NCBI GenBank assembly: GCA_965197905.1
Contig: CBDAOB010000004.1
Span: 1,812,878 to 1,876,877, forward strand
Direction of reading: 5' to 3'
DNA length: 64,000 nt
Source: Candidatus Latescibacterota bacterium
GTDB taxonomy: Bacteria > Latescibacterota > UBA2968 > UBA8231
The notes under the pieces were generated by a model, which saw only the letters and a list, made by a program, of their open reading frames with translations, was not told the origin of the DNA and ran no database searches. Of the stretch, positions 1-64,000 are shown piece by piece; positions within the stretch are counted from its first letter, which is position 1; every line of letters starts with the position of its first letter. A program made the translations under genes and the position numbers.

Positions 1-983
1 CCACCACGCCGGTAGACATGGGTGGGGAAAAGGCCAGCGACAAGGTGACCTCCTACATGCGGGCGGAGATGCGCGCCACCGCCGAACGGACCGGTCGCGA
101 TCCGAAAATCGCCGAAGCGATGGTGGACGAACGGGTGGACATCCCCGGGTTGAGCGCCGAGGCCGGTCGCCCGGCCACCTTGACCACCGAACAGGCGCTG
201 CATTACCAGATTGCCGACGAGACGGCGGAAACCCTGTACGAGGTGTTGCAGATCTACGATCTGGCCGACGCCGAGATCGTCGAGGTCGAGCTAACCTGGG
301 CCGAACATGTGGTCCGCTTGCTGACCCACCCGATTGTTACATCGTTGTTGCTGGCCGTGGCCATGTTCGGCCTGATCGCCGAGGTGCGGACACCCGGTTG
401 GGGCCTGGGAGGCAGCCTGGCCCTCATCGCGCTGACGCTTTTCTTCGGCAGCAATCTCCTGGTACGTCTGGCGGAGTGGTGGGAACTGTTGCTGTTTGGT
501 GTAGGGTTCGGGTTGTTGCTGATCGAGGTGGTAGCCGTACCCGGCTTTGGCGTCGTTGGGGTCTCCGGCATCGCGTTCATGGGTGCCAGCATCGTTTTGA
601 CCCAGCTGCCGGGCGTAGAGTTCGAGTGGTGGAGCGTGGAGGAGGTATCCGATGTCGTGGGCCGCATGGCGCTCTCGATGATCGCTGCCGTGGTTTTGTC
701 GCTCGTATTTCTACGCGCGCTGCCGAAGTTTGCCGCCTTCAATCGCCTCATTCTCAAGAGTGAGACCCGCGCTTCGGAGGGTTACGTCTCGGCTTCCACC
801 GAAGAGGACGAACAGCTCGTCGACCAGGAGGGGATCACCCTGACGGATCTGCGTCCCGTCGGCATCGGCCTGTTCGGCGGCCGGCGGATCAACATTACCG
901 CCGAAGGGGAGTTCATCGAACAGCAGCGCCCCGTAAGGATCGTCGAAGCGCACGGTAGCCGGATCGTGGTGAGGACTCTTTGA
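1..983 (+). CDS. NfeD-family membrane protein, long form, 5'-partial (C-terminal part of ClpP-like domain + TM region + OB-fold)
   Basis: No in-frame stop upstream of the first ATG (18) back to nt 3, so the gene probably runs off the window. Hydrophobic central TM segments and a C-terminal beta-rich region typical of NfeD. First gene of an NfeD-NfeD-FloA operon, 4-nt overlap with the next gene. Confidence 0.55.
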   Translation, partial: TTPVDMGGEKASDKVTSYMRAEMRATAERTGRDPKIAEAMVDERVDIPGLSAEAGRPATLTTEQALHYQIADETAETLYEVLQIYDLADAEIVEVELTWAEHVVRLLTHPIVTSLLLAVAMFGLIAEVRTPGWGLGGSLALIALTLFFGSNLLVRLAEWWELLLFGVGFGLLLIEVVAVPGFGVVGVSGIAFMGASIVLTQLPGVEFEWWSVEEVSDVVGRMALSMIAAVVLSLVFLRALPKFAAFNRLILKSETRASEGYVSASTEEDEQLVDQEGITLTDLRPVGIGLFGGRRINITAEGEFIEQQRPVRIVEAHGSRIVVRTL

Positions 984-1492
984 CTCCCGACGCATGGGCG
1001 CCGCTGATCTATTCGCTGCTTTTGCTGATCCTCGGTTTTGGCTTGATCCTTCTTGAGATCTTCGTTATTCCCGGCATCAATATCTTTGGTATCGTCGGAT
1101 TTCTCACCATGAGTGCCGGCGTGTGGTACGCCTACGCCAAGCTCGGGACCGGATCGGCCGCGGCGGTCGCCGTGCTCGGATTGGGAGGAACCTTCGTTCT
1201 CGTCCGTTTGCTCATACGGGTTCGGGCCTGGCACCGGATCGTGCTTGATACCGATACTGGAAAGAATCGGGGATACGATTCCTCTGCCCCGGGGCTGGAG
1301 GATCTCAACGGCCTGTCGGGAGAAGCGCTGACACCCCTGCGTCCGGCGGGTCGCGCCAAGATTGGGGAGCGTATCATTGACGTGGTAACCGAAGGTGATT
1401 TCGTTTCCACCGGAGAGCCGATCGAGGTGGTCGAGATCGGCGGCAACCGCGTGGTCGTGCAAAAAGCGGCCAACAAAGGAGAACTAGGGTGA
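980..1492 (+). CDS. NfeD-like short membrane protein (YqeZ/YuaF-type, TM hairpin + OB-fold)
   Basis: 170 aa, N-terminal hydrophobic segments, C-terminal '[22 protein letters not shown]' OB-fold-like motif. ATGA/GTGA 4-nt overlaps with both flanking genes, immediately upstream of floA. Confidence 0.5.
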
Positions 1493-2478
1493 CGCAAATC
1501 CTTTTCCTGCTGTTGATACTGTTGGGCATCGTCGTTTTCCTGGCCCTGTTCACCTACTTCGTACCCATCGGGCTCTGGATTACCGCCTTTTTCGCCGGGG
1601 TGCGCGTGAGCATCTTCAAGGATCTCGTCGGTATGCGCCTGCGGAAGGTCCCCCCGGCCGCCATCGTGCGACCCAAGATCAGCATCACCAAGGCGGGTCT
1701 CGACGTGGACCTGGACCGGATGGAGGCGCATTTTCTCGCCGGCGGCAACGTCGAAGCCGTCATTTTCGCCCTCATTTCTGCAGACAAAGCGAATATCCCG
1801 CTGACCTTTGAACGGGCGGCGAGCATTGATCTGGCCGGGCGCGACGTACTGGAGGCGGTGCGTGTCAGCGTCAATCCGAAAGTGATCAACACGCCGCTGA
1901 TCGCCGCTGTGGCTAAAGACGGTATCCAGCTCAAAGCCACCTCCCGGGTCACCGTGCGAGCCAACATCGACCGTCTGGTGGGTGGCGCCGGTGAGGAAAC
2001 GATAATCGCCCGGGTTGGTGAAGGCATCGTAACCACCATCGGTTCGGCAGACACCCACAAGGCGGTGCTGGAGAATCCCGACAGCATCTCCCAGCGGGTG
2101 CTCGACAAGGGACTCGACTCAGGCACGGCTTTTGAGATCCTCTCCATCGACATTGCCGACGTCGACGTGGGCGAGAATATCGGCGCCAAGCTACAAACCG
2201 ATCAGGCCGAAGCGGATCTCAAGATCGCCCAGGCCAAGGCGGAAGAGCGACGCGCCATGGCCCAGGCACGGGAGCAGGAGATGCGCGCGCTAGTGGAGGA
2301 GATGAGCGCCCGCGTGAAAGAGGCGGAAGCCGAGGTCCCGCTCGCCATCGCCGAGTCATTTCGTACCGGCAGCCTGGGCATCATGGATTATTACCGCATG
2401 CGCAACATCCAAGCCGATACCGACATGCGTACATCCATTTCCCAAACCGACCCCGAAGACCAGAACCCAAATCAGTGA
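1489..2478 (+). CDS. floA: Flotillin-like protein FloA (YqfA/UPF0365 family)
   Basis: Near-collinear match to the bacterial FloA family, with conserved '[14 protein letters not shown]', '[11 protein letters not shown]', '[20 protein letters not shown]', '[25 protein letters not shown]', '[15 protein letters not shown]' and the C-terminal '[18 protein letters not shown]' tail. GTG start overlapping the previous stop. Confidence 0.85.
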
Positions 2479-2498
2479 TTAAGTTGCAGACAAACTAG

Positions 2499-2975
2499 AT
2501 GGAACAGCTACTATTTCTGCTTTTTGTGTTATTCAGCGTCGGTTCGGCGCTGCTGGAACGGCGGAAGCGCAAGTTAGCCAGACAGCGCGAAGAGGAGGCC
2601 GCCCAAAGGGGTGAACAGGCCGTAGATTCGGAGGAAGAAGATCAGACTTGGTCCTTCCCGACTACGGATCCATTTGAATTGGAGCCGCCGCCGGGGCGCA
2701 TCTCGACGGAAGAATTGGAGCGCCAGGCTTTGGAGGCCGCGCAGCACACGCAGGAGATGGAAGAGCGGGCGCGGCAATTGGAACGACAGGCTCTGGAGGT
2801 AGCGCCGCGCCGCCGGGTCGAGGAACTGGTCCGAGAGTCGCTGCAGCACAAACAAACACGGCGGGCTCCGGGTCGCTCGAAGGGTTGGACCATCTCGGCC
2901 GCAGAGGCGCGTCGTGGGATCATCTACGCCGAGATTCTCGGCAAACCGAAAGCTATGCGCCGGGAGGGCGACTGA
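2499..2975 (+). CDS. Hypothetical membrane-anchored, charged coiled-coil protein
   Basis: N-terminal hydrophobic helix (LLFLLFVLFSVGSALL) followed by a highly charged E/R/Q-rich region. 20 nt downstream of floA, so probably co-transcribed. No recognisable family. Confidence 0.4.
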   Translation: MEQLLFLLFVLFSVGSALLERRKRKLARQREEEAAQRGEQAVDSEEEDQTWSFPTTDPFELEPPPGRISTEELERQALEAAQHTQEMEERARQLERQALEVAPRRRVEELVRESLQHKQTRRAPGRSKGWTISAAEARRGIIYAEILGKPKAMRREGD

Positions 2976-3076
2976 GTCGGAAGGGACCTGCCCGAGTTGG
3001 GGAAGGCGGTCTAACGAACCGCTGCTTTACAGTGCCGGAGGCCGCCTGTATTTTACCGCTGGTTTTTCGAACCATC

Positions 3077-3163
3077 GCCGAAGTGGCGGAACTGGTAGAC
3101 GCGCTGGATTCAAAATCCAGTGGGGGCAACTCCGTGTGGGTTCGAGTCCCACCTTCGGCACCA
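3077..3163 (+). tRNA. tRNA-Leu (anticodon CAA), with 3' CCA encoded
   Basis: Cloverleaf: acceptor GCCGAAG/CTTCGGC, anticodon stem CTGGA/TCCAG with loop TTCAAAA (anticodon CAA), long variable arm typical of tRNA-Leu, T-arm GGTTCGAGTCC, discriminator A + CCA. Confidence 0.85.
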
Positions 3164-3176
3164 TTGGTAGAAACAG

Positions 3177-3213
3177 AGGACGTGCGCCGAGCAAACACGG
3201 CGTCGTCCTTTTG
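3177..3213 (+). terminator. Rho-independent terminator after tRNA-Leu
   Basis: 11-bp GC-rich stem (AGGACG..CGCCG / CGGCG..CGTCCT) with an 8-nt loop, followed by TTTTG. Confidence 0.5.
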
Positions 3214-3324
3214 TCATTTCAGGATTGGTTGGCGTGGGCGTCGCGCCCCTGCATCCATTTGACGATGAAATCAATGGGATCGACGTGAGCCACCTGCAGG
3301 ATCGGATCTGACAAGGTCAGCACG

Positions 3325-5622
3325 GTGGCATCATGCCTACGACGGCGGGAGGGACCTCTAACGAGGCCAGCGAACTTCCGCGTGTGCGGTCACGAAGAGC
3401 GCTCAAACCGAATCGCCTTGCTCCTGGCGGTCGTCATCTTCTGCGGGACCCCGTGTTGGAGCCAGATGATGACCGGCATCGTAACCGACACGGCAGGCGC
3501 CCCGGTTCGCGGAGCCCGGGTGGTCTTTGAGGAAGTTCCAGGGGGCGATCGATTCCTTTCGATCACCGGAGAGCAGGGCGCCTTCGCGACGAATCTCGCC
3601 TTGTCACCCACCGTGATCGCCACCAACGCGGAAGCCCGTCCATCGTCCGTCGCGCTTTACCAGAATCATCCAAATCCGTTCAATCCCGCCACCGTCATTG
3701 GTTTTTCACTCTCGCACGCGACTGCCACGCAGCTGGCCGTCTACAACATTCTCGGCCAACGGGTAAAAATTCTCGTCGACGACTGGCTGGCGCCGGGATT
3801 CTATGAGGCGACTTGGGACGGGACGAACCAGATTGGCGCAGGAGTGGCGGCCGGTGTCTATCTTTATCGTCTGGCGACGCCAACCTACGAAACATCTCGA
3901 AAAATGCTACTGCTGGATGGCACCGCCGCCGCCACCGGCGGCCGTGTGCAGGCGACAAAGCAGCTGCCGGCAGCGCGACGAGCACAGCAGCGGGTTTTCC
4001 AGGTCAGAGTGACCAGTGCTCGGATCGAACCCCACACAGTGGACCCCTTCGTAGTGGAGGACGATACAGCTCTGGAGATTGAGGTGGAGCGTCGTGGAAG
4101 GCAGCTGGTGGTGGAAGATATGGACGGCGACGGGCAATCAGACCTCCTCACCCTGCTGGATGGGGACGAAGCGCTGGAAACACACGTTCAGGATCTCGAC
4201 CTGAACCATCAATTGGACAGTTTTGTGTTTGTTCGCGAGCAGGTCGCTGCCTCGGGGGCGCTCGTAACCAGCGAGACCCGGATTGCGGAAACAACCGACA
4301 GCGTATGGGTCAGGTCGAGTTTTACGATCGAAGCCACCGGCATGGGACCCTCGGTGCTGAGCTTTCGCCTGCAGCCGAAAGAAAGTGTCCTCAGCAGTCT
4401 GGATCTTGAGGACCCGGAGCGAGTCATCCGAGAGGCGTCCAGTCTCGTACCTAGTATCGTGGCCGCCGACAACGGGTGGTTGCAGCTGCAAATTCCGAAC
4501 GTCTTGGCGCCGGACGCGCACCAGATCGATTACTTCGGCGGGCCGCAGATCACCGTTCTCGAAGCGGATTCCGTGATCCAATGGTCTTTCCGCGACGAGG
4601 CTCGCCGCGATGTGGAGTATGCGGTGGCGGCGTTGGAAGGGACCGCATCAGGTCCAGAACCACCCATTACCTTCCAGATCGAGAGCAGCTTCCCCCTCAG
4701 CCGGGACCATCTCCAGGTGCATGCAGTGTCTCCCGAGGTGGGGGTGGTTGAACTGCAGCCGCTCCTGGAAGTCCAACGCCAACGACGTCTAAACGGAAGG
4801 GCGGTATGGGAGCACATGGTAGCGGTTAACTGGCAGCCCCCCAATAAGGGACTCTACCGTCTGATCCTGCGGATCGAGAAGGAGGGGGTGGTGGTGTCCG
4901 AAAGCCTGATATGGCATCTACAGACCCGACGACCGCCGCTGGAACTGAACCTGATTGGTGGAGCGCGGCACCTGATGGTGCACGTGGCGAGTGGTCCGTT
5001 TACCATGGGCTCCGACCGAGGATTCGCCAACGAGCGACCCCAGCACCGCGTGGAGCTAGAAGGGTTCTATCTCGACCGCACTGAAGTTACGAACAAGCAG
5101 TGGAACGCTTATGCTGCTTTTCTGGGCATTTCACTGAAGCAGGGGCTTGACGACCACCCTGTCGTAGACGTCAGCTGGTCTGAAGCCGCCGAGTACTGTC
5201 GCTGGGCGGGATTGCGATTGCCGACGGAGGCGGAGTGGGAAAAAGGAGCCCGTGGGGTCGAAGCCCGGACCTACCCGTGGGGGGAGTCGATCAGCGGCAG
5301 GCAGGCCAATTATGTTGACAGCGGCGATCCCTTCGACAACAGTACCACGCCCGTGGGACTCTTCCCCGACGGGAGTTCCCCTTCTGGAGCCCTGGACATG
5401 GCAGGGAACGTGTGGGAGTGGGTGGCGGATTGGTTCGACGAAAGGTATTACGCCTCCAGTCCGGCACGCAATCCACCAGGCCCTTCCAGTGGGCCGGGAA
5501 GGGTGCTTCGGGGGGGATCGTGGATAAACCTTCCGCTGAGTTTGCGGACCACCCATCGCGGCGGCCGGGAGCCGATGGATCGCACTGACTTCATCGGATT
5601 TCGCTGCGCCCGCGATGAATAG
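3325..5622 (+). CDS. Secreted protein with internal FlgD-Ig/T9SS-CTD-like beta-sandwich domain and C-terminal FGE-sulfatase (SUMF1/EgtB-type) domain
   Basis: N-terminal hydrophobic signal-like segment (start may be GTG ~3382). 'NHPNPFNPATVIGFSL...AVYNILGQRV...YEATWDGTNQIGAGVAAGVYLYRL' matches the por_Secre_tail/FlgD-Ig fold but lies near the N-terminus. C-terminus has FGE-sulfatase motifs 'RLPTEAEWEKGARG', 'YPWG', 'GNVWEWVADW', 'RVLRGGSW', 'GFRCARD'. Confidence 0.7.
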   Translation: MASCLRRREGPLTRPANFRVCGHEERSNRIALLLAVVIFCGTPCWSQMMTGIVTDTAGAPVRGARVVFEEVPGGDRFLSITGEQGAFATNLALSPTVIATNAEARPSSVALYQNHPNPFNPATVIGFSLSHATATQLAVYNILGQRVKILVDDWLAPGFYEATWDGTNQIGAGVAAGVYLYRLATPTYETSRKMLLLDGTAAATGGRVQATKQLPAARRAQQRVFQVRVTSARIEPHTVDPFVVEDDTALEIEVERRGRQLVVEDMDGDGQSDLLTLLDGDEALETHVQDLDLNHQLDSFVFVREQVAASGALVTSETRIAETTDSVWVRSSFTIEATGMGPSVLSFRLQPKESVLSSLDLEDPERVIREASSLVPSIVAADNGWLQLQIPNVLAPDAHQIDYFGGPQITVLEADSVIQWSFRDEARRDVEYAVAALEGTASGPEPPITFQIESSFPLSRDHLQVHAVSPEVGVVELQPLLEVQRQRRLNGRAVWEHMVAVNWQPPNKGLYRLILRIEKEGVVVSESLIWHLQTRRPPLELNLIGGARHLMVHVASGPFTMGSDRGFANERPQHRVELEGFYLDRTEVTNKQWNAYAAFLGISLKQGLDDHPVVDVSWSEAAEYCRWAGLRLPTEAEWEKGARGVEARTYPWGESISGRQANYVDSGDPFDNSTTPVGLFPDGSSPSGALDMAGNVWEWVADWFDERYYASSPARNPPGPSSGPGRVLRGGSWINLPLSLRTTHRGGREPMDRTDFIGFRCARDE

Positions 5623-5731
5623 GCGCGGCCTTCAACCGCGAAAAATTCCGACCTAAAACTGGCAATCCCTTGAACCGGTTGTGGTTACCCGAATCCCTGA
5701 CACCCACGCCCCATATATCACCAACTTTTTG

Positions 5732-5760
5732 TTGCTATGGGCGTATCAGCGCCGTATCAT
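5732..5760 (+). promoter_or_regulatory. Candidate sigma70-type promoter for the sigma-factor gene (TTGCTA-N17-TATCAT)
   Basis: Sits in an AT-rich 230-nt non-coding leader, spacing 17 nt, about 90 nt upstream of the ATG at 5853. Confidence 0.3.
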
Positions 5761-5852
5761 AACATTGATCTATTCACACCGAGTCGCGACCCATTCCGAC
5801 CGTCAGGGCCGCCGTTTCGGCACGTTCCTCAAAACCAAAGAATAGGGGCTAT

Positions 5853-6704
5853 ATGCAAGATAGCTTGGGTGATAGGGAAAGCACGTTGCGGCTCTATTTC
5901 GACGACATTGCCGATTCCAGACCGCTCTCGCGCGAGCGCGAGGTGGAGTTGTCGGCCCGAATACAGGACGGCGACATGCAGGCTCGGGATGAATTGGTCC
6001 AGGCAAATCTTCGTTTCGTGATAGACGTTGCCAAGAACTACCAGAATCGAGGGTTGCCGCTGGCGGATCTGATCAGTGCTGGAAATGTCGGACTGCTGAC
6101 CGCCGCCGACCGCTTTGACGGCACCAAAGGGTACAAATTCATCTCCTACGCGGTCTGGTGGATCAAACAGTCCATTCTGCAAACGATCGCCGAACATGCG
6201 CGTACCGTGCGACTGCCGATGAACAAGGTGAGCTTGCTCAAAGACATCTCCAAGACCTCTCGCCGCCTTGGTCAGGGCCGCGAAGCCGAACCCCGCATCG
6301 AAGAAATTGCCGCGGAGCTGGAGGTGCCCGCTGAGGAAGTGCTAGAAACCATGTTGAGCGCGCGCGCCGTGCGCTCGCTGGACGAATCCTTCGAAGAGGA
6401 TGATGAGCGCAATCTGTTGAACATCTTGGCCGATACTACCCAAGACAATCCTGACGCGGACGTGTTGTGTGAGTCCGCCAAAGATCAGTTGGAGAGCGTG
6501 CTCAACAGTCTGGATGAACGAGAGCTGCGCATTATCAGGCTCTATTTCGGGTTGGACGGTCACGAAGCTTTGACCCTGGAACAGATCGGCGATCTCATGG
6601 GTGTCACCCGTGAGCGCGTGCGTCAGATCAAGGAACGAGCGCTCAGTCGGCTCCGCCATCCTTCGCGGCATCAGTTCCTGCGCGCGCTTACAGAAGACGT
6701 ATAA
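5853..6704 (+). CDS. RNA polymerase sigma factor, sigma-70 family (group 3-like: FliA/WhiG/SigB class by size)
   Basis: 283 aa; region 1.2/2 'LYFDDI...ANLRFVIDVAKNYQNRGLPLADLISAGNVGLLTAADRFD...YKFISYAVWWIKQSI', region 3, and region 4 HTH 'LTLEQIGDLMGVTRERVRQIKERALSRLR'. Noticeably lower GC than neighbouring genes. Confidence 0.85.
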   Translation: MQDSLGDRESTLRLYFDDIADSRPLSREREVELSARIQDGDMQARDELVQANLRFVIDVAKNYQNRGLPLADLISAGNVGLLTAADRFDGTKGYKFISYAVWWIKQSILQTIAEHARTVRLPMNKVSLLKDISKTSRRLGQGREAEPRIEEIAAELEVPAEEVLETMLSARAVRSLDESFEEDDERNLLNILADTTQDNPDADVLCESAKDQLESVLNSLDERELRIIRLYFGLDGHEALTLEQIGDLMGVTRERVRQIKERALSRLRHPSRHQFLRALTEDV

Positions 6705-6751
6705 TCGAGGACTCGGCTCCGCCACGGACACTTCAATCTGTCTCTATCGAA

Positions 6752-6786
6752 ACGGCACTGCGGTTGCGACCGCGGTGCCGTTTTCC
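6752..6786 (+). terminator. Rho-independent terminator after the sigma-factor gene
   Basis: 13-bp stem ACGGCACTGCGGT / ACCGCGGTGCCGT (one mismatch), loop TGCG, followed by TTTTCC. Confidence 0.6.
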
Positions 6787-6807
6787 TTCTAACCCGCTGA
6801 CAATATC

Positions 6808-7704
6808 ATGGATCAGATTTCGATTCTTCTTTTGCTGGGAATCGTACTATTCCTCGCCTTACTCGCCTATTTCGTGCCGCTGGGGTTGTGGATCAGCGCG
6901 TTCTTCGCCGGGGTGAAGGTGCAGATCTTCAAAGACCTGGTGGGCATGCGACTGCGAAAGGTACCCCCCGTGGCCATTGTGCGTCCGAAAATCAGCGCCA
7001 CCAAAGCCGGGCTGCAGGTCGATCTGGACCGTATGGAAGCCCACTATCTGGCAGGCGGAAATGTCGAAGCGGTAATCCTGGCGTTGATCTCCGCAGATAA
7101 GGCAAATATAGATCTTGCCTTCGAGCGGGCAGCCAGCATCGACCTGGCCGGACGCGATGTGCTGGAAGCGGTCAAGGTCAGCGTCAACCCAAAGGTCATC
7201 AATACCCCGCTCATCACTGCGGTAGCCAAGGACGGTATTCAGGTGAGAGCAACCTGTCGCGTCACCGTGCGTGCCAATATCGATCGCTTGGTGGGAGGCG
7301 CCGGGGAAGAGACGATTATCGCCCGTGTCGGCGAGGGCATCATCACCAGTATCGGATCTTGCAACAGCCACAAACAGGTGCTGGAAAGCCCAGACCTGAT
7401 CTCGAAAACGGTGCTGGCCAAAGGACTGGATTCCGGTTCGGCCTTCGAGATTCTATCCATCGATATAGCGGATGTGGATGTGGGAGAGAATATCGGTGCC
7501 AGTCTGCAGACCGATCAGGCCGAGGCTGACTTAAAAATTGCTCGCGCCAAAGCGGAGGAGCGACGCGCGATGGCCGAGGCGCGTGAGCAGGAGATGACGG
7601 CGTTGGTGGAAGAGATGAGTGCGCGGGTCCGGGAAGCGGAAGCCGAGGTTCCCAAAGCCTTAGCCGAGGCGTTTCGTTCGGGCAACCTGGGCTCCTTGTC
7701 CTGA
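6808..7704 (+). CDS. floA: Flotillin-like protein FloA, second paralog (C-terminally truncated relative to copy 1)
   Basis: ~85% aa identity to the 1489..2478 product over 295 aa, but many synonymous nucleotide differences. Ends ...RSGNLGSLS* and lacks the conserved [10 protein letters not shown]... tail. No NfeD partner genes adjacent. Confidence 0.8.
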
Positions 7705-7734
7705 TCTCGTCGGTCAATCCAGGGTTTCGGGAGA

Positions 7735-9504
7735 TTATTCGCGTACTACAGCCAGGGTGCGCTGATAGGTGCGGCCATTGGCTTCTAGGACGTAATAATA
7801 GACACCGCTGGCGACGGCTTCTCCATCCTGATTGGTTCCGTCCCAGGTGGCCGCAAAAGAACGTGCCGAGCGCTGGCCCTGTTCCAGCACACGAACCAGT
7901 TCCCCCGTTGCTGAAAAGATCGATATCCTGGCGTCGTCGCTGGCTTCGTCCAGTGCGTACGGGATTAAGGTTGTTTCGAGTCCGTGAATTCGGAACGGGT
8001 TTGGTCGATTTTGTTCCAAACGAAATACCTGCGAGTCGGTGCCACCCCCCAGAAGGTTGGGATCGTACTCGGCGGCCACATTGTATTCGAAACCGGCGCC
8101 GGACTGCTCAAGGCTGCTGAGAACGACAACGATCTCGTCAAACTGGTCCCAATCCTGGATCTCGACTCTGTTCGCATCGGCGTCACGAATCTCGACGGCG
8201 TCCCGCGAAATCAACAGCAGTTGTCGTTTCCAGTTTCCCTCTTCCGTATTTAGTTCGAGAGCCACACCCCCGCTTTGCAGCTGCGGGTCCAGCTTCAAGT
8301 AAGCACTTCCCGTGTGATCCACCTGGCCACTGTCGGCCACGGCGACTTTGGACGCGGTTCGCAGGGTTTGCGTCCGCACTTCGCCATACTTTTCGCCTTC
8401 GGAGTAGAACATGCCGGAACGGTGGTTGACCCCGGTGAAGTAATTCCACACGGCGTATTCCCCTATGGCCGCCGCCAACCCGCCGGGAATCCACTGGCGA
8501 ATGGCGCGCTCGAAATTTACCAGGCGAGCGTGATTGCTGACGGCCATCTCGTCCCACACCAACCGAATCAAATCGCGACCAAAACGCTGATCGAGAAAAT
8601 GTGCGAAAAGGGCGCTTCCGTAGATGCGCGTTTCCACGGTGAAGTTTCCACTTCCCAACGCGCGCTCGGGCCGGCGGAGCACACTGGGCACGTACTGCAA
8701 GTAGTCGTCCACTTCGGGGTAGGCCACCTCCTCCATCCAGGTTGCCGACGCCTCCTGCCACCACACTCCGTTTCTCCCGGCGTAGTAGGAGAACTGTACC
8801 CCGTGAAAGAATTCATGTGCCAGGGTGACGTGCAGGGCATCCAATCCGCGGGTCTGAACATATACGGGATCGGTAAAATTGTTGTCGATCTCGAAATAGA
8901 CCGGCGTCGTATTCCCAGAGAGCTCGGGGAAGGCATAGCCGTACACTCCGGAGCCGCTCAAGTCAGTCAGATACACATCGTATTCGTTTCCGCCGCCGAC
9001 GCTGCCGTCTACTAATGGAGCCCGATACCCAAGGTCCACCACCTCAAGTTGCCAGGAGCGTTCCAATGTGGCTGCCGTCTCATCTATATAGTCCGGTATC
9101 GCGTTGTCATCCTCGTCACTGGGATCTACGCCGTGGCGACCCTCCACGTCGTAGTGCAGGCGAAAACGACCGGAGGCGGTCACCAGACTGTTCGCTCTCG
9201 ACGGGCGCTGCAAAGTGCGGGCGAGTTTCGCCCGAAACGAGACACTCAGCTCCGGCGCCGCCTGTTGAGCAGCGACGAGGGCAGGGGTGCCACAACGCGG
9301 GTGCAGGTTCGTCGGGGACGGACGAAACGCCTGCGGCAGGGAATCCGGGTCACGGACAGCGTAGACTTCGTACAGAAGGGCGGTCTCGTAATCCAAAACT
9401 CCGGATTCGAAGGCTTCGCTTACCAGTGTGCCCGCATGGGCGGGGGCACCCAAACTTCCCAGGCAAAAGCTGCAAACAACAAGGGGTCGAAACACGTGCA
9501 CCAA
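7735..9504 (-). CDS. Secreted zinc metalloprotease (HExxH) with C-terminal T9SS-type sorting domain
   Basis: Signal peptide MVHVFRPLVVCSFCLGSLGAPAHA; 'VTLAHEFFHGVQFSYY' HExxH zinc-binding motif. C-terminal ~90 aa 'NRPNPFRIHGLETTL...SIFSATGELVRVL...ATWDGTNQDGEAVASGVYYYVL' matches the por_Secre_tail/FlgD-Ig CTD pattern. Confidence 0.65.
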   Translation of the reverse strand: MVHVFRPLVVCSFCLGSLGAPAHAGTLVSEAFESGVLDYETALLYEVYAVRDPDSLPQAFRPSPTNLHPRCGTPALVAAQQAAPELSVSFRAKLARTLQRPSRANSLVTASGRFRLHYDVEGRHGVDPSDEDDNAIPDYIDETAATLERSWQLEVVDLGYRAPLVDGSVGGGNEYDVYLTDLSGSGVYGYAFPELSGNTTPVYFEIDNNFTDPVYVQTRGLDALHVTLAHEFFHGVQFSYYAGRNGVWWQEASATWMEEVAYPEVDDYLQYVPSVLRRPERALGSGNFTVETRIYGSALFAHFLDQRFGRDLIRLVWDEMAVSNHARLVNFERAIRQWIPGGLAAAIGEYAVWNYFTGVNHRSGMFYSEGEKYGEVRTQTLRTASKVAVADSGQVDHTGSAYLKLDPQLQSGGVALELNTEEGNWKRQLLLISRDAVEIRDADANRVEIQDWDQFDEIVVVLSSLEQSGAGFEYNVAAEYDPNLLGGGTDSQVFRLEQNRPNPFRIHGLETTLIPYALDEASDDARISIFSATGELVRVLEQGQRSARSFAATWDGTNQDGEAVASGVYYYVLEANGRTYQRTLAVVRE

Positions 9505-9609
9505 TCTACTCCGATCGATAACCAGCCGAAAGATATCCGCTGCGAGCCCGGCGCCGTTGATGTATGTTAAAGGCTACACCGAGCGGCCACAGCGCCGCCT
9601 CGCGGACAA

Positions 9610-10437
9610 ATGCACAAACAGACGATGACCAAAGCGCGATCGGTGTTTCTGATCGCCGCCTTCTGCAGCATAGGGTGGTTTTGTTCAAACTCTCCCAAAG
9701 CGGACGAACCTGAGAAGAGTCCGGTTCCCCCGCCTATGGAGAATCTGACGCCGGTGTACTCCTACCGCGTGGTGGATTCCTACACCCACGACCTGCGGGC
9801 GTTCACCCAGGGGCTGGCGATCGCAAACGGAGCACTCTACGAAAGTACAGGGCTGTATGGCGAGTCCACATTGCGCCGGGTCGATCTGGCAACGGGCGAG
9901 GTCCTGCAAATCCGTTCCCTTCCCGATTCCCTATTCGGGGAAGGGATCGCCGTTTGGGAAGAGCGGATTATTCAGGTTACCTGGCGCTCGCGCATGGGGT
10001 TGGTGTACGATCGTGACTCCTTCGAGTTGTTGCAGCAGTTCCGTTACGACACCGAGGGGTGGGGATTAACCCATGACGGCGACCGCCTGATACTCAGCGA
10101 CGGTAGCTCCACACTCTATTTCTTGGACCCGAATTCGTTCGCCGAACTCGGGCGCTTGGCGGTACACGACAGCGACGGCCCCGTGACCCTACTGAACGAA
10201 TTGGAGTATGTCGGCGGCGAGGTGTTCGCAAACATCCTGCAATCAGACCGCATCGCTCGCATCGACCCAAAAAGCGGCAAGGTGACCGGGTGGATCGACC
10301 TGGAGGGCCTCCTTGCCGAGGTTCGAGGGTCCAACGCCGTGGGGGTTTTGAATGGGATCGCCTATGACGAAGCCCGTAACAGACTCTATGTAACGGGGAA
10401 GAACTGGCCGCAGCTTTTCGAGATCGAGCTGCGGTGA
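9610..10437 (+). CDS. Glutaminyl-peptide cyclotransferase (glutamine cyclotransferase, beta-propeller type), lipoprotein
   Basis: Lipobox-like signal (LIAAFCSIGWFCSNS); motifs 'HDLRAFTQGL', 'TGLYGESTLRRVDL.TGEVL', 'GEGIA..', 'YVTGKNWPQLFEI' typical of the plant/bacterial QC family (PF05096). Confidence 0.75.
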   Translation: MHKQTMTKARSVFLIAAFCSIGWFCSNSPKADEPEKSPVPPPMENLTPVYSYRVVDSYTHDLRAFTQGLAIANGALYESTGLYGESTLRRVDLATGEVLQIRSLPDSLFGEGIAVWEERIIQVTWRSRMGLVYDRDSFELLQQFRYDTEGWGLTHDGDRLILSDGSSTLYFLDPNSFAELGRLAVHDSDGPVTLLNELEYVGGEVFANILQSDRIARIDPKSGKVTGWIDLEGLLAEVRGSNAVGVLNGIAYDEARNRLYVTGKNWPQLFEIELR

Positions 10438-10441
10438 TCGG

Positions 10442-11353
10442 TTAGAGCAAAGCCTCGGCGTCTTCCGCTTCCCTGAGGTTCAACAAGGGTCCGCGCACGC
10501 CACGCTCGATTTTCGCAAACGCGTCGTGATTGTGGATGCTTTCGTAGTTGTTGCTTGAGACGTAGAACCAGCGGATGCGGTCTGTTTCCAGCAAAGCGAT
10601 GGTTTCAGCCGACACGTCGCGCACGATATCCTCGACAAATTTCGGATTGTCGAAGGCTTTCTCGGTCACGTGTTTTTCGTCGGGACGCTTCAGGATCGGA
10701 TAGAGCTGGCACGAAGCACTGCGCTCGGCGATATCGATTAGGTCTTCGAACCAGATGAACGCCTCATCGTTGGGGCGCACGTCCACCTTGATTTCCGAGC
10801 GCTGATTGTGGGCGCCGTAGTCGCTGATCTCCTTGCTGCACGGACAGCAACTGGCGGCGTTTACGCGGACGCCGACCATCTTGTCGTACAAACCGTCTTT
10901 CGACATCATCGCGCGGAATATGCAGTCGTAGTCCAAAAGTCCACTTTCGCCGCTCACCGGAGCCGGTCGGCAGAGAAAGATCGGAAACTCCATGTCCAAA
11001 TAGGCCTCTTCCGCGCCCAACAGTCGCAGCATCTCTTCCAGCACAATATGCACGTTGTCGGGCCGGAAGTGATGGTTCTGTTCATTGAGGGCTATCATGA
11101 ACCGCGACATGTGCGTCCCCTTCTGGTCGTGAGGCAAACGCACCGTCATGGATACGTTGGCAACGGTGTTGAATTCTCCGCCGCCACGAAGGGGCAATGT
11201 TAGGGGGTAGCGAACGTTCGAGACACCGACCTGGTCGATGTCGATGCCTCGTTGATCCGGGCTGTTCTGAATGTCCGGTAACACGTTAGTTTTCGTAGGA
11301 TTAGGTATCGCCAAGCTCGACTGCAATGTATGTTTGGACCCCATGCAAGTCAA
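10442..11353 (-). CDS. folE2: GTP cyclohydrolase FolE2/MptA (GTP cyclohydrolase I type 2)
   Basis: 'PDIQNSPDQRGIDIDQVGV', 'SMTVRLPHDQKGTHMSRF', 'CCPCSKEISDYGAHNQRS' match the FolE2 (DUF198) signature regions. The true start may be a few codons in. Confidence 0.7.
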   Translation of the reverse strand: MTCMGSKHTLQSSLAIPNPTKTNVLPDIQNSPDQRGIDIDQVGVSNVRYPLTLPLRGGGEFNTVANVSMTVRLPHDQKGTHMSRFMIALNEQNHHFRPDNVHIVLEEMLRLLGAEEAYLDMEFPIFLCRPAPVSGESGLLDYDCIFRAMMSKDGLYDKMVGVRVNAASCCPCSKEISDYGAHNQRSEIKVDVRPNDEAFIWFEDLIDIAERSASCQLYPILKRPDEKHVTEKAFDNPKFVEDIVRDVSAETIALLETDRIRWFYVSSNNYESIHNHDAFAKIERGVRGPLLNLREAEDAEALL

Positions 11354-11395
11354 TGGAATGGCGGCGACCGAGAGCCACGACCGGAGGAGGTGGAT

Positions 11396-11998
11396 GTGGT
11401 AACGCTTTCAAAGATTTACACGAAGTCAGGAGATGGCGGAACGACTCGATTGGGCAATGGTGAGGAGGTTTCGAAAACCCATCCCCGGGTAGAGGCCTAC
11501 GGCGCCGTGGATGAGTTGAACGCCGTGTTGGGTCTGGTGTTGACACAACCGTTGCCCGCGGAGCAAAAAGAAGTGCTACAACTCACCCAAAACGACCTCT
11601 TCGACCTCGGTGCCGACCTCTGTCATCCGCAGAAGCAGGCTCGCGAGGAGGCGTCCGCGTTGCGCCTAGGCCACGATCAAGTTCAAAGGCTCGAATCCAC
11701 CATCGACCACCTGAACGAGTCCCTTCAGCCCTTGCGCAGCTTCGTTTTGCCCGGCGGCACCGTGGCGGCGACCTGGTTGCACCTTGCTCGCACGGTGTGC
11801 CGCCGGGCCGAGCGCAGAGTCTGGGGTCTCGCCGAGGATGAAAGCGTCAACGAAGAGGTCCCGCGCTACCTGAATCGACTCTCTGACCTGCTCTTCGTAA
11901 TGGCTAGGCATCATAACCACGCGGCGTCCGGTGACGTGCTGTGGGAGCCGGCAAAGGGCCGAATCGAGGGCACCAATGAGACCTCCCAAACCGGATGA
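11396..11998 (+). CDS. ATP:cob(I)alamin adenosyltransferase, PduO-type (MMAB family)
   Basis: 'KIYTKSGDGGTTRLGNGEEVSK..PRVEAYGAVDELNA' matches the PduO-type ATR N-terminus. The ORF track starts at 11330, but a GGAGGAGG RBS at 11383..11390 followed by GTG at 11396 fits the family start. Confidence 0.65.
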   Translation: MVTLSKIYTKSGDGGTTRLGNGEEVSKTHPRVEAYGAVDELNAVLGLVLTQPLPAEQKEVLQLTQNDLFDLGADLCHPQKQAREEASALRLGHDQVQRLESTIDHLNESLQPLRSFVLPGGTVAATWLHLARTVCRRAERRVWGLAEDESVNEEVPRYLNRLSDLLFVMARHHNHAASGDVLWEPAKGRIEGTNETSQTG

Positions 11999-12089
11999 GG
12001 AGCCGCTGCCAACTTGTGGTTTGCACTAGGCTTCCTTACTATATTTTCCTTAAACCGGCAGGCACTTTTTCTACGGTATGAACTGAGTC

Positions 12090-13331
12090 ATGGCGCGGGT
12101 CTTGGTAGTTGAGCGTAGCCCAAAGATCGGGAAGCTCGTAGCCGATCAGTTGCAGCAAAACGGCTTCGACGCCACGGATGTGCGCCATGGGGCGGAAGCC
12201 GCCCTCGAGCTTCGTCGGCAGGAGTGCGACCTCATCCTATTGGACAACCAGGTGCCGATGGGTGGGGTAAAAACCGCCCGCATTCTGCGCCTGCACCCAA
12301 AATTCAACACGATACCGATCATTCTGGGCTTACCCACCAACAAGGACGAAGCCCGCAAGGTAATTACCGACAGCAACGAAGTCGGGGTGAGCAATTTCCT
12401 GCTCAAGCCGTTCACCATGGCGGCCCTGAAAAAGAAGCTGGACGATGTGCTCGGCGACGAAACTCCGGCGGAGAAACCCACCTTCATGGAGATTCGTGAC
12501 GAGCTGCGGAACCTCAGCAATCTGCCGGCGATGCCGGAAGCCCACAGCAAGCTGCTGGCCCTGCTCAGCAAGGCCGACGACGAAGTGGATATGAACGCCG
12601 TCGCCAAGACCCTAGAGATGGATGCAGCGATGTCGGCCAAGGTCATGCGCACCTGCCGCTCGGCGTTCTTCGGATTTCAAGGCAGCATGATGAAACAAGC
12701 GGTGGCTTTTCTGGGGGTTGCGGTGATTCGTCAAATCGTGCAGTCGGCGGTTATCGTCAGCATGTTCGATGACGAGAAAGAGGGAGATTCCAGCCTGAGC
12801 ATGCAAGACCTGTGGCGTCATTCCATGGCAACCGGTTTGGCTATGGAAGTGATCGGAAAAGCGGACAAGAAAAAAACCCACTTCCTTCTGGGTGTTCTGC
12901 ACGATGTGGGAAAGGCGGTGTTCAAGTTTCGCTTCTCCGAGCATTTTGCCTCGGTTCTCGATCTCGTGGCGAAGGAAGAGATCTCTATGTACAAGGCGGA
13001 GCAGGAGCTCCTGGGCATCACCCACGCCGAGTGCGGGGGGGAGTTGGCGGTGCACTGGGATCTTCCGGGTGAGGTGCGTACCGCTATAGCCGCACACCAT
13101 ACCCCCGCGGAGACAACGCAACACAAGCGATTGGCCGCCATGGTCCATATCGCCGATATCGCCGTCCGCACCATGAAAATTGGCTACGCCGGCGATGATC
13201 TGATTCCGCCGATGGATCCATATGCGGCCAGGCTGCAGAAGAGCGTCGAGGAGATCACCGCCCAGCGCGATCAGATCGTCGGTCAGATCGACGCCATGGT
13301 GGGCGGGTCAGACGGGGAGGCAGAGAATTAG
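12090..13331 (+). CDS. Response regulator, receiver (REC) domain fused to HDOD output domain
   Basis: N-terminal REC domain (phospho-acceptor Asp in 'LILLDNQVPMGG', K in 'FLLKPF'). C-terminal HDOD domain ('LPAMPEAHSKLLALL', 'VLHDVGK', 'HAECGGELAVHWDLP', 'AIAAHH'). No cognate histidine kinase adjacent. Confidence 0.75.
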   Translation: MARVLVVERSPKIGKLVADQLQQNGFDATDVRHGAEAALELRRQECDLILLDNQVPMGGVKTARILRLHPKFNTIPIILGLPTNKDEARKVITDSNEVGVSNFLLKPFTMAALKKKLDDVLGDETPAEKPTFMEIRDELRNLSNLPAMPEAHSKLLALLSKADDEVDMNAVAKTLEMDAAMSAKVMRTCRSAFFGFQGSMMKQAVAFLGVAVIRQIVQSAVIVSMFDDEKEGDSSLSMQDLWRHSMATGLAMEVIGKADKKKTHFLLGVLHDVGKAVFKFRFSEHFASVLDLVAKEEISMYKAEQELLGITHAECGGELAVHWDLPGEVRTAIAAHHTPAETTQHKRLAAMVHIADIAVRTMKIGYAGDDLIPPMDPYAARLQKSVEEITAQRDQIVGQIDAMVGGSDGEAEN

Positions 13332-13368
13332 CCAGGCTTCTCCAAGCCTCACAGTCGATCTGCGAACC

Positions 13369-13400
13369 GGCTTACCGCACCACTGTGTAGGCCTTTTTTT
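13369..13400 (+). terminator. Rho-independent terminator after the REC-HDOD gene
   Basis: Stem GGCUUAC/GUAGGCC (7 bp, one G.U) with an 11-nt loop, followed by a T7 tract (13394..13400). Confidence 0.5.
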
Positions 13401-13971
13401 GTGCCTCCTGTTACACACCGGGGTAGGGGCGCAGTACGAAGCCGAAGTCACAGCAGAGCGCCAGTCGAATTTCTACCTCTCCGCTGGCCTAGGCCTGCTC
13501 ACCGTAGGCACTAAGGCAGGCATTGCCATTCCGGCCGGATTCATGGCGGTGCTTTCCCCTTACCGGTTGCTGGTTTCCGCCAGCGCGATCGATATCGGGC
13601 TTCTGGAAGGAGACTCCAAGGATCCGCGGTACGAGCGTTTATTCGTGCCGGGGGGCTCCCAAGCCTGCCTGGATCGAGAGACCGGTTTTCTTGTTTCGGA
13701 TTTTCGTTGTTCTGGAGGGACCGTCCTCCGAGGCTCGACCGGTGCCGATCTCAGCGTCATACCCATAGAGAATCTTTGGCTCGGAAACCAACCGGGCAAC
13801 CTGTTCACCGGTGTCGGCTTTCGTGCCTTCAACCCGAAGACGGCCTACGTCACCTTCGGCCTGGTGTTCAATTCGCAGACGGAAAAAGCAGGCGGATTCA
13901 AGGTCAATATCGGCAGCGACTACGTGTTTGTCGGTATCCTCGGAGGGTTCAACCTACGCCGATGGTTCTGA
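13399..13971 (+). CDS. Hypothetical protein, possible small outer-membrane beta-barrel (start uncertain)
   Basis: Alternating hydrophobic beta-strand pattern and C-terminal '...FNLRRWF' aromatic terminus. The ORF in the track (13222) overlaps the upstream gene and its terminator, so the real start must be downstream (TTG 13399 or later). No clean signal peptide seen. Confidence 0.3.
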   Translation: MCLLLHTGVGAQYEAEVTAERQSNFYLSAGLGLLTVGTKAGIAIPAGFMAVLSPYRLLVSASAIDIGLLEGDSKDPRYERLFVPGGSQACLDRETGFLVSDFRCSGGTVLRGSTGADLSVIPIENLWLGNQPGNLFTGVGFRAFNPKTAYVTFGLVFNSQTEKAGGFKVNIGSDYVFVGILGGFNLRRWF

Positions 13972-13990
13972 ACGTGCCCTCGCCGTTGTG

Positions 13991-15050
13991 ATGGCGGGTC
14001 GCATCGCCTGCCGCCGGTACCGCTGCGCACGCAACATCGCCTTCGCCGCCTTGAGCCTGCTGTTCGCCGCAGACGGAAACAGCCAGACGCTTCCGCCGGA
14101 GACCCACCCCAGCCTGTTGTTTACCGCCGCTGAGCTACCTCTACTAAAGAGCCGCATCGCGCGCGCTCCGTACTCGAGTTGGTGGCAAACGACGCTGCAA
14201 CGCGCGCAAACCGTTCCCGATACCGTAACCGTAGAGCGATCGAAGGCCCGTTACGCCAAGAGCCTGGCGTTTGCCTATCTCATGACCGACGACGAGAGCT
14301 TCGCACGGTTACGATATGTTGCACGAGTTCGTGAGCGCGGATGCTGCCTCACTGGCCGCGGTGCGCGGTCTCCTCGCCGAGGAAGCGGCGCGGTTGATGA
14401 AGGGTATTGTCGTGCAGGAGATCAACCTCGGTTTCGTGACCATCAAGCTGCGTCTGCACGAGACGCCCCACATCGACAACTGGCATCTGCGGGCGTACGG
14501 TGGGCTGGGGTTTGCCGCCCTGGCACTGGCGGATCATCCCGGCGTCGACGACAAAACCCCCCAAGATTGGTCTGACCGGGCAGTGGATCTGTCCAGCCGC
14601 ACCCTGGAGTATCAGATAGACCCCGTGGACGGCGGCTACGCCGAGGGTCCGTTCTACAGCCGCTACGCCGCCGATGTTTACCTGCCATACTTGATCGCCA
14701 TGAAACGTCTCACCGGACTTGATCTCATCGACGCGCCGATCGTGCGCAAGATGCACGACTGGTCGGTAAACATCCGCTTGCCCAATGGACGCCGACCAAA
14801 CATCGACGACGGCCACCTGGACGAATTCTACGGTCATTACCTGGCCGCTGTCGACGACGACGGTCCGGTGCATCTTTGGGACTGGCAAAACAACGAGACC
14901 GGGCTGTACGTGCGGGAGTTTTCAGAGCTGGATGCTATTGCGCTCTACGACGACCGCATCGAACCCCAGGAGCCCACGCAAGGACCGACGATCTTCATGC
15001 CGGAGGCCGGAGATGCGGTCTTCCGCAACGACTGGTCGGCCGACGGGATC
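13991..15050 (+). CDS. Heparinase II/III-like polysaccharide lyase, exon 1 (signal peptide + N-terminal alpha-toroid part); apparent +1 frameshift near 14286-14316
   Basis: Signal peptide MAGRIACRRYRCARNIAFAALSLLFAADG. Coding potential switches from frame 2 (13991..~14310) to frame 0 (14286..15050) inside an overlap of two track ORFs. Exon ends ...FRNDWSADGI immediately before GTGCG at 15051. Confidence 0.45.
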
Positions 15051-17191
15051 GTGCGCCACGAGGCGCCAGAGAACCGGGTGGGATGCAAGGACCCACCAAC
15101 GGGCTGTCGCAGCAGCCCGTTGAAGCTGGAGGCAGCCTGACCCTGGGAGCGCAGGGGAAGGTGGAAGCAGCCTCGACAACGACAGAGTGGAGTGGCACCT
15201 CCAGACACTCCACGTCTGGCAAGCAAGACGGAATGGTGTAACCCGAAGTGAACCAGTGATGGAACCCCCTTTAGCGGCCCGCCAACCCAAACCTGGTGGA
15301 TAAGGGTTGGTACGCAACGCACGTGGTCGGATATATGACCGACTGCGACTCTGGGGAGGTGTGATACCCACCGAAGCAGAGGCCTTGGAGAATGCCTGCG
15401 GCGTACCCAAGGCGAAGTTGCAGGGGAAAAGCTGGGCACCTCCCCCGTCAAACGGTTCATGGTGAACGTGGGAACCGAGCCGAGTCCGACCGTTATCGGG
15501 GCAGCGCGCTGTCCGCTGTGGGGCTTGGCAAGGGACGGAGCCTCTGTAGTAGTCCGCGAGCGGGAAAGCCGCTTACATGGCGAAGGGAGGCAGCAAGTTG
15601 CGCAGTGGGGTACTGGAAAAACAGGAGGACGCCGGTGAATGCCAGCGCTTCGTGGCCCGAGGCAGAACAAGCCCGTAATCGAGTACTGGAAATCCAGACC
15701 AAACTGCACCGTTGGGCTGTAGAGGATCGAAGCAAGTGCTTCGACGACCTGTTCAACCTGGTGTGTGACCCGGCGTTTTTGAGTGTAGCCTGGCGTCGGG
15801 TGCGCAGCAACAAGGGTGCTCGTTCGGCCGGAGTGGACGGACAAACGGCCTACTCTGTGGAGACGGAACGCGGCGAGGAGGCCTTTCTCGCCGAGGTGCG
15901 GGTTGATCTGAAGACCCGCAGTTTCCGGCCTCTGCCCGTACGCGAGCGGTTGATTCCGAAACCTGGCACAACGAAGAAGCGCCGGCTCGGCATCCCAACC
16001 GCTCGGGACCGAGTGGTCCAAGCCGCACTCAAGCTGGTGCTCGAACCGATCTTCGAAGCGGACTTCAAGCCGTGCTCCTACGGCTTCCGCCCGAATCGGC
16101 GGGCTCAGGACGCCATCGCCGAGATTCATCAATTCTGCTCCCGCTCTTATGAGTGGGTGGTGGAGGGCGATATCCGTGCTTGTTTCGATGAGATTGATCA
16201 CGCAGCCCTCTTGGACCGCGTGCGTCGACGTATCGGTGATAAGCATGTTCTGAGGCTTGTAAAAGCGTTCTGCAAGGCCGGTGTCCTCACGGAACAATCG
16301 GTGTTGCAAGAAAGCACTTCGGGCACTCCGCAAGGCGGTATTCTCTCACCGCTGGTGGCAAATATCGCCTTATCCGTCCTCGACGATTATTTCACTGAGG
16401 TCTGGAGAAAGGTGGGCGCTACCTCCAGTGCGCGACAAGCGCATCGGCGAAAGGGGCTACCGACTTGTCGGCTTGTCCGTTACGCTGACGATTTCGTGCT
16501 GCTGGTGGCGGGCACCGAAGCTGCAGCGTATGACCTGCGCGACCAAGCGGGGGTGACTCTCACCCCCATGGGTCTGCACCTGTCGGAGACGAAGACCGCC
16601 ATCACGCACATCAGCCGTGGCTTCGATTTCCTGGGTTTTCGCATTCAGAAGCGACGGAAACCGGGCCCGGTTGGCGCACGCATCTATACGTGGCCAAGAA
16701 AGGAATCTCTGGCCCGGTTGAAGAGCACGGTGCGCGCAGTCACGAGAACGGGTCGGCAGAGGCCGTTGAAGAGCCTTCTGCGCCAACTCAATCCGGTGTT
16801 GCGGGGGTGGGCCAACTACTTTCAGTACGGGGTGTCGAAGGCCACTTTCAACTACGTGCGGGGCTTCACTTGGCGCCGCGTAGTGCATTGGCTGCGCCGC
16901 AAGCACCCGCGCTTTAATTGGAGGAAGCTGAAACGCCGCTACCTGCCAGGATGGTGGCCCACCGAGGACGGGATTGCTCTTTACAACGTCGGCGAAGTAG
17001 CAGTGACTCGTTACCGCTATCGATCGGCGCGGATCCCTTCTCCCTGGCCTGCGACAACCGGATGAGACTCTGCGGTCACACGGCACCTTGTGGAGAGCCG
17101 GATGCGTGGTAACGCGCACGTCCGGTTCGGAGGGCGGGCCGGAGAAACCCACATCACGCGTGTGGCGCAGGGCGCTCCGGTCCGACCCTAC
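15051..17191 (+). mobile_element. Group II intron (bacterial, En-minus RT type) interrupting the lyase gene
   Basis: 5' end GTGCGCC (consensus GUGYG). Domain IV carries the RT/maturase ORF. Domain V at 17095..17128 is GAGCCGGATGCGTG-GTAA-CGCGCACGTCCGGTTC (AGC triad, GNRA loop, 2-nt bulge). Domain VI at 17131..17190 has bulged A at 17185 and ends ...CCUAC. The 3' boundary is ambiguous between 17191 and 17194 because of a TACTAC repeat; either choice keeps the host frame. Confidence 0.8.
15635..17065 (+). CDS. Group II intron-encoded reverse transcriptase/maturase (no endonuclease domain)
   Basis: RT blocks including 'RLVRYADDFVLLV' (YADD), 'FLGF', and maturase/X domain 'LLRQLNPVLRGWANYFQYG'; ends right after the thumb domain with no HNH. 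AGGAGG RBS at 15623..15628 followed by GTG at 15635; the track ORF extends spuriously upstream to 15392. Confidence 0.8.
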   Translation: MNASASWPEAEQARNRVLEIQTKLHRWAVEDRSKCFDDLFNLVCDPAFLSVAWRRVRSNKGARSAGVDGQTAYSVETERGEEAFLAEVRVDLKTRSFRPLPVRERLIPKPGTTKKRRLGIPTARDRVVQAALKLVLEPIFEADFKPCSYGFRPNRRAQDAIAEIHQFCSRSYEWVVEGDIRACFDEIDHAALLDRVRRRIGDKHVLRLVKAFCKAGVLTEQSVLQESTSGTPQGGILSPLVANIALSVLDDYFTEVWRKVGATSSARQAHRRKGLPTCRLVRYADDFVLLVAGTEAAAYDLRDQAGVTLTPMGLHLSETKTAITHISRGFDFLGFRIQKRRKPGPVGARIYTWPRKESLARLKSTVRAVTRTGRQRPLKSLLRQLNPVLRGWANYFQYGVSKATFNYVRGFTWRRVVHWLRRKHPRFNWRKLKRRYLPGWWPTEDGIALYNVGEVAVTRYRYRSARIPSPWPATTG

Positions 17192-18571
17192 TACATGCTG
17201 CTGCGCGGCGAGCATGGTCTCACCCGCAACCGGGGACTGGCGCACGAGCATGCCGACGAGACCAGCTTCATCATCTACGCTTTTGGAGAGATGCTGGCTG
17301 TGGATGCGGGGTATATCAACTTCACCAACCACCACAAGGTCAATGCTGGTCGCAATCACAACGTCATCCTGGTGGACGGTGAAGGGCCGCCGCTGTTCGT
17401 GGATCCGTTGATCGGCGAGTCCATCGGCGGCGGCAACAACGCGTTTATCGAGGAGTTTTTCAGCACCGAGCACCAGGACTACGCGGAAGTGCGCGCCCAG
17501 TACGGCGGCGTCGACCTGCGGCGGCGGGTGATGTTTCCCGGAAAACAGTATTTCATTCTGGCCGATGAGGTGCGCGATCTCGAGGTCCACCAGTACGAAT
17601 GGCGTCTCCACGGAAACGGGGGTGGAGACACCGGTGCTGACTATTCCCGTGCCGGCCCCTTGGCGCGCTGGGTCCGACCCAAAGCACAACTGGTCGCCTT
17701 CGTCGTCCCCCAGGACGAACTCACGTTGGCCGAAGCCGACACCGTCCATTCCTTCACGTTTAGCCAGGAGAAAACCCATACCTTTCTGCAGGCTCAGACC
17801 ACCGGTAGCAACGTGGAGTTTCTATCCGTATTGGTTCCCGGGGCAAGCGGAATGCCGATGCCCTCCTTCGATGTCGGCAGCGCAACCGGCGCCCAAGCTG
17901 TGCACATTGAAGGGGACGGATTCCGCGATCTGGCGTGGGTCGCCGAGCACGGCGCCGACTCCATTCTGGTCGAAGATCAAAGCGGCAGTGTCCGCACCGA
18001 CGCCCGCTTTGGACAGCTCCGCTACGAAGGCGATCTGTTGCGGTCTTACACGATTCAGGACGCCAGCTTTCTGCGCGTCGGGACGGAGGAGGTCTTCAGT
18101 GCCGCAGATACGGTCGATCTTTCCTTCAACTTCGACGAGGGTGGCCTACGGGGGTTTGTCGCGGCGGCGGACGGTGGGGTCGAGATCCTGATACCCGTGT
18201 CCGCTTCGGCGCTGGATTCGTTGCAATTCGACGGGACGCTGCTTGACAGTAGTCTCGCCGCGGGGCGACTGAGCCTGAGGATTGCCGGTGCAGGCCGTCT
18301 TGTGGTGCGTACCCAACCAACACCAGCGGACACCGTCGGAGGAGAGTCAAGCGGTCAGACGGCGGCAGCGGAGGAGGCGGGCTCTGCTGCCGAACCGGGG
18401 GATTTCGACCACAGCGGTCTGGTCGACCTGGAGGACTTCAGCTTGTGCGCCCAGGCATACGACTCCAACGCAACGACAGCGACGGCGACTTTCGATCTGA
18501 ACGACGACGGCAGGATAGATTTCGAGGATTTCTTCCTCTTTGCGGATCTCTTCCCGCAGTCCGCTCCGTAA
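17192..18571 (+). CDS. Heparinase II/III-like lyase, exon 2 (Hepar_II_III beta-sandwich domain + C-terminal dockerin-like repeats)
   Basis: 'HEHADETSFIIYAFGEMLAVDAGY' His/Asp signature of the Hepar_II_III domain. C-terminal 'DFDHSGLVDLEDF...FDLNDDGRIDFEDFFLFADLF' looks like two Ca-binding dockerin-type repeats. Frame is continuous with exon 1 once the intron is removed. Confidence 0.55.
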   Translation, partial: YMLLRGEHGLTRNRGLAHEHADETSFIIYAFGEMLAVDAGYINFTNHHKVNAGRNHNVILVDGEGPPLFVDPLIGESIGGGNNAFIEEFFSTEHQDYAEVRAQYGGVDLRRRVMFPGKQYFILADEVRDLEVHQYEWRLHGNGGGDTGADYSRAGPLARWVRPKAQLVAFVVPQDELTLAEADTVHSFTFSQEKTHTFLQAQTTGSNVEFLSVLVPGASGMPMPSFDVGSATGAQAVHIEGDGFRDLAWVAEHGADSILVEDQSGSVRTDARFGQLRYEGDLLRSYTIQDASFLRVGTEEVFSAADTVDLSFNFDEGGLRGFVAAADGGVEILIPVSASALDSLQFDGTLLDSSLAAGRLSLRIAGAGRLVVRTQPTPADTVGGESSGQTAAAEEAGSAAEPGDFDHSGLVDLEDFSLCAQAYDSNATTATATFDLNDDGRIDFEDFFLFADLFPQSAP

Positions 18572-18596
18572 CAACAGCTTCCCGGCGGAGTGACTG

Positions 18597-19049
18597 CTAC
18601 ACCGCGGTCATCGCGTAGTTCAGAATCTCCACCACCTGCGCTGGCTCGGAAGCTACCGCCTGTGCGGCGGCGTCGACCTCCTTTAGCGGGTGCCGAAGGT
18701 CAGGCGGATGCAGCACAATCAGCGGCTTGTTCAGGGCGAAGGCGTATCCGGCATCGAAAGCGGCATTCCACTGCCGGTACTCTTCGCCAAATTTCACCAC
18801 CACAACATCGCAATCGCGTATAAGCGTGCGCGTGCGAATGGCGTTGATCTTGCCCCCTTTGTGATCGGTCCAGAACGAATCCTCTTCGGGGCCGAGAATG
18901 TCGACACCGCAACCATCGCTGGCGCCATGGTCCATCACCGGCGCGAAGAACAGCACGTCGAGCTCTGCCTCCTCGGCGCCCTGAGTAATTTGCTGGCGCC
19001 AATCGCTGTGCACTTCGCCGGCCAGATAAACCTTCCATTGCTTTGACAT
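18597..19049 (-). CDS. YtoQ-family protein (nucleoside 2-deoxyribosyltransferase-like fold)
   Basis: 150 aa; 'KVYLAGEVHSDWRQQI', 'FFAPV.DHGASD', 'NAIRTRTLIRDCDVVVVKFGEEYRQWNAAFDAGYAFALNKPLIVLHPP' is collinear with the Bacillus YtoQ family. Confidence 0.7.
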   Translation of the reverse strand: MSKQWKVYLAGEVHSDWRQQITQGAEEAELDVLFFAPVMDHGASDGCGVDILGPEEDSFWTDHKGGKINAIRTRTLIRDCDVVVVKFGEEYRQWNAAFDAGYAFALNKPLIVLHPPDLRHPLKEVDAAAQAVASEPAQVVEILNYAMTAV

Positions 19050-19248
19050 CTCGCTCCCCCACGGTTTGGTTGTCGGCTGCCGGCATCGCGTCTATCGACG
19101 CGGCCGTGACGCTCGCATCGTCATTGTGCCGATACACGAAAAAAATAGTAGGATTCGGCTGTGAGTGGCGCAATTCTTCTTGCCGCTTACCGTTCGGCCT
19201 CCTATGTTCTGTGCATCGAATCAGGCGGTTTCATCAAGGAGGTCGGCG

Positions 19249-19551
19249 ATGAAGTCTGCAATCGAGCTGGCAATGGAAAAAGCGGATGGTGCAGTTGATG
19301 GTGACGACTACGTCAAATTAACTCCGGAACAGGTACAGGCTATTGATCAGGTGACGAAGGAGTACGAAGCCAAGTGGGCTGAGCAAGAGATCATGGTAAA
19401 GGGCAAGTTGGAAAAGATGCAACGGGAGGTCGATCCGCAGACCATGGCCGAGCATCAACGGCAGTTCCAGAACGAGATCAACCAGTTGCGCGAGCAGATA
19501 TTTACCGAACGCGACAGCAAGATCGAAAAGATTCGTCAACAAGCTACATAA
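19249..19551 (+). CDS. Hypothetical charged coiled-coil protein (~100 aa)
   Basis: GGAGG RBS 8 nt upstream of the ATG at 19249; highly charged K/E/Q-rich sequence. The track ORF starts earlier (19165) but lacks an RBS there. A hairpin plus T-tract lies downstream (~19572..19608). Confidence 0.45.
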   Translation: MKSAIELAMEKADGAVDGDDYVKLTPEQVQAIDQVTKEYEAKWAEQEIMVKGKLEKMQREVDPQTMAEHQRQFQNEINQLREQIFTERDSKIEKIRQQAT

Positions 19552-19616
19552 CAGAGTTTTCGAGAGGCGGGCAGAAGCGGGAAGGTCTACGGACCGACCC
19601 GCTTTTTGTTGGCCTA

Positions 19617-21980
19617 CTATAGGCTGCGGGCACAGCGGAAGCCGATGGTGTAGTCGAAGCGGGAGTTTGGTCCATAAGCGAGGCGGTTGGTGGCCAGATG
19701 GATGTGGGGGTTCTGGTCGGCCAGCGAACCCCCTCGCAGGACCTTGAGCCCGGCCTCGCCAGCCTCGGTGTTCAGCGGGTCTCGAGTCGGACCGGTCACG
19801 TAATAGTCCCGCGACCACCAGTCGGCCACCCATTCCCACACATTGCCCGACATATCGAGCGCTCCGTACGGACTTGCTCCTCGCAGTTTCGAACCCACCG
19901 GCCAGGTGCTCTCCTGTCCGCACCCGTCGCCGCCGTCATCCATGACGATCCAGTCGCAATCGGGATCTTCATCGCCCCACGGGTAGCGCTGACCCTCCGT
20001 GCCGCGGGCCGCTTTCTCCCATTCCGCCTCGGTGGGCAAGCGCTTATTCGCCCACCTGCAGTAGGTGTTGGCCTGAAACCAGGTGACGGCGTTGACCGGG
20101 TGCAACGCCCGTTCCGGCTTTCCCCAGTTGGTGAAGTCGCCTTCGAAGTGCAGCCGATACGCCTCCGGCCCGCTGTACGGTTCGCTACAGGACCTGTCGT
20201 GGACGCAGGCCTCGTATTCGGCCACGGTGACTTCGTGCCGGTCAATATGGAAGGCGCTGACGAAAACCGTGCGCTCAGGCCGCTCGTCGCCGGCGCCCCG
20301 TTCGGCTCCCATGCGGAAGGGACCGGCCGCTACCAAAACCATTTCCTCCAGGTCGACAGGAAGCACCGCGCCCGCCACGGGAACATCCCCCTCCTGGCGT
20401 TGTACAAAGCGGTTTCTCTGGCGCCAGTCTGAATGCCTTCGAGCTGCGGATTCGATGCCCGGATCCGGCACCTGAGTGGCGGCAATAGTGGGACCGGAGG
20501 TGGCACAGCGCACCCCCACATACGGGTACCATCGCAGGGGCGGCATGCGGTAACGGTTTGCGGCGCGCATGTCCGGGTCCGGATCGACGTAAAACCAGCC
20601 ATTGCCGCGCAACACTTTGCGACTTCCGTCTCCCAGGTGCACCGGGTTTTCCACCGGAGCCTTGGCATAATAGCTGCGGTCGTAGTCGTCCATGACCCAC
20701 TCCCAGACATTTCCGGCCATATCCAGCAGGCCGTACGGACTTGCACCCAAAGGCCGTCCTCCCGCGGGACCGGTGCCATCATGCCCACAGCCCAGTCCCA
20801 AACCCGCACGCATCATGATGGCGCGGTCGCAATCGCCCGCTCCGCCAGGCGGGGTGTTCCCCCACGGGTAGCTAAACCCAAAGGTCCCCCGCGCCCCTTT
20901 CTCCCACTCGGCCTCCGTCGGCAGCCGCATTCCGGCCCAACTGCAATAACGCGAGGCATCGAACCAGCTGATACAGTTGGCCGGATGGTCGTCACGGTCG
21001 TCCCGTCCCCAGTTGCACGCCTCGCCGCTGGCCGCTTCGGGACAGGCGCCCGCTTCGACACACCGTCGATACTGGGCTTGGGTTACCTCGAGTTGCTGCA
21101 GGAAATACCCGTCCAGGAATACCGCGTGGGGGGGTGATTCATCCTGGTACTTTTTACTGCCCATGGTGAACGAACCGCCGGGTACGCCCAACAGCAGGGC
21201 CGATTCGCCCGACGGCAGCGGTTCATTGCGCCGTCCCAAAGAAACGGTGAGTTGGGTATCGAACTCCCGGGCAAACGGCTGGACATTCTCCCTCCGCAGG
21301 GTCTCGATCCCGATCCCCGACACCTCGACGTCGAAGCGCGCTTGCACGACCGCCTTGGGAGACCAGCTGCCCGCAGAGTGCCGATTCGTGCTCCCGTCCA
21401 ACAGGGTCAGCTTTCGACTCGCCGCGAATTCTCCCGCCACCAGGCGATAAAAATAGACCCCGGCGGCCACGGCCTGGCGCCGATCGTCTGTTCCGTCCCA
21501 AACGATTCGATAGGTGCCAGCGGACAGATCTTGATCAACGAGGCGCCGCACCCGCCGACCGAGCAGATCGTAGACCTGGAGCCCTACCTGGGTTGAATGG
21601 GACAAGTGGAACGGGATGACCGCCAGGGGATTGAACGGGTTGGGAAACGCGAAACCCAGCTGGGTCTTGGCATAGTTGGGGGAGCGTGAGGAGGAACTGC
21701 TGATGGACGTGGCAACGTCGGGAAGGGAGACGACGTAGGAACCGCTGGCAGTTGTCCGCGTCTCAAACAGGTCGCCGGAACCCTGGTCGATAAATCGCAC
21801 TGTAACCCCGGCCACCGGGTGCCGATCAAGATCGAGCCGAACCGTGCCCAAAACCTCGAACCCCCAACTGGGCAAGGCCATCCCCACTAAGACGAGGAAG
21901 TTTGCTGGACAGTGCCACCGGAGGGTTCTACTTTTCAGCAGATCGAACACCGTATCTTCTTTTTCTTCAACCAGTTCCAT
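19617..21980 (-). CDS. Secreted protein with internal FlgD-Ig/T9SS-CTD-like domain and two tandem FGE-sulfatase domains
   Basis: 'FPNPFNPLAVIPFHLSHSTQVGLQVYDLLGRRV...WDGTDDRRQAVAAGVYFYRL' beta-sandwich near the N-terminus. Two FGE-sulfatase repeats, each with 'RLPTEAEWEKxARG', 'YPWG', 'GNVWEWV', 'VLRGxxW', 'GxRCA'. Paralog of the 3325..5622 product. Start/signal peptide uncertain. Confidence 0.7.
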   Translation of the reverse strand: MELVEEKEDTVFDLLKSRTLRWHCPANFLVLVGMALPSWGFEVLGTVRLDLDRHPVAGVTVRFIDQGSGDLFETRTTASGSYVVSLPDVATSISSSSSRSPNYAKTQLGFAFPNPFNPLAVIPFHLSHSTQVGLQVYDLLGRRVRRLVDQDLSAGTYRIVWDGTDDRRQAVAAGVYFYRLVAGEFAASRKLTLLDGSTNRHSAGSWSPKAVVQARFDVEVSGIGIETLRRENVQPFAREFDTQLTVSLGRRNEPLPSGESALLLGVPGGSFTMGSKKYQDESPPHAVFLDGYFLQQLEVTQAQYRRCVEAGACPEAASGEACNWGRDDRDDHPANCISWFDASRYCSWAGMRLPTEAEWEKGARGTFGFSYPWGNTPPGGAGDCDRAIMMRAGLGLGCGHDGTGPAGGRPLGASPYGLLDMAGNVWEWVMDDYDRSYYAKAPVENPVHLGDGSRKVLRGNGWFYVDPDPDMRAANRYRMPPLRWYPYVGVRCATSGPTIAATQVPDPGIESAARRHSDWRQRNRFVQRQEGDVPVAGAVLPVDLEEMVLVAAGPFRMGAERGAGDERPERTVFVSAFHIDRHEVTVAEYEACVHDRSCSEPYSGPEAYRLHFEGDFTNWGKPERALHPVNAVTWFQANTYCRWANKRLPTEAEWEKAARGTEGQRYPWGDEDPDCDWIVMDDGGDGCGQESTWPVGSKLRGASPYGALDMSGNVWEWVADWWSRDYYVTGPTRDPLNTEAGEAGLKVLRGGSLADQNPHIHLATNRLAYGPNSRFDYTIGFRCARSL

Positions 21981-22013
21981 CTCACGCTACGAACAGCAGC
22001 AAGCTCCGTCAAC

Positions 22014-25000
22014 ATGCTTCCTGTCTCAGCTGCAGCCCTGCTCACGCTGTTTCTAGCGGCGCGGTGTGGCGCGAATCAGTTAGAGCTGGTGGCCAGTGAT
22101 GCCATTGGCCTCACCGTCGAGTTTCGCCAAACTGCTCAGCCTCCCATCGAGCGCCAGATTCAGGGTAAGCGGTTCCACGAGCTCTCGGTGTCCGGCCCCC
22201 GGCCTCTGGCGCCAGGGATCCCTTCGGTGCCGTTTCGGTCGACGTTGATAGCAGCGCCTGCCGGTTCCGGGCTCCGTCTCGAGGTGCTTGAGGCGCACTA
22301 CCTGCAGTACGAAGAGATCGACCTGCTGCCGGTGGTAGCGGCCATTGCCAGCGACGGGGGGGTCGAACTGTTCCGCCGAGATCCGCTGGCCTACGGCACC
22401 GACACCTTTGGGCCGCCCGAACTGGCTACGAGCGAGTTCCTCGGCATCCAACGAGGGGTCCACTCGCATCGGTTACAGCTACACCCGTTTCGGTACAATC
22501 CGGTGCGGCGGGTGTTGCGAGTGTTCGATCGGCTGGTCATTCGGGTGCACTTCGTAGGGGGCCGCCTTTCGAAGGTGCCGCCTATCGGCGCTCGACGTTC
22601 CCCCTTCCACGGCCATTTCTTGAATCCCGTTTATCCGGCGGCGCGTCGGCCGGTCGCCAAAACGAGTCAGAACGAATGGTACGATCGCACCCAACCATGG
22701 GTGAAGCTGGTGGTGGACCGGGACGAGCTGTTTCGCGTCGAGAGGGGATTTCTCGAGGGGTTGGATCTCGACTTGAATGGGGTCGATCCGCGCACGTTTC
22801 GGCTCTTCCACCGGGGACGCGAACAGAGGGTATTCGTCTCGGGGGAAGAGGACGGCATCTTCGATAAAGGGGATTTCCTCCTTTTCTACGGTCAGTTTCG
22901 CCGCGACGATCGCGATTTCGACAGCATTTTCGGTCGGCAGAACACCTACTGGCTCACCTGGAGTGGCGAGCGGGGACGGCGCTTCGTCGAACGGGACGGG
23001 GCTCCCACAAACCAGTTTCCCGAGTCGATCTATCACTGGTCGACGGCTCACTTCGAGCAGGATCTGTGGTATGACCCGCTACCCGATGCGCCGGACAATC
23101 TGCGCGATCACTGGTTCTGGGATCAGCCGGTCTTTGCAACCAAACCGGACGTGCCTTCCTCGCGCATATTCGCCCGCGACCTGAGCTATCCCAAGCTCGA
23201 CGAAGAGTACACGGCGCGCCTTCGCGTGGCTCTCCACGGAACGACCAATCTGGGCCATCATACGGTGGTAAAACTGAATAACAAGGAGATCGACGACGCC
23301 ATCTGGGAGGGCCAGGTGGAACGTAGATTCGAGCGCGAAATCCCCAGCAACTACCTGCGCGACGGCACCAACCGGATCCTGCTCCAAGCTTTCGCCGATC
23401 AGGCAAAGTGGGACCAGGTGTTTTTCAACTGGTTCGCGATCGATTACCGCAGGCTCTACCGCGCCAAGGTCGGTTTCTTGTCGTTTGAAAGACCGGCCAT
23501 CCCCAGCGGGGAAAGGATCTCAATTGGTGGTTTTCACAACCGCAAGATACAACTATTCGATGTGGCGAATGGGATCCGCTTCACAAGCATAGAGGTCGAC
23601 TCGACCGAGACTGGAATCGCTGCGACCTTCGAACATCGATCGGCGGAGGTTGCGGCCTTCGTGATCGTCGACAGCACCCGGATTCTCAGCCCCGCCGGCT
23701 CCGTTGACGAACCCTCCGCTTGGCGCACACCAGATCGCGCCGCGGACTATCTCATCATTACACACCCGCTCTTCGTGGAATCGGCGGAGCGCCTTGCCCG
23801 CCACCGCCAACGCAACGGTCTGACCACGGCGATCGTTAGCACGGAGGATATCTACGACGAGTTTTCGTTTGGCCTTTTTGATCGCGATGCGGTGAAGGCG
23901 CTGGTTCAATACAGCTATGATTTCTGGGAAACGCGGCCGACCTACCTGCTGCTCATGGGGGATGCCACCTTCGACTACCGCAATCTCTTCGGCGGCGGAG
24001 CCCCAAGTTTCGTGCCCAGCACATATTACCACGCCCGCAACCGGGGCCATGCCCCGAGCGACGTTCCGTATGGATTCCTAGAAGGGGACGACCTTCTGCC
24101 CGACTTGGCCGTGGGCCGTTTGGCCGTCGGGTCGCCCGAGGAAGCGGCAGCGGCGGTGGAAAAGATCATCCGCTACGACACCGAACCCGAACCGGGTCCC
24201 TGGCGCGGCCGCGTCGTCTACGGGGCCAACTACCACGCTCGGGGTCTCTTCACCGAACCCAGCGACCGCCTCGCGGACCGCTATACCGAACCCTTGGGGC
24301 TGCAATCGATCAAGGTCTACAACGAAGATAACGCCCCCATTCCCAACGCCACGGGGAAGCGATTCCTCGATGCCCTAAATGACGGTGCGCTGCTGGTCAA
24401 TTTCAGCGGCCACGGCAGCGCCGGCACCATGCAGTTTCTGTTCTCCCTGCAATTCCCGGACTGGGATTATCTGAGCCAGGTGAACAATGACCGGCGTCTG
24501 CCTCTGGTGCTGGCGCTTTCCTGCCTGAACGGCATGTTCGCCAATCCCCACGTGGAGAGTCTGGGGGAGGTTTTCACCGACAAACCCACGGGGGGTTCGA
24601 TCGCGTATATCTCCGCTACAGCTGAGAGTTTTGTCGCCCAGAACGAGCTCCTGGGCGAGAACCTGTTCGCAGAATTGTTTGAACGGGGGAATCTGGCGTT
24701 CGGGCTGAGTCTCAACGCCGCCAAGACCCAGGTCCTGGCCGCCCATTCCAGTTTCAAGGAGGCGGTACTGACCATGCAGCTTTTCGGGGACCCGGCGCAG
24801 AAGCTGGCCCTGCAGCGCGCGCCCGATTTTGTGGCTGCGCACCTCAGCGTCCCGTCGCAGGCGCTGTTCCCAGGGGAAAGGACATCGATCGAGCTGGGAC
24901 TGGAAAACCACTCCATTTCTACCCCAGACAGCGTTCGCGTGCTGCTCCTGGCCCACCCTCCAACGGGGTCCGATCCCGATACCTTGCTCGACCGCCAACA

Positions 25001-27518
25001 ACCCGGCTTCACCGAGGAGCAATCGCTTTCGGTGCCCTGGTCTATCGGCGTCGCCGGGAGTTATCACCTGGAGATGTTTCTCGATCCGGACGGCGAGACC
25101 GCCGATGAAAAACCCTTGAACAACAGCTACCTGTTAGGCGTTGAAGTTCTGGAGCCCTTGATGCCGATACCGGGATCTCCAAAAACGCATGCTGTGCTAC
25201 AGTCAAATGGCATCGCACTGACAGCTCTGCTGCCCATCGATGCCGGCGCGCTCGAGTGCGAGTTTGCGCTGTCCACGGGCTCCGAATTCGCAGCAGGCAA
25301 CACGACCTTGTCTCCCGCCGTCGTCTCGAGGAACGGTCTGGCCACTCACGAAGTGACCGTCGAAGAAGAAAGGGTCTACTTCTGGCGCGCCCGTATCCAA
25401 CGCAACGGATCAGCCGGTCCGTGGAGCGCACACCGGTCATTTTCGATCTCCAGTGAACCGAATCCCCCGGACTGGCGTCAGTCAGGTAAACAGTTTGTCG
25501 ATGCGAAGATAAACCCCTTGGAACTCGACCCGCGCGGTGGGTTGGTTTTGTCTCCGACCAAGCAGCCCTTCCGCATGACCGGTGCCCAGCGGGAAGGGTG
25601 GTTTACCGTAGCCGAGCTCGAGGGCGCCGGCGTCGTCTGCACGGATGGGAGCTATCTCTACGCCAAACGCTGGTTCAACGACCCATCCACGGTTTATCCA
25701 GGCAGCGACTATTTCACTCGGATCGGAACCGGATTCAACGGCACTTCGGCCGGAGTGGTCTACGACACGCTAGCTGATTCCACCACCGCCGGCATCTCGG
25801 CCACCTACCACAGCGATGGGTTCATTTACAACGAAAGCGGGCGCGCCTTCGAGTTGGAGCGCATCGCAGTTTCGACGGGAAGAATGGACACCGTCGAGGT
25901 TCCGGATGGGCTGGTGGAGTGGAAGTACGGTCGCGTGGAAGAGGGGCACTCGTTACTGACCTCCGACGGGAAACACATTTACAATGTCTCCATGAGCTCA
26001 GAAGCGGGCACGCGCAACGAGTGGCGGGTGCGGGTCTTCGATCCGGTAAACGGGTGGGCGTTGGTACGCGATTTTACCTCTCCCCCTACGGAGACCGGTT
26101 TCACCTACAAGTGGACCGATGGGGTTATCGCTGATACCGAGGACCTCTATTTCATCGAGTTCAGCGGTGGCCACCGCGTCCGACGAGTGCACCGCGCCGA
26201 TGGCGCCGTGCGAGACGAGTCGGTGGGGGATCAGGATTCTACCCGAATCGTTTCGGGCCAGTACGACTGGGTCAATAATAAGGTGTGGCTTGGAGACCTC
26301 TTCGGACCCACCATCTACCGCTATGCTGGAGGGGAGCGCGTCGAGGATGCCGAATTTGTCTCGCCAGCCATTGGGCCAGCGGCGGAATGGAGCTGGGTTG
26401 CACTCAACGGCACGGCTCCGGTGGCGCCAAACCTGCGCATCGATCTGCTCACCCGCAGCGCGGTCGACGGCACCTGGATGCCCTTGGAGGGCTTTTCCGA
26501 TCTGTCTCCGAACGGGTCGATAGATATCAGCTCGGTGTCGGCGGCCACCCATCGCTATCTCAAGCTGCGGGCGAGATTCTCTGGGGCGGCCGCCGCCACC
26601 CTGCACGACTGGTCGGTACGGTACACACCGCTGCCATCCCTGCAGGTAGTCACCGCCACCGGCGAGGTAGATTCCTTGATGCGGATCGAGGCCGTAGTGC
26701 GGATCCTGGAGCCGCCAGCCAACGATCCGGTCGTGATCCAGGTGGAGAATGCCGGAGGCACCGTTCTGGCCGCGCAAACCATCACCGATCTCTCCAATCC
26801 AGGTGCCGCGCAGGTGATACGTTTCGACGGCCTGCCGCCACCGGGGCCGCAAGAAGAGCGGTTCGTGCGCCTGGTCACCGCCCAGCCAGACGCGGATCCG
26901 CAGGACAACCGGCTCGCGGTAACCTTTCCGCTCTCAGCTGCTCCGACGCTTGTTGTTGTGCCTTCCGGTCGGGCTTTTCAAGACGGGGACTTCTTGCGAC
27001 CGGACGAAGCCCTGTGGATTCTCCTTGCCTCCGCGCCCGAGACGGTCGAGTTATTGGTGGACGAGGTCCATGTAGAGGCCGACTCGATACGAAACGACGA
27101 CGATGGGGGTTTACGTCTGCTCTACCGATCAACGGCCCCCGAAGGAAGACACCACCTGCTGATCAGGACCGGTGATCTGAGCGGCGGCAACCGCGACTGG
27201 TCCTACCAGTTCCTCTTGCGCGACGATCTTAGCATCGCTCAGGCGCTGGTCTTTCCAAACCCCGTGCAAGAGAACGCCGACTTTACCTTTTCCCTCTCTC
27301 ACGACGCCAAGGTGACGGTGCAGGTGTTCTCGTTGAGCGGACGCCTAGTTCGACGCCTGGGCACGGAGGAACAGCTCGCGGGATTCTGCACAGTATCGTG
27401 GGACGGTCGCGACGAAGACGGCGCACGGGTGACCAACGGCACCTACCTCTACAGAATTGATGCCCACAACGGGGCCGAAGGAGCAGTGGTACGGGCAGCG
27501 CTAACGGTGGTGCGCTGA
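22014..27518 (+). CDS. Giant gingipain-like cysteine peptidase (family C25) with C-terminal T9SS-type sorting domain
   Basis: Signal peptide MLPVSAAALLTLFLAARCGA (ATG 22014; the track ORF starts spuriously at 21912). C25 catalytic region 'ADYLIITHPLF...YLLLMGDATFDY...VPYGFLEGDD..PDLAVGRL', 'NFSGHGSAG' (His), 'LSCLNGMFAN' (Cys). Long beta-rich middle/C-terminal region. Last ~90 aa 'LVFPNPVQENADFTFSL...VQVFSLSGRLVRRL...WDGRDEDGARVTNGTYLYRI' is a por_Secre_tail-type CTD. Confidence 0.7.
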   Translation: MLPVSAAALLTLFLAARCGANQLELVASDAIGLTVEFRQTAQPPIERQIQGKRFHELSVSGPRPLAPGIPSVPFRSTLIAAPAGSGLRLEVLEAHYLQYEEIDLLPVVAAIASDGGVELFRRDPLAYGTDTFGPPELATSEFLGIQRGVHSHRLQLHPFRYNPVRRVLRVFDRLVIRVHFVGGRLSKVPPIGARRSPFHGHFLNPVYPAARRPVAKTSQNEWYDRTQPWVKLVVDRDELFRVERGFLEGLDLDLNGVDPRTFRLFHRGREQRVFVSGEEDGIFDKGDFLLFYGQFRRDDRDFDSIFGRQNTYWLTWSGERGRRFVERDGAPTNQFPESIYHWSTAHFEQDLWYDPLPDAPDNLRDHWFWDQPVFATKPDVPSSRIFARDLSYPKLDEEYTARLRVALHGTTNLGHHTVVKLNNKEIDDAIWEGQVERRFEREIPSNYLRDGTNRILLQAFADQAKWDQVFFNWFAIDYRRLYRAKVGFLSFERPAIPSGERISIGGFHNRKIQLFDVANGIRFTSIEVDSTETGIAATFEHRSAEVAAFVIVDSTRILSPAGSVDEPSAWRTPDRAADYLIITHPLFVESAERLARHRQRNGLTTAIVSTEDIYDEFSFGLFDRDAVKALVQYSYDFWETRPTYLLLMGDATFDYRNLFGGGAPSFVPSTYYHARNRGHAPSDVPYGFLEGDDLLPDLAVGRLAVGSPEEAAAAVEKIIRYDTEPEPGPWRGRVVYGANYHARGLFTEPSDRLADRYTEPLGLQSIKVYNEDNAPIPNATGKRFLDALNDGALLVNFSGHGSAGTMQFLFSLQFPDWDYLSQVNNDRRLPLVLALSCLNGMFANPHVESLGEVFTDKPTGGSIAYISATAESFVAQNELLGENLFAELFERGNLAFGLSLNAAKTQVLAAHSSFKEAVLTMQLFGDPAQKLALQRAPDFVAAHLSVPSQALFPGERTSIELGLENHSISTPDSVRVLLLAHPPTGSDPDTLLDRQQPGFTEEQSLSVPWSIGVAGSYHLEMFLDPDGETADEKPLNNSYLLGVEVLEPLMPIPGSPKTHAVLQSNGIALTALLPIDAGALECEFALSTGSEFAAGNTTLSPAVVSRNGLATHEVTVEEERVYFWRARIQRNGSAGPWSAHRSFSISSEPNPPDWRQSGKQFVDAKINPLELDPRGGLVLSPTKQPFRMTGAQREGWFTVAELEGAGVVCTDGSYLYAKRWFNDPSTVYPGSDYFTRIGTGFNGTSAGVVYDTLADSTTAGISATYHSDGFIYNESGRAFELERIAVSTGRMDTVEVPDGLVEWKYGRVEEGHSLLTSDGKHIYNVSMSSEAGTRNEWRVRVFDPVNGWALVRDFTSPPTETGFTYKWTDGVIADTEDLYFIEFSGGHRVRRVHRADGAVRDESVGDQDSTRIVSGQYDWVNNKVWLGDLFGPTIYRYAGGERVEDAEFVSPAIGPAAEWSWVALNGTAPVAPNLRIDLLTRSAVDGTWMPLEGFSDLSPNGSIDISSVSAATHRYLKLRARFSGAAAATLHDWSVRYTPLPSLQVVTATGEVDSLMRIEAVVRILEPPANDPVVIQVENAGGTVLAAQTITDLSNPGAAQVIRFDGLPPPGPQEERFVRLVTAQPDADPQDNRLAVTFPLSAAPTLVVVPSGRAFQDGDFLRPDEALWILLASAPETVELLVDEVHVEADSIRNDDDGGLRLLYRSTAPEGRHHLLIRTGDLSGGNRDWSYQFLLRDDLSIAQALVFPNPVQENADFTFSLSHDAKVTVQVFSLSGRLVRRLGTEEQLAGFCTVSWDGRDEDGARVTNGTYLYRIDAHNGAEGAVVRAALTVVR

Positions 27519-27532
27519 GGGAGTTCGAACAT

Positions 27533-27560
27533 TGACACTCGCGCCCCAGCGGCCTATCAT
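27533..27560 (+). promoter_or_regulatory. Candidate sigma70 promoter for gltA (TTGACA-N16-TATCAT)
   Basis: Consensus -35 hexamer, 16-nt spacer and a near-consensus -10, located ~95 nt upstream of the citrate synthase ATG, which has a GAGGAG RBS. Confidence 0.4.
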
Positions 27561-27655
27561 TTCGCCGGATCGCTAACCAGCCACGGCATCCGTAGTAGCC
27601 ATTACCTTCCACGATTCAAGCGTCACCACAGGACAACGCTCGAGGAGATTATCCT

Positions 27656-28945
27656 ATGACCGAAAAAGCCCAACTCAAGCTCAACGGTACCGAGCTGGAA
27701 CTTCCGGTAATAGTGGGAACCGAGGATGAACATGCTCTCGACATCAAGAGTCTCAGAGCGGAGACCGGGCACATCACCCTGGACAGCGGTTTTGGCAACA
27801 CCGGCTCGTGCCAAAGTGCCATAACCTTCATCGACGGCGAGAAGGGTATCCTGCGCTATCGTGGTATTCCCATCGAAGAGCTCGCCCAACACAGCACCTT
27901 CATCGAAAGCTCTTATTTGCTCATTTGGGGCGAGTTGCCCACGGCCGAACAGCTGGACACGTTTAGCGACCTTCTCACCAAGCACCAGATGCTGCGAGAA
28001 GAGATCCGACACCACTTCGACCTCTTTCCCGCCAACTCTCCGCCGATGGCGGTGCTGTCGGCGGTACTCAATGCCTTGAGCTGTTTTTATCCGGAGCTGG
28101 TCGAGATCGAGGACGACAACGGTTTTATCGAGGTCGCCGCCCGCATCATTGCCAAGATTCGCACCATTGCCGCCTACTCCTACCGCCACGAGATGGGTTA
28201 CCAGATCAACTATCCACACCCGGATAAAACCTTCTCCGAAAACTTTCTGCACATGATGTTCAGCGATCCGTACGTCGAGTTCGATGCGCAGCCGGAGCTG
28301 GTGCGGGCACTGGATCTGATCTTTCTACTCCATGCGGATCACGAGCAGAACTGCAGCACCTCTACGGTGCGTATGGTCGGCAGCTCCGAAGCCAACCTGT
28401 TCGCCTCGGTGGCCGCAGGAGTGTGTGCCCTCTGGGGGCCCTTGCACGGAGGCGCGAATGTTGCCGTAGTGGATATGCTGGAGCATATGCACGCGGAGAA
28501 TATCTCGGTCAAAGACTTGGTACAGCAGGTTAAAGACAAGACAGAGGGCCTGCGCTTGATGGGATTCGGTCATCGGGTGTATAAGAATTTCGACCCGCGG
28601 GCGAAGATCATTAAGCAGTCCGCAGTGGAGGTCCTGGCTAAACTGCATATCAAGGATCCGCTGCTGGACCTGGCCGAGGAGCTGGAAGAGGCCGCGTTGA
28701 ACGACGATTACTTCATCGAGCGCAAACTGTATCCGAACGTCGATTTCTACAGCGGCATCATCCTGCGCGCCTTGGGCATCCCCAAGAAAATGTACACCGT
28801 CATTTTCGCCATTGGGCGTATGCCCGGTTGGATAGCCCACTGGCGGGAGATGCGCTTCATCACCAAGGACCGTATCAGCCGGCCGCGGCAGGTCTATACT
28901 GGGTATCCCCAGCGCCCGTACATCCCCCTGGTGAATCGGCGCTGA
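27656..28945 (+). CDS. gltA: Citrate synthase (type II, GltA)
   Basis: 429 aa; 'LRYRGIPIEEL', 'LLHADHEQNCSTSTVR', 'GPLHGGAN', 'GFGHRVYKNFDPRA', 'DFYSGII' are canonical citrate synthase motifs. Confidence 0.9.
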   Translation: MTEKAQLKLNGTELELPVIVGTEDEHALDIKSLRAETGHITLDSGFGNTGSCQSAITFIDGEKGILRYRGIPIEELAQHSTFIESSYLLIWGELPTAEQLDTFSDLLTKHQMLREEIRHHFDLFPANSPPMAVLSAVLNALSCFYPELVEIEDDNGFIEVAARIIAKIRTIAAYSYRHEMGYQINYPHPDKTFSENFLHMMFSDPYVEFDAQPELVRALDLIFLLHADHEQNCSTSTVRMVGSSEANLFASVAAGVCALWGPLHGGANVAVVDMLEHMHAENISVKDLVQQVKDKTEGLRLMGFGHRVYKNFDPRAKIIKQSAVEVLAKLHIKDPLLDLAEELEEAALNDDYFIERKLYPNVDFYSGIILRALGIPKKMYTVIFAIGRMPGWIAHWREMRFITKDRISRPRQVYTGYPQRPYIPLVNRR

Positions 28946-29075
28946 CGTCTCAAGGCTCGCGACTCGAAATCCCCGGGTAGGGTGCGGCGCTTGGGTGGTT
29001 TTGCAGTTGACCCATTGATTCGTGCAGGTATTTTCAAGGGTGTCCCTACCCTCACCTCACAAGGAGAACACGACG

Positions 29076-29366
29076 TTGACCCCGACCATAAGTGTGCGCC
29101 ACGACAAGGTTTCTGATGCCACTCGTGAGTACATCGAAAAGGCGTGCGAAAAGTTTGGTCAGTACTACGATCGGATCGTCGAATGCGACGTTGTAGTCGA
29201 AAAACAGAAGAAGGGAACGCAGGTGGAAATCGTTCTGAAGGTGCCGCAGCAAACCCTTACTGCTTCTTGTCTTGAGGAGAATCTCTACAAAGCTGTGGAC
29301 GCCGCTAAGGAACGAATAGAAACCCAGCTCAAGAAGTATCACGACAAGAACGTTGCCCACCGTTGA
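29076..29366 (+). CDS. hpf: Ribosome hibernation-promoting factor / RaiA (short HPF)
   Basis: 'ISVRHDKVSDATREYIEKACEKFGQYYDRIVECDVVVEKQKKGTQVEIVLKVP...LYKAVDAAKERIETQLKKYHDK' follows the HPF/YfiA pattern. AAGGAGA RBS at 29061..29067 followed by TTG at 29076; the track ORF begins upstream at an unlikely ATG. Confidence 0.6.
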   Translation: MTPTISVRHDKVSDATREYIEKACEKFGQYYDRIVECDVVVEKQKKGTQVEIVLKVPQQTLTASCLEENLYKAVDAAKERIETQLKKYHDKNVAHR

Positions 29367-29387
29367 TCTGGGCGGGGGTATCTGCAA

Positions 29388-29415
29388 CCGGTCTGGCCCT
29401 GGTCAGGCCGGTTTT
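29388..29415 (+). terminator. Rho-independent terminator after hpf
   Basis: 9-bp stem CCGGUCUGG / UCAGGCCGG (two G.U), loop CCCUGG, followed by TTTT. Confidence 0.5.
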
Positions 29416-29433
29416 CTTGTGTACCACCTCTTC

Positions 29434-29462
29434 TTGACATGCCCAAACGGGCAACGTATGAT
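29434..29462 (+). promoter_or_regulatory. Consensus sigma70 promoter for the secretin gene (TTGACA-N17-TATGAT)
   Basis: Perfect -35, 17-nt spacer and a TATGAT -10, placed 38 nt upstream of the ATG at 29500 and directly after the hpf terminator. Confidence 0.5.
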
Positions 29463-29499
29463 GGGAAAAACGCGGTCCCTGGGAAAGAAATTCGGAACT

Positions 29500-31935
29500 A
29501 TGAGATATCGGCGTCCTGCCCGTTTTCTGCTGTATTTCGCCCTGTTCTCTCTGCCCATCCAGGCGCAGGCGACCGTCGATTTCGTTGTCTCGCCGCTGTC
29601 GTCCCGTTCTAAGAACATCCGTTTGTTCGAAGCGGCAGATACGCGGGTGATGCTGCCAGCGGGATACGCCCGCGATCCGTCCGCGGCCGCTTCGATGGCA
29701 CTCAGAGCGGGAACCGTCGACGCTCGCGTCTATACAAAACCGAACCTCGACGGCGGTGTGCTGTCGCTGGAGCTTGCCCTCGTGCGGGGCATTACGGCGG
29801 GATACGAATTCGCCCTGTTCAGCCCGGACGGTGAAACCGCGGCCGACGACGATCTGGCGGAGGTTGCCAGGCGCTTGAAGAGGCTTCGCAAGGCGAGCGC
29901 AAAGGTGTCGCGGGGCAAGCCCGAACTAGGCTACGAGATGGTCCGCCTGGGAAACATCGAAGCCGACCGCGCCCTGGCATTGCTCAAGTCCCTGGGCTAC
30001 AGCACGGTGGAGTTCTCCAGCAAAAGCAAGACCCGCGAAAAGGTCTTCGATATCAAAGGCGACCGCGACGCCGACCTGCCTCGGGTGGTCAAGGTCATAA
30101 ACGACTCCAAGACCAGCCTGTTGGAGGCCGATCCAAGCGGGTCCGCGCGCAAATCGACTACCAGCAAAAGCAAGGGCGTTCAAGGTGCTCCACAGCTGGG
30201 AGGTTCGCACCTGCACAGCACCACCACCGGATCGCCGCAGGAACGTCTCCTAATCATTTACGACAGGAACGAGCTGGAGGCGCTGGAGAAGCTGATTAAC
30301 GTATTGCGCACCCAGATCGATGTTCCGGCGCAGCAGATCGTCATCGAGGCGCTGGTCATCGAGGTGAATACCAACCGCTTGCGGGATGTGGGGGTCGAGT
30401 TGACCGGTTCGAAGAACCACGTAAAGGGGTCGTTCTCGCGTCCGGAAGGAACGACCGGCAACCCGCTTACCACGCTTCTGTTCTCGCGCGAGACCTTCAC
30501 GGATTTCCTCTCGTTGAAGGGGAAGCTGGAGGCTCTCGTCGAGGTCGGTGATGCGGAGATCCTGTCCAGTCCTTCGGTGTTGGTGCTCAACGACCGTCAG
30601 GCCCGGGTGCAGGTGGGTAGGCAGATACCGATCGTGCGCTCGACGACCCCCACCGCCGGGACGACGGTCAAAGGCATTGAGTATTTCCCCATCGGCATCG
30701 TGCTTAACCTCCGACCTCGCATCAACCTGGACCAGAGTGAAGTGACGATTCAGATCGAGACCATTATCAGCTCCATCTCGACCGAATCCGCTACCAAGCT
30801 AGAAGACGGCATCTCGGAGGATATCTCGTTTGCGCCCATTGTCGACAATCGAGTGGTCGAAACCTACATCAGAGTCGCGGACGGAACCCCGTTCATCATC
30901 GGCGGATTGCTGTCGACCGAACGCTTGGACAGCAAAGTGGGCGTGCCGTTTCTGTCGGCCGTGCCGTTTTTGGGCCATCTGTTTTCCCGCAAGCGGGTAG
31001 AGAACACCCAGCGGGAGGTTATCGTCGTCATCACGCCGCACATCGTTCCGCTGGAGGCGCGGAATTTTAGCTACCTCATCCCCAAGGATTCGGACATTTT
31101 CGACCGTTTCGACACGCGGCTTTTTCGCAACGCCTATCGCGTGCGCGACGACGACATCTGGGACCTGAAGTTTATCCGTCAAAGCCCAGCCCTCCAATCT
31201 CTGCTGACAAAGGTGCGCCGGAGTGCCGCAGACAACGTGATGTTGCAGCGCCAGGAACCCTTCAAGGGCTTGCTCGCGGGTGAGATTCCAGGGGAAGAGG
31301 TGCTGGTGCGCCGCATGCTGCGAGACATCGTGAAGAAGCTCGAATTCGGCCAGGAGATCGAGACCGAAAAGGTGTTCTTCTTCGAATCCTCGAACGCGGC
31401 AGGGGCCGAAGTCGATCTGGTCGACCGCGGACTGGATGAGGTGGTGGCGCCGGTCCTGGAGGTGCCTGAGGGCGCGGTGCTGTTGACTTTCGGCGCCCAA
31501 GACGAACCCCGGTCGGGACAGTCCTTCAGCTACCCCTCGGCGGTGGTGCAGGATACCATCGTGCCCACCGACGAGAAGGAGTTGGTCGCGTTTCTGCGAC
31601 AGCTGAATCCCCTCGACGACCAAGGGCGGCCGTTGCGATGGACCATCGTGCTGGCCAGCGCCGCCGACGTGGCGCAGCTCCAACGGGTGCTGGTTCTCAA
31701 ACGGTTGCTCGAGCTCAACGGCAATTTGCGTTTGAGTCTGCAGTCGTTCCATGCCGGGCTGCAGATTCTGTTTCCCACCCGCGAGGATATGCGCAACCGG
31801 TACCACCTGATCGACGGCGAGGTAGCGCAGCTTTTCTACGAGACCTCACCCAACCAATACTATCCTGCCTTTGAGCGAATCTTCAACCGCACCGCCCAGA
31901 CCGCCGAAGACTACCTGCGATCGGCCCGACCATGA
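29500..31935 (+). CDS. Secretin-family outer-membrane channel protein (GspD/PilQ-like) with ~300-aa C-terminal extension
   Basis: Signal peptide MRYRRPARFLLYFALFSLPIQAQA. N-domain-like region ('GYEMVRLGNIEADRALALLKSLGY'). Secretin domain 'IVIEALVIEVN...', 'AEILSSPSVLVLNDRQARVQVGRQIPI', 'DGTPFIIGGL', 'VPFLSAVPFLGHLFS', 'VIVVITPHIV'. The C-terminal 300 aa have no recognisable similarity. Confidence 0.7.
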   Translation: MRYRRPARFLLYFALFSLPIQAQATVDFVVSPLSSRSKNIRLFEAADTRVMLPAGYARDPSAAASMALRAGTVDARVYTKPNLDGGVLSLELALVRGITAGYEFALFSPDGETAADDDLAEVARRLKRLRKASAKVSRGKPELGYEMVRLGNIEADRALALLKSLGYSTVEFSSKSKTREKVFDIKGDRDADLPRVVKVINDSKTSLLEADPSGSARKSTTSKSKGVQGAPQLGGSHLHSTTTGSPQERLLIIYDRNELEALEKLINVLRTQIDVPAQQIVIEALVIEVNTNRLRDVGVELTGSKNHVKGSFSRPEGTTGNPLTTLLFSRETFTDFLSLKGKLEALVEVGDAEILSSPSVLVLNDRQARVQVGRQIPIVRSTTPTAGTTVKGIEYFPIGIVLNLRPRINLDQSEVTIQIETIISSISTESATKLEDGISEDISFAPIVDNRVVETYIRVADGTPFIIGGLLSTERLDSKVGVPFLSAVPFLGHLFSRKRVENTQREVIVVITPHIVPLEARNFSYLIPKDSDIFDRFDTRLFRNAYRVRDDDIWDLKFIRQSPALQSLLTKVRRSAADNVMLQRQEPFKGLLAGEIPGEEVLVRRMLRDIVKKLEFGQEIETEKVFFFESSNAAGAEVDLVDRGLDEVVAPVLEVPEGAVLLTFGAQDEPRSGQSFSYPSAVVQDTIVPTDEKELVAFLRQLNPLDDQGRPLRWTIVLASAADVAQLQRVLVLKRLLELNGNLRLSLQSFHAGLQILFPTREDMRNRYHLIDGEVAQLFYETSPNQYYPAFERIFNRTAQTAEDYLRSARP

Positions 31936-31958
31936 GAGGTAGGCAAAAAGGAATTCGG

Positions 31959-32412
31959 ATGATGTGTTTTACCACCTGCGTTCTGCCCTTCCTGTTGCTG
32001 GGATTGACGGCGTGCTCGGAACCGGGGCGGCAGGTCACCCGCTCCACCGAAAACGGAGCTTTTGCGCTCACCCTGAAAGCGAAGAGGGGATGGGTCAGAG
32101 TGAACGAGGTCCTGCCGATCGAAGTAAAACTGGTCAGCTTGAACGGTCCTCTAGACGACGGATTGGACGAGGAGATCGAGTTTCTGGTCAACAACGGGTC
32201 TCTCGACGAGGACGAGCTGGACGCAGTGCTCGAAGCACCTGACGACGAACACCCCGCGGCGACACCACCTTCCGTGCGTGGATCAGTTTCGAAGCCGATC
32301 CGGAGACCTCGACGGTCACCGAAAGCCAGGGGGAGATACACGCCCTGTTCCGCGACGTGCTGGCGACCTTGAAGATCCGCATCGTCGCCTCTTCTGACGA
32401 TCTCAACAATTA
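31959..32412 (+). CDS. Small lipoprotein (possible frameshift near 32245-32280)
   Basis: Lipobox LLLGLTAC|S. Coding potential appears to continue in another frame ('...FRAWISFEADPETSTVTESQGEIHALFRDVLATLKIRIV...*' ending 32412), while the track frame stops at 32372. 23 nt downstream of the secretin gene. Confidence 0.35.
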
Positions 32413-32672
32413 ACCGGCGAAGTCCCCTAGTCCGACATCCCCTACCGCCCGTCCACCTGATCGCGCACAGGTAGTTGCACGTTTATGACAAGCACGTTTT
32501 TCACCATCCGCCTGCCCGGATCGAGGTCGGCCCTTCCGCGACTCCGCCCGCCTCCACGGCCCCTCGACAATATTCGTTGCATTGCATATACTTACACCCC
32601 TTTATCTCGAGCGATTCCATCGGGTTACCACTTCGATGGCAAGCTATCCGCCCAAACCCACTCAGGAAATAG

Positions 32673-37265
<4,593 letters not shown>

Positions 37266-37270
37266 CCCCA

Positions 37271-38755
37271 ATGGGCAAACCCACCGGATTTCTAGAGTTC
37301 CAGCGGCAGCTGCCGGCCGACCGACCCCCGAAAGAACGGGTGGGCGATTGGGACGAGTTCCACCTGCACATGCCGGAGGCGAATCTGCAGGATCAGGGGG
37401 CGCGCTGCATGGATTGCGGCGTGCCGTTCTGCCATACCGGGGCTCTGATCAACGGCATGGCTTCGGGCTGTCCCATCAACAACCTCATCCCCGAATGGAA
37501 CGACCTGGTGTACCGCGGCCTGTGGCGCGAGGCCCTGGAGCGTCTGCACAAGACCAACAACTTCCCAGAATTCACCGGTCGGGTCTGTCCAGCGCCGTGC
37601 GAAGGTTCGTGCGTGCTGGGGATCGACAGTCCGCCCGTGACGATCAAGAATATCGAATGGAGCATCGTCGAACGTGGCTTCGATGAAGGGTGGATCGAAC
37701 CCGAACCACCAAAGCAACGAACCGGAAAATCAGTAGCCGTCATCGGTTCCGGACCAGCTGGTCTGGCCTGTGCGGCGCAGCTCAACAAAGCGGGGCATCT
37801 AGTCACGGTGTACGAACGGGCGGATCGCGTTGGCGGCCTGCTGATCTACGGCATTCCCAACATGAAGTTAGACAAGAAGGTCGTGCAACGTCGCATCGAT
37901 CTCCTCGCGGCAGAGGGTGTGACTTTCGTGACCGGCACGGAGATCGGACGGGATATCCAGGCAGACCAGCTGCAAGTGGAGTTCGACGCGCTCGTGCTGT
38001 GCGGAGGAGCCACCAAGGGGCGGGATCTTCCGATCGAAGGCCGCCAGCTGTCGGGGATCTACCAGGCCATGGAATTCCTACGGGTCAACACCAAGAGCCT
38101 GCTCGATTCCAACCACCGGGATGGCGCCTATATCTCCGCCCGCGACAAACATGTGATCGTGATCGGCGGAGGTGACACCGGAACCGACTGCGTGGGGACC
38201 TCCATGCGTCACGGATGCAGGAGCCTCACCCAGTTCGAGATTCTACCGCGACCGCCCGACGAACGCGCTGACGACAACCCCTGGCCTGAATGGCCCAAGG
38301 TCTATCTGCTGGACTACGGCCAGGCCGAAGCGAAGGCCCAGTTCGGCGAAGATCCCCGGGAGTACCTCATCAGCACGACCCGGTTTGTCGGCGATGACCA
38401 GCAGGCGGTGAAGGAGCTCCACACGGTCAACGTCAAATGGGAGGTGGGGGACAACGGCCGTCGGGTGCCTGCCAAGATTCCAGGAACGGAGAAGGTCTGG
38501 CCCGCCGATCTCGTCTTGCTGGCGATGGGGTTTCTGGGACCGGAGGATGTTATGCTCGAACAGCTGGGGGTGGAGCGAGACCCGCGGTCCAACGCCAAGG
38601 CGGAGCACGGCTCCTTCTCCACCAGTGTCGACGGGATCTTCGCGGCGGGAGATATGCGACGCGGTCAGAGCCTCGTGGTTTGGGCGATCAACGAAGGTCG
38701 AGGCGCCGCCCGCGAGTGCGATCGCTACCTCATGGGCTCGACCAATCTGCCGTAG
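37271..38755 (+). CDS. gltD: Glutamate synthase small subunit (NADPH, GltD)
   Basis: 494 aa; Fe-S cysteine cluster 'CMDCGVPFC...C..NNLIPEWN', FAD/NAD Rossmann '[17 protein letters not shown]', '[11 protein letters not shown]'. 5 nt downstream of gltB. Confidence 0.9.
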
Positions 38756-38782
38756 GATCCCGTTGCACGGTGGGTCGGGATC

Positions 38783-39811
38783 TCAGAACATCCCCGGTGC
38801 CCGCGGCGCGGCGCGGTCGTAGATCGAAGGCTGCCCCAGGGTGTCCAGCAGTGCGCTGATCGCGGGGAACATCAACTCCGCTTGCTCCACCGTCAGGGTG
38901 CTTATCTGTCGGGCGCGGCGGTGAGACACGATGGCTGCCTCGTCAGCAGCTACCACCTCTAGCGTATCGACTACACCTTTGTCGTCTTCCAGCAAAACCG
39001 TGCGCGCACCCTCGACCCCTACGTCGATCTCTCCAGCCGCCAACAGTCTGTCGTAACGCAACCGGGACAGATAGCTCAAGTAGGCGTACACGCTGTTGTC
39101 CACACAGGTCGTATCCTGACCGGCCCAACGCGTGCGCCAACGGTAACTCGGTCCGCGAAACGAACGGCTACCTGCAGGATCGGTAGGAACCTCTTCTCTC
39201 CACAAAGATCCCAACTCGGTGGCACGACCGGGGAATGTGATCCGCACGATGGCGCTGCGCGGCAGCGCCTGGGGCAACAGGTGGCGATCTATCATCGGAA
39301 CCGCTGCCTCATCAAGGGCCAGCCTGGGATTGGCATGCAGATGGAATACCGTATCCTCCCCTGCCCTGCGGAAGTAAGACTCACTCCCGAGAGCGCCAGG
39401 AATACCTCGACCCACTTCTGCAGCGACGATGGTTCGTCCTCGTTCATCCAGTACCGCCACCTCGATCGCATCCTGAGCACCAAACCCGAATCCGTGCGCG
39501 GTGTGTCCGTTGTCGGCGACGATCGAACCGCTGCTGGTCATCACACACCTGAGCAGCTGATCGACTCGCTGGCGCTGCGCATACGCATCGAAATAGGCCG
39601 GGTAGCGCCAAACACTGTCCCGCAACACATACGCCCATCGCTGTCCGCTTCGGGCGACGCGGAGCGTTTGCGCCCGTTGCGGATCGATCCCCACCACCGG
39701 ATGCACACTACCCGCCAGATTCCGCTGAGAAGCGGCGCTCCGATCCAGGGCGAAGTCGACCACTAGAAGAAGGCCGAGCACCGCGGCGAGAACGATCAGA
39801 TGTCGTTTCAT
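38783..39811 (-). CDS. DUF4340-like periplasmic protein (last gene of GldG-type ABC cluster)
   Basis: N-terminal TM anchor, beta-rich body. 4-nt overlap with the GldG-like gene; position matches the DUF4340 partner commonly found after gldG. Confidence 0.5.
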   Translation of the reverse strand: MKRHLIVLAAVLGLLLVVDFALDRSAASQRNLAGSVHPVVGIDPQRAQTLRVARSGQRWAYVLRDSVWRYPAYFDAYAQRQRVDQLLRCVMTSSGSIVADNGHTAHGFGFGAQDAIEVAVLDERGRTIVAAEVGRGIPGALGSESYFRRAGEDTVFHLHANPRLALDEAAVPMIDRHLLPQALPRSAIVRITFPGRATELGSLWREEVPTDPAGSRSFRGPSYRWRTRWAGQDTTCVDNSVYAYLSYLSRLRYDRLLAAGEIDVGVEGARTVLLEDDKGVVDTLEVVAADEAAIVSHRRARQISTLTVEQAELMFPAISALLDTLGQPSIYDRAAPRAPGMF

Positions 39812-42800
39812 ACCATCATCATCGGGGTGCGGCGGCGGCGGTAGCGAACACCCCCCAGGGCCAGGAAAGCCAGCGGGGCGCTACCCACAACGATCAGGCG
39901 CCACCACGCCTTGGCCTCGGGGTCCTGGTGCGCAAAACCTCGGGGCGTGCTGCGACGGGCTTGCAGCGCGGCCATCTCCCCGCCGAACGCCAGCTCCGCC
40001 ACCAGATTCAACAAGAGCTGATCGTGTTGGAAACCGGGGGCTGACAGGTATCGATTCTTGAACATCTCCGAACTTCCGACCAGCACCAGTTTTCCCGACG
40101 GCTGAGATCGATCGACAGGACCAAGACGAAAATCTACCCGTGTTTCCTCCTTCTCCAGGACAAGGGACGGAAACCGACCTTCGATCGACACGGCCAGCGG
40201 CTGCTTGGCGGGCAGGAATTCCTGTGGGGTGAAAATCTGCGGCGGTAACCAACCACCTTTCCATGGATAGGACCAGACGCGATCAGAGGTGGAGATCAAC
40301 ACGTGGTGTTGCAGGTTGTAGGTGGCCAAGCGGCCTCGATCGAAGGCAAAGCGGTTGCCCCAGACGAAAAGCAGGTCACCCAACCTCCGGGTGATCGCCA
40401 AGTCCGGCGCATAGTTGGCTCCCACGGTTCGAATCAAGAACGGCAATGCCACCTTCTGCGGGTCGTACTCCCTGATCGCCCTTCGATTGACCTGCGTCTC
40501 CAGCTCCAGGTGATGCTGTGTTTGATCCATCAGCACTTCCCGAACCTGCTCGATGCCCAACAGGTTCAGATAAACCTCGGCATCTTGAAACTGCGGTTGG
40601 GGCCAGTACACGGTGTGAAATCCGGTGCCTCGGTACTGGCGCTGCTGAATGTTGAAATGCTGCTGCGCGATGAGAACGTGCCCGCCGCTGGTGAGGTACG
40701 GTCCCAGTTGTTTGAGCACCGGGGTGGCGTCCCGCCTCGGCTGCAGCCAGATCACCACATCGGCATCCATCGGCAAAAGCGGGTTGCGCGGGTCGACGTG
40801 GGAAACGCCGTATCCGTAATCGAGCAGCAGCGATTTCGCAGCGCTGTAGACATCAACCCCCTTGGGAGGGATCAGGTTCTTCTTGTGAAAGTCCTCCAGC
40901 GCCTCTGCGGGAGATAGGCGTGGCAAATCGGAGACGATAGCCACCCGGGGTCCCGCGCCTGTTTGCCGACGGTGCAGGGCGGCGAGCAGCAGGAACTCCA
41001 TATGTTCGACGGTGCGTTCATCTAATCGGGGGATAACCTCCACCTCATCCCCGACGCCCAAGACCAGGCCGCTCCACACTCTTTCGGTGAAGACGGAATC
41101 CTCGCGCACGACTTCGGTCTCAAAAGCTCTCAGTCCACGATTTCCCAGACGGCGGAGTTCCGGCTCTGGCATCTCGTCCGGACCGCGGGTCTGAAAGTCG
41201 ATGCCGAGCCTGCCCAACAGAAAACGCGCGCGTTTCTGCGCTCGCTTCAACGTCGTTGGCAATGTCGAGCTGGGGCTGCTGATCAGGATAGTTTGCGGCT
41301 GCGGGGCTGCCGACAACTGCCGGCGAGTAAGAGGGGCGGGGGAGTGGGCCCCACTGGCGGTGACATCCAGGTAGAAGTCGCCTCGCTGCCGCCAAAGAAG
41401 ACCTCCCAGAACAATCACGCCCAAGCCGAGGCCAACGCGGATCGCCAACCAGCGCGTCAAACCCAAGTCCACCCGCGGCCGTGTCGGCAGATATCTGCGG
41501 ACCACGACCGCGACCAACAGCGCCGGCAACAGAAATACGACCACCAGACGCCACCAGAATCTTGCGCCCGTGCCAACAGAAGGCAATGTTTCCGGTACGA
41601 CTCGGCGCATCCGCGCCTGCACAAGGCGATCGGCGGAAGAGAAGGTGCGCAGCAAGGTGCGCAGAAAGACTCGGTGAGCATAACCCGGCTGGTTGATAAT
41701 CCCATCCTGGAAGAGGGCGGGGCTGCTCAGCACCACGAGCTGACCTGCGAGGGGGTCGGCAGGTTTGAGCAAGACGGCGAGATTCTGCTTCGGGACCCTG
41801 AGATGGGGCTGTAGATCCGCATCCGCAAACGGGCCGGGAGGCAGGGCACGAACCCAGGTGTTTCCCGTGGTTGTGGCGATCACCTCGGGAAAGAAGCCGG
41901 CTTCGCCGGCACGGACGGGATTTACTTCCAAAGAGCTGGCTGAGACGAAATTGAGGCCGCCTCGAGCCGGTCCATGAAAACTCTTCAGGTTGTAGAACGC
42001 GGGGAGGCAGCGAATGTGAAACGGGGCTACCACTTCGCTCACGGAACCCTCTCCCGCATACAACGGCACCGGGCCGGTACTGGCGTCCATCAACAAATCA
42101 GGCAGCGGCCGCAGGCCGAACGGGGCCAGCAACAGCTCCCAATCGGGCGGCTGACGAAAGGCGCGGTAGCTGATCGCGTCTCCCGCGAACTCATACCCGA
42201 CAGAATAGGAGCTCCCGGCGAGCAGGGCGGTTCGGCCCGAGGCCAGGAAATTCTTGAGTTGCTGTATATGAGCGGGTGTGACGCCGGCCGGTTGCACCCA
42301 GAAGAGCACATCTACCTCGCGCGGGATGTCGCTCTGGTGTTCCAGGTCCAGATGAACCACATCCCCCTGCTCGGCCAGGAAATGGGCGAGCAACTGAAAC
42401 TGTTCGGGTGCCGCCAGGGCGAAGGTCGGGCGCCGGGGATCGAGCTTGGCGCGCAGGTGGTGGATGACCAGCTGTTCGAGATGGGGCAGATGGGCCGGTC
42501 CGATGCCCTGAACAAGAATCTCGGGGTGACCTTCCAGGGCCAAGACCAGAGATGACCAGACGGTCTGTTCGCTGGTCTGGTCGTGAACCACGCGCTTCAC
42601 GGTGACGGGAGATGCCTTCTTCCGCGCTGCGTAAACGACGCCATGGGGCTCGTCCAAACTCGGATCGAGCACCCGGTATTCGATCTTATCCGGCGCCTGG
42701 GCGTGCAACGCGCGCAAGAACCGCACGACCTGAACCTCCACATTCTTGAGGTGAGAAGGCATCCGGTCCTTCGCCGAGACAAAGAAGGTGAGGGAAAGAC

Positions 42801-43014
42801 GGCGATCCAACCGTCGGAGAAAATCTTCGGTGTCGACGCCCAGGCTTCCGGGCTCCCTGCCGGCCAGGTCCACCTGTAACCACGACGCGCGTTCTAGCAC
42901 CATGCGGTTGGACAGGACAGCTGTAGCAAGAAACAGGGCAAAAGCGAAAAAGAGGTAGGCGTAAAACCGACGCTTCAATACTTGCTCCGTTGCAGACTCA
43001 GTGCGGTCATCCAA
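39808..43014 (-). CDS. GldG-like ABC transporter auxiliary protein, duplicated (two ABC_transp_aux modules, 1068 aa)
   Basis: N-terminal TM helix, two repeated large periplasmic modules each followed by a TM segment (~aa 470-500 and C-terminal 'WWRLIVVGSAPLAFLALGGV'). Sits between a GldF-like permease and DUF4340. Confidence 0.55.
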   Translation of the reverse strand: MDDRTESATEQVLKRRFYAYLFFAFALFLATAVLSNRMVLERASWLQVDLAGREPGSLGVDTEDFLRRLDRRLSLTFFVSAKDRMPSHLKNVEVQVVRFLRALHAQAPDKIEYRVLDPSLDEPHGVVYAARKKASPVTVKRVVHDQTSEQTVWSSLVLALEGHPEILVQGIGPAHLPHLEQLVIHHLRAKLDPRRPTFALAAPEQFQLLAHFLAEQGDVVHLDLEHQSDIPREVDVLFWVQPAGVTPAHIQQLKNFLASGRTALLAGSSYSVGYEFAGDAISYRAFRQPPDWELLLAPFGLRPLPDLLMDASTGPVPLYAGEGSVSEVVAPFHIRCLPAFYNLKSFHGPARGGLNFVSASSLEVNPVRAGEAGFFPEVIATTTGNTWVRALPPGPFADADLQPHLRVPKQNLAVLLKPADPLAGQLVVLSSPALFQDGIINQPGYAHRVFLRTLLRTFSSADRLVQARMRRVVPETLPSVGTGARFWWRLVVVFLLPALLVAVVVRRYLPTRPRVDLGLTRWLAIRVGLGLGVIVLGGLLWRQRGDFYLDVTASGAHSPAPLTRRQLSAAPQPQTILISSPSSTLPTTLKRAQKRARFLLGRLGIDFQTRGPDEMPEPELRRLGNRGLRAFETEVVREDSVFTERVWSGLVLGVGDEVEVIPRLDERTVEHMEFLLLAALHRRQTGAGPRVAIVSDLPRLSPAEALEDFHKKNLIPPKGVDVYSAAKSLLLDYGYGVSHVDPRNPLLPMDADVVIWLQPRRDATPVLKQLGPYLTSGGHVLIAQQHFNIQQRQYRGTGFHTVYWPQPQFQDAEVYLNLLGIEQVREVLMDQTQHHLELETQVNRRAIREYDPQKVALPFLIRTVGANYAPDLAITRRLGDLLFVWGNRFAFDRGRLATYNLQHHVLISTSDRVWSYPWKGGWLPPQIFTPQEFLPAKQPLAVSIEGRFPSLVLEKEETRVDFRLGPVDRSQPSGKLVLVGSSEMFKNRYLSAPGFQHDQLLLNLVAELAFGGEMAALQARRSTPRGFAHQDPEAKAWWRLIVVGSAPLAFLALGGVRYRRRRTPMMMV

Positions 43015-43727
43015 GCGAAGAAGGAGCTCAACAACGCGAAGTAGAGGATATCCGCACCGCCTATCACACCGCGGCTGAACGCCTCATAGTGAGGCATGAC
43101 CGATATGGATTCGTAAAGCCAGGTGCCGAACTGGGCGCTCGGAGCCAACCCATCGACCACCTCCACGACCTTGTCGTGGCCACTCAGCACAAAAACGAAA
43201 CCGAGCAAGGCGCCGAGTACGAAGGCGACGATCTGGTCATGGGTCAGACTGGACACGAACTGGCCGAACGCCAGGAAGAATGCGCCCAGGAAAAGCGCAC
43301 CTAGATAACTGGCGAGAATCACCCCCATGTCCGGGTCGCCGAGCCAGGCGAGCATCACGACGATGGGAAAACTTCCCAACAACACCAGGGCATAGAAGAA
43401 AAAGGAGGCCAGGTATTTTCCCAGCACGATCTGCAAGGGGGTCAGCGGCAAGGTCATCAATAATTCGAAGGTGTTCTGTGCCCGTTCCTCCGCCCAACTG
43501 CGCATGGTAATTGCCGGCACCAAAGGAATGAGCAGGAACGGCAGGATTTCGAAGTAAGGACTCATGTCCACGACAGCGTTGAGGAAAAAGGAATTCATGA
43601 AGATGGTCGCCGAGAGACCGAGAAAGACGCTGGCGTAGACATAGGCGATGGTGGAATCGAAGTACGCCTCCAGCTCGCGCCTAAACACCGTTCTGACGCC
43701 GGACGCGAACCCCTTGAAATCAGCCAC
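42975..43727 (-). CDS. ABC-2 family transporter permease (GldF-like)
   Basis: 250 aa, six predicted TM helices. Overlaps the ATPase gene by 8 nt. Confidence 0.65.
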   Translation of the reverse strand: MADFKGFASGVRTVFRRELEAYFDSTIAYVYASVFLGLSATIFMNSFFLNAVVDMSPYFEILPFLLIPLVPAITMRSWAEERAQNTFELLMTLPLTPLQIVLGKYLASFFFYALVLLGSFPIVVMLAWLGDPDMGVILASYLGALFLGAFFLAFGQFVSSLTHDQIVAFVLGALLGFVFVLSGHDKVVEVVDGLAPSAQFGTWLYESISVMPHYEAFSRGVIGGADILYFALLSSFFAWMTALSLQRSKY

Positions 43728-44487
43728 GGGAGCTTCTCACCTCTTGGGCTGTGCGCACCAGGTGGGCAAAAACCGTTTCCAGAGATGCCGCCCCCGCTAC
43801 GCCCGCGGTGTCGGCGAGCTCGTCGATACGCCCGTCTCCCAGCAATCGACCAAGGTGAATGATCAAGACGCGATCGCTGATCGCCTCCACATCGCTGACG
43901 ATATGAGTGCTGAAGAGTATGGCCCTGTTCGCGCTCAACCTTCGAAGCATCTCGCGGAAGGCGATGACCTGAAGTGGATCGAAGCCATGGGTCGGTTCAT
44001 CGAGGAATAAGACGGGTGGATCGTGAATCAGTGCCGTCGCCAGACCGATGCGCTGACGAAACCCGGTGGAGCACTGGTTGACCCGCTGGAGGAGCACGGA
44101 TTCGATATCACAGAGCTCGACAACACGCTCGAAGCTGTCCCTCAGCTCTCGCTTGCCGAGACCTCGGGCCGCGCCCACGAACATGAGAAACTTGTCGACC
44201 CTCATCTCGCGGTACAGTGGCGTGTCGCCAGCCAGGTATCCGATGCACCGGCGGACTTCGAGAGATTCGCGCACCACGTCATGTCCGTCCACCGTGATAC
44301 GGCCGGAGGTGGGATAGAGATAGGTGGACAGCATCTTCAGCATGGTGCTCTTGCCGGCTCCGTTGGGACCGACAAAACCAACGATTTCGCCCCGTTCCAC
44401 CTGAAAGGTCACGTTGTCCACGGCGGTGAGCGCCCCGTACTGCTTGCTGACCGAATCGACCGAGATCATGGAAGGGAAACTATGCAT
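43720..44487 (-). CDS. ABC transporter ATP-binding protein (GldA-like)
   Basis: Walker A 'GPNGAGKST', Q-loop, ABC signature 'CSTGFRQR', Walker B 'LFLDEPTHGFD', H-loop. Confidence 0.8.
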   Translation of the reverse strand: MHSFPSMISVDSVSKQYGALTAVDNVTFQVERGEIVGFVGPNGAGKSTMLKMLSTYLYPTSGRITVDGHDVVRESLEVRRCIGYLAGDTPLYREMRVDKFLMFVGAARGLGKRELRDSFERVVELCDIESVLLQRVNQCSTGFRQRIGLATALIHDPPVLFLDEPTHGFDPLQVIAFREMLRRLSANRAILFSTHIVSDVEAISDRVLIIHLGRLLGDGRIDELADTAGVAGAASLETVFAHLVRTAQEVRSSRG

Positions 44488-44708
44488 TTGCCCGCAGACG
44501 ACAATGCGAGGAAGCAGTCATTCGCCCATCGTGCACGACAGCGAACGCAAACGGTTGAAGGCTGCAGCCAGCTCGTGGGGCCGAAACCGCGCCAGATCAG
44601 CCAATTCGATACCGCTCAGATGGTCCAACCCCTGTTCTGCCACCGCGTCGATCTCCTGGACAAGCTTGGCCATGTTCACAGACGGTCCGCAGTTCGTGAC
44701 GCAATGCT

Positions 44709-46220
44709 CTAACGCGGCGGCGATGGCCCGCGTCTGGCTGGAATCCACCACTTGTTCGGCGGCGCGCAGGTCGATGGCATCTTCGCCAAACAGGATCGTG
44801 TAGCGGTCGTTTGGTAGATCGCCCGGTCGCCCTTGCGCGGATCTAGCAGATCGAGTTGCAGCGACCGATGAGAGACCTCTTTCCATATACCACTTGACTC
44901 GCTTCGCCGTGGTGATGCGCATCGACGGGCTATGGAAGCGGCTTCGCCCGTCGCGTCTCGTGGTCTATAGTTCTCCATGACAATGACCGTGTCCGCGACC
45001 TCGAAAAAATCACCATTGCTGCCGGCCACGAGAATCGTGGAGACCCCAAACTGTTCGTACAGGGTTCTCAAGCGGTCAATCAAGGGAATGATCGGTTCGT
45101 TCTCGGGGTCTACAAGCTGCTGCATGCGATGGTCCCGGGACATGAAGTTGGAAGCGCAGGTGTCTTCGTCGATCAACAACAGGCGTGCCCCAATCTCGAT
45201 CGCTTCGACGGTTGCCGCCGCCTGAGAGGTGGAGCCGGACCCATTGGAGGTGGAGAAATTTCCCGTATTGGATCCATCGGGCAACAATCCGAAAAACGGA
45301 GAGATGTCCACCGACGTGATGCTGCGTCCATCTTCAGCTCGAATCTTGACCGCGGTCTCATCGGTTACAACCCATTCCCTGCCGTCACCAGGCACGTGGT
45401 TGTACACCCCGCGTTGCAGCGCCTGGAGTAAGGTTGATTTTCCGTGAAACCCGCCTCCGACGACAAGCGTTACACCCTGGGGGATTCCCATGCCATCTAT
45501 CTTGCCGCCGTTGGGCGCGTCGAGTGAGAGGCGAAGGGACGGCGGCGATTGAAACGGAACCGTTCCATGCTCGGCCAACGGAGTCTGTTCGACGCCGGAT
45601 CGCCTGGGCAGGACACTGCCATTGCCGACAAAAGCTACCAGGTGGTGGCGCTGCAGCTGGCGGCGGAGGCAATCGGCGTCTTCGTTCACGGCGGCATAGC
45701 GCGTCGCATTGGTTCGGACCGCTCCAGGGTCGATGAGCGACGACGCCACGATCGCAGGAATATCCTCGAAGATCATGGCCATAGCCTCGTGACCGCGCAC
45801 GCTGCGGCCGGCGGCCGGCAACCCGACAAAGAAACGTGCTTCCACAGCGTCGTCGCGCAGCATTACGCAGGTTCGCTCGAGCATCTCCTGTCCGGGGGTA
45901 TCGATGCCAATGAATCCACTCTTGCCCGAACCGCGCCGACGGCAAACGACCTGCGCCTGCTCGGAGAACTGCGACGCCAGAAAGCTACAGAAACCAGTGA
46001 TGCGGCTGCGGTTGGCCCAGAGGGTTTCGGGGTACCCGCTCCGCTCCAAATCGAGGCGTACGCGGAAGCGGCTGGGAGCTGCAAACGGATCCCCCTGGAC
46101 GTGATCGATCGACAGCAAATAATCGTCAAAGGCGTAGCTGCCGCGGATTTGCTTGTAGGTTTTGTACCCCTGCCCGTCGATCTGGATGAGCAGGTCTTTT
46201 AACGTGGCGGGATTCGCCAT
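44709..46220 (-). CDS. Predicted ATPase of the ABC class (ABC_ATPase/PF09818-like, uncharacterised family)
   Basis: 'VGGGFHGKSTLL' P-loop, 'LLIDEDTCASNFM' Walker B-like, conserved N-terminal region starting MANPATLKDLL. Start taken at ATG 46220; the track ORF extends to 46283. TATAAT-containing divergent promoter region at 46221..46291. Confidence 0.5.
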   Translation of the reverse strand: MANPATLKDLLIQIDGQGYKTYKQIRGSYAFDDYLLSIDHVQGDPFAAPSRFRVRLDLERSGYPETLWANRSRITGFCSFLASQFSEQAQVVCRRRGSGKSGFIGIDTPGQEMLERTCVMLRDDAVEARFFVGLPAAGRSVRGHEAMAMIFEDIPAIVASSLIDPGAVRTNATRYAAVNEDADCLRRQLQRHHLVAFVGNGSVLPRRSGVEQTPLAEHGTVPFQSPPSLRLSLDAPNGGKIDGMGIPQGVTLVVGGGFHGKSTLLQALQRGVYNHVPGDGREWVVTDETAVKIRAEDGRSITSVDISPFFGLLPDGSNTGNFSTSNGSGSTSQAAATVEAIEIGARLLLIDEDTCASNFMSRDHRMQQLVDPENEPIIPLIDRLRTLYEQFGVSTILVAGSNGDFFEVADTVIVMENYRPRDATGEAASIARRCASPRRSESSGIWKEVSHRSLQLDLLDPRKGDRAIYQTTATRSCLAKMPSTCAPPNKWWIPARRGPSPPR

Positions 46221-46291
46221 CTTGGAAAGCCTTTCGAAGTTGACACCTTGGGGCCGTACTCTATTATAAAAACACAGCAGCATCCCACCCG

Positions 46292-46927
46292 ATGGAGAAC
46301 TGTGGCAGGAACCTTTTGACGATTATTCTCTTGGTGTTGCTGGCGGCAACACCCGGTCTTGCCCTCAAATCTTCGGTAGACCCTCAGAAGACACATCTAG
46401 TTATCAGCCCGACGCTGAGCTTTCCGGTCGGGAACTTCTCCGATATTGCCGGAGTCGGAGGAGGTCTGAGCGTCGACTACCGCCGCCCGCTCGACGCCAG
46501 CATCGAATTGACCGCAAGTGTGGGGGGCCTCCTGTTCGCCAAGAAGAAAGGGTCAGAACAGCTTCTCCCTATCGACGCCGGACTGAATGTTCCCACAAGC
46601 CTGGAGCTGGAATCCCGTCTCGGCACGGCCATTTTTCCGGCTAAGATCGGCGTTCGCTACATCGTCGATAACAATATCTTCCTCAAGCTGGAGTTAGGCG
46701 ACCTCTACTCGCGGGTCGAACGGGAAGGCATCATCACGAGAGGCACGGAGAAGGGCGTCACGCTGGGACGAACGGAAACCAACTCCCACGGGTTACTCAT
46801 CTCGATCGGTTTAGGGCTCGCCAGAGGAATGCACCGCGGCGGTCTCGAACTCAATTACTCGCTTCGCGGCAGCGGACCGCTCAATGACGGCGATCTGGCC
46901 TGGCTCGCCATTTTCTTTGGCATTTAG
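46292..46927 (+). CDS. Hypothetical small outer-membrane beta-barrel-like protein
   Basis: Signal peptide (LLTIILLVLLAATPGLA), alternating amphipathic strands, aromatic C-terminus (...AIFFGI). Confidence 0.4.
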   Translation: MENCGRNLLTIILLVLLAATPGLALKSSVDPQKTHLVISPTLSFPVGNFSDIAGVGGGLSVDYRRPLDASIELTASVGGLLFAKKKGSEQLLPIDAGLNVPTSLELESRLGTAIFPAKIGVRYIVDNNIFLKLELGDLYSRVEREGIITRGTEKGVTLGRTETNSHGLLISIGLGLARGMHRGGLELNYSLRGSGPLNDGDLAWLAIFFGI

Positions 46928-46933
46928 ACACCC

Positions 46934-49477
46934 ATGAAACAACGCAAAGCTGACCTCGGGTGGCTCATTCCGTGGGTCGTGCTGCTGCTAGGCGCACCCC
47001 ACTGCGGCGAGCAATCGACCAAGTCACGTGACCTCATCCCCGACGACTACAGCAGTGAAGACCGAATCGCCTTTACCTCAGATCGGGACGGCGATTTCGA
47101 TATCTATGCCATGAGCTCCGATGGCGAAGAGCAGTTTCGATTGACTCGCCACGAAGCGATGGACGGCGAACCCGATTGGTCTCCCGATGGCACGCGGCTG
47201 GCGTTTGTCTCCAACCGCGCCTTCAACAACGAGATCTATACCATGAACAGCGATGGCTCCGACGTGCGCAGGCTGACCGAGCACGACGCCGTTGACGGCA
47301 GTCCGGCTTGGTCTCCGGATGCATCGCAGATTGCGTTCGTGTCTGACAGAGACCAAAACCTGGAGATCTACGCCGTAGATACGGCTTCCGGCGAAACGGA
47401 CCGCGTGACCGACCACGAGGCCGACGACGTCGAACCGGCGTGGTCCCCCGACGGACGACAGCTCTTGTTCGTCTCCGACAGGTCGGGAAACGCAGAAATC
47501 TACAGTGCCGATGCGGACGGCGGCAATCCGGTCAATCTGTCCCGTCACGACGCAGAGGAAGGATCACCTTCCTGGTCGCCGGACGGCAGCACCATTGCCT
47601 ATCTATCCGACCGCGACGGGAACAGCGACCTCTATCTGATGAACGCACAGTCGCCCGAGATCGAGCCTGTGAATCTGACCTACAACAGCGCATTCGACGG
47701 TTTTACGCCAAGCTGGTCACCTGACAGCGAACAGCTGACGTTCGTTTCCAGCCGCAGCGGCAATAACGATTTCGAGATCTACTCGATGTTCGCGAAACCG
47801 CAACGATTTGTCGAGACACTCAATCAGGCGGGTTTCCCCGCTTGGTCTCGCAACGGCAGCCGCCTGGCTGTGGTGGCGCAGGGAGATGTGAATACAGACA
47901 TCTTCGTAACCGATTCCGACGGCATCGAGATCGACAATTTGACCACCGACGCGGCGCACGAGCGGTTCCCGGCGTGGCACCCCGACGGCAGTGCCATCGC
48001 CTTTACCTCGGACCGCGATGGCAACGATGAGATCTATTGGATGAGCTCCGACGGCATGGTTCCGTTCGAGCTGATAACGGACCCCGCCAAGGACTATGAT
48101 CCGGTATGGTCGCCGAACGAATCGACCATCGCGTTCGTTTCCGACAGAGACGGAAACGCAGAGATCTATCTGGTCCGTTCCGGAGCCCAGGATGAGGCTA
48201 CAAACCTGACCAACCATGCGGCTGAGGACCGCGATCCCGCCTGGTCACCGGACAGCGACCGGGTCGTCTTTGTGTCTGATCGCGACGGCAACGACGAACT
48301 CTACATTTTGACGCTGGCAGATTCCAGCCTCCTGCGCTTGACCAACAACACCCAGCGGGACGGTGCCCCCACATGGTCGCCGGACGGCAAAGAGATCGCC
48401 TTCACGTCCGACCGCGACGGTGTCGTCGATCTCTACAAGATCCAAGCGGACGCAACCTCCAGCGAGGCGATCAGGCTGACCGAGGATGGCGGGGTCGATG
48501 ACCCTGTTTGGGCCCCGAAAAGAGCCGAGATAGCTTTCGTCTCCGATCGCGACGGCAACCTGGAGATCTTTTCCGTCGATGCGGATGGGGGCACGGCGGT
48601 CAATCTTTCCGATTCCCCCGGGGAAGATTACGCTCCAGCCTGGTTTCCCGACGGTTCGCTGTTGGTGTTCGTATCGGATCGCGACGGGCAATTGGATCTG
48701 TATCGGATGAAGAAAGACGGTGACGAGGTCACGCGACTCACGGAGAACGAGGCCGAAGAGGATGCCCCGTCCTGGTCGCCCAGTGGTCTGCAGCTGGTAT
48801 ATGCTTCCGGCTTCACCGGCAATCTCGATATCCATCTGATCGGTTCCCAGGGTTTGGTGCCCGTTCGCGTTACCGATAACCCGGGTGCGGACGTCTGTCC
48901 GACCTGGTCGTCGGACGGAACCCACATCGCCTACGCGTCGAACCGGGACGGCAATTACGAGATCTATACCTCAAAGCTAGAATCGCTGCAGACAACCAAC
49001 CTGACCTTGGCTGCGGCGGATGACCTCTATCCGGCCTGGTCGCCCAACGGCAGGGAGATCCTCTTCGTTTCGAATCGGGACGGCAACACCGAGATCTACC
49101 TCATGAAAGCTGACGGTTCTAACGTAGTGCGACTGACCAACAATCCCTCCGAGGACCTGTTTCCCACCTGGTCGCCCGACAACCAGGTGATTTTCGTGTC
49201 CGACCGGGACGGCCGCTTCGATCTGTATGGAATGGATCTCGTGCGCGGCGCGATGGACGACGTAACCGAAATGGATGGCGGTCCCATCGCGAGTCAGCGG
49301 CGACTCACCGACTTCGGCGTCAGCGCCAGTTCCTCCATTTCCTGGTATTCGGTCCGTGACATCGCCTTCGCTTCCGACCGCGACGGTGCCTCGAGAATCT
49401 ACCTTCGCGACATCACGCCTGAACGCCTGACTTCGAGCCGTGGATTCGACTGGAGTCCAACCTGGTCGCCGCGCTAG
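46934..49477 (+). CDS. Periplasmic TolB-like protein with ~17 tandem PD40/WD40-like beta-propeller repeats
   Basis: Signal peptide; ~45-aa repeat 'I.F.SDRDGN.EIY....DG....RLT.......P.WSPDG' iterated across 847 aa (three propellers' worth). Confidence 0.75.
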   Translation: MKQRKADLGWLIPWVVLLLGAPHCGEQSTKSRDLIPDDYSSEDRIAFTSDRDGDFDIYAMSSDGEEQFRLTRHEAMDGEPDWSPDGTRLAFVSNRAFNNEIYTMNSDGSDVRRLTEHDAVDGSPAWSPDASQIAFVSDRDQNLEIYAVDTASGETDRVTDHEADDVEPAWSPDGRQLLFVSDRSGNAEIYSADADGGNPVNLSRHDAEEGSPSWSPDGSTIAYLSDRDGNSDLYLMNAQSPEIEPVNLTYNSAFDGFTPSWSPDSEQLTFVSSRSGNNDFEIYSMFAKPQRFVETLNQAGFPAWSRNGSRLAVVAQGDVNTDIFVTDSDGIEIDNLTTDAAHERFPAWHPDGSAIAFTSDRDGNDEIYWMSSDGMVPFELITDPAKDYDPVWSPNESTIAFVSDRDGNAEIYLVRSGAQDEATNLTNHAAEDRDPAWSPDSDRVVFVSDRDGNDELYILTLADSSLLRLTNNTQRDGAPTWSPDGKEIAFTSDRDGVVDLYKIQADATSSEAIRLTEDGGVDDPVWAPKRAEIAFVSDRDGNLEIFSVDADGGTAVNLSDSPGEDYAPAWFPDGSLLVFVSDRDGQLDLYRMKKDGDEVTRLTENEAEEDAPSWSPSGLQLVYASGFTGNLDIHLIGSQGLVPVRVTDNPGADVCPTWSSDGTHIAYASNRDGNYEIYTSKLESLQTTNLTLAAADDLYPAWSPNGREILFVSNRDGNTEIYLMKADGSNVVRLTNNPSEDLFPTWSPDNQVIFVSDRDGRFDLYGMDLVRGAMDDVTEMDGGPIASQRRLTDFGVSASSSISWYSVRDIAFASDRDGASRIYLRDITPERLTSSRGFDWSPTWSPR

Positions 49478-50941
49478 CGGCGATCCTTCGCGGGCGTCAA
49501 GTCCCAACGAAGAGGTTCTCGAGGCCCAGGCCCGGGTCTGCACCGGTCCCCGCCAGGCGAGACCTCTCGGCCACCGTTCCGAAGACCCCGATCCGCACCG
49601 AATTCTCCAACTGATCCTGAAATCGGCGCAAGGCGAAGCGGACGGTACCGCGGTGTCCCCGGCGCAGATGGGCGCTTTCTTCGCAGCCATGACCCTGCGC
49701 CGCACCTTCGCTCCGCCGACCAACTGGAACGCGGCGGAGGAAGCGGCGTTTGCGCGATACGGCGACATGCTGCAGGCAGTGTTGCCCCCGGAAATCGGAT
49801 TCTTGCTGCGCCCCCACAACGAGTTCAACCCTGCGGATGAGAACACCTGCCACCTCGTTGAGGCCCTGCGCACCATCCTTCGGGGTGACCACCTTTCCTA
49901 CCTCGAAACCCGGCAGGTGCTGGAGATCATTCTTCACCAAGAGGTCCCGGCGGCGCTAGCTGTGGCGGTGTTGATAGGTCAGCGCATGAATCTGGAGAGC
50001 ATCGAGGAAAGCCGGGCGTACCTGGATGTCCCAGGCGGACCGGAGGCGGCGGTCGCGGTCGAGCTTGAGTCCCTGACTCACTTGGGTGAGCCGTACGACG
50101 GTGCGAGGCGCTATTTCCGACCTTCGGTGTTTGTCGCTGCGGTTCGTGCGGCGTTGGGGCGGCCAACCGTGCTGCACGGTGTGGACGGCATGCCACCCCC
50201 AAATGGGGCGTGACCGACGAGCAGGTAGTACGTGCCCTGGGGGCCCGCACCGACCTCAACCTGGAGGATGCGAAAACGTTGCTTGAGGACCCCGAAGTGG
50301 GTTGGGTCTACATCAGCCAGCGCGAGTATGCCCCCGGTCTTTACCGGTTGCGGCAGCTGCGAGAACACATCAAGAAGAGGCCTCCGTGGGCGGCGACCGA
50401 GAAGGTGTGCCAACTGTTCAGGTGCGGCGCCAACGACTGCATGGTCGCCGGCATCTACCACCACGGCTACGACGACTCACTGCTGCAGCTGATGTGGGAG
50501 CGGGGTTTGAGTTCCGGGTTGGTAATGAAGGGAGAGGAGGGAAGCAGCTTCTACTCCCTGCGCCGGGGAAACCCATCTGCCCGCAGCACCATGGCGATGA
50601 ATTACACCCGAGGATTCCGGCGTAGAGGGAGTCAGCGGTTTGATTTCACCCACGACGTCGATCCGCGTCAGTACGGTTTCGAATACGAGCTGAATCCACG
50701 GTTGACCGCGGTCACCGCAGCAGCGGTCGCCGCCACCGGTTCGGCGGCGTAAAATGGGGTCGAGGGGCACGGGTTCGATCGCATCGCCCTGAACGCAGGC
50801 CTGTTGGACTACTTTCTAGGATTCTCCGGCGATCCCCAGGGGTCGATTCAGGAAGCCCGCACCGCGATGGTGAATGGGCAGGCCGCGGCACGGCTGCAGG
50901 CGTATGTAGTGCGTGCGCCGGCCCGTGCGGCATCCGGCTAG
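49440..50941 (+). pseudogene. TrpD-like (glycosyl transferase family 3 / anthranilate phosphoribosyltransferase-like) gene, apparently disrupted
   Basis: Three consecutive protein-like segments. (i) 49440..50213, frame 0: N-terminal helical domain 'AQMGAFFAAMTLR' and 'LHGVDGMPPPNG'. (ii) 50210..50752, frame 2: 'VTDEQVVRALGA...' resembles the KHGNRSVSSKSGSADVLEALG region if joined, implying a 2-nt indel at ~50205-50212. (iii) An in-frame TAA at 50750 is followed by 'DRIALNAGLLDYFLGFSGDPQGSIQEARTAMVNGQAAARLQAYV', which matches the TrpD C-terminal helix. Family assignment is from motif memory only. Confidence 0.35.
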
Positions 50942-50959
50942 GGTTAGCTGGATGGCGGC

Positions 50960-51784
50960 TCAGACAGGCTCAGAAAGTGCCACGGCGTAGGCCAATTGTA
51001 GAGCGAAGGCGATGGCGGTCGCGACCCCGCAAACCCCCGCGCCAAGGTAGGCACCCAGGCCTTCCCGGCCGGGAAACCGCACGAAGATCGACGCTACCCC
51101 GTACCCCCCGGCGAACCCTCCCAAGTGAGCCCAATTGTCGATGCCGGGGAACACCAAGCCGAAAACGAAGAGGATACCTGCCCACTGCAGAAACTGCCGG
51201 GTGAACAACGAGCTTCCCGATCTCCGGCCGTATACGATCGCCGTTGCCAGCAGGCCGAAGATCGAACCCGAAGCACCCAAGGTGGCGTTGTGGCCCATCG
51301 TGGCCGACAGCCAGAAGCCCGCAATCCCCGCCACCGTGAAGATGGTGAACAGGCGGAACGGTCCGAACAGTTCCTCGACCAAGGGACCCAGCTGCCGGAC
51401 CCACATCATGTTGAAAAAGATGTGAAGCAATCCCCCGTGTAGATAAATGGCGGTGATGAGGGTCCACCAATGCCCGTACTGGTAGACCAACCCGCCGCCG
51501 GTCATACCAAACATCAGGTTCGCTTCGAAGCTGGGAGCGAGAATGCCCAGCATACCCCGAGATTGAAAAATCGCCGATGGGTCGCTAAGCAGCGCCAGCA
51601 GATATAGACCAACACATACGACGAGGATCAGATGGGGGAAATCGAGGCGCAAGCCGACCTTGCGCATAGCTGTGGTGAATCCCCACAACCCGGGTTTGGG
51701 TTGGCCACAATGCGGGCAGCTGGCGGCGTCATTACTGACGAGCTTGTGGCAACGAGGACAAAGGATGGCTGGCATAGTGAACAA
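50960..51784 (-). CDS. Rhomboid-family intramembrane serine protease with N-terminal zinc-ribbon
   Basis: 'CPRCHK...CPHCG' zinc ribbon; rhomboid core with 'GASGSIFGL' (GxSG) and catalytic His in 'NWAHLGGFAGG', six TM helices. Confidence 0.8.
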   Translation of the reverse strand: MFTMPAILCPRCHKLVSNDAASCPHCGQPKPGLWGFTTAMRKVGLRLDFPHLILVVCVGLYLLALLSDPSAIFQSRGMLGILAPSFEANLMFGMTGGGLVYQYGHWWTLITAIYLHGGLLHIFFNMMWVRQLGPLVEELFGPFRLFTIFTVAGIAGFWLSATMGHNATLGASGSIFGLLATAIVYGRRSGSSLFTRQFLQWAGILFVFGLVFPGIDNWAHLGGFAGGYGVASIFVRFPGREGLGAYLGAGVCGVATAIAFALQLAYAVALSEPV

Positions 51785-51938
51785 TCTTCATTGCGAGATT
51801 CGACTCGCGCGAACAATCTCGATCCGGATTTCCCGGTTGGATCGAATATAGAGGCAGACCGCAGCCGGTTCCACACCGCCAGGTCATTGCGTCCCCATGG
51901 GGGCCGCCGTATTATGATCCGGTCCAACGAGGAGGGGG

Positions 51939-52730
51939 ATGCGACCTATCATCATCGGTGCCGGCAGGGGCCGCCGGTTGAACGCATTGACTGAGCGACA
52001 GCCGAAATGTTACGCCGAGGTCGGCGGCAAACGGATACTCGACTGGCTGCTGGAAGCGCTGCAGGATGCCGGCCTCGAGTCACCCGTTTTCGTAGGCGGT
52101 TATCAGATCGATCTGATACGGGAAGATTATCCGCATCTACAATTCTGCCACAACGAAGCTTGGCCCAACAACAACATCCTCGCGTCCCTGTTTTACGCTG
52201 AAGACCACATGCACGATGGGTTCGTCTGTTCCTACGCGGACATCCTCTTTCGGGGCAGCGTCGTGCGCCGGGCGCTGGAGCACCCAGGGGACATGGTCTT
52301 GTGCGTCGACAGCGGCTGGCGCAAACGCTATAGCGACAGAAGCCAGCATCCCGAGGAAGACGCCGAGAAGGTGATCGCCGACGGCGACAAGCTGCTGCGC
52401 ATCGACCGAGCTATCCCAGCCGCGGAGGCCACCGGCGAATACATTGGTGTCGCCAAGTTCAGTTCCACCGCGGTATCATGGCTTCGCGGCCACCACGATC
52501 GGGTCAATATGATGTTCTCGGGGCGCGTCTGGAGAGACGGCGCGCCGTTCGAAAAATCCTACCTGATCCATCTTTTCCAGGAGATGATTGAACAGGGCCT
52601 GGAGTTTCATATGGTGACTACCAACGGCGAGTACATGGAGATAGATACCGAGGAAGATTATGCGCTGGCCAACGCCGGTTGGCCCACCCGGTTTGTGCGA
52701 CCCGAAGGCACTTCTTATGTCGACGGTTGA
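51939..52730 (+). CDS. Sugar/alcohol-phosphate nucleotidyltransferase (LicC/CTP:phosphocholine cytidylyltransferase-like NTP_transferase)
   Basis: 'IIIGAGRGRRLNALTERQPKCYAEVGGKRILDW' nucleotide-binding signature and overall LicC-like length and layout. GGAGGGGG RBS. Confidence 0.6.
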   Translation: MRPIIIGAGRGRRLNALTERQPKCYAEVGGKRILDWLLEALQDAGLESPVFVGGYQIDLIREDYPHLQFCHNEAWPNNNILASLFYAEDHMHDGFVCSYADILFRGSVVRRALEHPGDMVLCVDSGWRKRYSDRSQHPEEDAEKVIADGDKLLRIDRAIPAAEATGEYIGVAKFSSTAVSWLRGHHDRVNMMFSGRVWRDGAPFEKSYLIHLFQEMIEQGLEFHMVTTNGEYMEIDTEEDYALANAGWPTRFVRPEGTSYVDG

Positions 52731-53796
52731 CAATTACGGAGTTCTCTTTCCCACCAGCGTGGTCGGGTCCATGCCGCGCCCCGACTTTGTGCGCGAGTTG
52801 CTGGCCCCTGGATCTGCAGCGTCGAATGCCCAGGCGCATCGCGCCATGAACACCGCTGTTGCCCATGTCGTGACCATGCAAGAAGTGGCCGGCCTCGACG
52901 TAGTCACCGACGGAGAGTGGCGCCGCGCTTCCTATATCGGTGTGATCGCCGAACTGGCGCATGGGTTTCAGGTCGGCACAAACCCGACAGACGGCAGGCC
53001 GTGGACGACCGTGGTAGAGAAGTTGGAGCCCAAGGCGCCAGGTTTCATTGCCGCAGAAGCCCGTTTCCTCAAAGGGGCAACCCGTAAACAGACAAAGATT
53101 ACGCTGCCGGCGCCGGCTCTGCTGGGAGAACGGATGTGGGACCCTGAGCGGTCGCGTCAGGCCTACCCATCACGTCAGTCGTTCGTCGAGGCGTGTGTGC
53201 CGATCCTGCGGCGGGAGCTGGAGCTGGTGTGCGCGGAAGGGGTGGACGTGATCCAGATCGACGATCCCCACCTGTGCCTGTTTGTGGACCCCGAGGTCAG
53301 AAGCCGTTGCGAGGATGCCGAAGCCGAAGCCGATTTTTCGGTGGCCGCCAACAACGCGCTGATGGAAGGAATAGGGAGCGTCACGCGGGCGGTGCACCTC
53401 TGTCGCCGCGCTGGGGCTCGGGTACGGGGCGAGGCTTTTTTTTCCGGCGGCTACGAGGCCATCAAGTCCCAAATCAATCGGTTGGAGGCAGACCACCTGA
53501 CCATGGAGTTTGCCAGCCCTGCGGCGGGGACGCTCGAGGCACTGGCTGATTTGCGAGAGGATCTGGAGATCGGATTGGGGTGTGTTAGCGTCGAGCCCGG
53601 TGTGGTGGACACCAAAGAGACGATCGTTTCCCGGGTTGAAGGCGCATTGGAGGTGTTGTCTCCGGAGCGGGTGGTTCTGAATCCGGATTGTGGGTTCGCT
53701 CCCGGATCGGCCGCGGTCGTCGATGTCGAGGAGGTGTATCGAAAATTGAAACAGATGGTAGCAGCAGCCGAGATTCTGCGCGACCGATACGGTTAG
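52717..53796 (+). CDS. Cobalamin-independent methionine synthase (MetE) C-terminal-domain-like protein (UroD/MetE-like, short form)
   Basis: 'VVGSMPRP', 'DGEWRR', 'IQIDDPHL', 'DCGF' match the Meth_synt_2-type zinc/substrate motifs. The start at ATG 52717 overlaps the upstream gene by 14 nt; the track ORF extends to 52660. Confidence 0.6.
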   Translation: MSTVDNYGVLFPTSVVGSMPRPDFVRELLAPGSAASNAQAHRAMNTAVAHVVTMQEVAGLDVVTDGEWRRASYIGVIAELAHGFQVGTNPTDGRPWTTVVEKLEPKAPGFIAAEARFLKGATRKQTKITLPAPALLGERMWDPERSRQAYPSRQSFVEACVPILRRELELVCAEGVDVIQIDDPHLCLFVDPEVRSRCEDAEAEADFSVAANNALMEGIGSVTRAVHLCRRAGARVRGEAFFSGGYEAIKSQINRLEADHLTMEFASPAAGTLEALADLREDLEIGLGCVSVEPGVVDTKETIVSRVEGALEVLSPERVVLNPDCGFAPGSAAVVDVEEVYRKLKQMVAAAEILRDRYG

Positions 53797-53844
53797 AGCC
53801 ACAGCTCCTTCTCCGCCGCGGGCGGTCGCGACGGCTCGTGTATC

Positions 53845-55314
53845 CTAAAGACGACCGCCACTGTTGGCCCGGCGAATCCAAACCCGCACCCGTTTCATAG
53901 AAAGATCCAGCGAAGGTTCGACGTGCCGCAAACGCTCGATCACCTCACGCGCGGTTAACGACCGCAGGGCCGCGACGGAGGCGATGCCGGCCTGCACCAG
54001 GTGGTTCCCATAACGAACCCCGATGCCTTCGTGAAGGTAGAGTTGTGTTATGGTGCGAAGATGCTGCAGACGAGCGGGATCGAGATCGCTTGCCAGCGCC
54101 TGCCAGAGAGCCGTTGCCCCGTGCCCTCCAAGCTCGGTGAGGTAGTCGACCCGGTGCGCTGCCAGGGCGGCGCGCGTGGCCTGATCCAACGGTACTACCT
54201 GCTCAACCCTGGGCGTCACTGAGGTGATCGTCCAACGGTCCATATAGCGGTACACCGCGAAGGAAAAAAACACGGCCAGGAGCACCACAGCCACCTGCAG
54301 GCTGGTCGAGGCGGGCGCCTGCTTGCGATCGACGAAATGTCCAAATGATGGCGCCAGGCGGTGCCATACCAGGAAGCGATACAGCACCGCGCACTCGAGT
54401 GCAAAGGGAGGGAATCCCAAAAACCCCGCCACCGGCATCTCGAACAGTTTGAGCTCGTCGAAGAAAGGAACGGTGTAGATCCATTTGGCGCGGGCCCAGT
54501 AATTGAAGAATTCCCAAAACAGCCCGGCGAACAGGCCTGCCAGTAACATGCGCACCGTCGGTCCGTACACCCCCGACTCCAGCTGGCGCAGCAAACTGTC
54601 GCCGCCCCTTCGGTAATTCATGGGTGCAACGATGAGGATCGGACCGACCCAGATCAGCGGAAAGAAATACCGTGGGTAGAGAAGGGACATCGCCAGAAGG
54701 ACAAGCCCCAAAAGCTGAAACACCGTCAGCCGGACCGGGGTGATACGCACGGCCACCGATCTTACCTGCCTTGCGACCCCCAGTTGCGCCAGGTAATGAT
54801 CGATCCAGAATATTCCGGGGAACACCGTAGCGAACGAAACGAAGGACCCCACCAGGCGCAGAAGGTCGTGGTCGGTGACGAAGATATAGTACCAGTTCTG
54901 CAACCGAAGGTTGAGCAGCTCGAAGAAGAACCAGCAGGTCGTGGACCACAGAAGAAGCAGGAAGAAACCGGCTCCGCAGCGTTTAACCAGCGACGATCCT
55001 TCGGTGCGGCGGATCAGCATATCCACCGTGTAGATCAAACCGACCCAGGCAAACAGATAGAACTCGGTGGCGAACGGTTCAATTCGGAGAAACATGAGCG
55101 CAAAACTCGCGCCCAACCACACGATCCCAACCACGATACTGACCACGTGAAAACCTTTCCTCCTGAATAGCGTACCAAAAAGAGGGCGTTTCGCTGCAGA
55201 CGGTACGCCTTGAGAAGCTTCGGAGCAATCGGCTCGGCCCCGGAGTCTTGACGTTCGCCGTCCGCTCCCTATAGGTTGTGAATCCCGAGGCCCCGTGTTG
55301 ACCACTTCGCTCAT
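53845..55314 (-). CDS. Integral membrane protein with C-terminal helix-hairpin-helix-like (DUF4332-like) domain
   Basis: ~9 TM helices after a low-complexity N-terminus. The start is uncertain (track ORF to 55443, which would overlap the divergent gene). C-terminal 120 aa 'RVDYLTELGGHG...GIGVRYGNHLVQAGIASVAALRSLTAREV' looks HhH-like. Confidence 0.4.
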   Translation of the reverse strand: MSEVVNTGPRDSQPIGSGRRTSRLRGRADCSEASQGVPSAAKRPLFGTLFRRKGFHVVSIVVGIVWLGASFALMFLRIEPFATEFYLFAWVGLIYTVDMLIRRTEGSSLVKRCGAGFFLLLLWSTTCWFFFELLNLRLQNWYYIFVTDHDLLRLVGSFVSFATVFPGIFWIDHYLAQLGVARQVRSVAVRITPVRLTVFQLLGLVLLAMSLLYPRYFFPLIWVGPILIVAPMNYRRGGDSLLRQLESGVYGPTVRMLLAGLFAGLFWEFFNYWARAKWIYTVPFFDELKLFEMPVAGFLGFPPFALECAVLYRFLVWHRLAPSFGHFVDRKQAPASTSLQVAVVLLAVFFSFAVYRYMDRWTITSVTPRVEQVVPLDQATRAALAAHRVDYLTELGGHGATALWQALASDLDPARLQHLRTITQLYLHEGIGVRYGNHLVQAGIASVAALRSLTAREVIERLRHVEPSLDLSMKRVRVWIRRANSGGRL

Positions 55315-57742
55315 CGTTTCCGCGCTTCTTCTGGGCGCCCTGCTGCGCGTGTGGGCGCTGAATTTCGGATTGCCCTCCTGGCTGCACCCCGACGAATTCA
55401 GCTTCGTGTTTTTTCCGCTCAATTTCTGGAGCGGCGACCTCAACCCGCACTTCTTTACCTATCCCACGCTGCAGTACTACCTGCTCAGTCTGGCCTACCT
55501 CTGTTATTTTGGGGTCCAGTACGTGGCGGGGAGTGGCTTGTCCGCGGATCAGTTCGTCGCGTTTCACTACTTCTGGGACCGCACCGAGCTGTTGTCGATT
55601 GCGCGATCCCTTAGCGCGTTGATGGGCATCGCAACCGTCGGGTGCACGGCGCTGGTCGCGCGTGCGGCATACGGCCCGAGGGCGGGAGTCGTCGCCGCGT
55701 TTTTGATGGCGGTTTGCCCGCTTCACGTTCGTCAGTCGCACCTGGCCGGGGTGGACGCGGCGCTAACCTTATGGTTCACCGGGGCAGCGTGGGCGTCGTT
55801 GCGTCTGCTGCGGAAAAACAGTGCTCGCGACTACCTACTGGCAGGTCTGCTGGTGGGATTGGCCGGAGCCACGAAATATCCAGGTGCGATGGCGGGCACC
55901 GTCGTGCTGGGTGCACATCTGTTGGCGGGTCGGGGAGGAGGCGATCTGCGCCTCTACGGGGCAGGTGGCGCGGCGCTAGCCACTTTCTTTTTGTGCTCGC
56001 CCTATGTGCTGCTCGATTTCGAGGCGTTCCGCGCCTACTTCGAGCAGCAGGCGGCGCACCTCGGAGGGATGGGCGTCGGTGCTGCCGAGCTTGGTTGGTG
56101 GTATCACCTGCACGTCACGCTCGCCGACGGCGTCGGGTGGCCGCTCTTGATCCTCGGGACGGTCGCAGGATTCTGGCTAGCCCGTCAGCGCGGGCTCGAA
56201 ACCGCCGTCGTCCTCGTCGGTTTTCTGGGATTATTTCTCGTCGTCGGATCTGGACACCGGCTGTTCATGCGCTACGCCCTCCCACTGGCACCGCTGCTCA
56301 TCGTTCTTGCCGCCGGGTTGCTCGTCCGGATTCGCGGCAAAGCGTTAGCGGTGGCCGTTGTTTTGGTGGCGCTGCAGCCATTTTGGAGCTCGTTGCAGCA
56401 GGTGAGTTTGCTCGCGGGCACCGATACCCGAGTTGAAGCGCGCCGGTGGATGGAGGCGAACATTCCAGCGGGGACTCCCATCGCCAATTTCGGTGGTTGG
56501 GCCGGAGACGTCGGTGTGCGCTCCTTCGAACAGCTATGGTGGGAGGCGTCCCTGTTCGAACGAAGGTTCGGACGCGAACGCCTGCTGCAGGCTCTTGATT
56601 ATCTGGAAGGACTGGCGCCAGGCCCCCCGTACTTCAGCTACGGCATCCAGCGAACCAATCAGGAATCGGCAGCGGGCAGCTTTCCCGAGATCGAACGGCT
56701 GGATACGCCGTTTGTAGTGGTGCACCGGCATCCGCTGAACGCCTCGAGCATAGATTCCGCTTTCGCGCTCGAGCTGACCCTACGGGGGCGTCGGGTTTTT
56801 GAGGCAAAAGTCGAAGGGCTGTGGTCTGGTGCGGTGGTGTTCGATCCCTTCGACGCCTTCTACGTGCCGGTATCAGGGGCCGGCAAGCTGGAGCGGCCGG
56901 GGCCGGAGATCGAGATCTGGCAAATTCCAGGCGCTCCCGTACCCGAGCCGAATGCGCATACGGTTCGGGAGCTTTTCTCCCGCGCCTACACCCGCGGAAT
57001 CACCGAGACCCTGCAACGCCGCGGTTTGCAGGAAGCTAATGATCTGCTCCAACGGGCGAGCCGGCTGGACCCGGAAAACCCAGAGGTCTACTTCATCACC
57101 GGTTATTTCGCCCAACGTGCCAATAGTACGACGAAGGCGATCGAGAATTATGGCAGGTATCTGGAGCTGCAGCCCGCCAGTGTCGCCGCATACAATAACC
57201 TGGCCACTCTATATGAGGGCATGGGCGAAACGGATCGAGCCGAAGCCAGGCTGCTCGACCAGCTGCACCTGGCGTCCTGGAAACGATCGGCGCTTCTGGC
57301 GCTGGCAGGATTCTATCGGCGACAGGGCGAGTTCGCCAAAGCGGCCCAGTTCTACACCGTGTTGACGACCCGTTTCTCCGCTTATGCGGAAGATCACGAA
57401 CGCCTCGGGCTCACCTATGAGGAGCTGGCCCAGCCGACGGCGGCGGAATCTGCCTATCTGCGTGCGCTAAAGATCGACCGCAGGCGGGCTCGGGCGCACC
57501 TTTTGCTGGCGCGTCTTTTCCGTTCGCAAGGGCGTATCGCGGAGATGATAAAGGTGTGCCAGGCGTTAATCGGTTCCGATTCGAATCACCCCGAAGCACA
57601 CCAACATCTGGCCTACGGCTTTCGGCACATGGGACAACGAAAACTGGCGGCGCACCACGCCCGTAGGGCAATCGCCTTGGCGCCGGAGGATTCCAACTTG
57701 GCGCCGCTGCGGCACTGGCTCCAGGCCGGCGGCGATCGCTAA
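55295..57742 (+). CDS. GT-C glycosyltransferase family 39 (ArnT/PMT-like) membrane domain fused to C-terminal TPR repeats
   Basis: N-terminal ~500 aa polytopic with 'HPDEFSF' DE-type motif near the first loop, typical of GT39/ArnT-like enzymes. C-terminal TPR-like repeats. GTG start. Confidence 0.65.
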   Translation: MLTTSLIVSALLLGALLRVWALNFGLPSWLHPDEFSFVFFPLNFWSGDLNPHFFTYPTLQYYLLSLAYLCYFGVQYVAGSGLSADQFVAFHYFWDRTELLSIARSLSALMGIATVGCTALVARAAYGPRAGVVAAFLMAVCPLHVRQSHLAGVDAALTLWFTGAAWASLRLLRKNSARDYLLAGLLVGLAGATKYPGAMAGTVVLGAHLLAGRGGGDLRLYGAGGAALATFFLCSPYVLLDFEAFRAYFEQQAAHLGGMGVGAAELGWWYHLHVTLADGVGWPLLILGTVAGFWLARQRGLETAVVLVGFLGLFLVVGSGHRLFMRYALPLAPLLIVLAAGLLVRIRGKALAVAVVLVALQPFWSSLQQVSLLAGTDTRVEARRWMEANIPAGTPIANFGGWAGDVGVRSFEQLWWEASLFERRFGRERLLQALDYLEGLAPGPPYFSYGIQRTNQESAAGSFPEIERLDTPFVVVHRHPLNASSIDSAFALELTLRGRRVFEAKVEGLWSGAVVFDPFDAFYVPVSGAGKLERPGPEIEIWQIPGAPVPEPNAHTVRELFSRAYTRGITETLQRRGLQEANDLLQRASRLDPENPEVYFITGYFAQRANSTTKAIENYGRYLELQPASVAAYNNLATLYEGMGETDRAEARLLDQLHLASWKRSALLALAGFYRRQGEFAKAAQFYTVLTTRFSAYAEDHERLGLTYEELAQPTAAESAYLRALKIDRRRARAHLLLARLFRSQGRIAEMIKVCQALIGSDSNHPEAHQHLAYGFRHMGQRKLAAHHARRAIALAPEDSNLAPLRHWLQAGGDR

Positions 57743-57772
57743 ACACTCTTCGAGCGGCAAACGACGCGGCCG

Positions 57773-57797
57773 GCGCTCCCTCCGAGCGCAGATTTTC
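57773..57797 (+). terminator. Stem-loop terminator after the GT39-TPR gene
   Basis: GCGCTC-CCTCC-GAGCGC, perfect 6-bp GC stem followed by AGATTTTCTT. Confidence 0.4.
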
Positions 57798-57864
57798 TTA
57801 TCGTATATTCCCGGGGTATCCCACCCAGGTTCCTTTTCGCGACGGTGAAGAAGGTTCAACCAAC

Positions 57865-58638
57865 ATGCAAACCATAGAATCAGAAACCAATCCTTTCGGC
57901 GGCGTACTTCCCAAGCCGGAGGCGTTGCACAGCGATCCCGGCGCTTTCGCCGCCCAACTGTCCCACTCTGTCGAATCGTGGCGCAGGGACGGACATCGCC
58001 TGGTCTGGTTAGAGGTACCCATCCACAAATCTCAGCTGATTCCGATCGCCGTGGAGGCTGAATTCCAGTTCCACCACAGCACCCACAACTATTTAATGTT
58101 GACCCACCGCCTTGAGGAGGGCGCCTTCATTCCCGCTCACGCTTCGCACTACATCGGCGCCGGCGGGGTCGTGCTAGATGCGCGGGACCGGCTTCTGGTG
58201 GTGAGCGAACTTTATCACCGGGCCGACAACCAGCCACCGCGATATAAACTGCCGGGGGGCGCGCTTCACGAGGGGGAGCACCTGGCCGAGGCGGTGGTGC
58301 GCGAGGTTCGAGAGGAAACCGGTGTGGAGACCCGCTTCGACGCGCTGGTCTGTTTTCGGCACTGGCACGGATACCGCTACGGCAAGTCCGACATCTATTT
58401 CGTCTGTCGCTTACACCCGCTGAGTGCAGAGATCTTCATCCAAGAAGAGGAGATTGCCGAGTGTATCTGGATGCCGGTGGATGATTATCTGCAGGCGGAA
58501 CAGGTGAGTGCGTTCAACAAAGAGATTGTGCGGACCGCAAGGAACAGCCCGGGCGTGGTGCTCCGGGAGATGGAAGGATACGCGGATCCATCGCGCTACG
58601 AATTATTTATGCCGGCCGAGCTCCGGCGAGCGCGTTAG
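57865..58638 (+). CDS. Nudix hydrolase, NUDT6-like (N-terminal pre-Nudix domain + Nudix domain)
   Basis: Nudix box 'GGALHEGEHLAEAVVREVREETGV'; preceding ~120-aa domain as in the NUDT6/GFG family. Confidence 0.75.
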   Translation: MQTIESETNPFGGVLPKPEALHSDPGAFAAQLSHSVESWRRDGHRLVWLEVPIHKSQLIPIAVEAEFQFHHSTHNYLMLTHRLEEGAFIPAHASHYIGAGGVVLDARDRLLVVSELYHRADNQPPRYKLPGGALHEGEHLAEAVVREVREETGVETRFDALVCFRHWHGYRYGKSDIYFVCRLHPLSAEIFIQEEEIAECIWMPVDDYLQAEQVSAFNKEIVRTARNSPGVVLREMEGYADPSRYELFMPAELRRAR

Positions 58639-59614
58639 GTAGCACCTCCGGATTAATCACGTGTTGGGGCGTCCGACCGGAGAAGAGGTCCACCACCGAC
58701 TGGCCAGCCATGTGGGCCATCTTGCGACGCGCGCTCAGGGTCAGGGATCCCACATGGGAGGTGGCGACGACGTTGGGTAGCGCGACCAACTCCCGGGACC
58801 GCCCCACCGGTGGCTCAGTGACCTGGCAGTCGAGACCGGCCCCCTTCAGGTGACCGTCCTTGAGAGCGGTTATCAACGCCGCTTCGTCCACCAATCCGCC
58901 TCGCGCCGTATTGATCAAATACGATCCCGGTTTCATGGCGCCCAGGAAACGCGCATCTACCAGCCCCCTGTTGTCGTCGGTCAACGGCAGATGCAGACTC
59001 ACCACGTCTGCTTGCTGCAAGAGTTCCTCGAGGGACAATACTTCGCAGCCCAGGGCGCGGATGAACTCGGCGTCCGCCCAGGGATCGTGGACTACGGCGG
59101 TCATGCCAAATCCGGCGGCACGTTGCACCACCTTGGTTCCGATCAGACCGCAGCCAACAATTCCCAGGGTCAAACTCTCCAGGTCCTCGCCGATAGGCGG
59201 CACCCATTCGCCACCGGATTTTAGATGAGCATCGTTGGCGGAGATGTGACGCACCAGTGCCAATAGCAATCCGAAGGTCAGGTCAGCTACCGTGGGCGCC
59301 ATGGCGCCCGGCGTATTGGTAACCACGACCCCGGCTCGGGTGCAGTGGTCGACGTCGACGCGATCGTACCCCACGCCGTACCGCGCCACGATGCGCAGAC
59401 GGCCGGCTCTCGCCATGGTGTCGGCGTTGAAACGTTCGTTTCCGGCCACGATCCCATCGACATCCGCCAGCTTTTCGCGCGTGTCGTCGTCGGCCCAGTC
59501 GGGACCGCCATATTCATCGCTCGGCTCGAAGCCGGCCTCGCGCAGCACAGTTAGCACCGGGTTGTCGCCACCAAACTCCGTCCGCACACTAATGAGAATT
59601 CGTTTCTTGTCCAC
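58607..59614 (-). CDS. D-isomer-specific 2-hydroxyacid dehydrogenase (D-3-phosphoglycerate dehydrogenase-like)
   Basis: NAD-binding 'GIVGCGLIGTKV', catalytic 'NTARGGLVD', 'VVATSHVGSLT' His. Confidence 0.8.
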   Translation of the reverse strand: MDKKRILISVRTEFGGDNPVLTVLREAGFEPSDEYGGPDWADDDTREKLADVDGIVAGNERFNADTMARAGRLRIVARYGVGYDRVDVDHCTRAGVVVTNTPGAMAPTVADLTFGLLLALVRHISANDAHLKSGGEWVPPIGEDLESLTLGIVGCGLIGTKVVQRAAGFGMTAVVHDPWADAEFIRALGCEVLSLEELLQQADVVSLHLPLTDDNRGLVDARFLGAMKPGSYLINTARGGLVDEAALITALKDGHLKGAGLDCQVTEPPVGRSRELVALPNVVATSHVGSLTLSARRKMAHMAGQSVVDLFSGRTPQHVINPEVLPNALAGARPA

Positions 59615-59758
59615 AGTTGAATCGTTGACCGAACGGTCTTAGAATAGACACAAGCTCGTCGTGTAATCCGCGAGAGCGCCCAAGTATAGAGCGTTTCATT
59701 CAGGAGTCAAGCAAGGTCGATGCTGCTGCATATCGTCTCCAGATCCTGCTGTAAATCG

Positions 59759-60289
59759 ATGCGAATCCTCATCGGTGGGCTGGTCGTATCCGCGTTGGTC
59801 GCCTGTTCTCCCTCCGGAATCTTCCGGCGCGAACTGGTGTTCACGAGCGAGGATCTTCAGGCGAAACTGACACAGAAATTTCCGCGCAAAGAGAAACACC
59901 CGCTCATGGCCGTCACCTTCAGCAATCCGGAGATCCTGTTGGAACCCGGCGCCGATGCCATGGGGATTCGTCTCGAAATCAAGATGGCGCCTCGGTTGGG
60001 CAAGCAGCGCAAGGGCAAGGTAGTGGCAGAAGGCGGCATCGAGTACCGTCCGCAGCGTGGCGAGTTCTTCATCGTCAGGCCCAAGGTCATATCGATCGAG
60101 CTCGACGATCTAAAAGGGAAGTACGAGAAGAGCGTACGGTCGGTCGCCGACCGAATCGTCGAACAATATCTGTCCGAGGTTGCGGTGTATCGGCTGGATC
60201 AAAAGGATTTCAAACAGAAAGTGGCCAAGCTGGTGCTCAAATCGGTCGACATAAGAGACGGCAAGCTCGTGGTCGTCGTGGGATTGTAG
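59759..60289 (+). CDS. DUF1439 (YceB-like) lipoprotein
   Basis: Lipobox LVVSALVAC|S from ATG 59759; the remainder resembles the YceB/DUF1439 family pattern ('PEILLEPGADAMGIRLEIK...'). Confidence 0.5.
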   Translation: MRILIGGLVVSALVACSPSGIFRRELVFTSEDLQAKLTQKFPRKEKHPLMAVTFSNPEILLEPGADAMGIRLEIKMAPRLGKQRKGKVVAEGGIEYRPQRGEFFIVRPKVISIELDDLKGKYEKSVRSVADRIVEQYLSEVAVYRLDQKDFKQKVAKLVLKSVDIRDGKLVVVVGL

Positions 60290-60295
60290 GGCATA

Positions 60296-61354
60296 ATGTT
60301 CAAGGTTACAGACGATCTGAGAATCGCCGACTTGCGCCCCCTGATACCACCGGCAATTCTCATGGAGCAGTTCCCGATCAGTGAAACCGCCTCCAACACG
60401 GTCACCGCCGCTCGCGAGCAGGCAGCCTGCATTATCGACGGCGGCGATGACCGATTGCTAGTGGTGGTGGGTCCCTGTTCCATCCACGACCCAAAAGCTG
60501 CGCTCGAGTACGGGAGCCGGCTCAAAGAGAAGGCGCTGCGGCTACGGAGCGAACTGTGCATTCTCATGCGGGTGTATTTCGAGAAACCTCGCACGACCGT
60601 CGGATGGAAAGGGTTGATCAACGATCCGCGGTTGGATGGCAGTTTTGCCATCAATGAGGGTCTGCAACTAGCCCGGAGCTTATTGCTGGAACTCGGCAAT
60701 ATGGGTTTGGCAGTGGGCTCCGAGTTCCTCGATACCATCACGCCACAGTTCATCGCCGACCTGATTTCCTGGGGAGCGATCGGGGCCCGCACTACCGAGA
60801 GTCAGATTCACCGGGAGCTCGCCTCAGGTCTTTCCATGCCGGTAGGGTTCAAGAATGGCACCGACGGCAACGTACAGATCGTCGTGGATGCCATCGGAGC
60901 CGCGCGCAACCCACACCACTTCTTGTCGGTCACCAAGCAGGGCATCTCGGCTATCGTTGCCACCGAAGGAAACGACAGCTGCCATCCCATTCTGCGGGGT
61001 TCAACGGTCGGTCCAAACTACGACGAGATGGACATTCAGCGGCTGGGGGCGACGTTGGAAAAAGCCGGTTTGGGCAACCGGATCATGATCGACTGCAGCC
61101 ATGGCAACAGCGAGAAGGACCACACGCGGCAACCGCTGGTCGCCGAAAGAGTGGCCGGGATGGTTGCTTCAGGGAATGAGAGGATCTGTGGCGCTATGCT
61201 TGAAAGCCATTTAATAGGTGGGAGGCAGGACAACAAACCCGGCGCCGAACTGGCCTACGGCCAAAGCATTACCGACGCGTGCATCAGCTGGGAGGAGACG
61301 GTCCCGGTTCTCGAGGTGTTTGCCGAGGCGGTGCGCCAACGGCGCGGGTCTTGA
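60296..61354 (+). CDS. aroG: 3-deoxy-7-phosphoheptulonate (DAHP) synthase, class I-alpha (AroG/AroF type)
   Basis: 'LLVVVGPCSIHD', 'KPRTTVGWKGL', 'GARTTESQIHRELASG', 'IMIDCSHGNS' canonical class I DAHP synthase motifs. Confidence 0.85.
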   Translation: MFKVTDDLRIADLRPLIPPAILMEQFPISETASNTVTAAREQAACIIDGGDDRLLVVVGPCSIHDPKAALEYGSRLKEKALRLRSELCILMRVYFEKPRTTVGWKGLINDPRLDGSFAINEGLQLARSLLLELGNMGLAVGSEFLDTITPQFIADLISWGAIGARTTESQIHRELASGLSMPVGFKNGTDGNVQIVVDAIGAARNPHHFLSVTKQGISAIVATEGNDSCHPILRGSTVGPNYDEMDIQRLGATLEKAGLGNRIMIDCSHGNSEKDHTRQPLVAERVAGMVASGNERICGAMLESHLIGGRQDNKPGAELAYGQSITDACISWEETVPVLEVFAEAVRQRRGS

Positions 61355-61372
61355 GACGGGCGCCTCAAGACC
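61347..61372. terminator. Perfect 9-bp inverted repeat between convergent aroG and CBS genes (possible bidirectional terminator; no T-tract)
   Basis: GGTCTTGAG-acgggcgc-CTCAAGACC overlapping the aroG stop codon. Confidence 0.3.
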
Positions 61373-61386
61373 CCGGTCAGACCATC

Positions 61387-61908
61387 CTACCCGACAATAT
61401 CTCCGCTGGGTCGTTCAATCTCTTTGCTCATCTGCTCTTTTGCCTGATCGAGCGAGGTGAAATGCCAGTCCTCGTAGTAGTCCCAACTGACCACCGCGTT
61501 TAGTGCTTCCAGCTCTCGCGTCTTTTCGTGCAGGTTGGCCCGAATGACATCGCCGATGGAGAGCAGCCCGATAAAATCCCCGTTCTTCTCGACCGGCAAA
61601 TGGCGAACGCGCAGGCCGAGGAACTTATCCATTAGATTGTAAAGGGTGTCTGTATGTGGAGCGGAATGCAACTCCGTAACCATGAACTCGGCGACGGTGG
61701 TTGTTTTCGGATCGAAACCCTCTTCGAGGGTGTTGCGCAGCAAATCCCGCTCCGTCCACACACCCACAATCTCTTCGTTTTCCCGAACCAGAATGGCGCC
61801 CACTTTGTTGGCGACCATGATCCGCACCGCTTCGTAGATCAAGGTGTCGCGGGTGACGCTGAGCGTTTCCCTGTTCTTTTCCCTGATGATATCCTCGGCG
61901 GTTTTCAT
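61387..61908 (-). CDS. CBS domain-pair protein
   Basis: Two CBS motifs ('VGAILV..NEEIVGVWTERDLLR', 'VRHLPV.KNGDFIGLLSIGDVIRA'). Confidence 0.7.
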   Translation of the reverse strand: MKTAEDIIREKNRETLSVTRDTLIYEAVRIMVANKVGAILVRENEEIVGVWTERDLLRNTLEEGFDPKTTTVAEFMVTELHSAPHTDTLYNLMDKFLGLRVRHLPVEKNGDFIGLLSIGDVIRANLHEKTRELEALNAVVSWDYYEDWHFTSLDQAKEQMSKEIERPSGDIVG

Positions 61909-61938
61909 GGTATCCTCCGATGTGTTATAGAAAAGGCG

Positions 61939-62628
61939 TTACTGCGATAGTTTCGAGGCGTACTGAACCGTTAGATCGACTGCATCCTCGATGGCGACCT
62001 TCGAGGTATTGATGGTCAGGTGGTACAACAGCGGGTTGTCCCAATTCGAATTGTGGTAGTTGTGGAGGTACAGTTTGCGCCACTTGTCATGTTGCTCGAC
62101 CAGTTGTTTGGCGCTATCAAAGTCCATCTCCCTCGATTCCATGATCCGCTCGCACCGCTCCTTGAAGGGCGCTACAATCTTTATGTGCACCGCCCGCGGG
62201 TGTTCCGCCAGAATCACCTGGCTCGCTCTTCCCACGATAACCGCTTTGTCCGCCTCCCCGAAATCCTGCACCAGGGTGGTGATGAGTAAGAGGTACGCGC
62301 CCCGATCGAGGTAGGTAGCTTCGTTGCTGGAGCCACTCTCACTGATATAGGGGAACTCCAGCCCGAATTCGGGGAAGTACGCCGCCGATGCCAGCGGAAA
62401 GCCGCCCTGGCCCATCTCAGGTACCAAGAGGCGGCGCAGGAAAAACTTGACCCGCCCTTCGCCCTTCTCATCCAGCTGCTCAACCTCTTCCGCCGTCGTA
62501 TCGGTAATGGAAGCGATCTCCTCGACCAGCCTGCGGTCGACCAGCTCGCACTCGAGGCGCTCGGACAATTTCTGGGCGACCACGTCTCCGCCACTGCCGA
62601 TCTGTCTGGCCACGCTGATTATAGCCAT
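61939..62628 (-). CDS. Cytidylate kinase-like family protein (Cytidylate_kin2)
   Basis: P-loop-like 'ISVARQIGSGGDVVAQKLSERL' and overall layout of the cytidylate-kinase-like family. Confidence 0.6.
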   Translation of the reverse strand: MAIISVARQIGSGGDVVAQKLSERLECELVDRRLVEEIASITDTTAEEVEQLDEKGEGRVKFFLRRLLVPEMGQGGFPLASAAYFPEFGLEFPYISESGSSNEATYLDRGAYLLLITTLVQDFGEADKAVIVGRASQVILAEHPRAVHIKIVAPFKERCERIMESREMDFDSAKQLVEQHDKWRKLYLHNYHNSNWDNPLLYHLTINTSKVAIEDAVDLTVQYASKLSQ

Positions 62629-62801
62629 CAGGATGTCCTCAACGACAAGCCTACACTACCTTGTTAGAAACCGAATTCATTCGGCAGTTCCACGCCCACC
62701 CAAGTCCTCAGGTACCATAAAAACAAAAAAAGGTACGATTCTCAAGTTCTAAGATTTCACCGTTTTCCGGGGGAAATGACCGCCCATGAGACACGAGGGC
62801 T

Positions 62802-63632
62802 TCAGTCGGTGGGGATGAGTTCGAGATTGCGCGTCAGGCGTCCCATGACGACCCTGGCGCCGTGGGCGAAGATCAGCAGCCACTCCTCTTCTACCGCGCG
62901 TTTTAACATCACTTCTTTGTTGCGCATGGTGTCCCGGGGGAAAAGGTCGAATCCCATGACGTAGTGGGTTTTCAGGTGTGAGGGCGTGGGAACCAGGTCT
63001 CCGAGGAAGCAGGCGATTTTGTCGCCCGAGCGGATTATCACCGACTTATGGTGCGCGGTATGCCCTGGCGTGGGGACGACCTCGACCCCATCGGCGATCT
63101 CCTCCGTTGCTGCGGTCAGCTTCAACTGCCCGGAGGTTTGGACCGATTCCCACGTCCACGGCAGGTAGCTCGAGCGGCTGCGCGGATCGGGTGCCTGCGC
63201 GTAAGCGAACTCGTTGCGGTCCGCGAAGTACTGCGCACCGGGAAAAGCCGGCACCAGATCTCCATTCTTGTCGTGAATACAGTTGCCACCGCAGTGATCG
63301 AAATGGAGGTGGGTCAGCACCACCTTGGTTACGTCGGCGCGATCCAGACCGCGACCGGCCAATCCTCGATGCAGATCGGTCTCGTTCTTATCGACGGCGT
63401 AGAGGTAGGCGAATTTCTCATCGTAGTTGGAGCCCAGTCCGGTCTCGATGAGAATGGAATCGTCGGGGGTGCGCACCAGAAGGGTGTTCAGGCCGAGCAG
63501 AATGCGGTTGCGGTCGTCCGCGGGATCGGTTTTCTCCCAAAGCGGTTTTGGGATGCTGCCAAACATGGCACCGCCGTCGAGCCGAAAGGTGCCGTCGCTG
63601 ATGACGGTCAGCTCGAATCTGTCCAGTTCCAT
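62802..63632 (-). CDS. Metallo-beta-lactamase-fold hydrolase
   Basis: 'THLHFDHCGG' HxHxDH zinc motif, plus downstream His ('PGHTAHH') and Asp residues. Confidence 0.75.
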   Translation of the reverse strand: MELDRFELTVISDGTFRLDGGAMFGSIPKPLWEKTDPADDRNRILLGLNTLLVRTPDDSILIETGLGSNYDEKFAYLYAVDKNETDLHRGLAGRGLDRADVTKVVLTHLHFDHCGGNCIHDKNGDLVPAFPGAQYFADRNEFAYAQAPDPRSRSSYLPWTWESVQTSGQLKLTAATEEIADGVEVVPTPGHTAHHKSVIIRSGDKIACFLGDLVPTPSHLKTHYVMGFDLFPRDTMRNKEVMLKRAVEEEWLLIFAHGARVVMGRLTRNLELIPTD

Positions 63633-63648
63633 GGGCGGTCGTCTGGGG

Positions 63649-64000
63649 TCAGAACCAGCGAATTACCACATCGCCCACGACGAATCCGACGATGGCGATA
63701 CCCATGCCCACGGCAAACATCTCCATGCCGCTGCGAATCATGCTGCGGCCGGTGAAAATGCTGCGTGCGGCACCGACGGCGAAATGCGACAGCATCGCCA
63801 CGACAAAAGCGCACCAAATCGCCAGGTAGCCATCCAGGAATAGAAACGGGGCCACCGGGATCATGGCTCCCAAAGCAGTAGCGAATCCGGTCAACCATCC
63901 TTCCTTGACCGGCGTGACGTGCGCTCCGCTGATGTGCAGCTCGTCCCGAACCTGTTCTTCGAGGGCGCGCTCAGGATCGCGCATCAGGGCGCGGGCCATC
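63649..64000 (-). CDS. VIT1/CCC1-family transporter, C-terminal part (gene continues beyond window end)
   Basis: Three C-terminal TM helices and the conserved cytoplasmic helix pattern of the VIT family. Partial at the window edge. Confidence 0.55.
   Translation of the reverse strand, partial: MARALMRDPERALEEQVRDELHISGAHVTPVKEGWLTGFATALGAMIPVAPFLFLDGYLAIWCAFVVAMLSHFAVGAARSIFTGRSMIRSGMEMFAVGMGIAIVGFVVGDVVIRWF

Follow-up and report, generated by a model that had tools for sequence, protein, structure and literature searches.

A short FloA paralogue without the conserved C-terminal region, encoded beside an RpoD/SigA-like sigma factor gene in Candidatus Latescibacterota

The closest described system is the membrane scaffold FloA (YqfA; UPF0365, PF12127, NF010186; the "SPFH5" group of Hinderhofer et al. 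2009) with its partner NfeD. In Bacillus subtilis (yqeZ-floA-yqfB) and Staphylococcus aureus (FloA-NfeD), a full-length FloA is encoded with NfeD directly 5', with overlapping stops and starts, and with a small membrane protein 3'. The only cryo-EM study of FloA described clamp-shaped dimers, not cages, and reported that the OB domain of S. aureus NfeD binds the FloA coiled coil at its start (PMC11222466). B. subtilis also links a sigma factor to flotillin expression, as the ECF factor sigma-W acts at a distance on a defined promoter to control floA (PMC8144471) and floT.

Other SPFH proteins come as paralogue pairs that differ mainly at the C-terminus, such as HflK/HflC, prohibitin-1/2, flotillin-1/2 and erlin-1/2. 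Erlin-1 and erlin-2 are 74% identical, with the C-terminal regions the most divergent; in SPFH complexes the C-terminal domains form a cap in which the C-termini of the paralogues alternate, and mutations in CC2 harm assembly most (PMC12624060). SPFH1 and SPFH2 genes that lack an adjacent NfeD have been read as duplicates whose NfeD was lost and which may rely on one encoded elsewhere (PMC2636767, Hinderhofer et al. 2009). That survey did not describe such orphans in the FloA (SPFH5) subfamily, and neither C-terminal shortening as a conserved trait, nor a sigma neighbour, nor gene conversion between copies is described there.

Two FloA genes in one locus

The window, that is, the whole stretch of DNA analyzed, comprises 64,000 nt of a Candidatus Latescibacterota bacterium (GCA_965197905.1, contig CBDAOB010000004.1, positions 1,812,878-1,876,877, forward strand). 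The features of the locus are as follows:

18..983, + strand: long NfeD (NfeD1b type); Pfam NfeD1b_N (profile positions 102-188 of 189 only), NfeD_membrane, NfeD
980..1492, + strand: short NfeD, membrane domain plus OB-fold partner-binding domain; Pfam NfeD, NfeD_membrane
1489..2478, + strand: floA1, full-length FloA, 329 aa; PF12127 (positions 3-313 of 314), NF010186
2380..2475, + strand: part of floA1 absent from floA2; alignment of both copies
2499..2975, + strand: p158, 158-aa protein; open reading frame directly 3' of the long floA
3077..3163, + strand: tRNA-Leu(CAA), between the two floA loci; ARAGORN, Rfam tRNA (62 bits)
3325..5622, + strand: FGE-sulfatase/FlgD_ig domain protein, between the floA1 operon and the sigma-floA2 pair; Pfam
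5732..5760, + strand: promoter-like element TTGCTA-N17-TATCAT, ~93 nt 5' of the sigma start codon; consensus scan
5853..6704, + strand: short RpoD/SigA-like sigma-70 factor, 283 aa; Pfam, regions 1.2, 2, 3 and 4
6749..6790, + strand: intrinsic-terminator-like hairpin with tail, between sigma and floA2; folding
6808..7704, + strand: floA2, short FloA, 298 aa; PF12127 (positions 2-291 of 314), NF010186
7735..9504, - strand: secreted protein with T9SS-type C-terminal domain, convergent; Pfam FlgD_ig, CHU_C, DUF6055

floA1 resembles the known FloA-NfeD systems in every tested respect, except that in this lineage it is preceded by a long and a short NfeD gene, whereas Bacillus has a single yqeZ. 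The genes of this operon overlap by 4 nt (long/short NfeD at 980-983, short NfeD/floA1 at 1489-1492), in agreement with the first-pass annotation. The window edge cuts the 5' part of the long NfeD, whose full orthologues have 451-454 aa, and the short NfeD arrangement also occurs in the related loci L168 and L002. The p158 protein, which has a single hydrophobic helix at its N-terminus and a charged region resembling a coiled coil, has no match in Pfam or NCBIfam. Its position is kept in L168 (158 aa) and L002 (160 aa), with a dN/dS of 0.2, and by position it corresponds to yqfB in the Bacillus operon.

floA2, 4.3-5 kb away, has the same anchor, SPFH domain and coiled coil, but it falls 23 positions short of the end of the Pfam model (31 for the NCBIfam model), has no NfeD neighbour and follows an RpoD-like sigma gene. 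Both open reading frames lie where the first-pass annotation had put them, and both pass the FloA models, with 528 and 477 bits for floA1 and floA2 against PF12127 (cut-off 34) and 536 and 483 bits against NF010186 (cut-off 393). The 64-kb window contains no NfeD gene for floA2 and no second sigma gene. The convergent T9SS-type gene, which ends 30 nt from the floA2 stop and is the same neighbour in L001 and L168, bounds the locus.

The layout NfeD-NfeD-floA(long)-p158 ... sigma-floA(short) is common to distant relatives, with a FlgD_ig-matching gene in the same position in L168 and L002. Gene order is the same in L002/L003, a more distant relative with protein identities of 84% (sigma), 79% (long NfeD), 66% (short NfeD) and 49% (p158). 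Furthermore, the sigma-floA2 context, identical or orthologous, was recovered from separately sampled assemblies, some of them with contigs of 2-6.7 Mb.

The two copies are 86% identical in protein over 279 aa (BLASTP) and 72.9% in codon-aligned DNA (third positions 43.6%), close to the ~85% and ~75% estimated earlier. Their divergence is greatest in the membrane anchor and across SPFH-domain residues 161-220. By the Nei-Gojobori method, pS is 0.735 (saturated) and uniform along the pair (0.65-0.9), pN is 0.112 and dN/dS is ~0.04. Between the floA2 orthologues of the window and L168, dS is 0.47, dN is 0.014 and dN/dS is 0.031, and floA1 gives an equal dN/dS of 0.031. floA2 is a functional, lineage-conserved short FloA paralogue under purifying selection like that on floA1.

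The C-terminal region missing from floA2

floA2 ends ...GNLGSLS*, three residues past the GNLG hinge (nt 7681-7692). The profile alignments stop at 291 of 314 (Pfam) and 297 of 328 (NCBIfam) and no frame 3' of the stop encodes the MDYY...DTxMR tail, which bears out the earlier claim that the conserved tail is absent. Two parts are absent: a conserved 17-residue segment (floA1 residues 298-314, nt 2380-2430), which in long forms begins with I or V directly after the hinge and hardly varies among 65 long relatives, and the acidic tail (residues 315-329). What floA2 retains is the membrane anchor, the SPFH/PHB domain and the long coiled coil in its full length.

The AF2 model of floA1, a monomer with a mean pLDDT of 68, has a helix at 231-293, a break at 294-299 (GSLGIM), a second helix at 300-314 (pLDDT ~50) and a disordered stretch at 315-329. 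In this model of moderate confidence, the missing region is a short helix after the long coiled coil, itself predicted at low confidence, plus the acidic tail. All Foldseek matches of the model were SPFH cage proteins (PHB1/2, HflK/C, stomatin, erlin, flotillin and QmcA-YbbJ), and a PDB sequence search found no FloA match and no solved FloA cage. With the same moderate confidence, the model places the absent region at the cage-capping region of the solved SPFH complexes.

Is the short end an accident? Among the 120 nearest database clusters at 90% identity, 65 are long and 55 are short forms of 298-302 aa, the latter all ending 2-5 residues past the same GNLG hinge with 20 different endings; the exact length of 298 aa occurs in 13 clusters. 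The tail is therefore missing, as stated in the first-pass annotation, but as a mark of a conserved subtype rather than of accidental truncation. The possibility raised there, that a short C-terminus is a common natural variant, holds within the lineage but not outside it, where short forms make up about 1 in 100 loci; in one Gemmatimonadales genome, a short form likewise stops at this point of the profile (290/314). Since the short end is conserved in the lineage, floA2 is a real variant and not a damaged gene.

NfeD lies directly upstream of 47 of 64 long forms, but adjoins only 1 of 13 short-form loci. One short form (L171) sits inside an NfeD operon, on a contig from a 5x short-read assembly that may be chimeric. 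Other short forms follow a gene for a TPP enzyme (L086, L170) or a FliG gene (L172) or lie among transposases (L087), so the link to a sigma gene is not universal.

In L002 the long and short floA are 92.7% identical in DNA (97-99% in the centre), compared with 73% for the window pair, and the similarity ends right after the GGC ATC hinge codons. In an NJ tree, forms of both lengths from one lineage cluster together. This pattern indicates that gene conversion homogenized the relative's copies while preserving the short end, and a homology break exactly at the hinge despite conversion points to selection for that end. We infer that floA2 arose by partial duplication of the neighbouring NfeD-linked floA, although repeated independent truncation at a permissive hinge, in place of a single origin followed by conversion, is a less likely alternative. 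The earlier description of an old paralogue under selection, rather than an assembly duplicate, stands on the dN/dS and the independent assemblies, but the old divergence does not extend beyond this lineage, as the relative's copies are homogenized.

The sigma gene and the expression of floA2

The gene upstream of floA2 belongs to the sigma-70 family, as proposed earlier. It lacks region 1.1, and its best NCBIfam matches are RpoD and RpoS, all under the cut-offs; its relatives are named "RpoD/SigA" or "primary sigma factor" in the source records. Each genome has at least 3-4 such paralogues, and the dN/dS between the window and L168 is 0.014. It is not a dedicated ECF-type regulator. The promoter-like element upstream of the sigma gene forms a conserved island in the otherwise diverged DNA of L168 and L002 (TTGATA-N17-TATCAT in L002).

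The pairing of a sigma gene with a short floA is seen in three lineages or paralogues, the two genes lying 10 nt (L002), 60 nt (L084, a paralogous pair) and 103 nt (window) apart. In the window, the gap holds a hairpin with a stem of 16 pairs (6749-6784), a GC-rich core and a UUUU-CC-UU tail, and the 116-nt stretch has a folding energy of -39.9 kcal/mol (z = -3.9). A simple terminator scan did not list it and no Rfam family matched it. The hairpin is kept in L001 and L168, where a single G-C pair has become G-U, and is absent from L002 and L084. A terminator-insulated sigma gene, as first described, therefore fits the hairpin of this genus but not those two loci.

With ~23 nt between the U tract and the floA2 ATG, there is no room for a promoter of its own, and no candidate was found; read-through co-transcription is consequently likelier than insulation. 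Most likely, transcription of floA2 would start at the conserved promoter that precedes the RpoD-like sigma gene, and in this genus partial terminator read-through would make its transcript less abundant than that of sigma. On the other hand, the hairpin, strong and genus-conserved as it is, could fully insulate floA2, and a promoter may lie within the 3' end of the sigma gene. As read from the DNA, the relation of sigma and floA2 is one of conserved adjacency and not of demonstrated control.

Possible roles of the short form

What could a FloA without its tail do? The joint explanation that we favour, with a probability of about 0.55, is a short functional paralogue with a cap-less role, an origin by duplication and expression by read-through from the sigma promoter. 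By analogy with SPFH cages, floA2 most likely supplies cap-less subunits, whether by joining floA1 in mixed rings or by forming open rings alone, which would alter the size or closure of the scaffold or the access of clients. In the heteromeric SPFH pairs, however, both partners keep the CC2 helix and the alternating C-terminal region, neither of which floA2 has; co-assembly of floA1 and floA2 is putative. Likewise, hflK and hflC are adjacent, whereas floA1 and floA2 are in different transcription units. Because its coiled coil, with the site described in PMC11222466, is whole, floA2 may still use the NfeD proteins encoded 5 kb upstream; the earlier statement that it lacks an NfeD partner applies to the genes beside it, not to a partner in trans.

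Less probably, floA2 forms a homo-oligomeric microdomain scaffold of its own, independent of floA1 and NfeD and controlled by the adjacent sigma factor. The recurring sigma-floA(short) adjacency, the 12 of 13 short-form loci without NfeD, the divergence of the anchor and of residues 161-220 and the sigma-W control of B. subtilis floA are consistent with it. However, this sigma factor is RpoD/SigA-like, not ECF, and has its own housekeeping-type promoter; a gene 3' of a sigma gene is co-expressed, not thereby a target, and floA2 has no candidate promoter. Furthermore, the retained NfeD-binding coiled coil argues against independence from NfeD, and a normal closed homo-oligomer is less likely once the part that closes SPFH rings is gone.

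It is rather unlikely that floA2 mimics a clipped FloA, with the long NfeD as a Ser-Lys protease that trims the FloA C-terminus and the short paralogue providing the trimmed state constitutively without NfeD. The model would be Pyrococcus horikoshii, where PH1510, a long NfeD with a ClpP-like Ser-Lys domain, trims the C-terminal part of the co-operonic stomatin PH1511. The long NfeD here is co-operonic with its SPFH partner too, the full-length L168 orthologue aligns to PH1510-N (E = 3e-9), both residues of the inactive PDB variants S97A and K138A are conserved in it, the catalytic Lys (KASDKVTSYM) falls inside the window, and short forms lack an NfeD neighbour. However, the SDH_protease Pfam match is under the cut-off (27.5 vs 31.3 bits), the FloA hinge GNLG/IMDYY is unlike the PH1511 site VIVL/MLPM, and the S. 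aureus work describes NfeD binding, not FloA cleavage (PMC11222466). The partner here is FloA, for which no cleavage is known, and not p-stomatin, and the short form is encoded by a gene rather than made by proteolysis.

More doubtful still is a membrane tether or regulator that sequesters the adjacent sigma factor in the manner of an anti-sigma factor; such a role would account for the retention and joint duplication of the two genes. Sigma/anti-sigma pairs classically have a membrane protein gene directly 3' of the sigma gene, as here (10 nt in L002), and a second diverged sigma (68% identity) and short FloA (85% identity) occur in the same 6.7-Mb genome. However, floA2 has no anti-sigma domain and is almost identical to the ordinary FloA core, a sigma neighbour is missing from several short-form loci and, to our knowledge, binding of a sigma factor by an SPFH protein is not known.

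Finally, the data on selection and conservation refute the reading of floA2 as a decaying pseudogene or as an artefact of assembly or duplication. Although floA2 is shorter than the family models and a weak in-frame likeness follows its stop (SRR-SIQ vs YRMRNIQ), that likeness spans 3-4 residues and is not conserved in L168, the orthologue dN/dS is 0.03, the length is exact in 13 clusters, synonymous divergence from floA1 is saturated and the locus recurs in independent assemblies. floA2 is a natural tail-less variant of a known membrane scaffold that is spread across a whole uncultured lineage.

An ordinary FloA operon and a second, short FloA gene

The two FloA genes of the window and their neighbours are arranged as follows.

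Genes of the floA locus (coordinates in the window, strand, description, basis)
18-983, +, long NfeD (NfeD1b type), 5' end beyond the window edge; ORF list and Pfam/NCBIfam
980-1492, +, short NfeD; ORF list and Pfam/NCBIfam
1489-2478, +, floA1, full-length FloA, 329 aa; ORF list and Pfam/NCBIfam
2499-2975, +, p158, 158-aa membrane/coiled-coil protein; no Pfam or NCBIfam match
3077-3163, +, tRNA-Leu(CAA), between floA1 and the FGE-sulfatase gene
3325-5622, +, FGE-sulfatase/FlgD_ig protein; Pfam/NCBIfam
5853-6704, +, sigma-70 family protein, 283 aa, with regions 1.2, 2, 3 and 4
6808-7704, +, floA2, short FloA, 298 aa; ORF list and Pfam/NCBIfam
7735-9504, -, secreted protein with a T9SS-type C-terminal domain, convergent, its stop 30 nt from the floA2 stop

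The long NfeD gene begins off the window, since its NfeD1b_N domain was matched over profile positions 102-188 only. As the first-pass annotation had proposed, 4-nt overlaps join NfeD-NfeD-floA1 into an operon, and floA1 is an ordinary member of the FloA/YqfA operon type, classified as 'SPFH5' with a ClpP-type NfeD (PMC2636767). The same annotation was right that floA2 has no NfeD partner gene beside it: the window's only NfeD genes are the floA1 pair, and no further NfeD, FloA or sigma gene of the same type is found elsewhere in the window. The protein p158 has a single hydrophobic helix at its N-terminus and a region of high charge, rich in Glu, Arg and Gln. Relatives keep it directly after the long floA, and it may belong to the operon as a fourth, so far unrecognised member.

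By the curated cut-offs of the FloA family (UPF0365; 34 bits for PF12127 and 393 bits for NF010186), both proteins belong to it, floA1 with 528 and 536 bits and floA2 with 477 and 483 bits. The typical architecture, an N-terminal membrane anchor, an SPFH/PHB domain and a long Glu/Ala-rich coiled coil, is present, as judged from the secondary structure of an AlphaFold2 model of floA1, its SPFH-only fold matches and the gapless alignment of floA2 over residues 17-295. The proteins are 86% identical over 279 residues without a gap (BLASTP), and the codon-aligned DNA is 72.9% identical (43.6% at third positions), with a saturated pS of 0.735, a pN of 0.112 and a dN/dS of about 0.04. Divergence is even along the gene. 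These values agree with the earlier description of two diverged paralogues with high protein and lower DNA identity.

Two family features fail in floA2, namely the conserved C-terminal segment and the NfeD neighbours, of which floA1 has two in its operon. The floA2 protein stops at profile position 291 of 314 (Pfam) or 297 of 328 (NCBIfam), only three residues (SLS) beyond the hinge, a GNLG motif at the end of the coiled coil; the conserved segment and the low-complexity tail that follow in floA1 are missing. Alignment and profile ends thus confirm the missing tail noticed at first reading, and floA2 is a member by profile but a shortened subtype. The tail is not encoded in any frame downstream of the floA2 stop, which rules out a long floA2 made by frameshift or read-through. 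A tblastn match past the stop extends for 6 codons with 3-4 matching residues, is not conserved in the same-genus relative L168, and was set aside as chance.

What part of the molecule is lost? The floA1 model (a monomer, from 42 sequences in a shallow alignment, mean pLDDT 68) starts with an N-terminal helix and an SPFH/PHB domain with helical and beta parts, followed by a single long helix (231-293); after a break at 294-299 (GSLGIM) come a short helix (300-314, pLDDT about 50) and a disordered acidic end. Foldseek against the PDB returned SPFH cage proteins only (PHB1/2, HflK/C, stomatin, erlin1/2, flotillin1/2, QmcA-YbbJ and the vault shoulder). A PDB sequence search with floA1 gave no match at E <= 0.01, so there is no solved FloA on which to place the tail. 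In the SPFH cage family, the domain order is SPFH1-SPFH2-CC1-CC2-CT, and in the assembled cage the cap is made of the C-terminal domains (PMC12624060); read against this order, the floA1 model indicates that floA2 corresponds to a FloA up to the end of CC1. The one structural study of FloA that we found in the literature describes Staphylococcus aureus FloA as TMR-PHB-CC-LCR monomers and clamp-shaped dimers, with the OB-like domain of NfeD bound where the FloA coiled coil begins (PMC11222466). That coiled-coil start is kept in floA2.

Elsewhere in the window, the FGE-sulfatase/FlgD_ig protein has a paralogue (19617-21980, -). Both share N-terminal CarboxypepD_reg and FlgD_ig domains, and at the C-terminal end the paralogue carries two FGE-sulfatase domains in tandem and the 3325-5622 protein one. 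Several secreted proteins with a T9SS-type C-terminal domain are also encoded, and with the two paralogues they suggest a family of surface or secreted FGE-like enzymes. Furthermore, a group II intron at 15392-17191 (context about 14300-18571) comprises an ORF with RVT_1 and GIIM maturase domains (15392-17065), and Rfam places Intron_gpII (domain V/VI) at 17093-17191. The gene that the intron appears to break up is heparinase II/III-like and intact in L168 (869-aa ORF, 16139-18748); after the intron, the window retains only a 493-aa C-terminal ORF of it (17090-18571).

Conservation and origin of the short form

Could floA2 be a pseudogene or an artefact? The exact floA2 protein and its sigma neighbour are also found on another assembly (L001), and a 97%-identical orthologue in the same gene order is present at L168 and L169, on contigs of 0.2 Mb and 6.7 Mb from other samples. 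Between the window and L168, floA2 is as constrained as floA1.

Orthologue comparison, window versus L168
floA2: dS 0.47, dN 0.014, dN/dS 0.031
floA1: dS 0.78, dN 0.024, dN/dS 0.031
sigma: dS 0.32, dN 0.005, dN/dS 0.014

The low dN/dS and the same context in independent assemblies exclude both possibilities, and they support the first-pass view of an old paralogue under purifying selection rather than an assembly duplicate. A genomic island at the tRNA-Leu gene is likewise excluded as the origin, since L168 and the more distant relative L002 share the gene order but have no mobile genes there. An integrase/AlpA/VapE element, probably strain-specific, is seen in L001. In this near-identical strain with an identical floA2 (L001, 1-6200), a tyrosine integrase, an AlpA-like regulator, a VapE/primase-like gene and an HsdM fragment lie upstream of the FGE-sulfatase gene, at a place corresponding to about 3160-3325 of the window, where only the tRNA-Leu(CAA) is found; the element has probably inserted at the tRNA as an island peculiar to this strain.

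The short form is widespread among the relatives. The 120 nearest clusters at 90% identity divide into 55 short forms, mostly of 298-302 aa, and 65 long forms of 325-334 aa. All short forms stop 2-5 residues past the same GNLG motif, with 20 different endings (including SLS, IQAPA, FLGRN, VMTRS, TMSR, RI, QL and LMVH), and every long form carries a nearly invariant segment that starts with [IV] and ends with [AS]DTxMR. Some metagenomic proteins with 'long' N-termini and 'short' C-termini may be assembly chimeras. Large contigs of 2.15 Mb, 5.3 Mb, 1.2 Mb and 119 kb each carry both long and short forms, and in a 6.7-Mb genome there are two short copies to a single long one. On the other hand, among 160 loci outside the lineage (species-representative genomes and JGI metagenomes, all at <= 83% identity), only one gene is clearly short (Gemmatimonadales L043, 310 aa, profile end 290 of 314), and one further variant of 307 aa may be. 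Being common inside and rare outside, the short C-terminus is a common natural variant in this uncultured group only. The truncation claimed at first reading therefore stands as a missing tail, but not as an accidental or unusual event, and the finding fulfils the refuting condition set at that reading. Among GTDB species representatives, the best matches reach 83% identity and come from a marine MAG (uncultured) and a MAG of Latescibacterota, which places the lineage loosely as Latescibacterota-like; the close relatives are labelled Latescibacterota or Gemmatimonadetes by their sources, and the T9SS-type domains fit the FCB group.

The duplication itself is old. The distant relative L002/L003, on a 5.3-Mb contig, shares 84% (sigma), 79% (long NfeD), 66% (short NfeD) and 49% (p158) amino acid identity with the window, and L002 has the order NfeD1b-NfeD-floA(328 aa)-p160, two FlgD_ig genes, sigma(283 aa)-floA(301 aa). 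Since both keep the same gene order, the duplication predates the split of these lineages. In a neighbour-joining tree, short and long forms nevertheless cluster by lineage and not as two clades. The long and short copies of L002 are 92.7% identical in DNA (pS 0.19; 97-99% in the central 600 nt), and their similarity, which sets in near codon 7, is lost abruptly behind the hinge codons GGC ATC. The simplest reading of these sequences is that recurrent gene conversion would act between direct-orientation copies 5 kb apart, with selection retaining the short 3' end. Unlike L002, the window pair shows no recent conversion, because pS is uniformly 0.65-0.9 along the gene; its genus has stayed free of conversion long enough for synonymous sites to saturate. 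Repeated independent truncations at a permissive hinge are a conceivable, less simple alternative to conversion.

Gene contexts and expression signals

The sigma neighbour is RpoD/RpoS-like by its best NCBIfam matches, all below the equivalog cut-offs (231 bits against TIGR02393 (RpoD), cut-off 354), and its relatives of 281-291 aa are named 'RpoD/SigA' or 'primary sigma factor' by their sources. An RpoD is expected above the cut-off and in single copy; here the score is lower and several paralogues occur in genomes of the window's genus, and a housekeeping RpoD is only a candidate reading for the window sigma. This type (about 282 aa, without region 1.1) is amplified to at least 3-4 paralogues in one 6.7-Mb genome (99%, 88% and 86% identity, plus one at 68%). 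A sigma/anti-sigma pair would need an ECF (group 4) sigma and a membrane protein with an anti-sigma domain, whereas the window sigma has regions 1.2, 2, 3 and 4 and floA2 has the FloA domain only.

The pairing of sigma and short floA recurs with gaps of 103 nt in the window's genus and 10 nt in L002, and as a second, diverged pair in the 6.7-Mb genome (60 nt; sigma 68% and FloA 85% identical). NfeD lies directly upstream at 47 of 64 long FloA loci and this sigma at none; for short FloA loci, the counts are 1 and 7 of 13, which are not independent and represent about eight distinct contexts. A short form within an NfeD operon occurs once, at L171, on a short-read contig of low coverage. In two lineages a TPP enzyme precedes the short form; elsewhere its neighbours are transposases or an upstream FliG gene.

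Full-length FliG genes (FliG_N, M and C, strong matches) recur beside sigma paralogues and short FloA in relatives; the window has none. At L084 (1679-3643 and 6698-8940), FliG precedes sigma, and a fragmented FliG is divergent from a sigma-floA(short) pair. At L172, FliG (2-823) precedes the short floA, and at L171 it follows it (7044-7706). The sigma paralogues in the 6.7-Mb relative are P0128, P0140, P0150 and the L084 sigma (8095-8940).

Upstream of the sigma start by 93 nt is a promoter-like TTGCTA-N17-TATCAT (5732-5760), a conservation island in L168 and in the distant L002. A regulon search with this motif gave one further near-match, but 2 of 100 shuffles likewise gave two matches, and the search is no evidence for a regulon. 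That near-match (TTGACA-N17-TATCAT, 27532-27560, one mismatch) lies about 96 nt upstream of citrate synthase (27656-28945) and fits a housekeeping-type promoter consensus in this organism.

Between sigma and floA2, a 16-pair hairpin is followed by UUUUCCUU (6749-6790). Members of the genus share the hairpin, with a G-C pair changed to G-U; L002 and L084 lack it. At E <= 1, no Rfam family matches the spacer. From the U tract to the floA2 ATG there are only about 23 nt, in which no Shine-Dalgarno or promoter-like sequence is visible. The 'terminator-insulated' arrangement of the first-pass annotation is thus correct for a terminator-like hairpin but does not hold as a general feature.

A possible role for cap-less FloA

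On the solid facts of the short floA2, we infer a mechanism in which floA2 would be co-transcribed with the sigma gene and expressed by partial read-through from the sigma promoter; with such read-through, terminator insulation would be at best a genus-specific tuning device. The product would be subunits that lack the cap and probably mix into full-length FloA scaffolds or modify them. The C-terminal regions close the SPFH cages that have been solved (HflK/C, prohibitin, flotillin, erlin and stomatin); erlin and prohibitin assembly is hurt most by CC2 mutations, and in heteromeric pairs the two C-termini take alternating positions (PMC12624060). Like HflK/C, floA1 and floA2 are paralogues of a single genome that have similar cores and differ in their C-terminal regions; long and short forms occur together on contigs of 0.1-6.7 Mb. 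On the other hand, both HflK/C-like partners give CC2 and C-terminal elements to the cap, whereas floA2 does not.

Might the two proteins form one ring? The short FloA could be an obligate partner alternating with full-length FloA, the first bacterial FloA heteromer, with half the cap elements or an open top and its dosage set by co-transcription with the RpoD-like sigma paralogue. In this reading, the short-FloA module may couple membrane-scaffold architecture to a sigma-factor switch, because in relatives its neighbours also include FliG and further sigma paralogues. We regard the whole as improbable, at perhaps one chance in eight. The B. subtilis sigma-W/flotillin link (PMC8144471) is of a different kind from this adjacency.

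A rival idea is that full-length FloA may be trimmed by the long NfeD, the short paralogue being a gene-encoded version of the trimmed form. The full-length long NfeD orthologue in L168 aligns to the PH1510-N protease of Pyrococcus horikoshii (2deo_A, E = 3e-9) and keeps the Ser and Lys mutated in inactive PDB variants of PH1510-N, whose catalytic dyad is defined in PMC3795559; the alignment and the conserved dyad allow this idea. In the window, only the dyad Lys is visible because the long NfeD start lies outside it.

Orphan SPFH duplicates without NfeD were noted in 2009 for other subfamilies (PMC2636767). In the literature that we searched, neither a conserved class of FloA without the tail nor its pairing with RpoD-like sigma genes is described, and the same holds for conversion between FloA copies. 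In practical terms the stakes are modest, as the organisms are uncultured and no phenotype is attached. The automatic 'FloA' annotation masks two length classes in these FCB-group lineages. How material enters and leaves SPFH cages is an open question (PMC12478178, PMC12624060), and floA2 is a naturally selected FloA, complete to the hinge and without the cap-forming end, beside a full-length copy with which sequence exchange is still possible. With its core kept, its cap end lost and a full-length copy adjacent, it is a natural experiment on the role of the C-terminal region.

Follow-up and report, generated by a model that had tools for sequence, protein, structure and literature searches.

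The window analysed here, a stretch of 64,000 nucleotides from a Candidatus Latescibacterota bacterium, contains two genes, termed p1 and p2, whose products combine a sorting-like domain close to the N-terminus with domains of the FGE-sulfatase fold. p1 is located on the forward strand (ORF 3325-5622, 765 aa) and p2 on the reverse strand (19617..21980, 787 aa). Both reading frames had been listed in a preliminary description of this DNA and both exist, as do the FGE-sulfatase domains reported for them: Pfam (PF03781) places one in p1 (aa 551-763, E 9e-59) and two in p2 (E 6e-106). Translation of both proteins likely begins later than the ORF starts, i.e., at GTG 3382 in the case of p1 and at ATG 21980 or GTG 21950 in the case of p2. 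The proteins then possess Sec-type signal peptides, which are kept in orthologues and can be recognized across them by eye. Many Cys residues are invariant in the orthologues, consistent with disulfides, and export of p1 and p2 is supported by the signal peptides in conjunction with these conserved residues. The C-terminal ends of both proteins read ...GFRCAR(DE/SL) and do not form a second sorting domain.

The p1 protein (3382..5622, forward strand) consists of a signal peptide, a nested N-module, an orphan middle region and a single FGE-fold domain. The predicted Sec-type signal peptide (aa 20-47, 3382..3465, VCGHEERSNRIALLLAVVIFCGTPCWSQ), read by eye, is kept in P0122, L088 and L089; in the latter two its coding sequence (...CWSQ end) is retained upstream of the called starts. 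The N-module opens with D1 (3466..3609), the N-terminal half of a CarboxypepD_reg or transthyretin-like domain (Pfam PF13620), aa 50-93 of p1 matching profile positions 3-47 of 82. D1 is followed by D2 (3640..3921), a FlgD_ig/T9SS type A CTD-like beta-sandwich with the end ...SRKMLLLDG, and by a flexible linker plus D3 (3922..4110), which probably represents the C-terminal half of CarboxypepD_reg as judged from homology to D3 of p2. The middle region (aa 263-545, 283 aa, 4111..4959) is lineage-specific, contains an Asp-rich DGDG motif and has no Pfam match; an exhaustive HMMER search of 1.84 billion representative proteins yielded only five matches to it. The domain of the FGE-sulfatase fold (RGGSWINLPLSLR...), in which the catalytic Cys pair is missing, extends from 4975 to 5613.

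In p2 (reverse strand throughout) the signal peptide and the nested N-module precede two FGE-fold domains. D1 (aa 41-92, 21705..21860) and the linker plus D3 (aa 197-258, 21207..21392) correspond to the N- and C-terminal halves of CarboxypepD_reg, respectively, and enclose D2 (aa 101-196, 21393..21680), a FlgD_ig/T9SS type A CTD-like domain with the end ...SRKLTLLDG. FGE-fold domain a (aa ~262-494, 20499..21197) carries a conserved WxYxDPxPD and domain b (aa 544-785, 19626..20351) a conserved ADQNxxIH in place of the catalytic Cys pair. A predicted model of full-length p2 (pTM 0.75) adopts the FGE fold and retrieved 2Q17 and 6MUJ with Foldseek at E about 1e-18. The CarboxypepD_reg halves, the orphan region of p1 and the missing Cys pair were absent from the preliminary description.

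When the N-modules were compared with the whole window (tblastn), their matches were confined to one another and to the C-terminal ends of two neighboring genes (E 3e-11 to 6e-13), a similarity that is far above chance. A reference of the C-terminal type within the window is provided by the gene for an MXAN_6640-type HExxH metalloprotease (7735..9504, reverse strand), at the C-terminus of which lies a true FlgD_ig sorting domain (~7738-8004). In p1 and p2 the sorting-like domain resides at aa ~101-199 and not at the extreme C-terminus. Its assignment to the FlgD_ig/T9SS CTD family, which had been proposed earlier, is supported by Pfam and NCBIfam: p2 scores above the cut-offs for FlgD_ig (aa ~127-183, 30.3 bits, cut-off 27) and for the T9SS type A sorting domain TIGR04183 (28.6 bits, cut-off 23), and p1 falls below both (24.7 bits and, by a narrow margin, 22.9 bits, respectively). 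Structure prediction, suggested previously for the N-terminal sandwich, gave an AF2 model of the N-module with three beta segments at a pLDDT of 86; the nested arrangement is based on this model and on a deletion in silico (see below).

The consensus derived from 56 N-terminal copies is nearly identical to that of 96 C-terminal copies. C-terminal copies terminate with ...RKMLLLK-COOH while N-terminal copies continue from ...RKMxLxDG into a Gly/Ala/Ser/Pro-rich linker, 'DG' plus linker taking the place of the final Lys. In the nested domain the sorting-domain consensus is complete and the motif-E Lys is retained. This residue and the surface motifs are as frequent in N-terminal copies as in true sorting domains, even though the proteins concerned differ widely; this conservation of D2 motifs could stem from folding constraints instead of a common partner. 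Among the clusters retrieved with p1, 18 carry the N-terminal module on passengers other than FGE (LRR, beta-propeller and others).

Upon in silico deletion of D2, the CarboxypepD_reg score of p2 rose from 24.8 to 30.4 bits and profile coverage from positions 2-47 to 2-68, and P0129 and P0133 attained 39.7 and 36.1 bits, above the Pfam cut-off. In p1 the score increased from 21.7 to 27.7 bits with profile coverage unextended, and the assignment of its D3 is weaker than that for p2. The sorting-like domain thus appears to be nested inside a CarboxypepD_reg domain, a reading that is supported, albeit indirectly. A relocated two-domain tandem of CarboxypepD_reg and sorting domain, likewise present at the C-termini of the neighbors, was also considered and rejected, as the alignments show that the sorting domain alone is common.

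Reviews and a structural paper on T9SS describe sorting domains as C-terminal only. The CTD signal is a folded domain (PMC11611037), its surface motifs B, D and E are important for secretion, as is the Lys of motif E (PMC10202324), and the C-termini of Porphyromonas gingivalis CTDs tolerate short His-tag extensions without loss of function (PMC11285876). The earlier statement that the domain, due to its position, cannot act as a T9SS export signal is an assertion: the full consensus and the motif-E Lys are kept and CTD extensions are tolerated (PMC11285876). The literature searched contained no account of T9SS in Latescibacteria, of FGE-fold proteins that partner PorU or of T9SS sorting domains in an N-terminal or nested position, which leaves the novelty of these features unproven.

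With respect to the FGE-fold domains, the suggested check of active-site Cys conservation had a clear outcome: the catalytic Cys pair is missing from all three. FLCHESYC of 6S07 and 6MUJ aligns to LADQNPHI in domain b of p2, and in the other two domains the site, located by motif position, reads WFYVDPDP and WINLPLSL. None of the checked members of the p1 or p2 families has the Cys pair; in the p2 family this holds for the two FGE domains of each protein checked, and the replacing motifs are conserved. CxxxxC occurs at the catalytic site in 0 of 149 FGE domains of related proteins. As all three domains lack the catalytic Cys pair, p1 and p2 are not formylglycine-generating enzymes, and their FGE domains are most plausibly binding modules. 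The motifs RLPTEAEWE, YPWG and GNVWEW, cited as CxPxR-binding, are general to the FGE fold and do not attest to binding of CxPxR.

Membership in other families was assessed along the same lines. Proteins of the SUMF1/FGE family share the fold (PF03781, Foldseek) and the copper-binding Cys pair in LCHxSYC, the latter being absent here. EgtB (TIGR03440, 108 / 156 bits, cut-off 360) and NF041186 (99 / 162 bits, cut-off 420) are matched in the C-terminal part of the profile only, PvdO (NF051459) reaches 64 / 111 bits at a cut-off of 500, and PorK/GldK (TIGR03525) 92 / 141 bits at a cut-off of 350, lower than the FGE and EgtB scores. Neither p1 nor p2 contains a DinB-type iron domain, and the EgtB, SenA, OvoA and PvdO models all remain far below their cut-offs. 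No lipobox is apparent by eye in the signal peptides, which end in ...CWSQ and ...PSWG, and none of the orthologues examined has porL, porM or porN genes beside it. Based on catalytic residues and model cut-offs, p1 and p2 were rejected as true FGE, EgtB, PvdO or GldK proteins.

FGE-type C-type-lectin domains are the classic variable regions of diversity-generating retroelements (DGR). p1 and p2 were also discarded as DGR targets, as template/variable repeats are lacking at the 3' ends of the FGE domains and the C-terminal region is conserved among orthologues. The reverse transcriptase encoded in the block between p1 and p2 does not support a DGR because it is a group II intron maturase and the only reverse transcriptase in the window.

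Identity between p1 and p2 amounts to 37% for the N-module and 40-44% for the FGE domains, below the 45-50% estimated originally, and no DNA repeat connects the two genes beyond weak paralogue similarity. They are supported as old paralogues, and the view that they are not recent inverted repeats has stood. Their inverted arrangement around the intervening genes, to which significance had been attached, is without functional support: p1 occurs in four protein clusters only, all at one and the same syntenic slot, the synteny is limited to close relatives, and distant p2-C25 pairs (see below) exist without p1. An inverted-repeat or mobile 'block' was likewise dismissed, with no linking DNA similarity and the block being plain synteny in close relatives. 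p1 is best explained as a younger paralogue that is confined to a narrow lineage and carries one FGE domain and an orphan insert.

Divergently from p2 and separated from it by a gap of 33 bp, a gene for a C25 peptidase is encoded on the forward strand (22014..27518). This protein, too, begins with a signal peptide, and it ends in a true sorting domain (~27249-27515). Its matches to PorU and PorU2 span the greater part of each profile: it scores 315 bits against the PorU model NF033707 (profile positions 4-736 of 1095, cut-off 420) and 253 bits against the N-terminal PorU2 model (cut-off 450), and its best solved relative is PorU (6ZA2, 80 bits), gingipain R reaching 45 bits. The peptidase described earlier as gingipain-like is real as a C25 family member, and its sequence resembles the sortase PorU more than gingipain.

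In 9 of 11 independent contexts, the C25 gene adjoins p2 or is found within 4 kb of it. Across the linked contexts, identity declines from 90 to 46% for p2 and from 89 to 39% for the C25 protein, and the two genes have changed orientation as one unit with respect to those that flank them. In more distant genomes the p2-C25 pair resides elsewhere, without p1. Linkage to C25 is lacking for p1 and for the paralogues P0008 and P0019. In many genomes the locus additionally features a GT-C glycosyltransferase, a Kelch propeller with CTD and an SGNH-like protein, the genes for which are not beside the p2-C25 pair in this window and in the closest relative. None of the core T9SS genes (porK/L/M/N, sprA, porV) is located within the window; the sorting domains together with the PorU-like gene lead us to infer a T9SS in Latescibacterota.

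The explanation that we prefer, and to which we assign about even chances, is that p1 and p2 are non-catalytic binding proteins tethered or targeted via a relocated T9SS sorting domain and probably working with the PorU-like sortase. The localization, docking partner, ligand and role with PorU that this entails are putative. p1 and p2 would be Sec-exported, C-type-lectin-like binding proteins of the FGE fold, whose mature N-terminus would consist of a CarboxypepD_reg sandwich with a complete T9SS type A domain looped out from its central hairpin on two flexible linkers. Since the nested domain has lost none of the surface motifs found in the real C-terminal sorting domains of this lineage, it most likely still docks on their T9SS partner, a component of the PorV or PorU type, and docking would lead to tethering at the outer membrane or to carriage across it. 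Canonical cleavage by PorU with transfer of an upstream passenger is excluded, since nothing precedes the nested domain except a signal peptide and one half of a small domain. The FGE-fold domains would bind a ligand, either glycan or peptide, in the p2 family together with the divergently encoded PorU-like C25 sortase, and the genes for the GT-C glycosyltransferase, Kelch and SGNH-like proteins point to the step of cargo attachment or of surface glycoconjugates. A more far-reaching version, which we regard as doubtful, would have the nested domain as a working T9SS recognition module, either a permanent docking handle or an N-terminal export signal, that defines a new class of T9SS-associated proteins with FGE, LRR or beta-propeller passengers in the FCB group outside Bacteroidota; the p2 family would then serve the PorU-like sortase/attachment machinery of Latescibacterota and relatives as a dedicated subunit or adaptor.

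p1 and p2 could also be ordinary periplasmic or secreted binding proteins, in which the Ig- and transthyretin-like domains, acquired through domain shuffling from the abundant pool of sorting domains, are structural spacers without any remaining link to T9SS and adjacency to C25 reflects co-regulation or chance synteny among envelope genes. This possibility, unlikely in our judgement, draws on FlgD_ig being a generic Ig-like fold (Foldseek matches comprise pilins, complement components and FlgD), on the lack of C25 neighbors for p1 and two p2 paralogues and on the absence of T9SS core genes from the window; however, mere spacers sit uneasily with surface motifs and a motif-E Lys kept at the frequencies of true sorting domains on very different proteins, and chance adjacency with a linkage that persists down to 46% identity and through inversion of the unit. 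Rather improbable is a nested domain that serves as a fully working export signal in an odd position and makes p1 and p2 T9SS cargo that is released or displayed on the surface. Such a role is compatible with a signal that resides in a folded domain (PMC11611037) and tolerates a C-terminal His-tag extension (PMC11285876), as well as with the complete consensus and the lack of a second sorting domain, but the published extensions are short His tags compared to a passenger of ~600 aa, a cut of the PorU type ahead of the domain would set free nothing of use and no example was found in the literature searched.

An enzymatic role within the SUMF1/EgtB/PvdO superfamily, e.g., as maturases of secreted sulfatases, is very improbable. 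It is suggested by the JGI/NCBI names 'formylglycine-generating enzyme required for sulfatase activity' and 'nonheme iron enzyme', by the true FGEs that are the best solved relatives at about 30% identity and by the many sulfatases encoded by Latescibacteria (PMC4454575). It conflicts with the absence of the copper-binding Cys pair from every domain, with the missing DinB-type iron domain and low EgtB, SenA, OvoA and PvdO scores, and with the anaerobic radical-SAM maturase that published Latescibacteria genomes carry instead (PMC4454575). Least probable of all is that p1 and p2 are the lineage's equivalents of PorK/GldK or GldJ, i.e., FGE-fold lipoproteins of the T9SS ring: the fold is the same, PorK structures and the GldK model are matched and p2 is linked to a PorU-like gene, but scores are far below the GldK cut-off and under those for FGE and EgtB, a lipobox Cys is not seen by eye, the architecture is different and porL/M/N are not among the neighbors.

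In p1, p2 and their relatives, a sorting domain with fully conserved consensus is found near the N-terminus, nested and on unrelated passengers, with one family genetically tied to a PorU-like sortase, a pairing that hints at an undescribed use of the sorting domain. If the domain engages T9SS, the rules for client recognition would widen, tools that inspect only the C-terminus would miss such proteins, the many proteins at present called 'formylglycine-generating enzyme' or 'nonheme iron enzyme' would have to be relabelled and a handle on T9SS attachment outside Bacteroidota would be gained. If it does not, the proteins would be a neat example of domain shuffling whose annotation is to be corrected.

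Compared with known systems, the nested domain resembles T9SS type A CTDs (TIGR04183/Por_Secre_tail, FlgD_ig clan) in its Ig-like beta-sandwich and in the motifs PNPFNP, WDG, GVYxYRL and RKMxLL, and its consensus nearly coincides with that of the C-terminal copies in neighboring genes of the window. It differs from them by its nested location near the N-terminus, by the 500-600 aa of passenger that follow and by 'DG' plus linker in place of the terminal Lys, and the sortase-type processing described for T9SS cargo cannot apply to it. PorU and PorZ themselves carry uncleaved CTDs. The closest relatives of the FGE pair of p2 are tandem-FGE proteins of the Latescibacterota type without N-module (P0033-P0042), followed, at 32-41% identity over both domains, by the tandem FGE modules of bacterial Ser/Thr kinases, caspase-like (C14) and TIR proteins. 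These likewise lack the catalytic Cys pair, but in them the FGE pair is placed behind a cytoplasmic effector or signaling domain, whereas p2 has a nested N-module, no effector and a C25-linked gene. SUMF1 FGE (2Q17, 6S07, 1Y1E) exhibits the same fold at about 30% identity with RLPTEAEWE and GNVWEW in common, and SUMF2/pFGE (1Y4J) is, like p1 and p2, devoid of the catalytic cysteines; p1 and p2 deviate from both in lacking LCHxSYC, in the duplicated FGE of p2, in additional disulfide-rich loops and in putative export with an N-module. From PorK/GldK and GldJ they are set apart by scores below the model cut-offs, by the absence of a lipoprotein signal and of a porLMN operon and by another domain architecture, while the likeness to these proteins lies in an FGE fold that serves for structure or binding, not for catalysis, in what appears to be a T9SS setting.

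The two paralogous FGE-fold proteins of the window, p1 (3325-5622, + strand, 765 aa) and p2 (19617-21980, - strand, 787 aa), are encoded in DNA of about 60% GC from a member of the Latescibacterota, a phylum of the FCB superphylum. The closest genome, OZ244235.1, is a complete Candidatus Latescibacterota MAG and encodes a p2 orthologue of 90% identity. Pfam detected one FGE-sulfatase domain in p1 and two (a and b) in p2 and, near the N-terminus of both proteins, a FlgD_ig match accompanied by weaker CHU_C and Por_Secre_tail matches and preceded by a partial CarboxypepD_reg match. The NCBIfam model for T9SS type A sorting domains scored 28.6 bits for p2 and 22.9 bits for p1 (cut-off 23). These calls bear out the preliminary description in that FGE-sulfatase domains are joined to an N-terminal FlgD-Ig/T9SS-CTD-like domain in both proteins, and they assign this domain to the FlgD_ig/T9SS type A family. 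Sequence identity, previously put at ~45-50%, is lower: 37% over the N-terminal ~225 residues and 40-44% in the FGE domains.

The ORF starts of both genes are probably called too early. GTG 3382 in p1 opens a typical Sec signal peptide (…IALLLAVVIFCGTPCWSQ), and the corresponding coding sequence is kept in P0122 and at loci L088 and L089, where it precedes orthologue starts that were mis-called. Nearly all p2 orthologues begin with classical signal peptides, and P0003 (95% identity to p2) starts at the equivalent of GTG 21950. As the signal peptides are conserved and the FGE pair of the p2 family contains many invariant cysteines, fitting an oxidizing compartment, predicted export of p1 and p2 is well supported at the sequence level.

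The AF2 model of the N-terminal module (N-module) features three beta segments at high confidence (pLDDT 86), with the sorting-like domain, D2, in the middle. Of the flanking segments, D1 matches the first half of the CarboxypepD_reg profile only, while the sequence pattern of D3 is that of its second half. In silico deletion of D2 from p2 raised the CarboxypepD_reg score from 24.8 to 30.4 bits and extended profile coverage from 2-47 to 2-68; the related proteins P0129 and P0133 reached 39.7 and 36.1 bits, respectively, after deletion, both above the cut-off. The higher score and coverage point to a nested module, i.e., a transthyretin-like domain from whose central hairpin a complete sorting-type domain would be looped out on two flexible linkers. 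Nesting is less secure in p1 because here deletion raised the score (21.7 to 27.7 bits) without extending coverage.

Alignment of 56 N-terminal and 96 true C-terminal copies of D2-type domains yielded almost identical consensus sequences (…LGQNYPNPFNPSTVIPFQLP…VYNILGQRVRTLVD…WDGTDDAGRAVAAGVYLYRL…SRKMTLLDG and …LYQNYPNPFNPTTTIRFSLP…IYNILGQKVRTLVD…WDGRDDAGRAVASGVYFYRL…SRKMLLLK-COOH, respectively). The sole systematic difference is the domain end: true sorting domains terminate one residue past LLL, whereas in N-terminal copies Asp-Gly follows almost invariably, and then a Gly/Ala/Ser/Pro-rich linker. D2 is all that p1 and p2 have in common with the genuine C-terminal sorting domains encoded by the neighbouring C25 peptidase and metalloprotease genes. 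The N-module is not specific to FGE proteins: it stands N-terminally behind a signal peptide in 26 of the clusters retrieved with p1, and in 18 of these the passenger is not FGE but, for example, LRR, a PD40/Kelch-type propeller, a GSDH-like domain or an M23 peptidase. At loci from other phyla of the FCB superphylum (Cloacimonadota, Zixibacteria, Eisenbacteria, WOR-3 and Fibrobacterota) the C-terminal sorting-domain type predominates.

The gene linkage that is conserved is the one between p2 and the C25 gene (22014-27518, +), which are divergent, with starts 33 bp apart. The C25 protein is PorU-like by sequence: the NCBIfam PorU and PorU2 models match it over most of their length, albeit below cut-off, and its best solved relative is PorU (6ZA2). 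A C25 gene for ~1,830-1,925 aa adjoins the p2 orthologue, or lies within 4 kb of it, in nine contexts (the window, L001/L009, L010, L002-5, L007, a JGI contig, an ENA contig, L090 and L091), over which identity falls from 90% to 46% for p2 and from 89% to 39% for C25; two p2 paralogues from one sample are unlinked to C25. Comparison of L001 with L002 shows both genes inverted together against the neighbouring heparinase and ytoQ genes, a joint inversion that argues for selection on the pairing itself. At several of these loci the pair is joined by genes for a GT-C (PMT_2) glycosyltransferase, an SGNH-like protein and a Kelch propeller that itself bears a type A sorting domain (36 bits); one locus also encodes a Wzy_C protein. 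In L002, L007, L091 and a JGI contig, not in the window, the gene order runs from C25 through the GT-C glycosyltransferase, the tandem-FGE protein, the Kelch propeller and the SGNH/GDSL-like protein to citrate synthase, a recurrent cluster that may be a surface-attachment or glycoconjugate locus. Further envelope- or secretion-related genes of the window encode a GspD/PilQ-like secretin of 860 aa (29353-31935, +) and a protein of 847 aa that contains 14 PD40 repeats (46934-49477, +). In L001 and L090, too, a secretin gene is located near the p2-C25 pair.

The p1 gene occupies a different setting. Its orthologues form four clusters only (58-97% identity), all in one slot between nfeD-nfeD-floA and sigma-floA, and no DNA repeat joining the p1 and p2 genes was found; the inverted pair proposed to bracket a 14-kb block is consequently not a unit. 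In the window, two NfeD and two flotillin-like FloA genes (18-2478 and 6808-7704, with FloA at 1489-2478 and 6808-7704) surround p1 and a sigma-70 gene (5853-6704), an arrangement kept in L088 and L089. Just upstream of p1 lies a tRNA gene (3077-3160, +, Rfam 62 bits), and the ORFs overlapping it (2885-3262 and 2914-3288) are probably spurious. For the 283-aa middle region of p1, a search of 1.84 billion representative proteins gave essentially no relatives; within this region, an Asp-rich stretch (aa ~276-310, window 4150-4260, DMDGDGQSDLLTLLDGDE...) with short repeated matches to giant repeat proteins and a weak FG-GAP match may be a calcium-binding motif.

Between the two genes, a 2,141-bp group II intron (15051-17191, +; RT/maturase ORF 15392-17065, Rfam Intron_gpII domain V/VI 17093-17191) is cleanly inserted in a heparinase II/III-like lyase gene (exons ~13928-15050 and 17192-18571, +). 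In L001, a 90%-identical relative, this gene is uninterrupted (869 aa) and the flanks join at the same base. Ahead of the intron, at ~14301-14310, the lyase frame changes and the window lacks ~105 nt that L001 has (aa ~128-158). This reflects a deletion or a frameshift, with an assembly error as a further possibility, so that splicing may still leave a pseudogene.

The T9SS signal is a folded CTD (PMC11611037), secretion requires the lysine of motif E as well as the exposed motifs B, D and E (PMC10202324), and His tags can be appended to the CTD C-terminus with function preserved (PMC11285876). Nested D2 retains each of these features; the earlier statement ruling it out as an export signal is thus unproven, while canonical sortase processing of p1 and p2 cannot apply. 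On balance we infer, as an even prospect, that p1 and p2 are non-catalytic FGE-fold binding proteins whose retained sorting-type domain would attach them to outer-membrane components of the T9SS, and that members of the p2 family would work together with the PorU-like sortase. T9SS core genes are absent from the 64-kb window. An ABC transporter set (38783-44487, -) resembles the gliding-associated GldA/F/G arrangement and comprises an ATPase (43720-44487, -), an ABC-2 permease (42975-43727, -), an ABC_transp_aux protein of 1,068 aa that weakly matches GldG (39808-43014, -) and a DUF4340 match that stays below threshold (38783-39811, -). The main competing explanation, that the Ig-like and transthyretin-like domains are only spacers, has to accommodate the near-identity of N- and C-terminal D2 consensus sequences; we consider it rather unlikely. 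Less probable still is a plain N-terminal export signal, which would draw on the same retained features.

Two other readings, likewise weaker than that of spacers, are a real enzyme and a PorK equivalent. In public databases, family members go by 'FGE required for sulfatase activity', 'SUMF1/EgtB/PvdO family nonheme iron enzyme' and the like. The AF2 model of p2 (pTM 0.75) superposes as a fold on FGE, PvdO and PorK. Models for EgtB, SenA, OvoA, PvdO and GldK, all far below their cut-offs, match p1 and p2 only on the shared C-terminal FGE-like part. Aligned to the FGEs of T. curvata and S. coelicolor, p2 domain b has LADQNPHI in place of the copper-binding FLCHESYC; by motif position, the catalytic-site segment reads WFYVDPDP in p2 domain a and WINLPLSL in p1. 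The active-site Cys, whose conservation had been left undecided, are thus replaced in all three domains, and each replacing motif is conserved family-wide. Beyond the N-module family and Latescibacterota-type tandem-FGE proteins lacking the module (P0033-P0042), the next closest relatives are tandem FGE pairs on Ser/Thr kinases, caspase-like and TIR domains, and none of 149 FGE domains from such proteins has the Cys pair at the catalytic site. Taken together, the replaced Cys, the low model scores and the relatives indicate that the p1 and p2 domains are conserved, non-catalytic as FGEs and probably ligand-binding; the public names are generic and probably misleading.

With respect to known systems, each component is already known, be it the FGE fold, the type A sorting domain or the transthyretin-like domain. 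The literature searched contained neither a nested N-terminal sorting-domain arrangement nor its recurrence on different passengers or its association with a PorU-like gene.

Follow-up and report, generated by a model that had tools for sequence, protein, structure and literature searches.

The 64,000-nucleotide stretch of DNA analyzed here (the window) carries a heparinase II/III-like polysaccharide lyase gene that is interrupted by a group II intron and, further upstream, by a deletion; all of the features described lie on the forward (+) strand. The gene starts at ATG 13991, and not at ATG 14316 as proposed in a first-pass annotation of this DNA. Its 5' segment (13991-14308, reading frame 2) has a signal-peptide-like N-terminus, and the translation is that of the N-terminus of an intron-less orthologue, P0001, but for one amino acid. 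At 14309 a single T stands in place of 102 nt of the syntenic locus L001 (10319-10420, encoding RATELLLDMRFPPRGGDLGEPHNEGEVVALYAQA); this net loss of 101 nt shifts the reading frame ~740 nt upstream of the intron. Both DNA and protein comparisons show the 102-nt segment to be retained in L001 and in a second intron-less locus, L002. The rest of exon 1 (14310-15050, frame 0) aligns without gaps to L001 10421-11161 at 97.2% nucleotide identity, and exon 2 runs from 17192 to the stop codon at 18571, with a spliced translation that matches P0001. In blastn alignments, L001 1-10318 corresponds to window positions 3980-14308, and L001 11161-13518 to 17191-19547 (96.7%).

The intron itself occupies 15051-17191 (2141 nt) and, on comparison with L001 and L002, proves to be cleanly inserted; the orthologous proteins encoded by these intron-less loci are P0001 (98% amino acid identity) and P0002 (89%). 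Both empty loci are syntenic with the window and read ...GACGGGATC↓TACATGCTG..., where the arrow marks the insertion point; the intron falls precisely between GACGGGATC and TACATG, with no target-site duplication. Blastn against both loci delimits the inserted segment to exactly 15051-17191 with an ambiguity of 1 nt, which arises because a C is present at both ends and which is settled by the GUGCG rule. The 5' end, GTGCGCC at 15051, immediately follows an ATC (Ile) codon, as had been recognized at first pass; the RNA begins with GUGCG (15051-15055) and ends with CCCUAC at 17191, where GUGYG and AY are expected. The same annotation had allowed the intron to end at either 17191 or 17194. Of these the former holds, since the intron-less loci fix the end of the element, and the latter fails: splicing after 17194 would delete a Tyr found in the five homologues with the junction read (P0001-P0004 and P0255). 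Removal of 15051-17191 restores ...SADGI↓YMLLRGE..., with no insertion or deletion relative to orthologous proteins; the intron is sense-oriented and lies in phase 0, between two codons. The Hepar_II_III_C domain (PF07940; 50.4 bits, cut-off 24), also present in P0001, covers residues 226-441 of the spliced product and is continuous across the junction at residue 245, in agreement with the earlier proposal of an in-frame insertion between codons of a heparinase II/III-like gene.

Domain IV of the intron encodes a reverse transcriptase/maturase (15635-17065; GTG start, 476 aa, stop at 17065), preceded by an AGGAGG Shine-Dalgarno sequence at 15623-15628. This intron-encoded protein (IEP), which is identical to the database protein P0121, contains a YADD motif at 16481-16492, scores 371 bits against TIGR04416 group_II_RT_mat (cut-off 300) and matches RVT_1 (PF00078, 2.9e-32) and GIIM (PF08388, 9.2e-22). 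A domain search gave no match to an HNH or other endonuclease domain, and the protein ends ~40 aa beyond the X domain/GIIM; it is the YADD- and X-containing protein lacking HNH that the first-pass annotation had described. Weak, sub-threshold matches of 18-32 bits, including Drt3a (32 bits, cut-off 200), the retron St85 reverse transcriptase (28, cut-off 235) and Drt2 (25.5, cut-off 390), might suggest a retron, defence-associated or other non-intron reverse transcriptase that merely sits inside the gene. These values are far below the family cut-offs of 200-600 bits, while TIGR04416 is passed, the GIIM maturase domain is present, the surrounding RNA structure covaries, with domains V and VI matching Rfam, and the whole 2141 nt behave as one precisely bounded unit. 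This reading is refuted by the tests run, and its probability is vanishingly small.

Pairwise comparison of the IEP gives 52.5% amino acid identity over 465 aa to Rh.js.I1, a reference for the 'g1' variety of En-minus introns; identity is 41% with Sr.me.I2 and does not exceed 39% with the other plasmid-borne introns among the matches listed. By pairwise similarity, the protein thus appears closest to g1; most of its 160 nearest relatives come from Actinomycetota. Class C (IIC) introns have a small ribozyme that lacks EBS2 and insert after terminator or attC hairpins, not at a sequence-defined site. Membership of this class was considered and rejected for the window intron, which has ~710 nt of non-ORF RNA and whose copies all lie inside coding sequence and have the same 13 nt of 5'-exon sequence before them.

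The RNA flanking the open reading frame has the full complement of group II domains. Domain I (15056-15471) is closed by a helix between 15056-15060 and 15467-15471, assigned from an RNAalifold consensus of 30 relatives and from pair counts; the Rfam D1-D4 models gave no match to the intron. Domain II (15472-15536) is a single hairpin (-31.6 kcal/mol, z = -2.2) and is shorter than in most relatives, and in domain III (15540-15591) the A1 helices 27-29 are 99-100% paired, with compensatory changes in 8/15 pairs. Over domains I-III, 98/149 consensus pairs show compensatory changes among the 30 relatives, and the proportion of paired cells is 96.8%, compared with 83.5% in shuffled alignments (0/500 reach the observed value) and 31-46% with slid partners; a lack of structure in this region, which had been named as grounds against an intron, is not what is found. 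In domain V (17095-17128), the AGC triad occupies 17096-17098, the GUAA loop 17109-17112 and the CG bulge 17119-17120; its 14 pairs are 99.3% paired across the 30 relatives. The Rfam model RF00029 (Intron_gpII) matches 17093-17191 with 57.3 bits (gathering score 40, E = 1.3e-8), so that the covariance model bears out the textbook domain V seen at first pass. In domain VI (17132-17188), 8/13 basal pairs carry compensatory changes and the candidate branch point, A17185, is unpaired between helices with compensatory changes, 7 nt from the 3' end, as had been suggested. Domains V and VI together have 20/36 compensatory pairs and 97.2% of cells paired, and of the 135 consensus pairs for which the window copy has letters, 129 form in it. 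The Rfam and TIGRFAM scores, the covariation and the comparison with empty sites rule out a chance resemblance to a group II intron. The first-pass identification of an intact, sense-oriented En-minus group II intron is upheld in all the features that it listed.

Two candidate exon-binding sequences could be matched to the 5' exon. EBS1 (GAUACCC, 15363-15369) lies in the loop of the hairpin GGUG[UGAUACC]CACC and pairs with IBS1 (GGGATC, 15045-15050, positions -6 to -1), forming 5/6 pairs with a G.A at -4, or six pairs if A15366 bulges. The stem covaries (GGUG/CACC versus GGCG/CGCU) and the loop is retained in relatives of 76-77% identity, and in the relatives at L010, L029, L006 and L059 the equivalent loop offers perfect complements of 6-12 nt to their own 5' exons. 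An imperfect EBS1-IBS1 helix is unusual for a homing site; the mismatch seems to be tolerated, because relatives with as little as 76% IEP identity have kept it. EBS2 (CGGCC, 15278-15282) occupies a variable loop, flanked by conserved CCCCUYAAG and ACCRGCU segments, and makes five Watson-Crick pairs with IBS2 (GGCCG, 15038-15042, positions -13 to -9). Its position is assigned with moderate confidence from the register in IS3-targeting relatives, and a G/C helix of 5 bp could be due to chance. IBS1 is identical at all nine other readable insertion sites and IBS2 is identical in the cognate IS256 sites, while the intron-less lyase alleles have GGAGG (L001) and CTCGG (L002) at the IBS2 position.

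The search for further copies and empty sites that was suggested at first pass showed where this intron lineage usually resides. Each of the nine other readable copies interrupts a transposase gene of the IS256 family (Mutator), at ...WADGI↓Y...; the window intron or its 76-88% relatives lie inside PF00872 transposase genes at ...TGGGC(C/G)GACGGGATC↓TAC... (IS256-type insertion loci L163, L169, L172, L173, L170, L174, L175, L176, L177 and L003). Many near-identical copies exist at several loci, differing by 0.15% or less. The copy at L163 is 99.86% identical to that in the window (3/2141 nt differ, all silent in the IEP), and splicing of its host gene yields an intact transposase ORF of 412 aa that matches PF00872 over positions 24-376 of 379. 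These comparisons indicate that the normal homing site of the lineage is the W-A-D-G-I↓Y motif of IS256-family transposase genes. The lyase site and the L163 site are identical over 16 contiguous nucleotides (GGCCGACGGGATC↓TAC), with which the lyase of the window strain encodes A-D-G-I-Y. This mimicry depends on a strain-specific Ala codon (GCC) that is absent from the intron-less relatives. The two bases that differ from L001, at -11 and -10, might reflect co-conversion from a donor exon and not a prior polymorphism. No donor IS256::intron copy is present elsewhere within the 64-kb window.

Taken together, these results suggest that the lyase gene is not the usual home of the intron, which would have arrived by ectopic retrohoming into a chance mimic of its IS256 homing site, having entered the gene because the same 16-base landing site is present there. 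That the segment at 15051-17191 is a complete group II intron and that it owes its place to homing-site mimicry is, as a joint statement, very probable. In the pathway that we infer, the intron ribonucleoprotein would recognize the lyase site through pairing of EBS2 with IBS2 and of EBS1 with IBS1, and the intron RNA would reverse-splice into the sense strand of the gene. DNA copying would follow, presumably primed by the nascent strand at a replication fork by analogy with RmInt1-type introns, because the intron protein has no nuclease. The outcome would be the precise, phase-0 sense insertion, which splicing could remove from the mRNA. The intron may still be active and mobile, as the near-identical copies at several loci indirectly suggest.

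Two other accounts of the insertion bear on this comparison of sites. Many near-identical copies of this repetitive intron occur in related metagenomes, and divergence between the window and L001 is mosaic, as might be expected if an assembler had wrongly threaded a multi-copy intron into the lyase locus. Such a chimera is highly improbable: both junctions are base-exact at the canonical GUGCG...AC boundary, collinear lyase sequence is found on both flanks, and only 13 + 3 nt are shared with the other insertion sites, a stretch much too small to lead an assembler astray. The perfect 16-nt match could also mean that the lyase site is a regular, recurrent homing site of the lineage and not an accidental mimic. 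Against this, PF00872 transposase genes house each of the nine other readable copies, the lyase homologues listed (120) are of full or nearly full length, and the two nearest loci are intron-less, which makes a regular site very unlikely. When the read-through ORF of exon 1 served as query, no further interrupted lyase allele was retrieved; the sensitivity of this search is doubtful, as it also missed P0001. Ectopic retrohoming from an IS256 site remains our preferred explanation.

The state of the host gene is less certain than its interruption. The dN/dS of the exons relative to L001 is 0.08, with no further stop codon or frameshift in 2.4 kb, which suggests that the gene was under selection until recently. 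An intact full-length lyase reading frame is nevertheless absent when the gene is compared with L001 and L002, given the net 101-nt deletion at 14309. Because this deletion shifts the frame, the full protein of the 846-aa type cannot be made from the assembled sequence, spliced or unspliced, and splicing alone cannot restore the enzyme as assembled. The first-pass conclusion that the insertion implies splicing-dependent expression is thus not established, since the full-length enzyme is blocked upstream of the intron. Most likely, the gene has recently been inactivated or the deletion is an assembly fault. The deletion is presumably real but could be an assembly error; whether the gene is truly inactivated is evenly balanced. 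If the deletion were an assembly or consensus artefact, the lyase could be functional and its expression dependent on splicing. Such an artefact would fit the complete, sense, phase-0 intron, the indel-free spliced product, the low dN/dS and uninterrupted exons, and the many frameshifted homologues in long-read metagenome assemblies of this kind. However, the loss of 101 nt together with one substituted base is unlike the typical 1-2-nt long-read homopolymer error, and the segment is kept in both related loci, so that a functional, splicing-dependent lyase is possible but doubtful. The composite scenario, with an assembly-fault deletion, a working lyase dependent on splicing of an intron recently escaped from IS256 homing, one Ala codon (GCC) enabling that escape and a tolerated, conserved EBS1-IBS1 mismatch or bulge, is unlikely.

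The window intron has much in common with the g1 introns, whose references are Rh.js.I1, Ca.ac.I1 and Sr.me.I2 (Toro & Martinez-Abarca, 2013; PMC3552965). Both encode only an RT-X protein (476 aa in the window, ~464-505 aa in g1) and are of similar length (2141 nt versus 2160-2210 nt); g1 is mostly found in Actinomycetota, as are the nearest relatives of the window IEP, and Rh.js.I1 also adjoins or sits inside a transposase gene, of the IS1380 family. Unlike these, the window intron is probably hosted by a Latescibacterota bacterium and not an actinobacterium. RmInt1 of Sinorhizobium meliloti (class D/IIB3), which homes to ISRm2011-2, likewise has an endonuclease-less RT/maturase and a natural homing site inside an insertion-sequence transposase gene, and occasional ectopic sites resembling the homing site are described for it (PMC1802570, PMC4181065). 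It differs in its IEP class (39% identity or less for the Sinorhizobium plasmid matches) and IS family, and its pathway was shown by experiment whereas ours is inferred. The recA intron of Geobacillus kaustophilus interrupts a conserved chromosomal gene (Chee & Takami, 2005, cited in PMC7306698); like the window intron, it lies in sense inside a conserved non-mobile protein-coding gene and is removable by splicing. In contrast, the gene in the window is an accessory polysaccharide lyase and not a housekeeping gene, it has an additional frameshifting deletion, and the origin of its intron is traceable to an IS-resident lineage via site mimicry. The IIE/IIF introns (PMC3753933) share the compact IIB-like ribozyme (~710 nt without the ORF in the window), the lack of an endonuclease in the encoded protein and an EBS2-IBS2 helix whose role may lie in homing and not in splicing; they have an idiosyncratic 5-nt domain V loop, whereas that of the window is a normal 4-nt GNRA (GUAA) and its IEP is nearer to g1.

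Bacterial group II introns are thought to survive by sheltering in mobile elements and sparing the genes of the host (PMC7306698, PMC4181065). The lyase locus is an occasional exception to this rule, seen at base-level resolution. It has natural controls in an empty allele and, from the same metagenome sample, donor-type copies. For invasion, it would have sufficed that an enzyme (SADGIY) coincides over 16 nt with a transposase motif (WADGIY), while close relatives with two differing IBS2 bases are uninvaded. Were the lyase to be a working enzyme, the locus would be a snapshot of an endonuclease-less intron leaving mobile DNA for an ordinary enzyme gene. The current understanding of group II introns is unchanged by this clear but ordinary case of a known element type; it does supply a defined set of targets, which would help any attempt to retarget this little-studied g1-like lineage. 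For annotation, the locus carries a warning, as the lyase is found here in the form of three ORFs.

Searching protein databases with the conceptual spliced product returned uninterrupted homologues, including P0001 (98% identical, 846 aa) and P0002 (89%), whose loci, L001 and L002, share synteny with the window. Aligned by blastn with these intron-less loci, the window has an extra 2141 nt at 15051-17191 (+), inserted cleanly between ...GACGGGATC and TACATGCTG... without a target duplication. Splicing at 17191 yields ...DWSADGI/YMLLRGEHG..., and the homologues read have the same junction spacing with no indel (e.g. ...DWSEDGIYMLLRGEHG... in P0001 and ...DWSADGTYMLLRGEHG... in P0255). The first-pass annotation had left the 3' splice site at either 17191 or 17194; the intron-less loci and the homologue spacing support the former, while the latter would remove a Tyr found in every homologue read at the junction, and the 3' boundary of the intron is now settled at 17191. 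The proposal that splicing joins the lyase exons in frame holds in these alignments, and the PF07940 match spans the junction unbroken.

The intron anatomy described from the sequence is present. The 5' end, GTGCGCC, lies at 15051 immediately 3' of an ATC codon; DV (17095-17128, +) carries the AGC triad, a CG bulge and a GUAA tetraloop, and in DVI (17132-17188, +) A17185 is unpaired and lies seven nt from the intron 3' end. The Rfam Intron_gpII model (DV+DVI) matches the 64-kb window only once, at 17093-17191 (+), scoring 57.3 bits (gathering score 40; E = 1.3e-8). At permissive thresholds, 14950-17300 gave matches to DV/DVI-type models only and none to the group-II D1-D4 families, so support for DI-DIII was taken from our own comparative alignment of the 5' 600 nt of 30 diverse relatives. 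The RNAalifold consensus contains 149 pairs in a DI/DII/DIII layout, 98 of them with compensatory double changes. Paired cells amount to 96.8%, compared with 83.5% in column shuffles (none of 500 matched the observed value) and 31-46% when partners were slid; for DV/DVI, 97.2% of cells are paired, with compensatory change in 20 of 36 pairs. Of the consensus pairs, 135 have letters in the window copy, which forms 129 of them. The 14 pairs that it lacks fall in a shortened DII, which retains its hairpin fold and is common to all of the evidently mobile near-identical copies.

The intron-encoded protein (IEP) is read from GTG 15635 to 17065 (+; 476 aa), with AGGAGG six nt upstream of the start. 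It passes TIGR04416, the NCBI equivalog model for group II intron RT/maturases, with 371 bits (cut-off 300), and both RVT_1 and GIIM are present; the Pfam/NCBI profile search found no endonuclease domain, which bears out the claim of an RT/maturase ORF without one. Models of retron and defence RTs score far under their cut-offs. Among structures in the PDB the best sequence match is the T.el4h IIB maturase (6me0), which is not decisive for class. Pairwise identity of the IEP is 52.5% (over 465 aa) with Rh.js.I1, a reference intron of the g1 variety, 41% with Sr.me.I2, and at most 39% with the remaining plasmid-borne introns listed. The g1 introns are mainly actinobacterial, 2160-2210 nt long, with RT-X proteins of ~477 aa (Toro & Martinez-Abarca 2013, Table S2). 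Classes E and F were rejected, as IIE/IIF introns have a DV loop of 5 nt (PMC3753933), whereas the loop here has the normal 4 nt, and the IEP is nearer to g1. Pairwise similarity thus describes the intron as g1-like; as a retroelement it is a new copy of a known type.

Scanning with the IEP returned 80 loci from the genome collection and 80 further loci, at 56-69% protein identity, from metagenomes; the JGI metagenome scan found nothing nearer than 69%. The intron 5' 16-18 nt, DV and DVI are kept in nearly all of these relatives. A database protein identical to the IEP, P0121, represents a 36-member cluster at 90% identity or more, and the contigs of its members, with L003 added from the genome scan, yielded nine readable copies other than that in the window. 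All nine have as their 5' exon a transposase gene of the IS256 family (PF00872, Mutator) that ends in ...TGGGC(C/G)GACGGGATC, encoding W-A-D-G-I, and the 3' exon normally starts with TAC (Tyr). The same W-A-D-G-I motif is used by L176 and L177 (76-77% IEP identity) and by two truncated 87% copies, L174 and L175. The copy in L163 has three differences from ours over the 2141 nt, none of which alters the IEP sequence; without its intron this locus encodes an intact 412-aa transposase matched end to end by PF00872, and its source is the metagenome sample that also gave the intron-less lyase allele L001. The L003 copy (2471-4409 of Candidatus Latescibacterota MAG OZ244235.1; 99-100% nucleotide identity to the intron) is degraded, with internal deletions of intron nt 68-115 and 1310-1450, and IBS2 at its IS256 site is mismatched at one position (GGCGG).

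The near-identical copies at 2417-4557 of both L168 and L171 share the 5' exon of one IS256-type transposase (ELVYAWADGI), while their 3' exons differ, being another transposase in L168 (YFNVRLQP) and an unrelated ORF in L171 (FRPIAEWS); these mixed exons suggest that intron copies have recombined with one another, or that additional ectopic events took place. Three contigs with the IS256-resident intron have names ending in '_c' and are possibly circular: L168 (ENA ERZ25067264 ctg821425_32x_c, 52 kb), with RepA_C and ParA/CbiA-type genes, L170 (ERZ25067264 ctg825192_30x_c, 61 kb), with MazE/PemK-type toxin-antitoxin genes, and L174 (ctg350917_8x_c, 47 kb). They may be plasmids, and hence a possible vehicle for spread of the intron. 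Other clades of the ~60%-identity family (L025-L082 and others) have conserved insertion motifs resembling those of several other transposase families, with IS3, IS30, ISL3 and others assigned by eye from flanking translations. Examples are LWVxDI/TY (IS3-like), HWEGDL/I (IS30-like) and DPFHVV (ISL3-like), and some copies in these clades begin with GAGCG, not GUGCG. Such insertion sites agree with the published idea that introns outside class C 'hide' in mobile elements (PMC7306698).

The lyase site and the transposase homing site have 16 contiguous nt in common, GGCCGACGGGATC followed by TAC, encoding A-D-G-I-Y. The intron-less alleles read GGAGGACGGGATC in L001 (S-E-D-G-I) and CTCGGACGGGATC in L002 (S-S-D-G-I); relative to these, the mimic is completed solely by the Ala codon of the window strain. 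The uncommon location in a lyase gene is most simply explained by retrohoming into this chance 16-nt mimic. It is possible that the Ala codon was acquired by short co-conversion from a donor exon; P0003, a homologue at greater distance, also has Ala at this variable residue, which makes a pre-existing polymorphism plausible. No IS256 transposase was found in the window, and all other candidate homing sites there have at least three mismatches. An integration route has been established for RmInt1-type introns. As this IEP lacks a nuclease, the intron presumably takes that route, in which its RNA would reverse-splice into DNA that is briefly single-stranded at a replication fork and a nascent strand would prime cDNA synthesis. 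A lagging-strand bias is expected of En-minus introns; GC skew in the window is ~0, too flat to give the replication strand.

DI contains no perfect 6-nt EBS1 complement to GGGATC. In the distant relatives L010, L029, L006 and L059, a loop at intron nt ~313-325 is the perfect complement of the last 6-12 nt of their own 5' exon, which locates EBS1; in the window copy, the loop at this position is GGUG[UGAUACC]CACC (15359-15372, +). Its GAUACC(C) forms five of six pairs with IBS1 GGGAUC, with G.A at -4, or six if A15366 bulges, and a GGTATC (Gly-Ile) site would give perfect pairing. L176 and L177 keep the imperfect pairing while the flanking stem shows compensatory change, so the lineage seems to tolerate it; both the loop UGAUACC and IBS1 GGGAUC are kept over ~25% IEP divergence. 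The candidate EBS2, CGGCC (15278-15282, +), is assigned with moderate confidence; it could pair with IBS2 GGCCG (-13 to -9) in a short G/C helix and has the same register as in relatives read as IS3-targeting. In IIE/IIF introns, the EBS2-IBS2 pairing is dispensable for splicing and a role in homing has been suggested (PMC3753933); such a role would fit the two-base IBS2 difference between the invaded and uninvaded alleles.

Comparison with intron-less relatives places the true start of the lyase gene at ATG 13991; the ORF from 14316, previously taken as exon 1, is only the portion downstream of a lesion. At 14309, ~740 nt upstream of the intron, a single T replaces 102 nt kept in L001 (10319-10420) and L002, a net deletion of 101 nt that shifts the frame and has no obvious flanking direct repeat. 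This undermines the suggestion that lyase expression depends on splicing, unless the deletion is an assembly fault. The gene otherwise looks selected, with a dN/dS of 0.08 against L001 over 2.4 kb and no other stop or frameshift, which points to a lesion that is either recent or a fault of the assembly. An exact look-up of two window ORFs, testing for the deletion in other assemblies, found neither on record. A third protein search, aimed at further lyase alleles interrupted by an intron, gave only frameshifted homologues and also missed P0001. Several lyase homologues from ENA long-read assemblies (P0257, P0258, P0260, P0261 and P0259) are shortened by apparent 1-nt frameshifts, indicating that indel errors are common in such assemblies. 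The deletion may be real or an assembly fault.

Sliding divergence from L001, the closest related contig, used as a test for a recombination or chimera boundary, shows no sharp change at 14309 and is mosaic throughout. Over 3980-28454 the number of differences per 500 nt varies from 0-15 to above 70, a strongly mosaic pattern suggesting that strains of this population often recombine. The sole tRNA gene in the window, tRNA-Leu (CAA), lies at 3077-3163 (+).

What the first reader, a model, noticed from the sequence alone, without database searches (positions are those of the whole stretch)
29388..32412. Orphan secretin with a long C-terminal extension under a consensus sigma70 promoter, followed by a small lipoprotein
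The 812-aa mature protein has recognisable N-domains and a full secretin domain ending ~aa 560, then ~300 additional residues with no similarity I can place. Secretins normally end within ~30 aa of the domain; a C-terminal S-domain is short. The gene is insulated by a terminator after hpf and driven by a perfect TTGACA-N17-TATGAT promoter. It is followed 23 nt later by a lipoprotein (possible pilotin/accessory, with an apparent frameshift). Neighbours are hpf and gltBD; no GspE/F, PilB/C/M-P, T3SS or phage-morphogenesis partners are present. It could be a stand-alone channel (competence-like, adhesin export, or phage-derived) with a novel periplasmic or extracellular appendage.
Basis: partly seen in the sequence, partly recalled or inferred. 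Interest (0 to 1): 0.55.

Follow-up and report, generated by a model that had tools for sequence, protein, structure and literature searches.

The report
Uncharacterised secretin family without pilus machinery
This gene encodes an outer-membrane secretin channel from a large, undescribed family marked by two extra domains of its own; its relatives never sit beside pilus or type II secretion genes but are fused to, or adjacent to, inner-membrane transporters, which hints at a new way of crossing the bacterial envelope.

Summary
Window 29500-31935 (+) encodes an 811-aa secretin precursor. The Pfam Secretin domain covers aa 345-516, and 295 further residues match no Pfam or NCBIfam model and no PDB sequence. 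A lipoprotein gene overlaps the stop codon (ATGA, 31932) and is broken by a 2-nt insertion near 32256.

The extension is not a local oddity. It folds confidently (pLDDT 86) into an alpha/beta domain with no structural match in the PDB. It is under purifying selection (dN/dS 0.10). It defines a family of at least 350 clusters at 50% identity in Latescibacterota, Acidobacteriota, Verrucomicrobiota, Kiritimatiellota and Planctomycetota, always directly after a secretin domain and together with a family-specific N-terminal domain.

In 86 loci there is no recurrent T2SS, T4P, Tad, T3SS or phage partner. Instead:
- Latescibacterota-type loci carry the ~148-aa lipoprotein.
- Other lineages carry a TLC-like/HEAT membrane protein plus cNMP-binding and phosphodiesterase genes, or an MscS-like channel.
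- Phycisphaerae fuse an ABC exporter to the secretin through an internal signal peptide.

My best reading is a pilus-independent secretin duct that serves inner-membrane transporters. Cargo and partner in this genome are unknown. I rate it a new variant of a known kind.

The parts
29386..29413 (+). Intrinsic-terminator-like hairpin after hpf. It insulates the secretin unit from the upstream gene.
   Evidence: 12-pair stem (7 GC pairs), 4-nt loop, then TTTTCTTGTG. The hairpin is retained in L009 and L004 with a few substitutions.
29434..29462 (+). Sigma-70-type promoter-like element, TTGACA-N17-TATGAT.
   Evidence: 11 of 12 consensus matches. Both hexamers are identical in L009. In L004 the -35 is identical and the -10 reads TCTGAT. 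The whole leader up to the ATG is about as conserved as the coding sequence. Promoter function is inferred, not shown.
29500..29571 (+). Signal peptide of the secretin (aa 1-24, MRYRRPARFLLYFALFSLPIQAQA). SPase I type, with no lipobox.
   Evidence: Read directly from the sequence. The ATG is conserved in L009 and L004. Equivalent AxA-type signal peptides occur in nearly all type A, B and C relatives.
29572..30111 (+). Family-specific N-terminal periplasmic domain (aa 25-204).
30112..30240 (+). Low-complexity, predicted-disordered linker (aa 205-247) containing a conserved GAPxLGGxHLH motif.
   Evidence: pLDDT below 50. Conserved consensus in the 72-sequence alignment. dN/dS 0.047 against L004.
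30241..31047 (+). N3-like ring-building unit plus the secretin domain (aa 248-516), the outer-membrane channel core.
31048..31932 (+). C-terminal extension (aa 517-811). It consists of a highly conserved ~30-aa linker (…SFSYLIPKDSDIFDRFD..LFRNAYRVRDDDVWDL…) followed by a ~265-aa alpha/beta domain whose fold is not in the PDB.
31932..32412 (+). Small outer-membrane-type lipoprotein gene, translationally coupled to the secretin (ATGA overlap). Here it is disrupted by a 2-nt insertion at about 32256-32257. The repaired product is 159 aa.
   Evidence: Frames are shown. The repaired product aligns along its whole length with 28 intact homologues that share the lipobox L-x-[AG]-C and an EPD motif. 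The gene lies immediately downstream of the secretin in 29 of the ~32 Latescibacterota-type loci. It has no Pfam, NCBIfam or PHROG match.

Best explanation
The gene encodes a functional member of an undescribed secretin family. The family architecture is: signal peptide, a family-specific N-domain of ~180 aa, a linker, an N3-like unit plus the secretin domain, a conserved linker, and a ~265-aa C-terminal domain of unknown fold.

**Proposed mechanism**
- The secretin core assembles into the usual multimeric gated channel in the outer membrane. This rests on homology.
- The C-terminal extension starts where the short S-domain of GspD starts, so it should sit on the periplasmic side, outside the barrel. 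There it would form an extra ring or skirt. This is inferred from established secretin structures.
- Its conserved but monomer-disordered linker probably clasps neighbouring subunits, as an S-domain does. This is also inferred.
- The channel does not belong to a type IV filament machine, a T3SS or a filamentous phage. It serves as the outer-membrane duct for an inner-membrane transporter. This is inferred from gene fusion and gene neighbourhood in relatives.

**Partners seen in relatives**
- An MsbA/HepA-like ABC exporter, fused through an internal signal peptide, in Phycisphaerae.
- A TLC-like/HEAT protein with cNMP-binding and phosphodiesterase genes in Verrucomicrobiota, Acidobacteriota and some Latescibacterota.
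- An MscS-like channel, with a cNMP-binding domain in two of three loci, in Kiritimatiellota, some Opitutia and Anaerohalosphaeraceae.

**In the window's lineage**
The secretin is co-translated with a dedicated lipoprotein. I take this to be an assembly or targeting (pilotin-like) or gating accessory. In this genome that gene carries a recent frameshift while the secretin stays under strong purifying selection.

The cargo and the partner in this genome are unknown.
For: **The family is real and constrained**
- More than 120 clusters at 90% identity have 82-100% coverage and a length of about 800 aa.
- A C-extension profile finds 350 clusters at 50% identity.
- One peptide pattern finds 230 species genomes across five or more phyla.
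- The N-domain HMM is shared by all classes.
- dN/dS is 0.097 overall and 0.10 for the C-extension.

**The fold is new**
- AF2 pLDDT 85.6.
- No PDB sequence match.

**No pilus or T2SS context**
- No recurrent T4F gene cluster appears in 86 loci.
- A motif scan finds one T2SSE-like ATPase in 86 loci.
- None appears among the large ORFs of the 64-kb window that were scanned.

**Link to transporters**
- 17 of the best 150 representatives and 11 genome loci are ABC_membrane + ABC_tran + secretin + C-extension in a single ORF.
- One is from the closed genome of the isolate Poriferisphaera corsica.
- 15 of 16 fusions have one hydrophobic, signal-peptide-like segment right after the NBD, six of them with a lipobox.
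- A TLC/HEAT protein is adjacent on the same strand in 25 loci, with a separate or fused cNMP-binding domain in 19 of them and PDEase_I in 11; PDEase_I is adjacent in 17 loci in all. An MscS-like channel is adjacent in 3 loci.
- One Latescibacterota-type locus (L015) has a TLC-like gene right after the secretin-lipoprotein pair. Marine Latescibacteria carry the TLC + HEAT-cNMP module elsewhere.

**Lipoprotein pairing**
- 29 loci, median overlap -3 nt, universal lipobox.
Against: - In this window, and in about 28 other Latescibacterota-type loci, no inner-membrane partner is adjacent. The transporter link for this subfamily therefore rests on homology at about 30% identity, plus the single locus L015.
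- The transporters differ between lineages (ABC, TLC-like, MscS-like). That could mean varied, unrelated neighbours rather than one mechanism.
- None of these transporters has an obvious periplasmic part that could reach a secretin, and no membrane-fusion-type adaptor was seen.
- The rest of the genome could not be searched, so a T2SS or T4P system that uses this secretin cannot be excluded.
- The accessory lipoprotein is broken here, and independently in L004. That is odd if it is essential.
- The subunit numbers of a secretin ring and an ABC dimer do not match unless the fusion is cleaved, and cleavage has not been shown.
Confidence: 0.5

Rival explanations
1. It is the ordinary secretin of a type II secretion or type IV pilus system whose other genes lie elsewhere in the genome. 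The C-terminal domain would then be an enlarged S-domain serving pilotin docking, peptidoglycan anchoring or ring stabilisation, and the lipoprotein would be its pilotin.
For: - The best NCBIfam and PDB sequence matches are GspD/XcpQ and PilQ.
- Source annotations call homologues GspD, PulD or CpaC.
- The extension begins exactly where S-domains begin, and it is paired with a lipoprotein, as pilotins are.
- Some family members carry the AMIN domains typical of PilQ.
- The rest of the genome could not be inspected.
Against: - Scores are far below every curated cut-off: GspD 157 against 351, PilQ 114 against 284, SctC 101 against 238.
- There is no detectable N0/STN or Secretin_N domain. The N-terminus is a family-specific domain instead.
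- In 86 loci from five or more phyla there is no recurrent gsp, pil or tad neighbour, whereas canonical GspD and PilQ genes usually sit in gsp or pilMNOPQ operons (established knowledge).
- Relatives are fused to ABC exporters.
Confidence: 0.25
2. It is a truly stand-alone gated outer-membrane pore with no dedicated inner-membrane partner, for example for uptake or release of large solutes, polysaccharide or DNA. The C-terminal and N-terminal domains would act as built-in gate, sensor or anchor.
For: - The two-gene unit has its own promoter-like element and an upstream terminator.
- About 28 Latescibacterota-type loci, and the fusion-free Anaerohalosphaeraceae locus, show no adjacent transporter other than MscS.
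- Secretins have been implicated in secreting non-protein slime in cyanobacteria and myxobacteria (PMC12475490).
Against: - The ABC fusion and the tight same-strand linkage to TLC/HEAT-cNMP and MscS genes in about 40 loci argue for coupling to inner-membrane proteins.
- An ungated or self-gated pore of secretin size would be costly. No energy source or gate-opening partner is evident.
Confidence: 0.17
3. It is a phage-derived (pIV-like) or decaying relic gene with no current cellular function.
For: - PHROG 1012 (M13 protein IV) matches the core at E 5e-44.
- The neighbouring lipoprotein gene is frameshifted here and in L004.
Against: - The PHROG match covers only the generic secretin core (aa 209-516).
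- No relative of the extension occurs in 2.9 million viral contigs.
- No phage genes were found among the window ORFs scanned.
- dN/dS is 0.097.
- Position between hpf/pntAB and gltBD is conserved across Latescibacterota.
- The promoter-like element is conserved.
Confidence: 0.03

Closest known systems
T2SS secretin GspD (XcpQ, ExeD, PulD)
   Same: - Homologous N3-like unit and secretin domain: TIGR02517 aligns over aa 212-516, and 5wln scores E 1e-18.
- Sec signal peptide.
- A C-terminal appendage that starts at the S-domain position.
- A small lipoprotein partner, as with pilotins.
   Different: - The score is under half the curated cut-off.
- No N0/N1/N2 domains are detectable; a family-specific N-domain is present instead.
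- The appendage is 295 aa of unknown fold rather than the short S-domain (a few dozen residues).
- There are no gspC-M neighbours in any of 86 loci.
- Relatives are fused or linked to transporters.
T4P secretin PilQ and DNA-uptake secretins (HofQ, ComE)
   Same: - Secretin core: 6ve2 scores E 5e-18.
- A few family members carry N-terminal AMIN domains.
- PilQ and HofQ set a precedent for a secretin used for import.
   Different: - The window protein has no AMIN domain.
- There are no pilMNOP neighbours.
- PilQ ends with the secretin domain.
- TIGR02515 scores 114 bits against a cut-off of 284.
Filamentous-phage pIV
   Different: No phage context and no viral relatives of the extension. pIV is about 400 aa and has no C-terminal domain.
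Liposecretin HxcQ and pilotin-dependent secretins
   Same: Six of 16 Phycisphaerae fusion secretins carry a lipobox directly before the secretin part, which would make them liposecretins. The window's type instead has a separate lipoprotein.
   Different: The lipoprotein has no detectable similarity to any known family, pilotin families included: no Pfam, NCBIfam or PHROG match. Its role as a pilotin is untested.
Type I secretion and tripartite efflux (ABC exporter + adaptor + TolC)
   Same: This is a resemblance in how it might work. In Phycisphaerae relatives an MsbA/HlyB-class ABC exporter is genetically welded to an outer-membrane channel.
   Different: The outer-membrane component is a secretin, not a TolC-family trimer. 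No membrane-fusion adaptor was found. The window's own locus has no ABC exporter of this class.
Secretin 'slime nozzles' of cyanobacteria and myxobacteria (Zuckerman et al. 2025, PMC12475490)
   Same: A precedent for secretins being required for export of non-protein polymers.
   Different: Those are PilQ or GspD proteins of otherwise canonical systems. No C-terminal domain or transporter fusion is reported there.

Membership tests
Secretin superfamily (Pfam PF00263) | C-terminal secretin domain scoring above the Pfam gathering threshold | tested here: met
   132.9 bits against a cut-off of 27.5, aa 345-516, profile positions 1-168 of 169.
T2SS secretin GspD (TIGR02517) | Whole-protein score above the NCBIfam equivalog cut-off | tested here: not met
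   156.8 bits against 351.35. Only profile positions 269-590 align.
T2SS secretin GspD | N0 (STN-like) and N1-N3 periplasmic domains that dock GspC | tested here: not met
T2SS secretin GspD | Encoded with gspC-M genes, or such genes present elsewhere in the genome | tested here: inconclusive
   None found among the large ORFs of the 64-kb window scanned, and none recurrent in 86 related loci. The rest of the source genome could not be searched.
T4P secretin PilQ (TIGR02515) | Score above the cut-off, AMIN domains, and a pilMNOPQ operon | tested here: not met
   113.6 bits against 284.35. The window protein has no AMIN domain. No pilMNOP-like recurrent neighbour.
T3SS secretin SctC, Tad secretin RcpA/CpaC, MshL, HofQ | Score above the respective NCBIfam cut-offs, plus system genes nearby | tested here: not met
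   SctC 101 against 238, MshL 119.5 against 250, HofQ 64 against 554. No such neighbours. RcpA was compared only as a PDB chain (8odn, E 4.6e-13, core only).
Filamentous-phage pIV | Phage genomic context, about 400 aa, no C-terminal domain | tested here: not met
   The PHROG 1012 hit covers only aa 209-516. No viral contig encodes the extension. The neighbours are chromosomal housekeeping genes.
C-extension secretin family (defined here) | Family-specific N-domain, secretin domain and ~290-aa C-terminal domain in that order | tested here: met
   The window protein is the first sequence of the C-extension profile (A1) and of the alignment behind the N-domain HMM. All full-length proteins among the best 150 representatives have the C-extension directly after the secretin domain. 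The N-domain HMM hits every class.
Pilotin (secretin-targeting lipoprotein) | Small outer-membrane lipoprotein encoded with a secretin | tested here: met
   Universal lipobox and an overlapping start in 29 loci.
Pilotin (secretin-targeting lipoprotein) | Homology to a known pilotin family, or demonstrated binding to the secretin C-terminus | tested here: inconclusive
   No Pfam, NCBIfam or PHROG match of any kind, pilotin families included.
Type I secretion / ABC-dependent trans-envelope export | ABC exporter genetically coupled to the outer-membrane channel | tested here: not met
   Met only in Phycisphaerae relatives, as a fusion. The window has no ABCB-type exporter. No membrane-fusion protein or TolC was seen next to any family member.

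The most novel reading that the evidence does not exclude
C-extension secretins make up a previously unrecognised class of trans-envelope transport system in which a secretin has been recruited as the outer-membrane duct of inner-membrane transporters, not of a type IV filament, injectisome or phage. The transporters are an ABC exporter (made as one polyprotein with an internal signal peptide in Phycisphaerae), a TLC-like carrier with a HEAT domain, or an MscS-like channel, often under cyclic-nucleotide control. The new C-terminal and N-terminal domains would provide the coupling or gating. The window's gene would be the Latescibacterota version, with a dedicated lipoprotein accessory.
Probability: 0.4. 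Interest if true: 0.85.

Novelty: new variant of a known kind. Interest (0 to 1): 0.68.

Why it matters
Secretins are known as the outer-membrane portals of four kinds of machine: T2SS, type IV and Tad pili, T3SS and filamentous phage. A large, conserved, multi-phylum clade that lacks all of these would add a fifth use and two new domains to a heavily studied protein family. That clade instead carries its own N- and C-terminal domains and is fused or linked to ABC, TLC-like and MscS-like membrane proteins.

It would also offer a candidate answer to how some Planctomycetota, Verrucomicrobiota, Acidobacteriota and Latescibacterota move substrates across the outer membrane. The hypothesis is directly testable in a cultured organism, Poriferisphaera corsica, where the fusion gene exists in a closed genome.

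For annotation, it shows that 'GspD' and 'CpaC' labels on these genes are not justified by the curated thresholds.

Tried and rejected

**Phage origin.** PHROGs match only the core, and there are no viral-contig relatives. Rejected.

**Broad alignment A3 for the genome scan.** The narrower alignment A4 was used instead.

**Adjacent ABC exporter in non-fused relatives.** None was found.

**Partner genes in the window.** I searched for TLC, HEAT-cNMP, MscS and ABCB genes. None is present except a generic NBD of an ABC-2 transporter.

**TLC-like partner in the window's genome.** I tried to locate it through contig length in the protein database. The family has only 17 hits, none on the 2.15-Mb contig. 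Inconclusive.

**Lipid anchor in cis or in trans.** I asked whether family members without the lipoprotein are themselves lipoproteins. Only 6 of 16 fusions have a lipobox, and types B and C have ordinary signal peptides. The pattern does not hold.

**Frameshift as an assembly artefact.** This is unlikely, because the independent contig L005 carries it. L009 is intact and L004 has a different 2-nt insertion.

**Literature.** Seven full-text searches found no description of this family or of ABC-secretin fusions.
Full report
**What is in the window**

The ORF list shows one long ORF on the + strand, 29353-31935. Upstream are hpf (29022-29366, Ribosomal_S30AE) and citrate synthase. Downstream are gltB (32673-37265) and gltD.

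The consensus scan finds a terminator-like hairpin at 29386-29413 and TTGACA-N17-TATGAT at 29434-29462. Translation must therefore start after 29462. The ATG at 29500 is conserved in the two closest relatives, as are both promoter hexamers and the leader.

The product is 811 aa and begins with an SPase-I-type signal peptide. Pfam places the Secretin domain at aa 345-516 (E 1e-38) and finds nothing else. NCBIfam aligns GspD, MshL, PilQ, SctC and HofQ models to the core only, and every score is far below its curated cut-off. PDB sequences of XcpQ, PilQ, ExeD, pIV and RcpA match aa ~170-520 at E 1e-18 to 1e-13, and none matches beyond residue 520.

**The extension is the signature of a large family**

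The full protein finds more than 120 clusters at 90% identity that are about 800 aa long. They cover 82-100% of the query at 48-95% identity. Where named, they come from Latescibacteria/Latescibacterota, 'Gemmatimonadota' MAGs and the marine nuHF2 cluster.

Per-position conservation is as high in the extension as in the secretin core: 0.72-0.81 in aa 511-570 and 751-780.

A profile of the extension alone (alignment A1) was searched against 1.8 billion cluster representatives. It finds 350 proteins at E<=1e-3 and 167 at E<=1e-30. In every full-length protein among the best 150, the domain sits directly after a secretin domain.

A scan of one genome per GTDB species with the peptide LFR[DN]AYR[IV]R gives 230 confirmed genomes. 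They include Latescibacterota, Candidatus Handelsmanbacteria, Terriglobia and other Acidobacteriota, Opitutia and Verrucomicrobiales, Kiritimatiellota and Phycisphaerae.

An HMM of window aa 25-204 shows that the N-terminal domain is also shared by all these groups. In the Verrucomicrobiota only its C-terminal part is found.

Between the window and its 87%-identical relative L004, dN/dS is 0.097 overall. It is 0.05 for the secretin core, 0.10 for the extension and 0.12 for the N-domain. The gene is under strong purifying selection.

**Structure**

With the 29-sequence alignment, AlphaFold2 folds aa 543-810 into an alpha/beta domain at pLDDT 85.6 and pTM 0.83. The first 32 residues are highly conserved in sequence but come out at low confidence.

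The full-length model (pLDDT 79) shows the following:
- a confidently folded N-domain (aa 25-200);
- a disordered linker (205-244);
- one N3-like beta-alpha-beta unit (248-290);
- the secretin domain;
- the extension.

**Genomic context of the family**

I called ORFs in 86 non-redundant loci and clustered all neighbours within 6 kb. Four contexts recur.

- **(A) Latescibacterota-type, 29 loci including the window.** A ~148-aa lipoprotein gene lies immediately downstream, with a median distance of -3 nt (ATGA overlap). The surrounding hpf, pntAB and gltBD genes are shared synteny and have no obvious functional link.
- **(B) 25 loci in Verrucomicrobiota, Acidobacteriota, two Latescibacterota and others.** A ~700-1090-aa membrane protein lies adjacent on the same strand, with a TLC (ATP/ADP-transporter-like) N-half and a HEAT-repeat C-half. 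A cNMP-binding domain, as a separate ~145-aa protein or fused to that protein, accompanies it in 19 of the 25. In Opitutia a class-I cyclic-nucleotide phosphodiesterase gene also follows directly; it is adjacent in 17 loci overall.
- **(C) Three loci (Kiritimatiellota, one Opitutia, Anaerohalosphaeraceae).** An MscS-like channel is adjacent, and in two of the three it is fused to a cNMP-binding domain.
- **(D) 11 loci of Phycisphaerae and other Planctomycetota.** The secretin is the C-terminal part of a 1450-1600-aa ORF whose N-terminal ~580 aa are a complete ABC_membrane + ABC_tran exporter.

No gsp, pil, tad or sct gene cluster recurs. A motif scan finds one T2SSE-like Walker-A ORF in all loci, plus a few prepilin-like ORFs in Planctomycetota loci; such genes are thought to be numerous in that phylum (my own knowledge). 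Among the large ORFs of the 64-kb window scanned with Pfam there are no such genes either.

**The ABC-secretin fusions**

Seventeen of the best 150 representatives are fusions. One is WP_200761202.1/QDU34446.1 from the closed genome of the isolate Poriferisphaera corsica, so the fusion is not an artefact of MAG assembly.

In 15 of 16 fusions examined, a single hydrophobic segment follows the nucleotide-binding domain. It is preceded by basic residues. In six cases it is followed by a lipobox (for example LIGVAGC in P0185), and in several others by an AxA-type site. The family N-domain begins just after it.

This is the topology needed to carry the secretin part across the inner membrane. It suggests cleavage by signal peptidase I or II, which would also resolve the mismatch between an ABC dimer and a 12-15-mer secretin ring. 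Cleavage is inferred, not shown.

The ABC part is a generic MsbA/HepA/HlyB-class exporter that reaches no equivalog threshold, so the substrate cannot be read from it. The fusion gene stands alone in its locus.

**The lipoprotein and its frameshift**

Twenty-eight intact homologues share a lipobox (L-x-[AG]-C), an EPD motif directly after the Cys, and conserved beta-strand-like blocks. None has a Pfam, NCBIfam or PHROG match.

The reading frame changes near window position 32256. Relative to L004 and L009, two extra nucleotides lie within CACCCCGCGGCG. Removing them restores a 159-aa protein that aligns end to end with the family.

The independent contig L005 carries the same insertion. L009 is intact. 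L004 has a different 2-nt insertion about 140 nt upstream.

So the disruption is probably real, recent, and has happened twice in this marine lineage. dN/dS of the repaired gene against L009 is 0.26.

**Link between the window's subfamily and the transporter-associated subfamilies**

The link is indirect.
- All three protein modules are shared.
- One type-A locus (L015) has a TLC-like gene 169 nt after the lipoprotein gene.
- That TLC-like family is small and restricted to marine Latescibacteria.
- In L089 the TLC-like gene sits beside a HEAT + cNMP-binding protein at a locus without a secretin. Type-A lineages therefore do own the module, but usually unlinked.
- None of these partners lies in the window.

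**Interpretation**

*Shown:*
- This is an intact, selected secretin with two family-specific domains.
- The C-terminal domain has no known fold.
- The family is widespread.
- Its genomic partners are transporters, cNMP-signalling genes or a lipoprotein rather than filament machinery.

*Inferred:*
- The extension is periplasmic and decorates the barrel, because it starts at the S-domain position.
- The conserved linker makes inter-subunit contacts.
- The secretin acts as the outer-membrane duct for inner-membrane transporters.
- The lipoprotein is an assembly or targeting accessory.

The main rival remains that this is the secretin of a T2SS or T4P system encoded elsewhere. I could not search the rest of the genome. 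The sub-threshold scores, the missing N0 domain, the complete lack of gsp/pil linkage in 86 loci and the ABC fusions make me rate that rival at about 0.25.

**Literature**

Full-text searches found no description of this family, of ABC-secretin fusions, or of secretins linked to cNMP, TLC or MscS genes.

The nearest conceptual precedents are the repeated co-option of secretins by different machines (Denise et al. 2019, PMC6668835) and the requirement of PilQ/GspD for slime secretion (Zuckerman et al. 2025, PMC12475490).

**Verdict**

- The feature is a new variant of a known kind: a secretin in an undescribed architecture and context.
- It has a credible chance (about 0.4) of representing a new class of secretin-based transport system.

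Noticed in passing
window 15392-17191 (+): A group II intron. The reverse-transcriptase/maturase ORF lies at 15392-17065 (RVT_1 + GIIM) and is followed at once by an Rfam Intron_gpII domain V/VI match at 17093-17191. It sits directly in front of a Hepar_II_III_C ORF (17090-18571). The related locus L004 has an 829-aa heparinase-like gene, so the intron may interrupt that gene here.
   Followed up: partly
L073, L074, L076, L079-L081, L083, L085, L086, L088, L006; proteins P0185, P0196, P0208 and others: In Phycisphaerae and other Planctomycetota, an ABC exporter, an internal signal peptide (six with a lipobox) and a secretin are encoded as one ORF of 1450-2037 aa. One example is in the closed genome of Poriferisphaera corsica (WP_200761202.1). 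I found no description of this in the literature searched.
   Followed up: yes
L036-L078 (e.g. L064:5214-12197, L041:7880-14360, L054:731-7887): A conserved module lies next to C-extension secretins in Verrucomicrobiota and Acidobacteriota. It consists of a TLC-like/HEAT-repeat membrane protein and a ~145-aa cNMP-binding protein, plus in Opitutia a eukaryote-type class-I cyclic-nucleotide phosphodiesterase (PDEase_I, E 1e-53).
   Followed up: partly
L004:12454-12929 versus window 31932-32412: The lipoprotein gene is frameshifted independently in two related marine genomes: +2 nt near window 32256, and a different +2 nt about 140 nt upstream in L004. It is intact in L009 and in 27 other loci. 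This may reflect relaxed need for the accessory in this lineage.
   Followed up: yes
L009:8389-10888 and L012:8463-10882: In two MAG records with UUID-style isolate names the secretin ORF is split into two pieces. These are probably assembly indels rather than pseudogenes.
   Followed up: no
window 21912-27518 (+): An 1868-aa protein that ends in a FlgD_ig-type sorting domain of the kind found on T9SS cargo. Its counterpart in L004 and L005 is annotated Propeptide_C25 + Peptidase_C25 + FlgD_ig, i.e. gingipain-like. Further FlgD_ig/CHU_C-tailed proteins lie at 7735-9504 (-) and 19617-21980 (-), so the organism appears to use a type IX secretion system.
   Followed up: no
window 18-983, 1489-2478, 6808-7704 (+): An NfeD gene and two paralogous FloA (flotillin-like) genes, with a full-length sigma-70-family sigma factor (5853-6704) and a tRNA-Leu(CAA) (3077-3163) between them.
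   Followed up: no
window 38783-44487 (-): An ABC-2-type transporter cluster: ATPase 43720-44487, permease 42975-43727, a 1068-aa GldG-like ABC_transp_aux protein 39808-43014, and an unannotated 342-aa ORF. It is syntenic with L004 and lies 6 kb downstream of the secretin unit. There is no evidence that it is linked to the secretin.
   Followed up: no
window 12090-13331 (+) and L089:3991-4845: A response-regulator-HDOD protein is encoded in the window. An HDOD-HD protein lies just upstream of the TLC + HEAT-cNMP module in the marine Latescibacteria locus L089. This may be coincidence.
   Followed up: no
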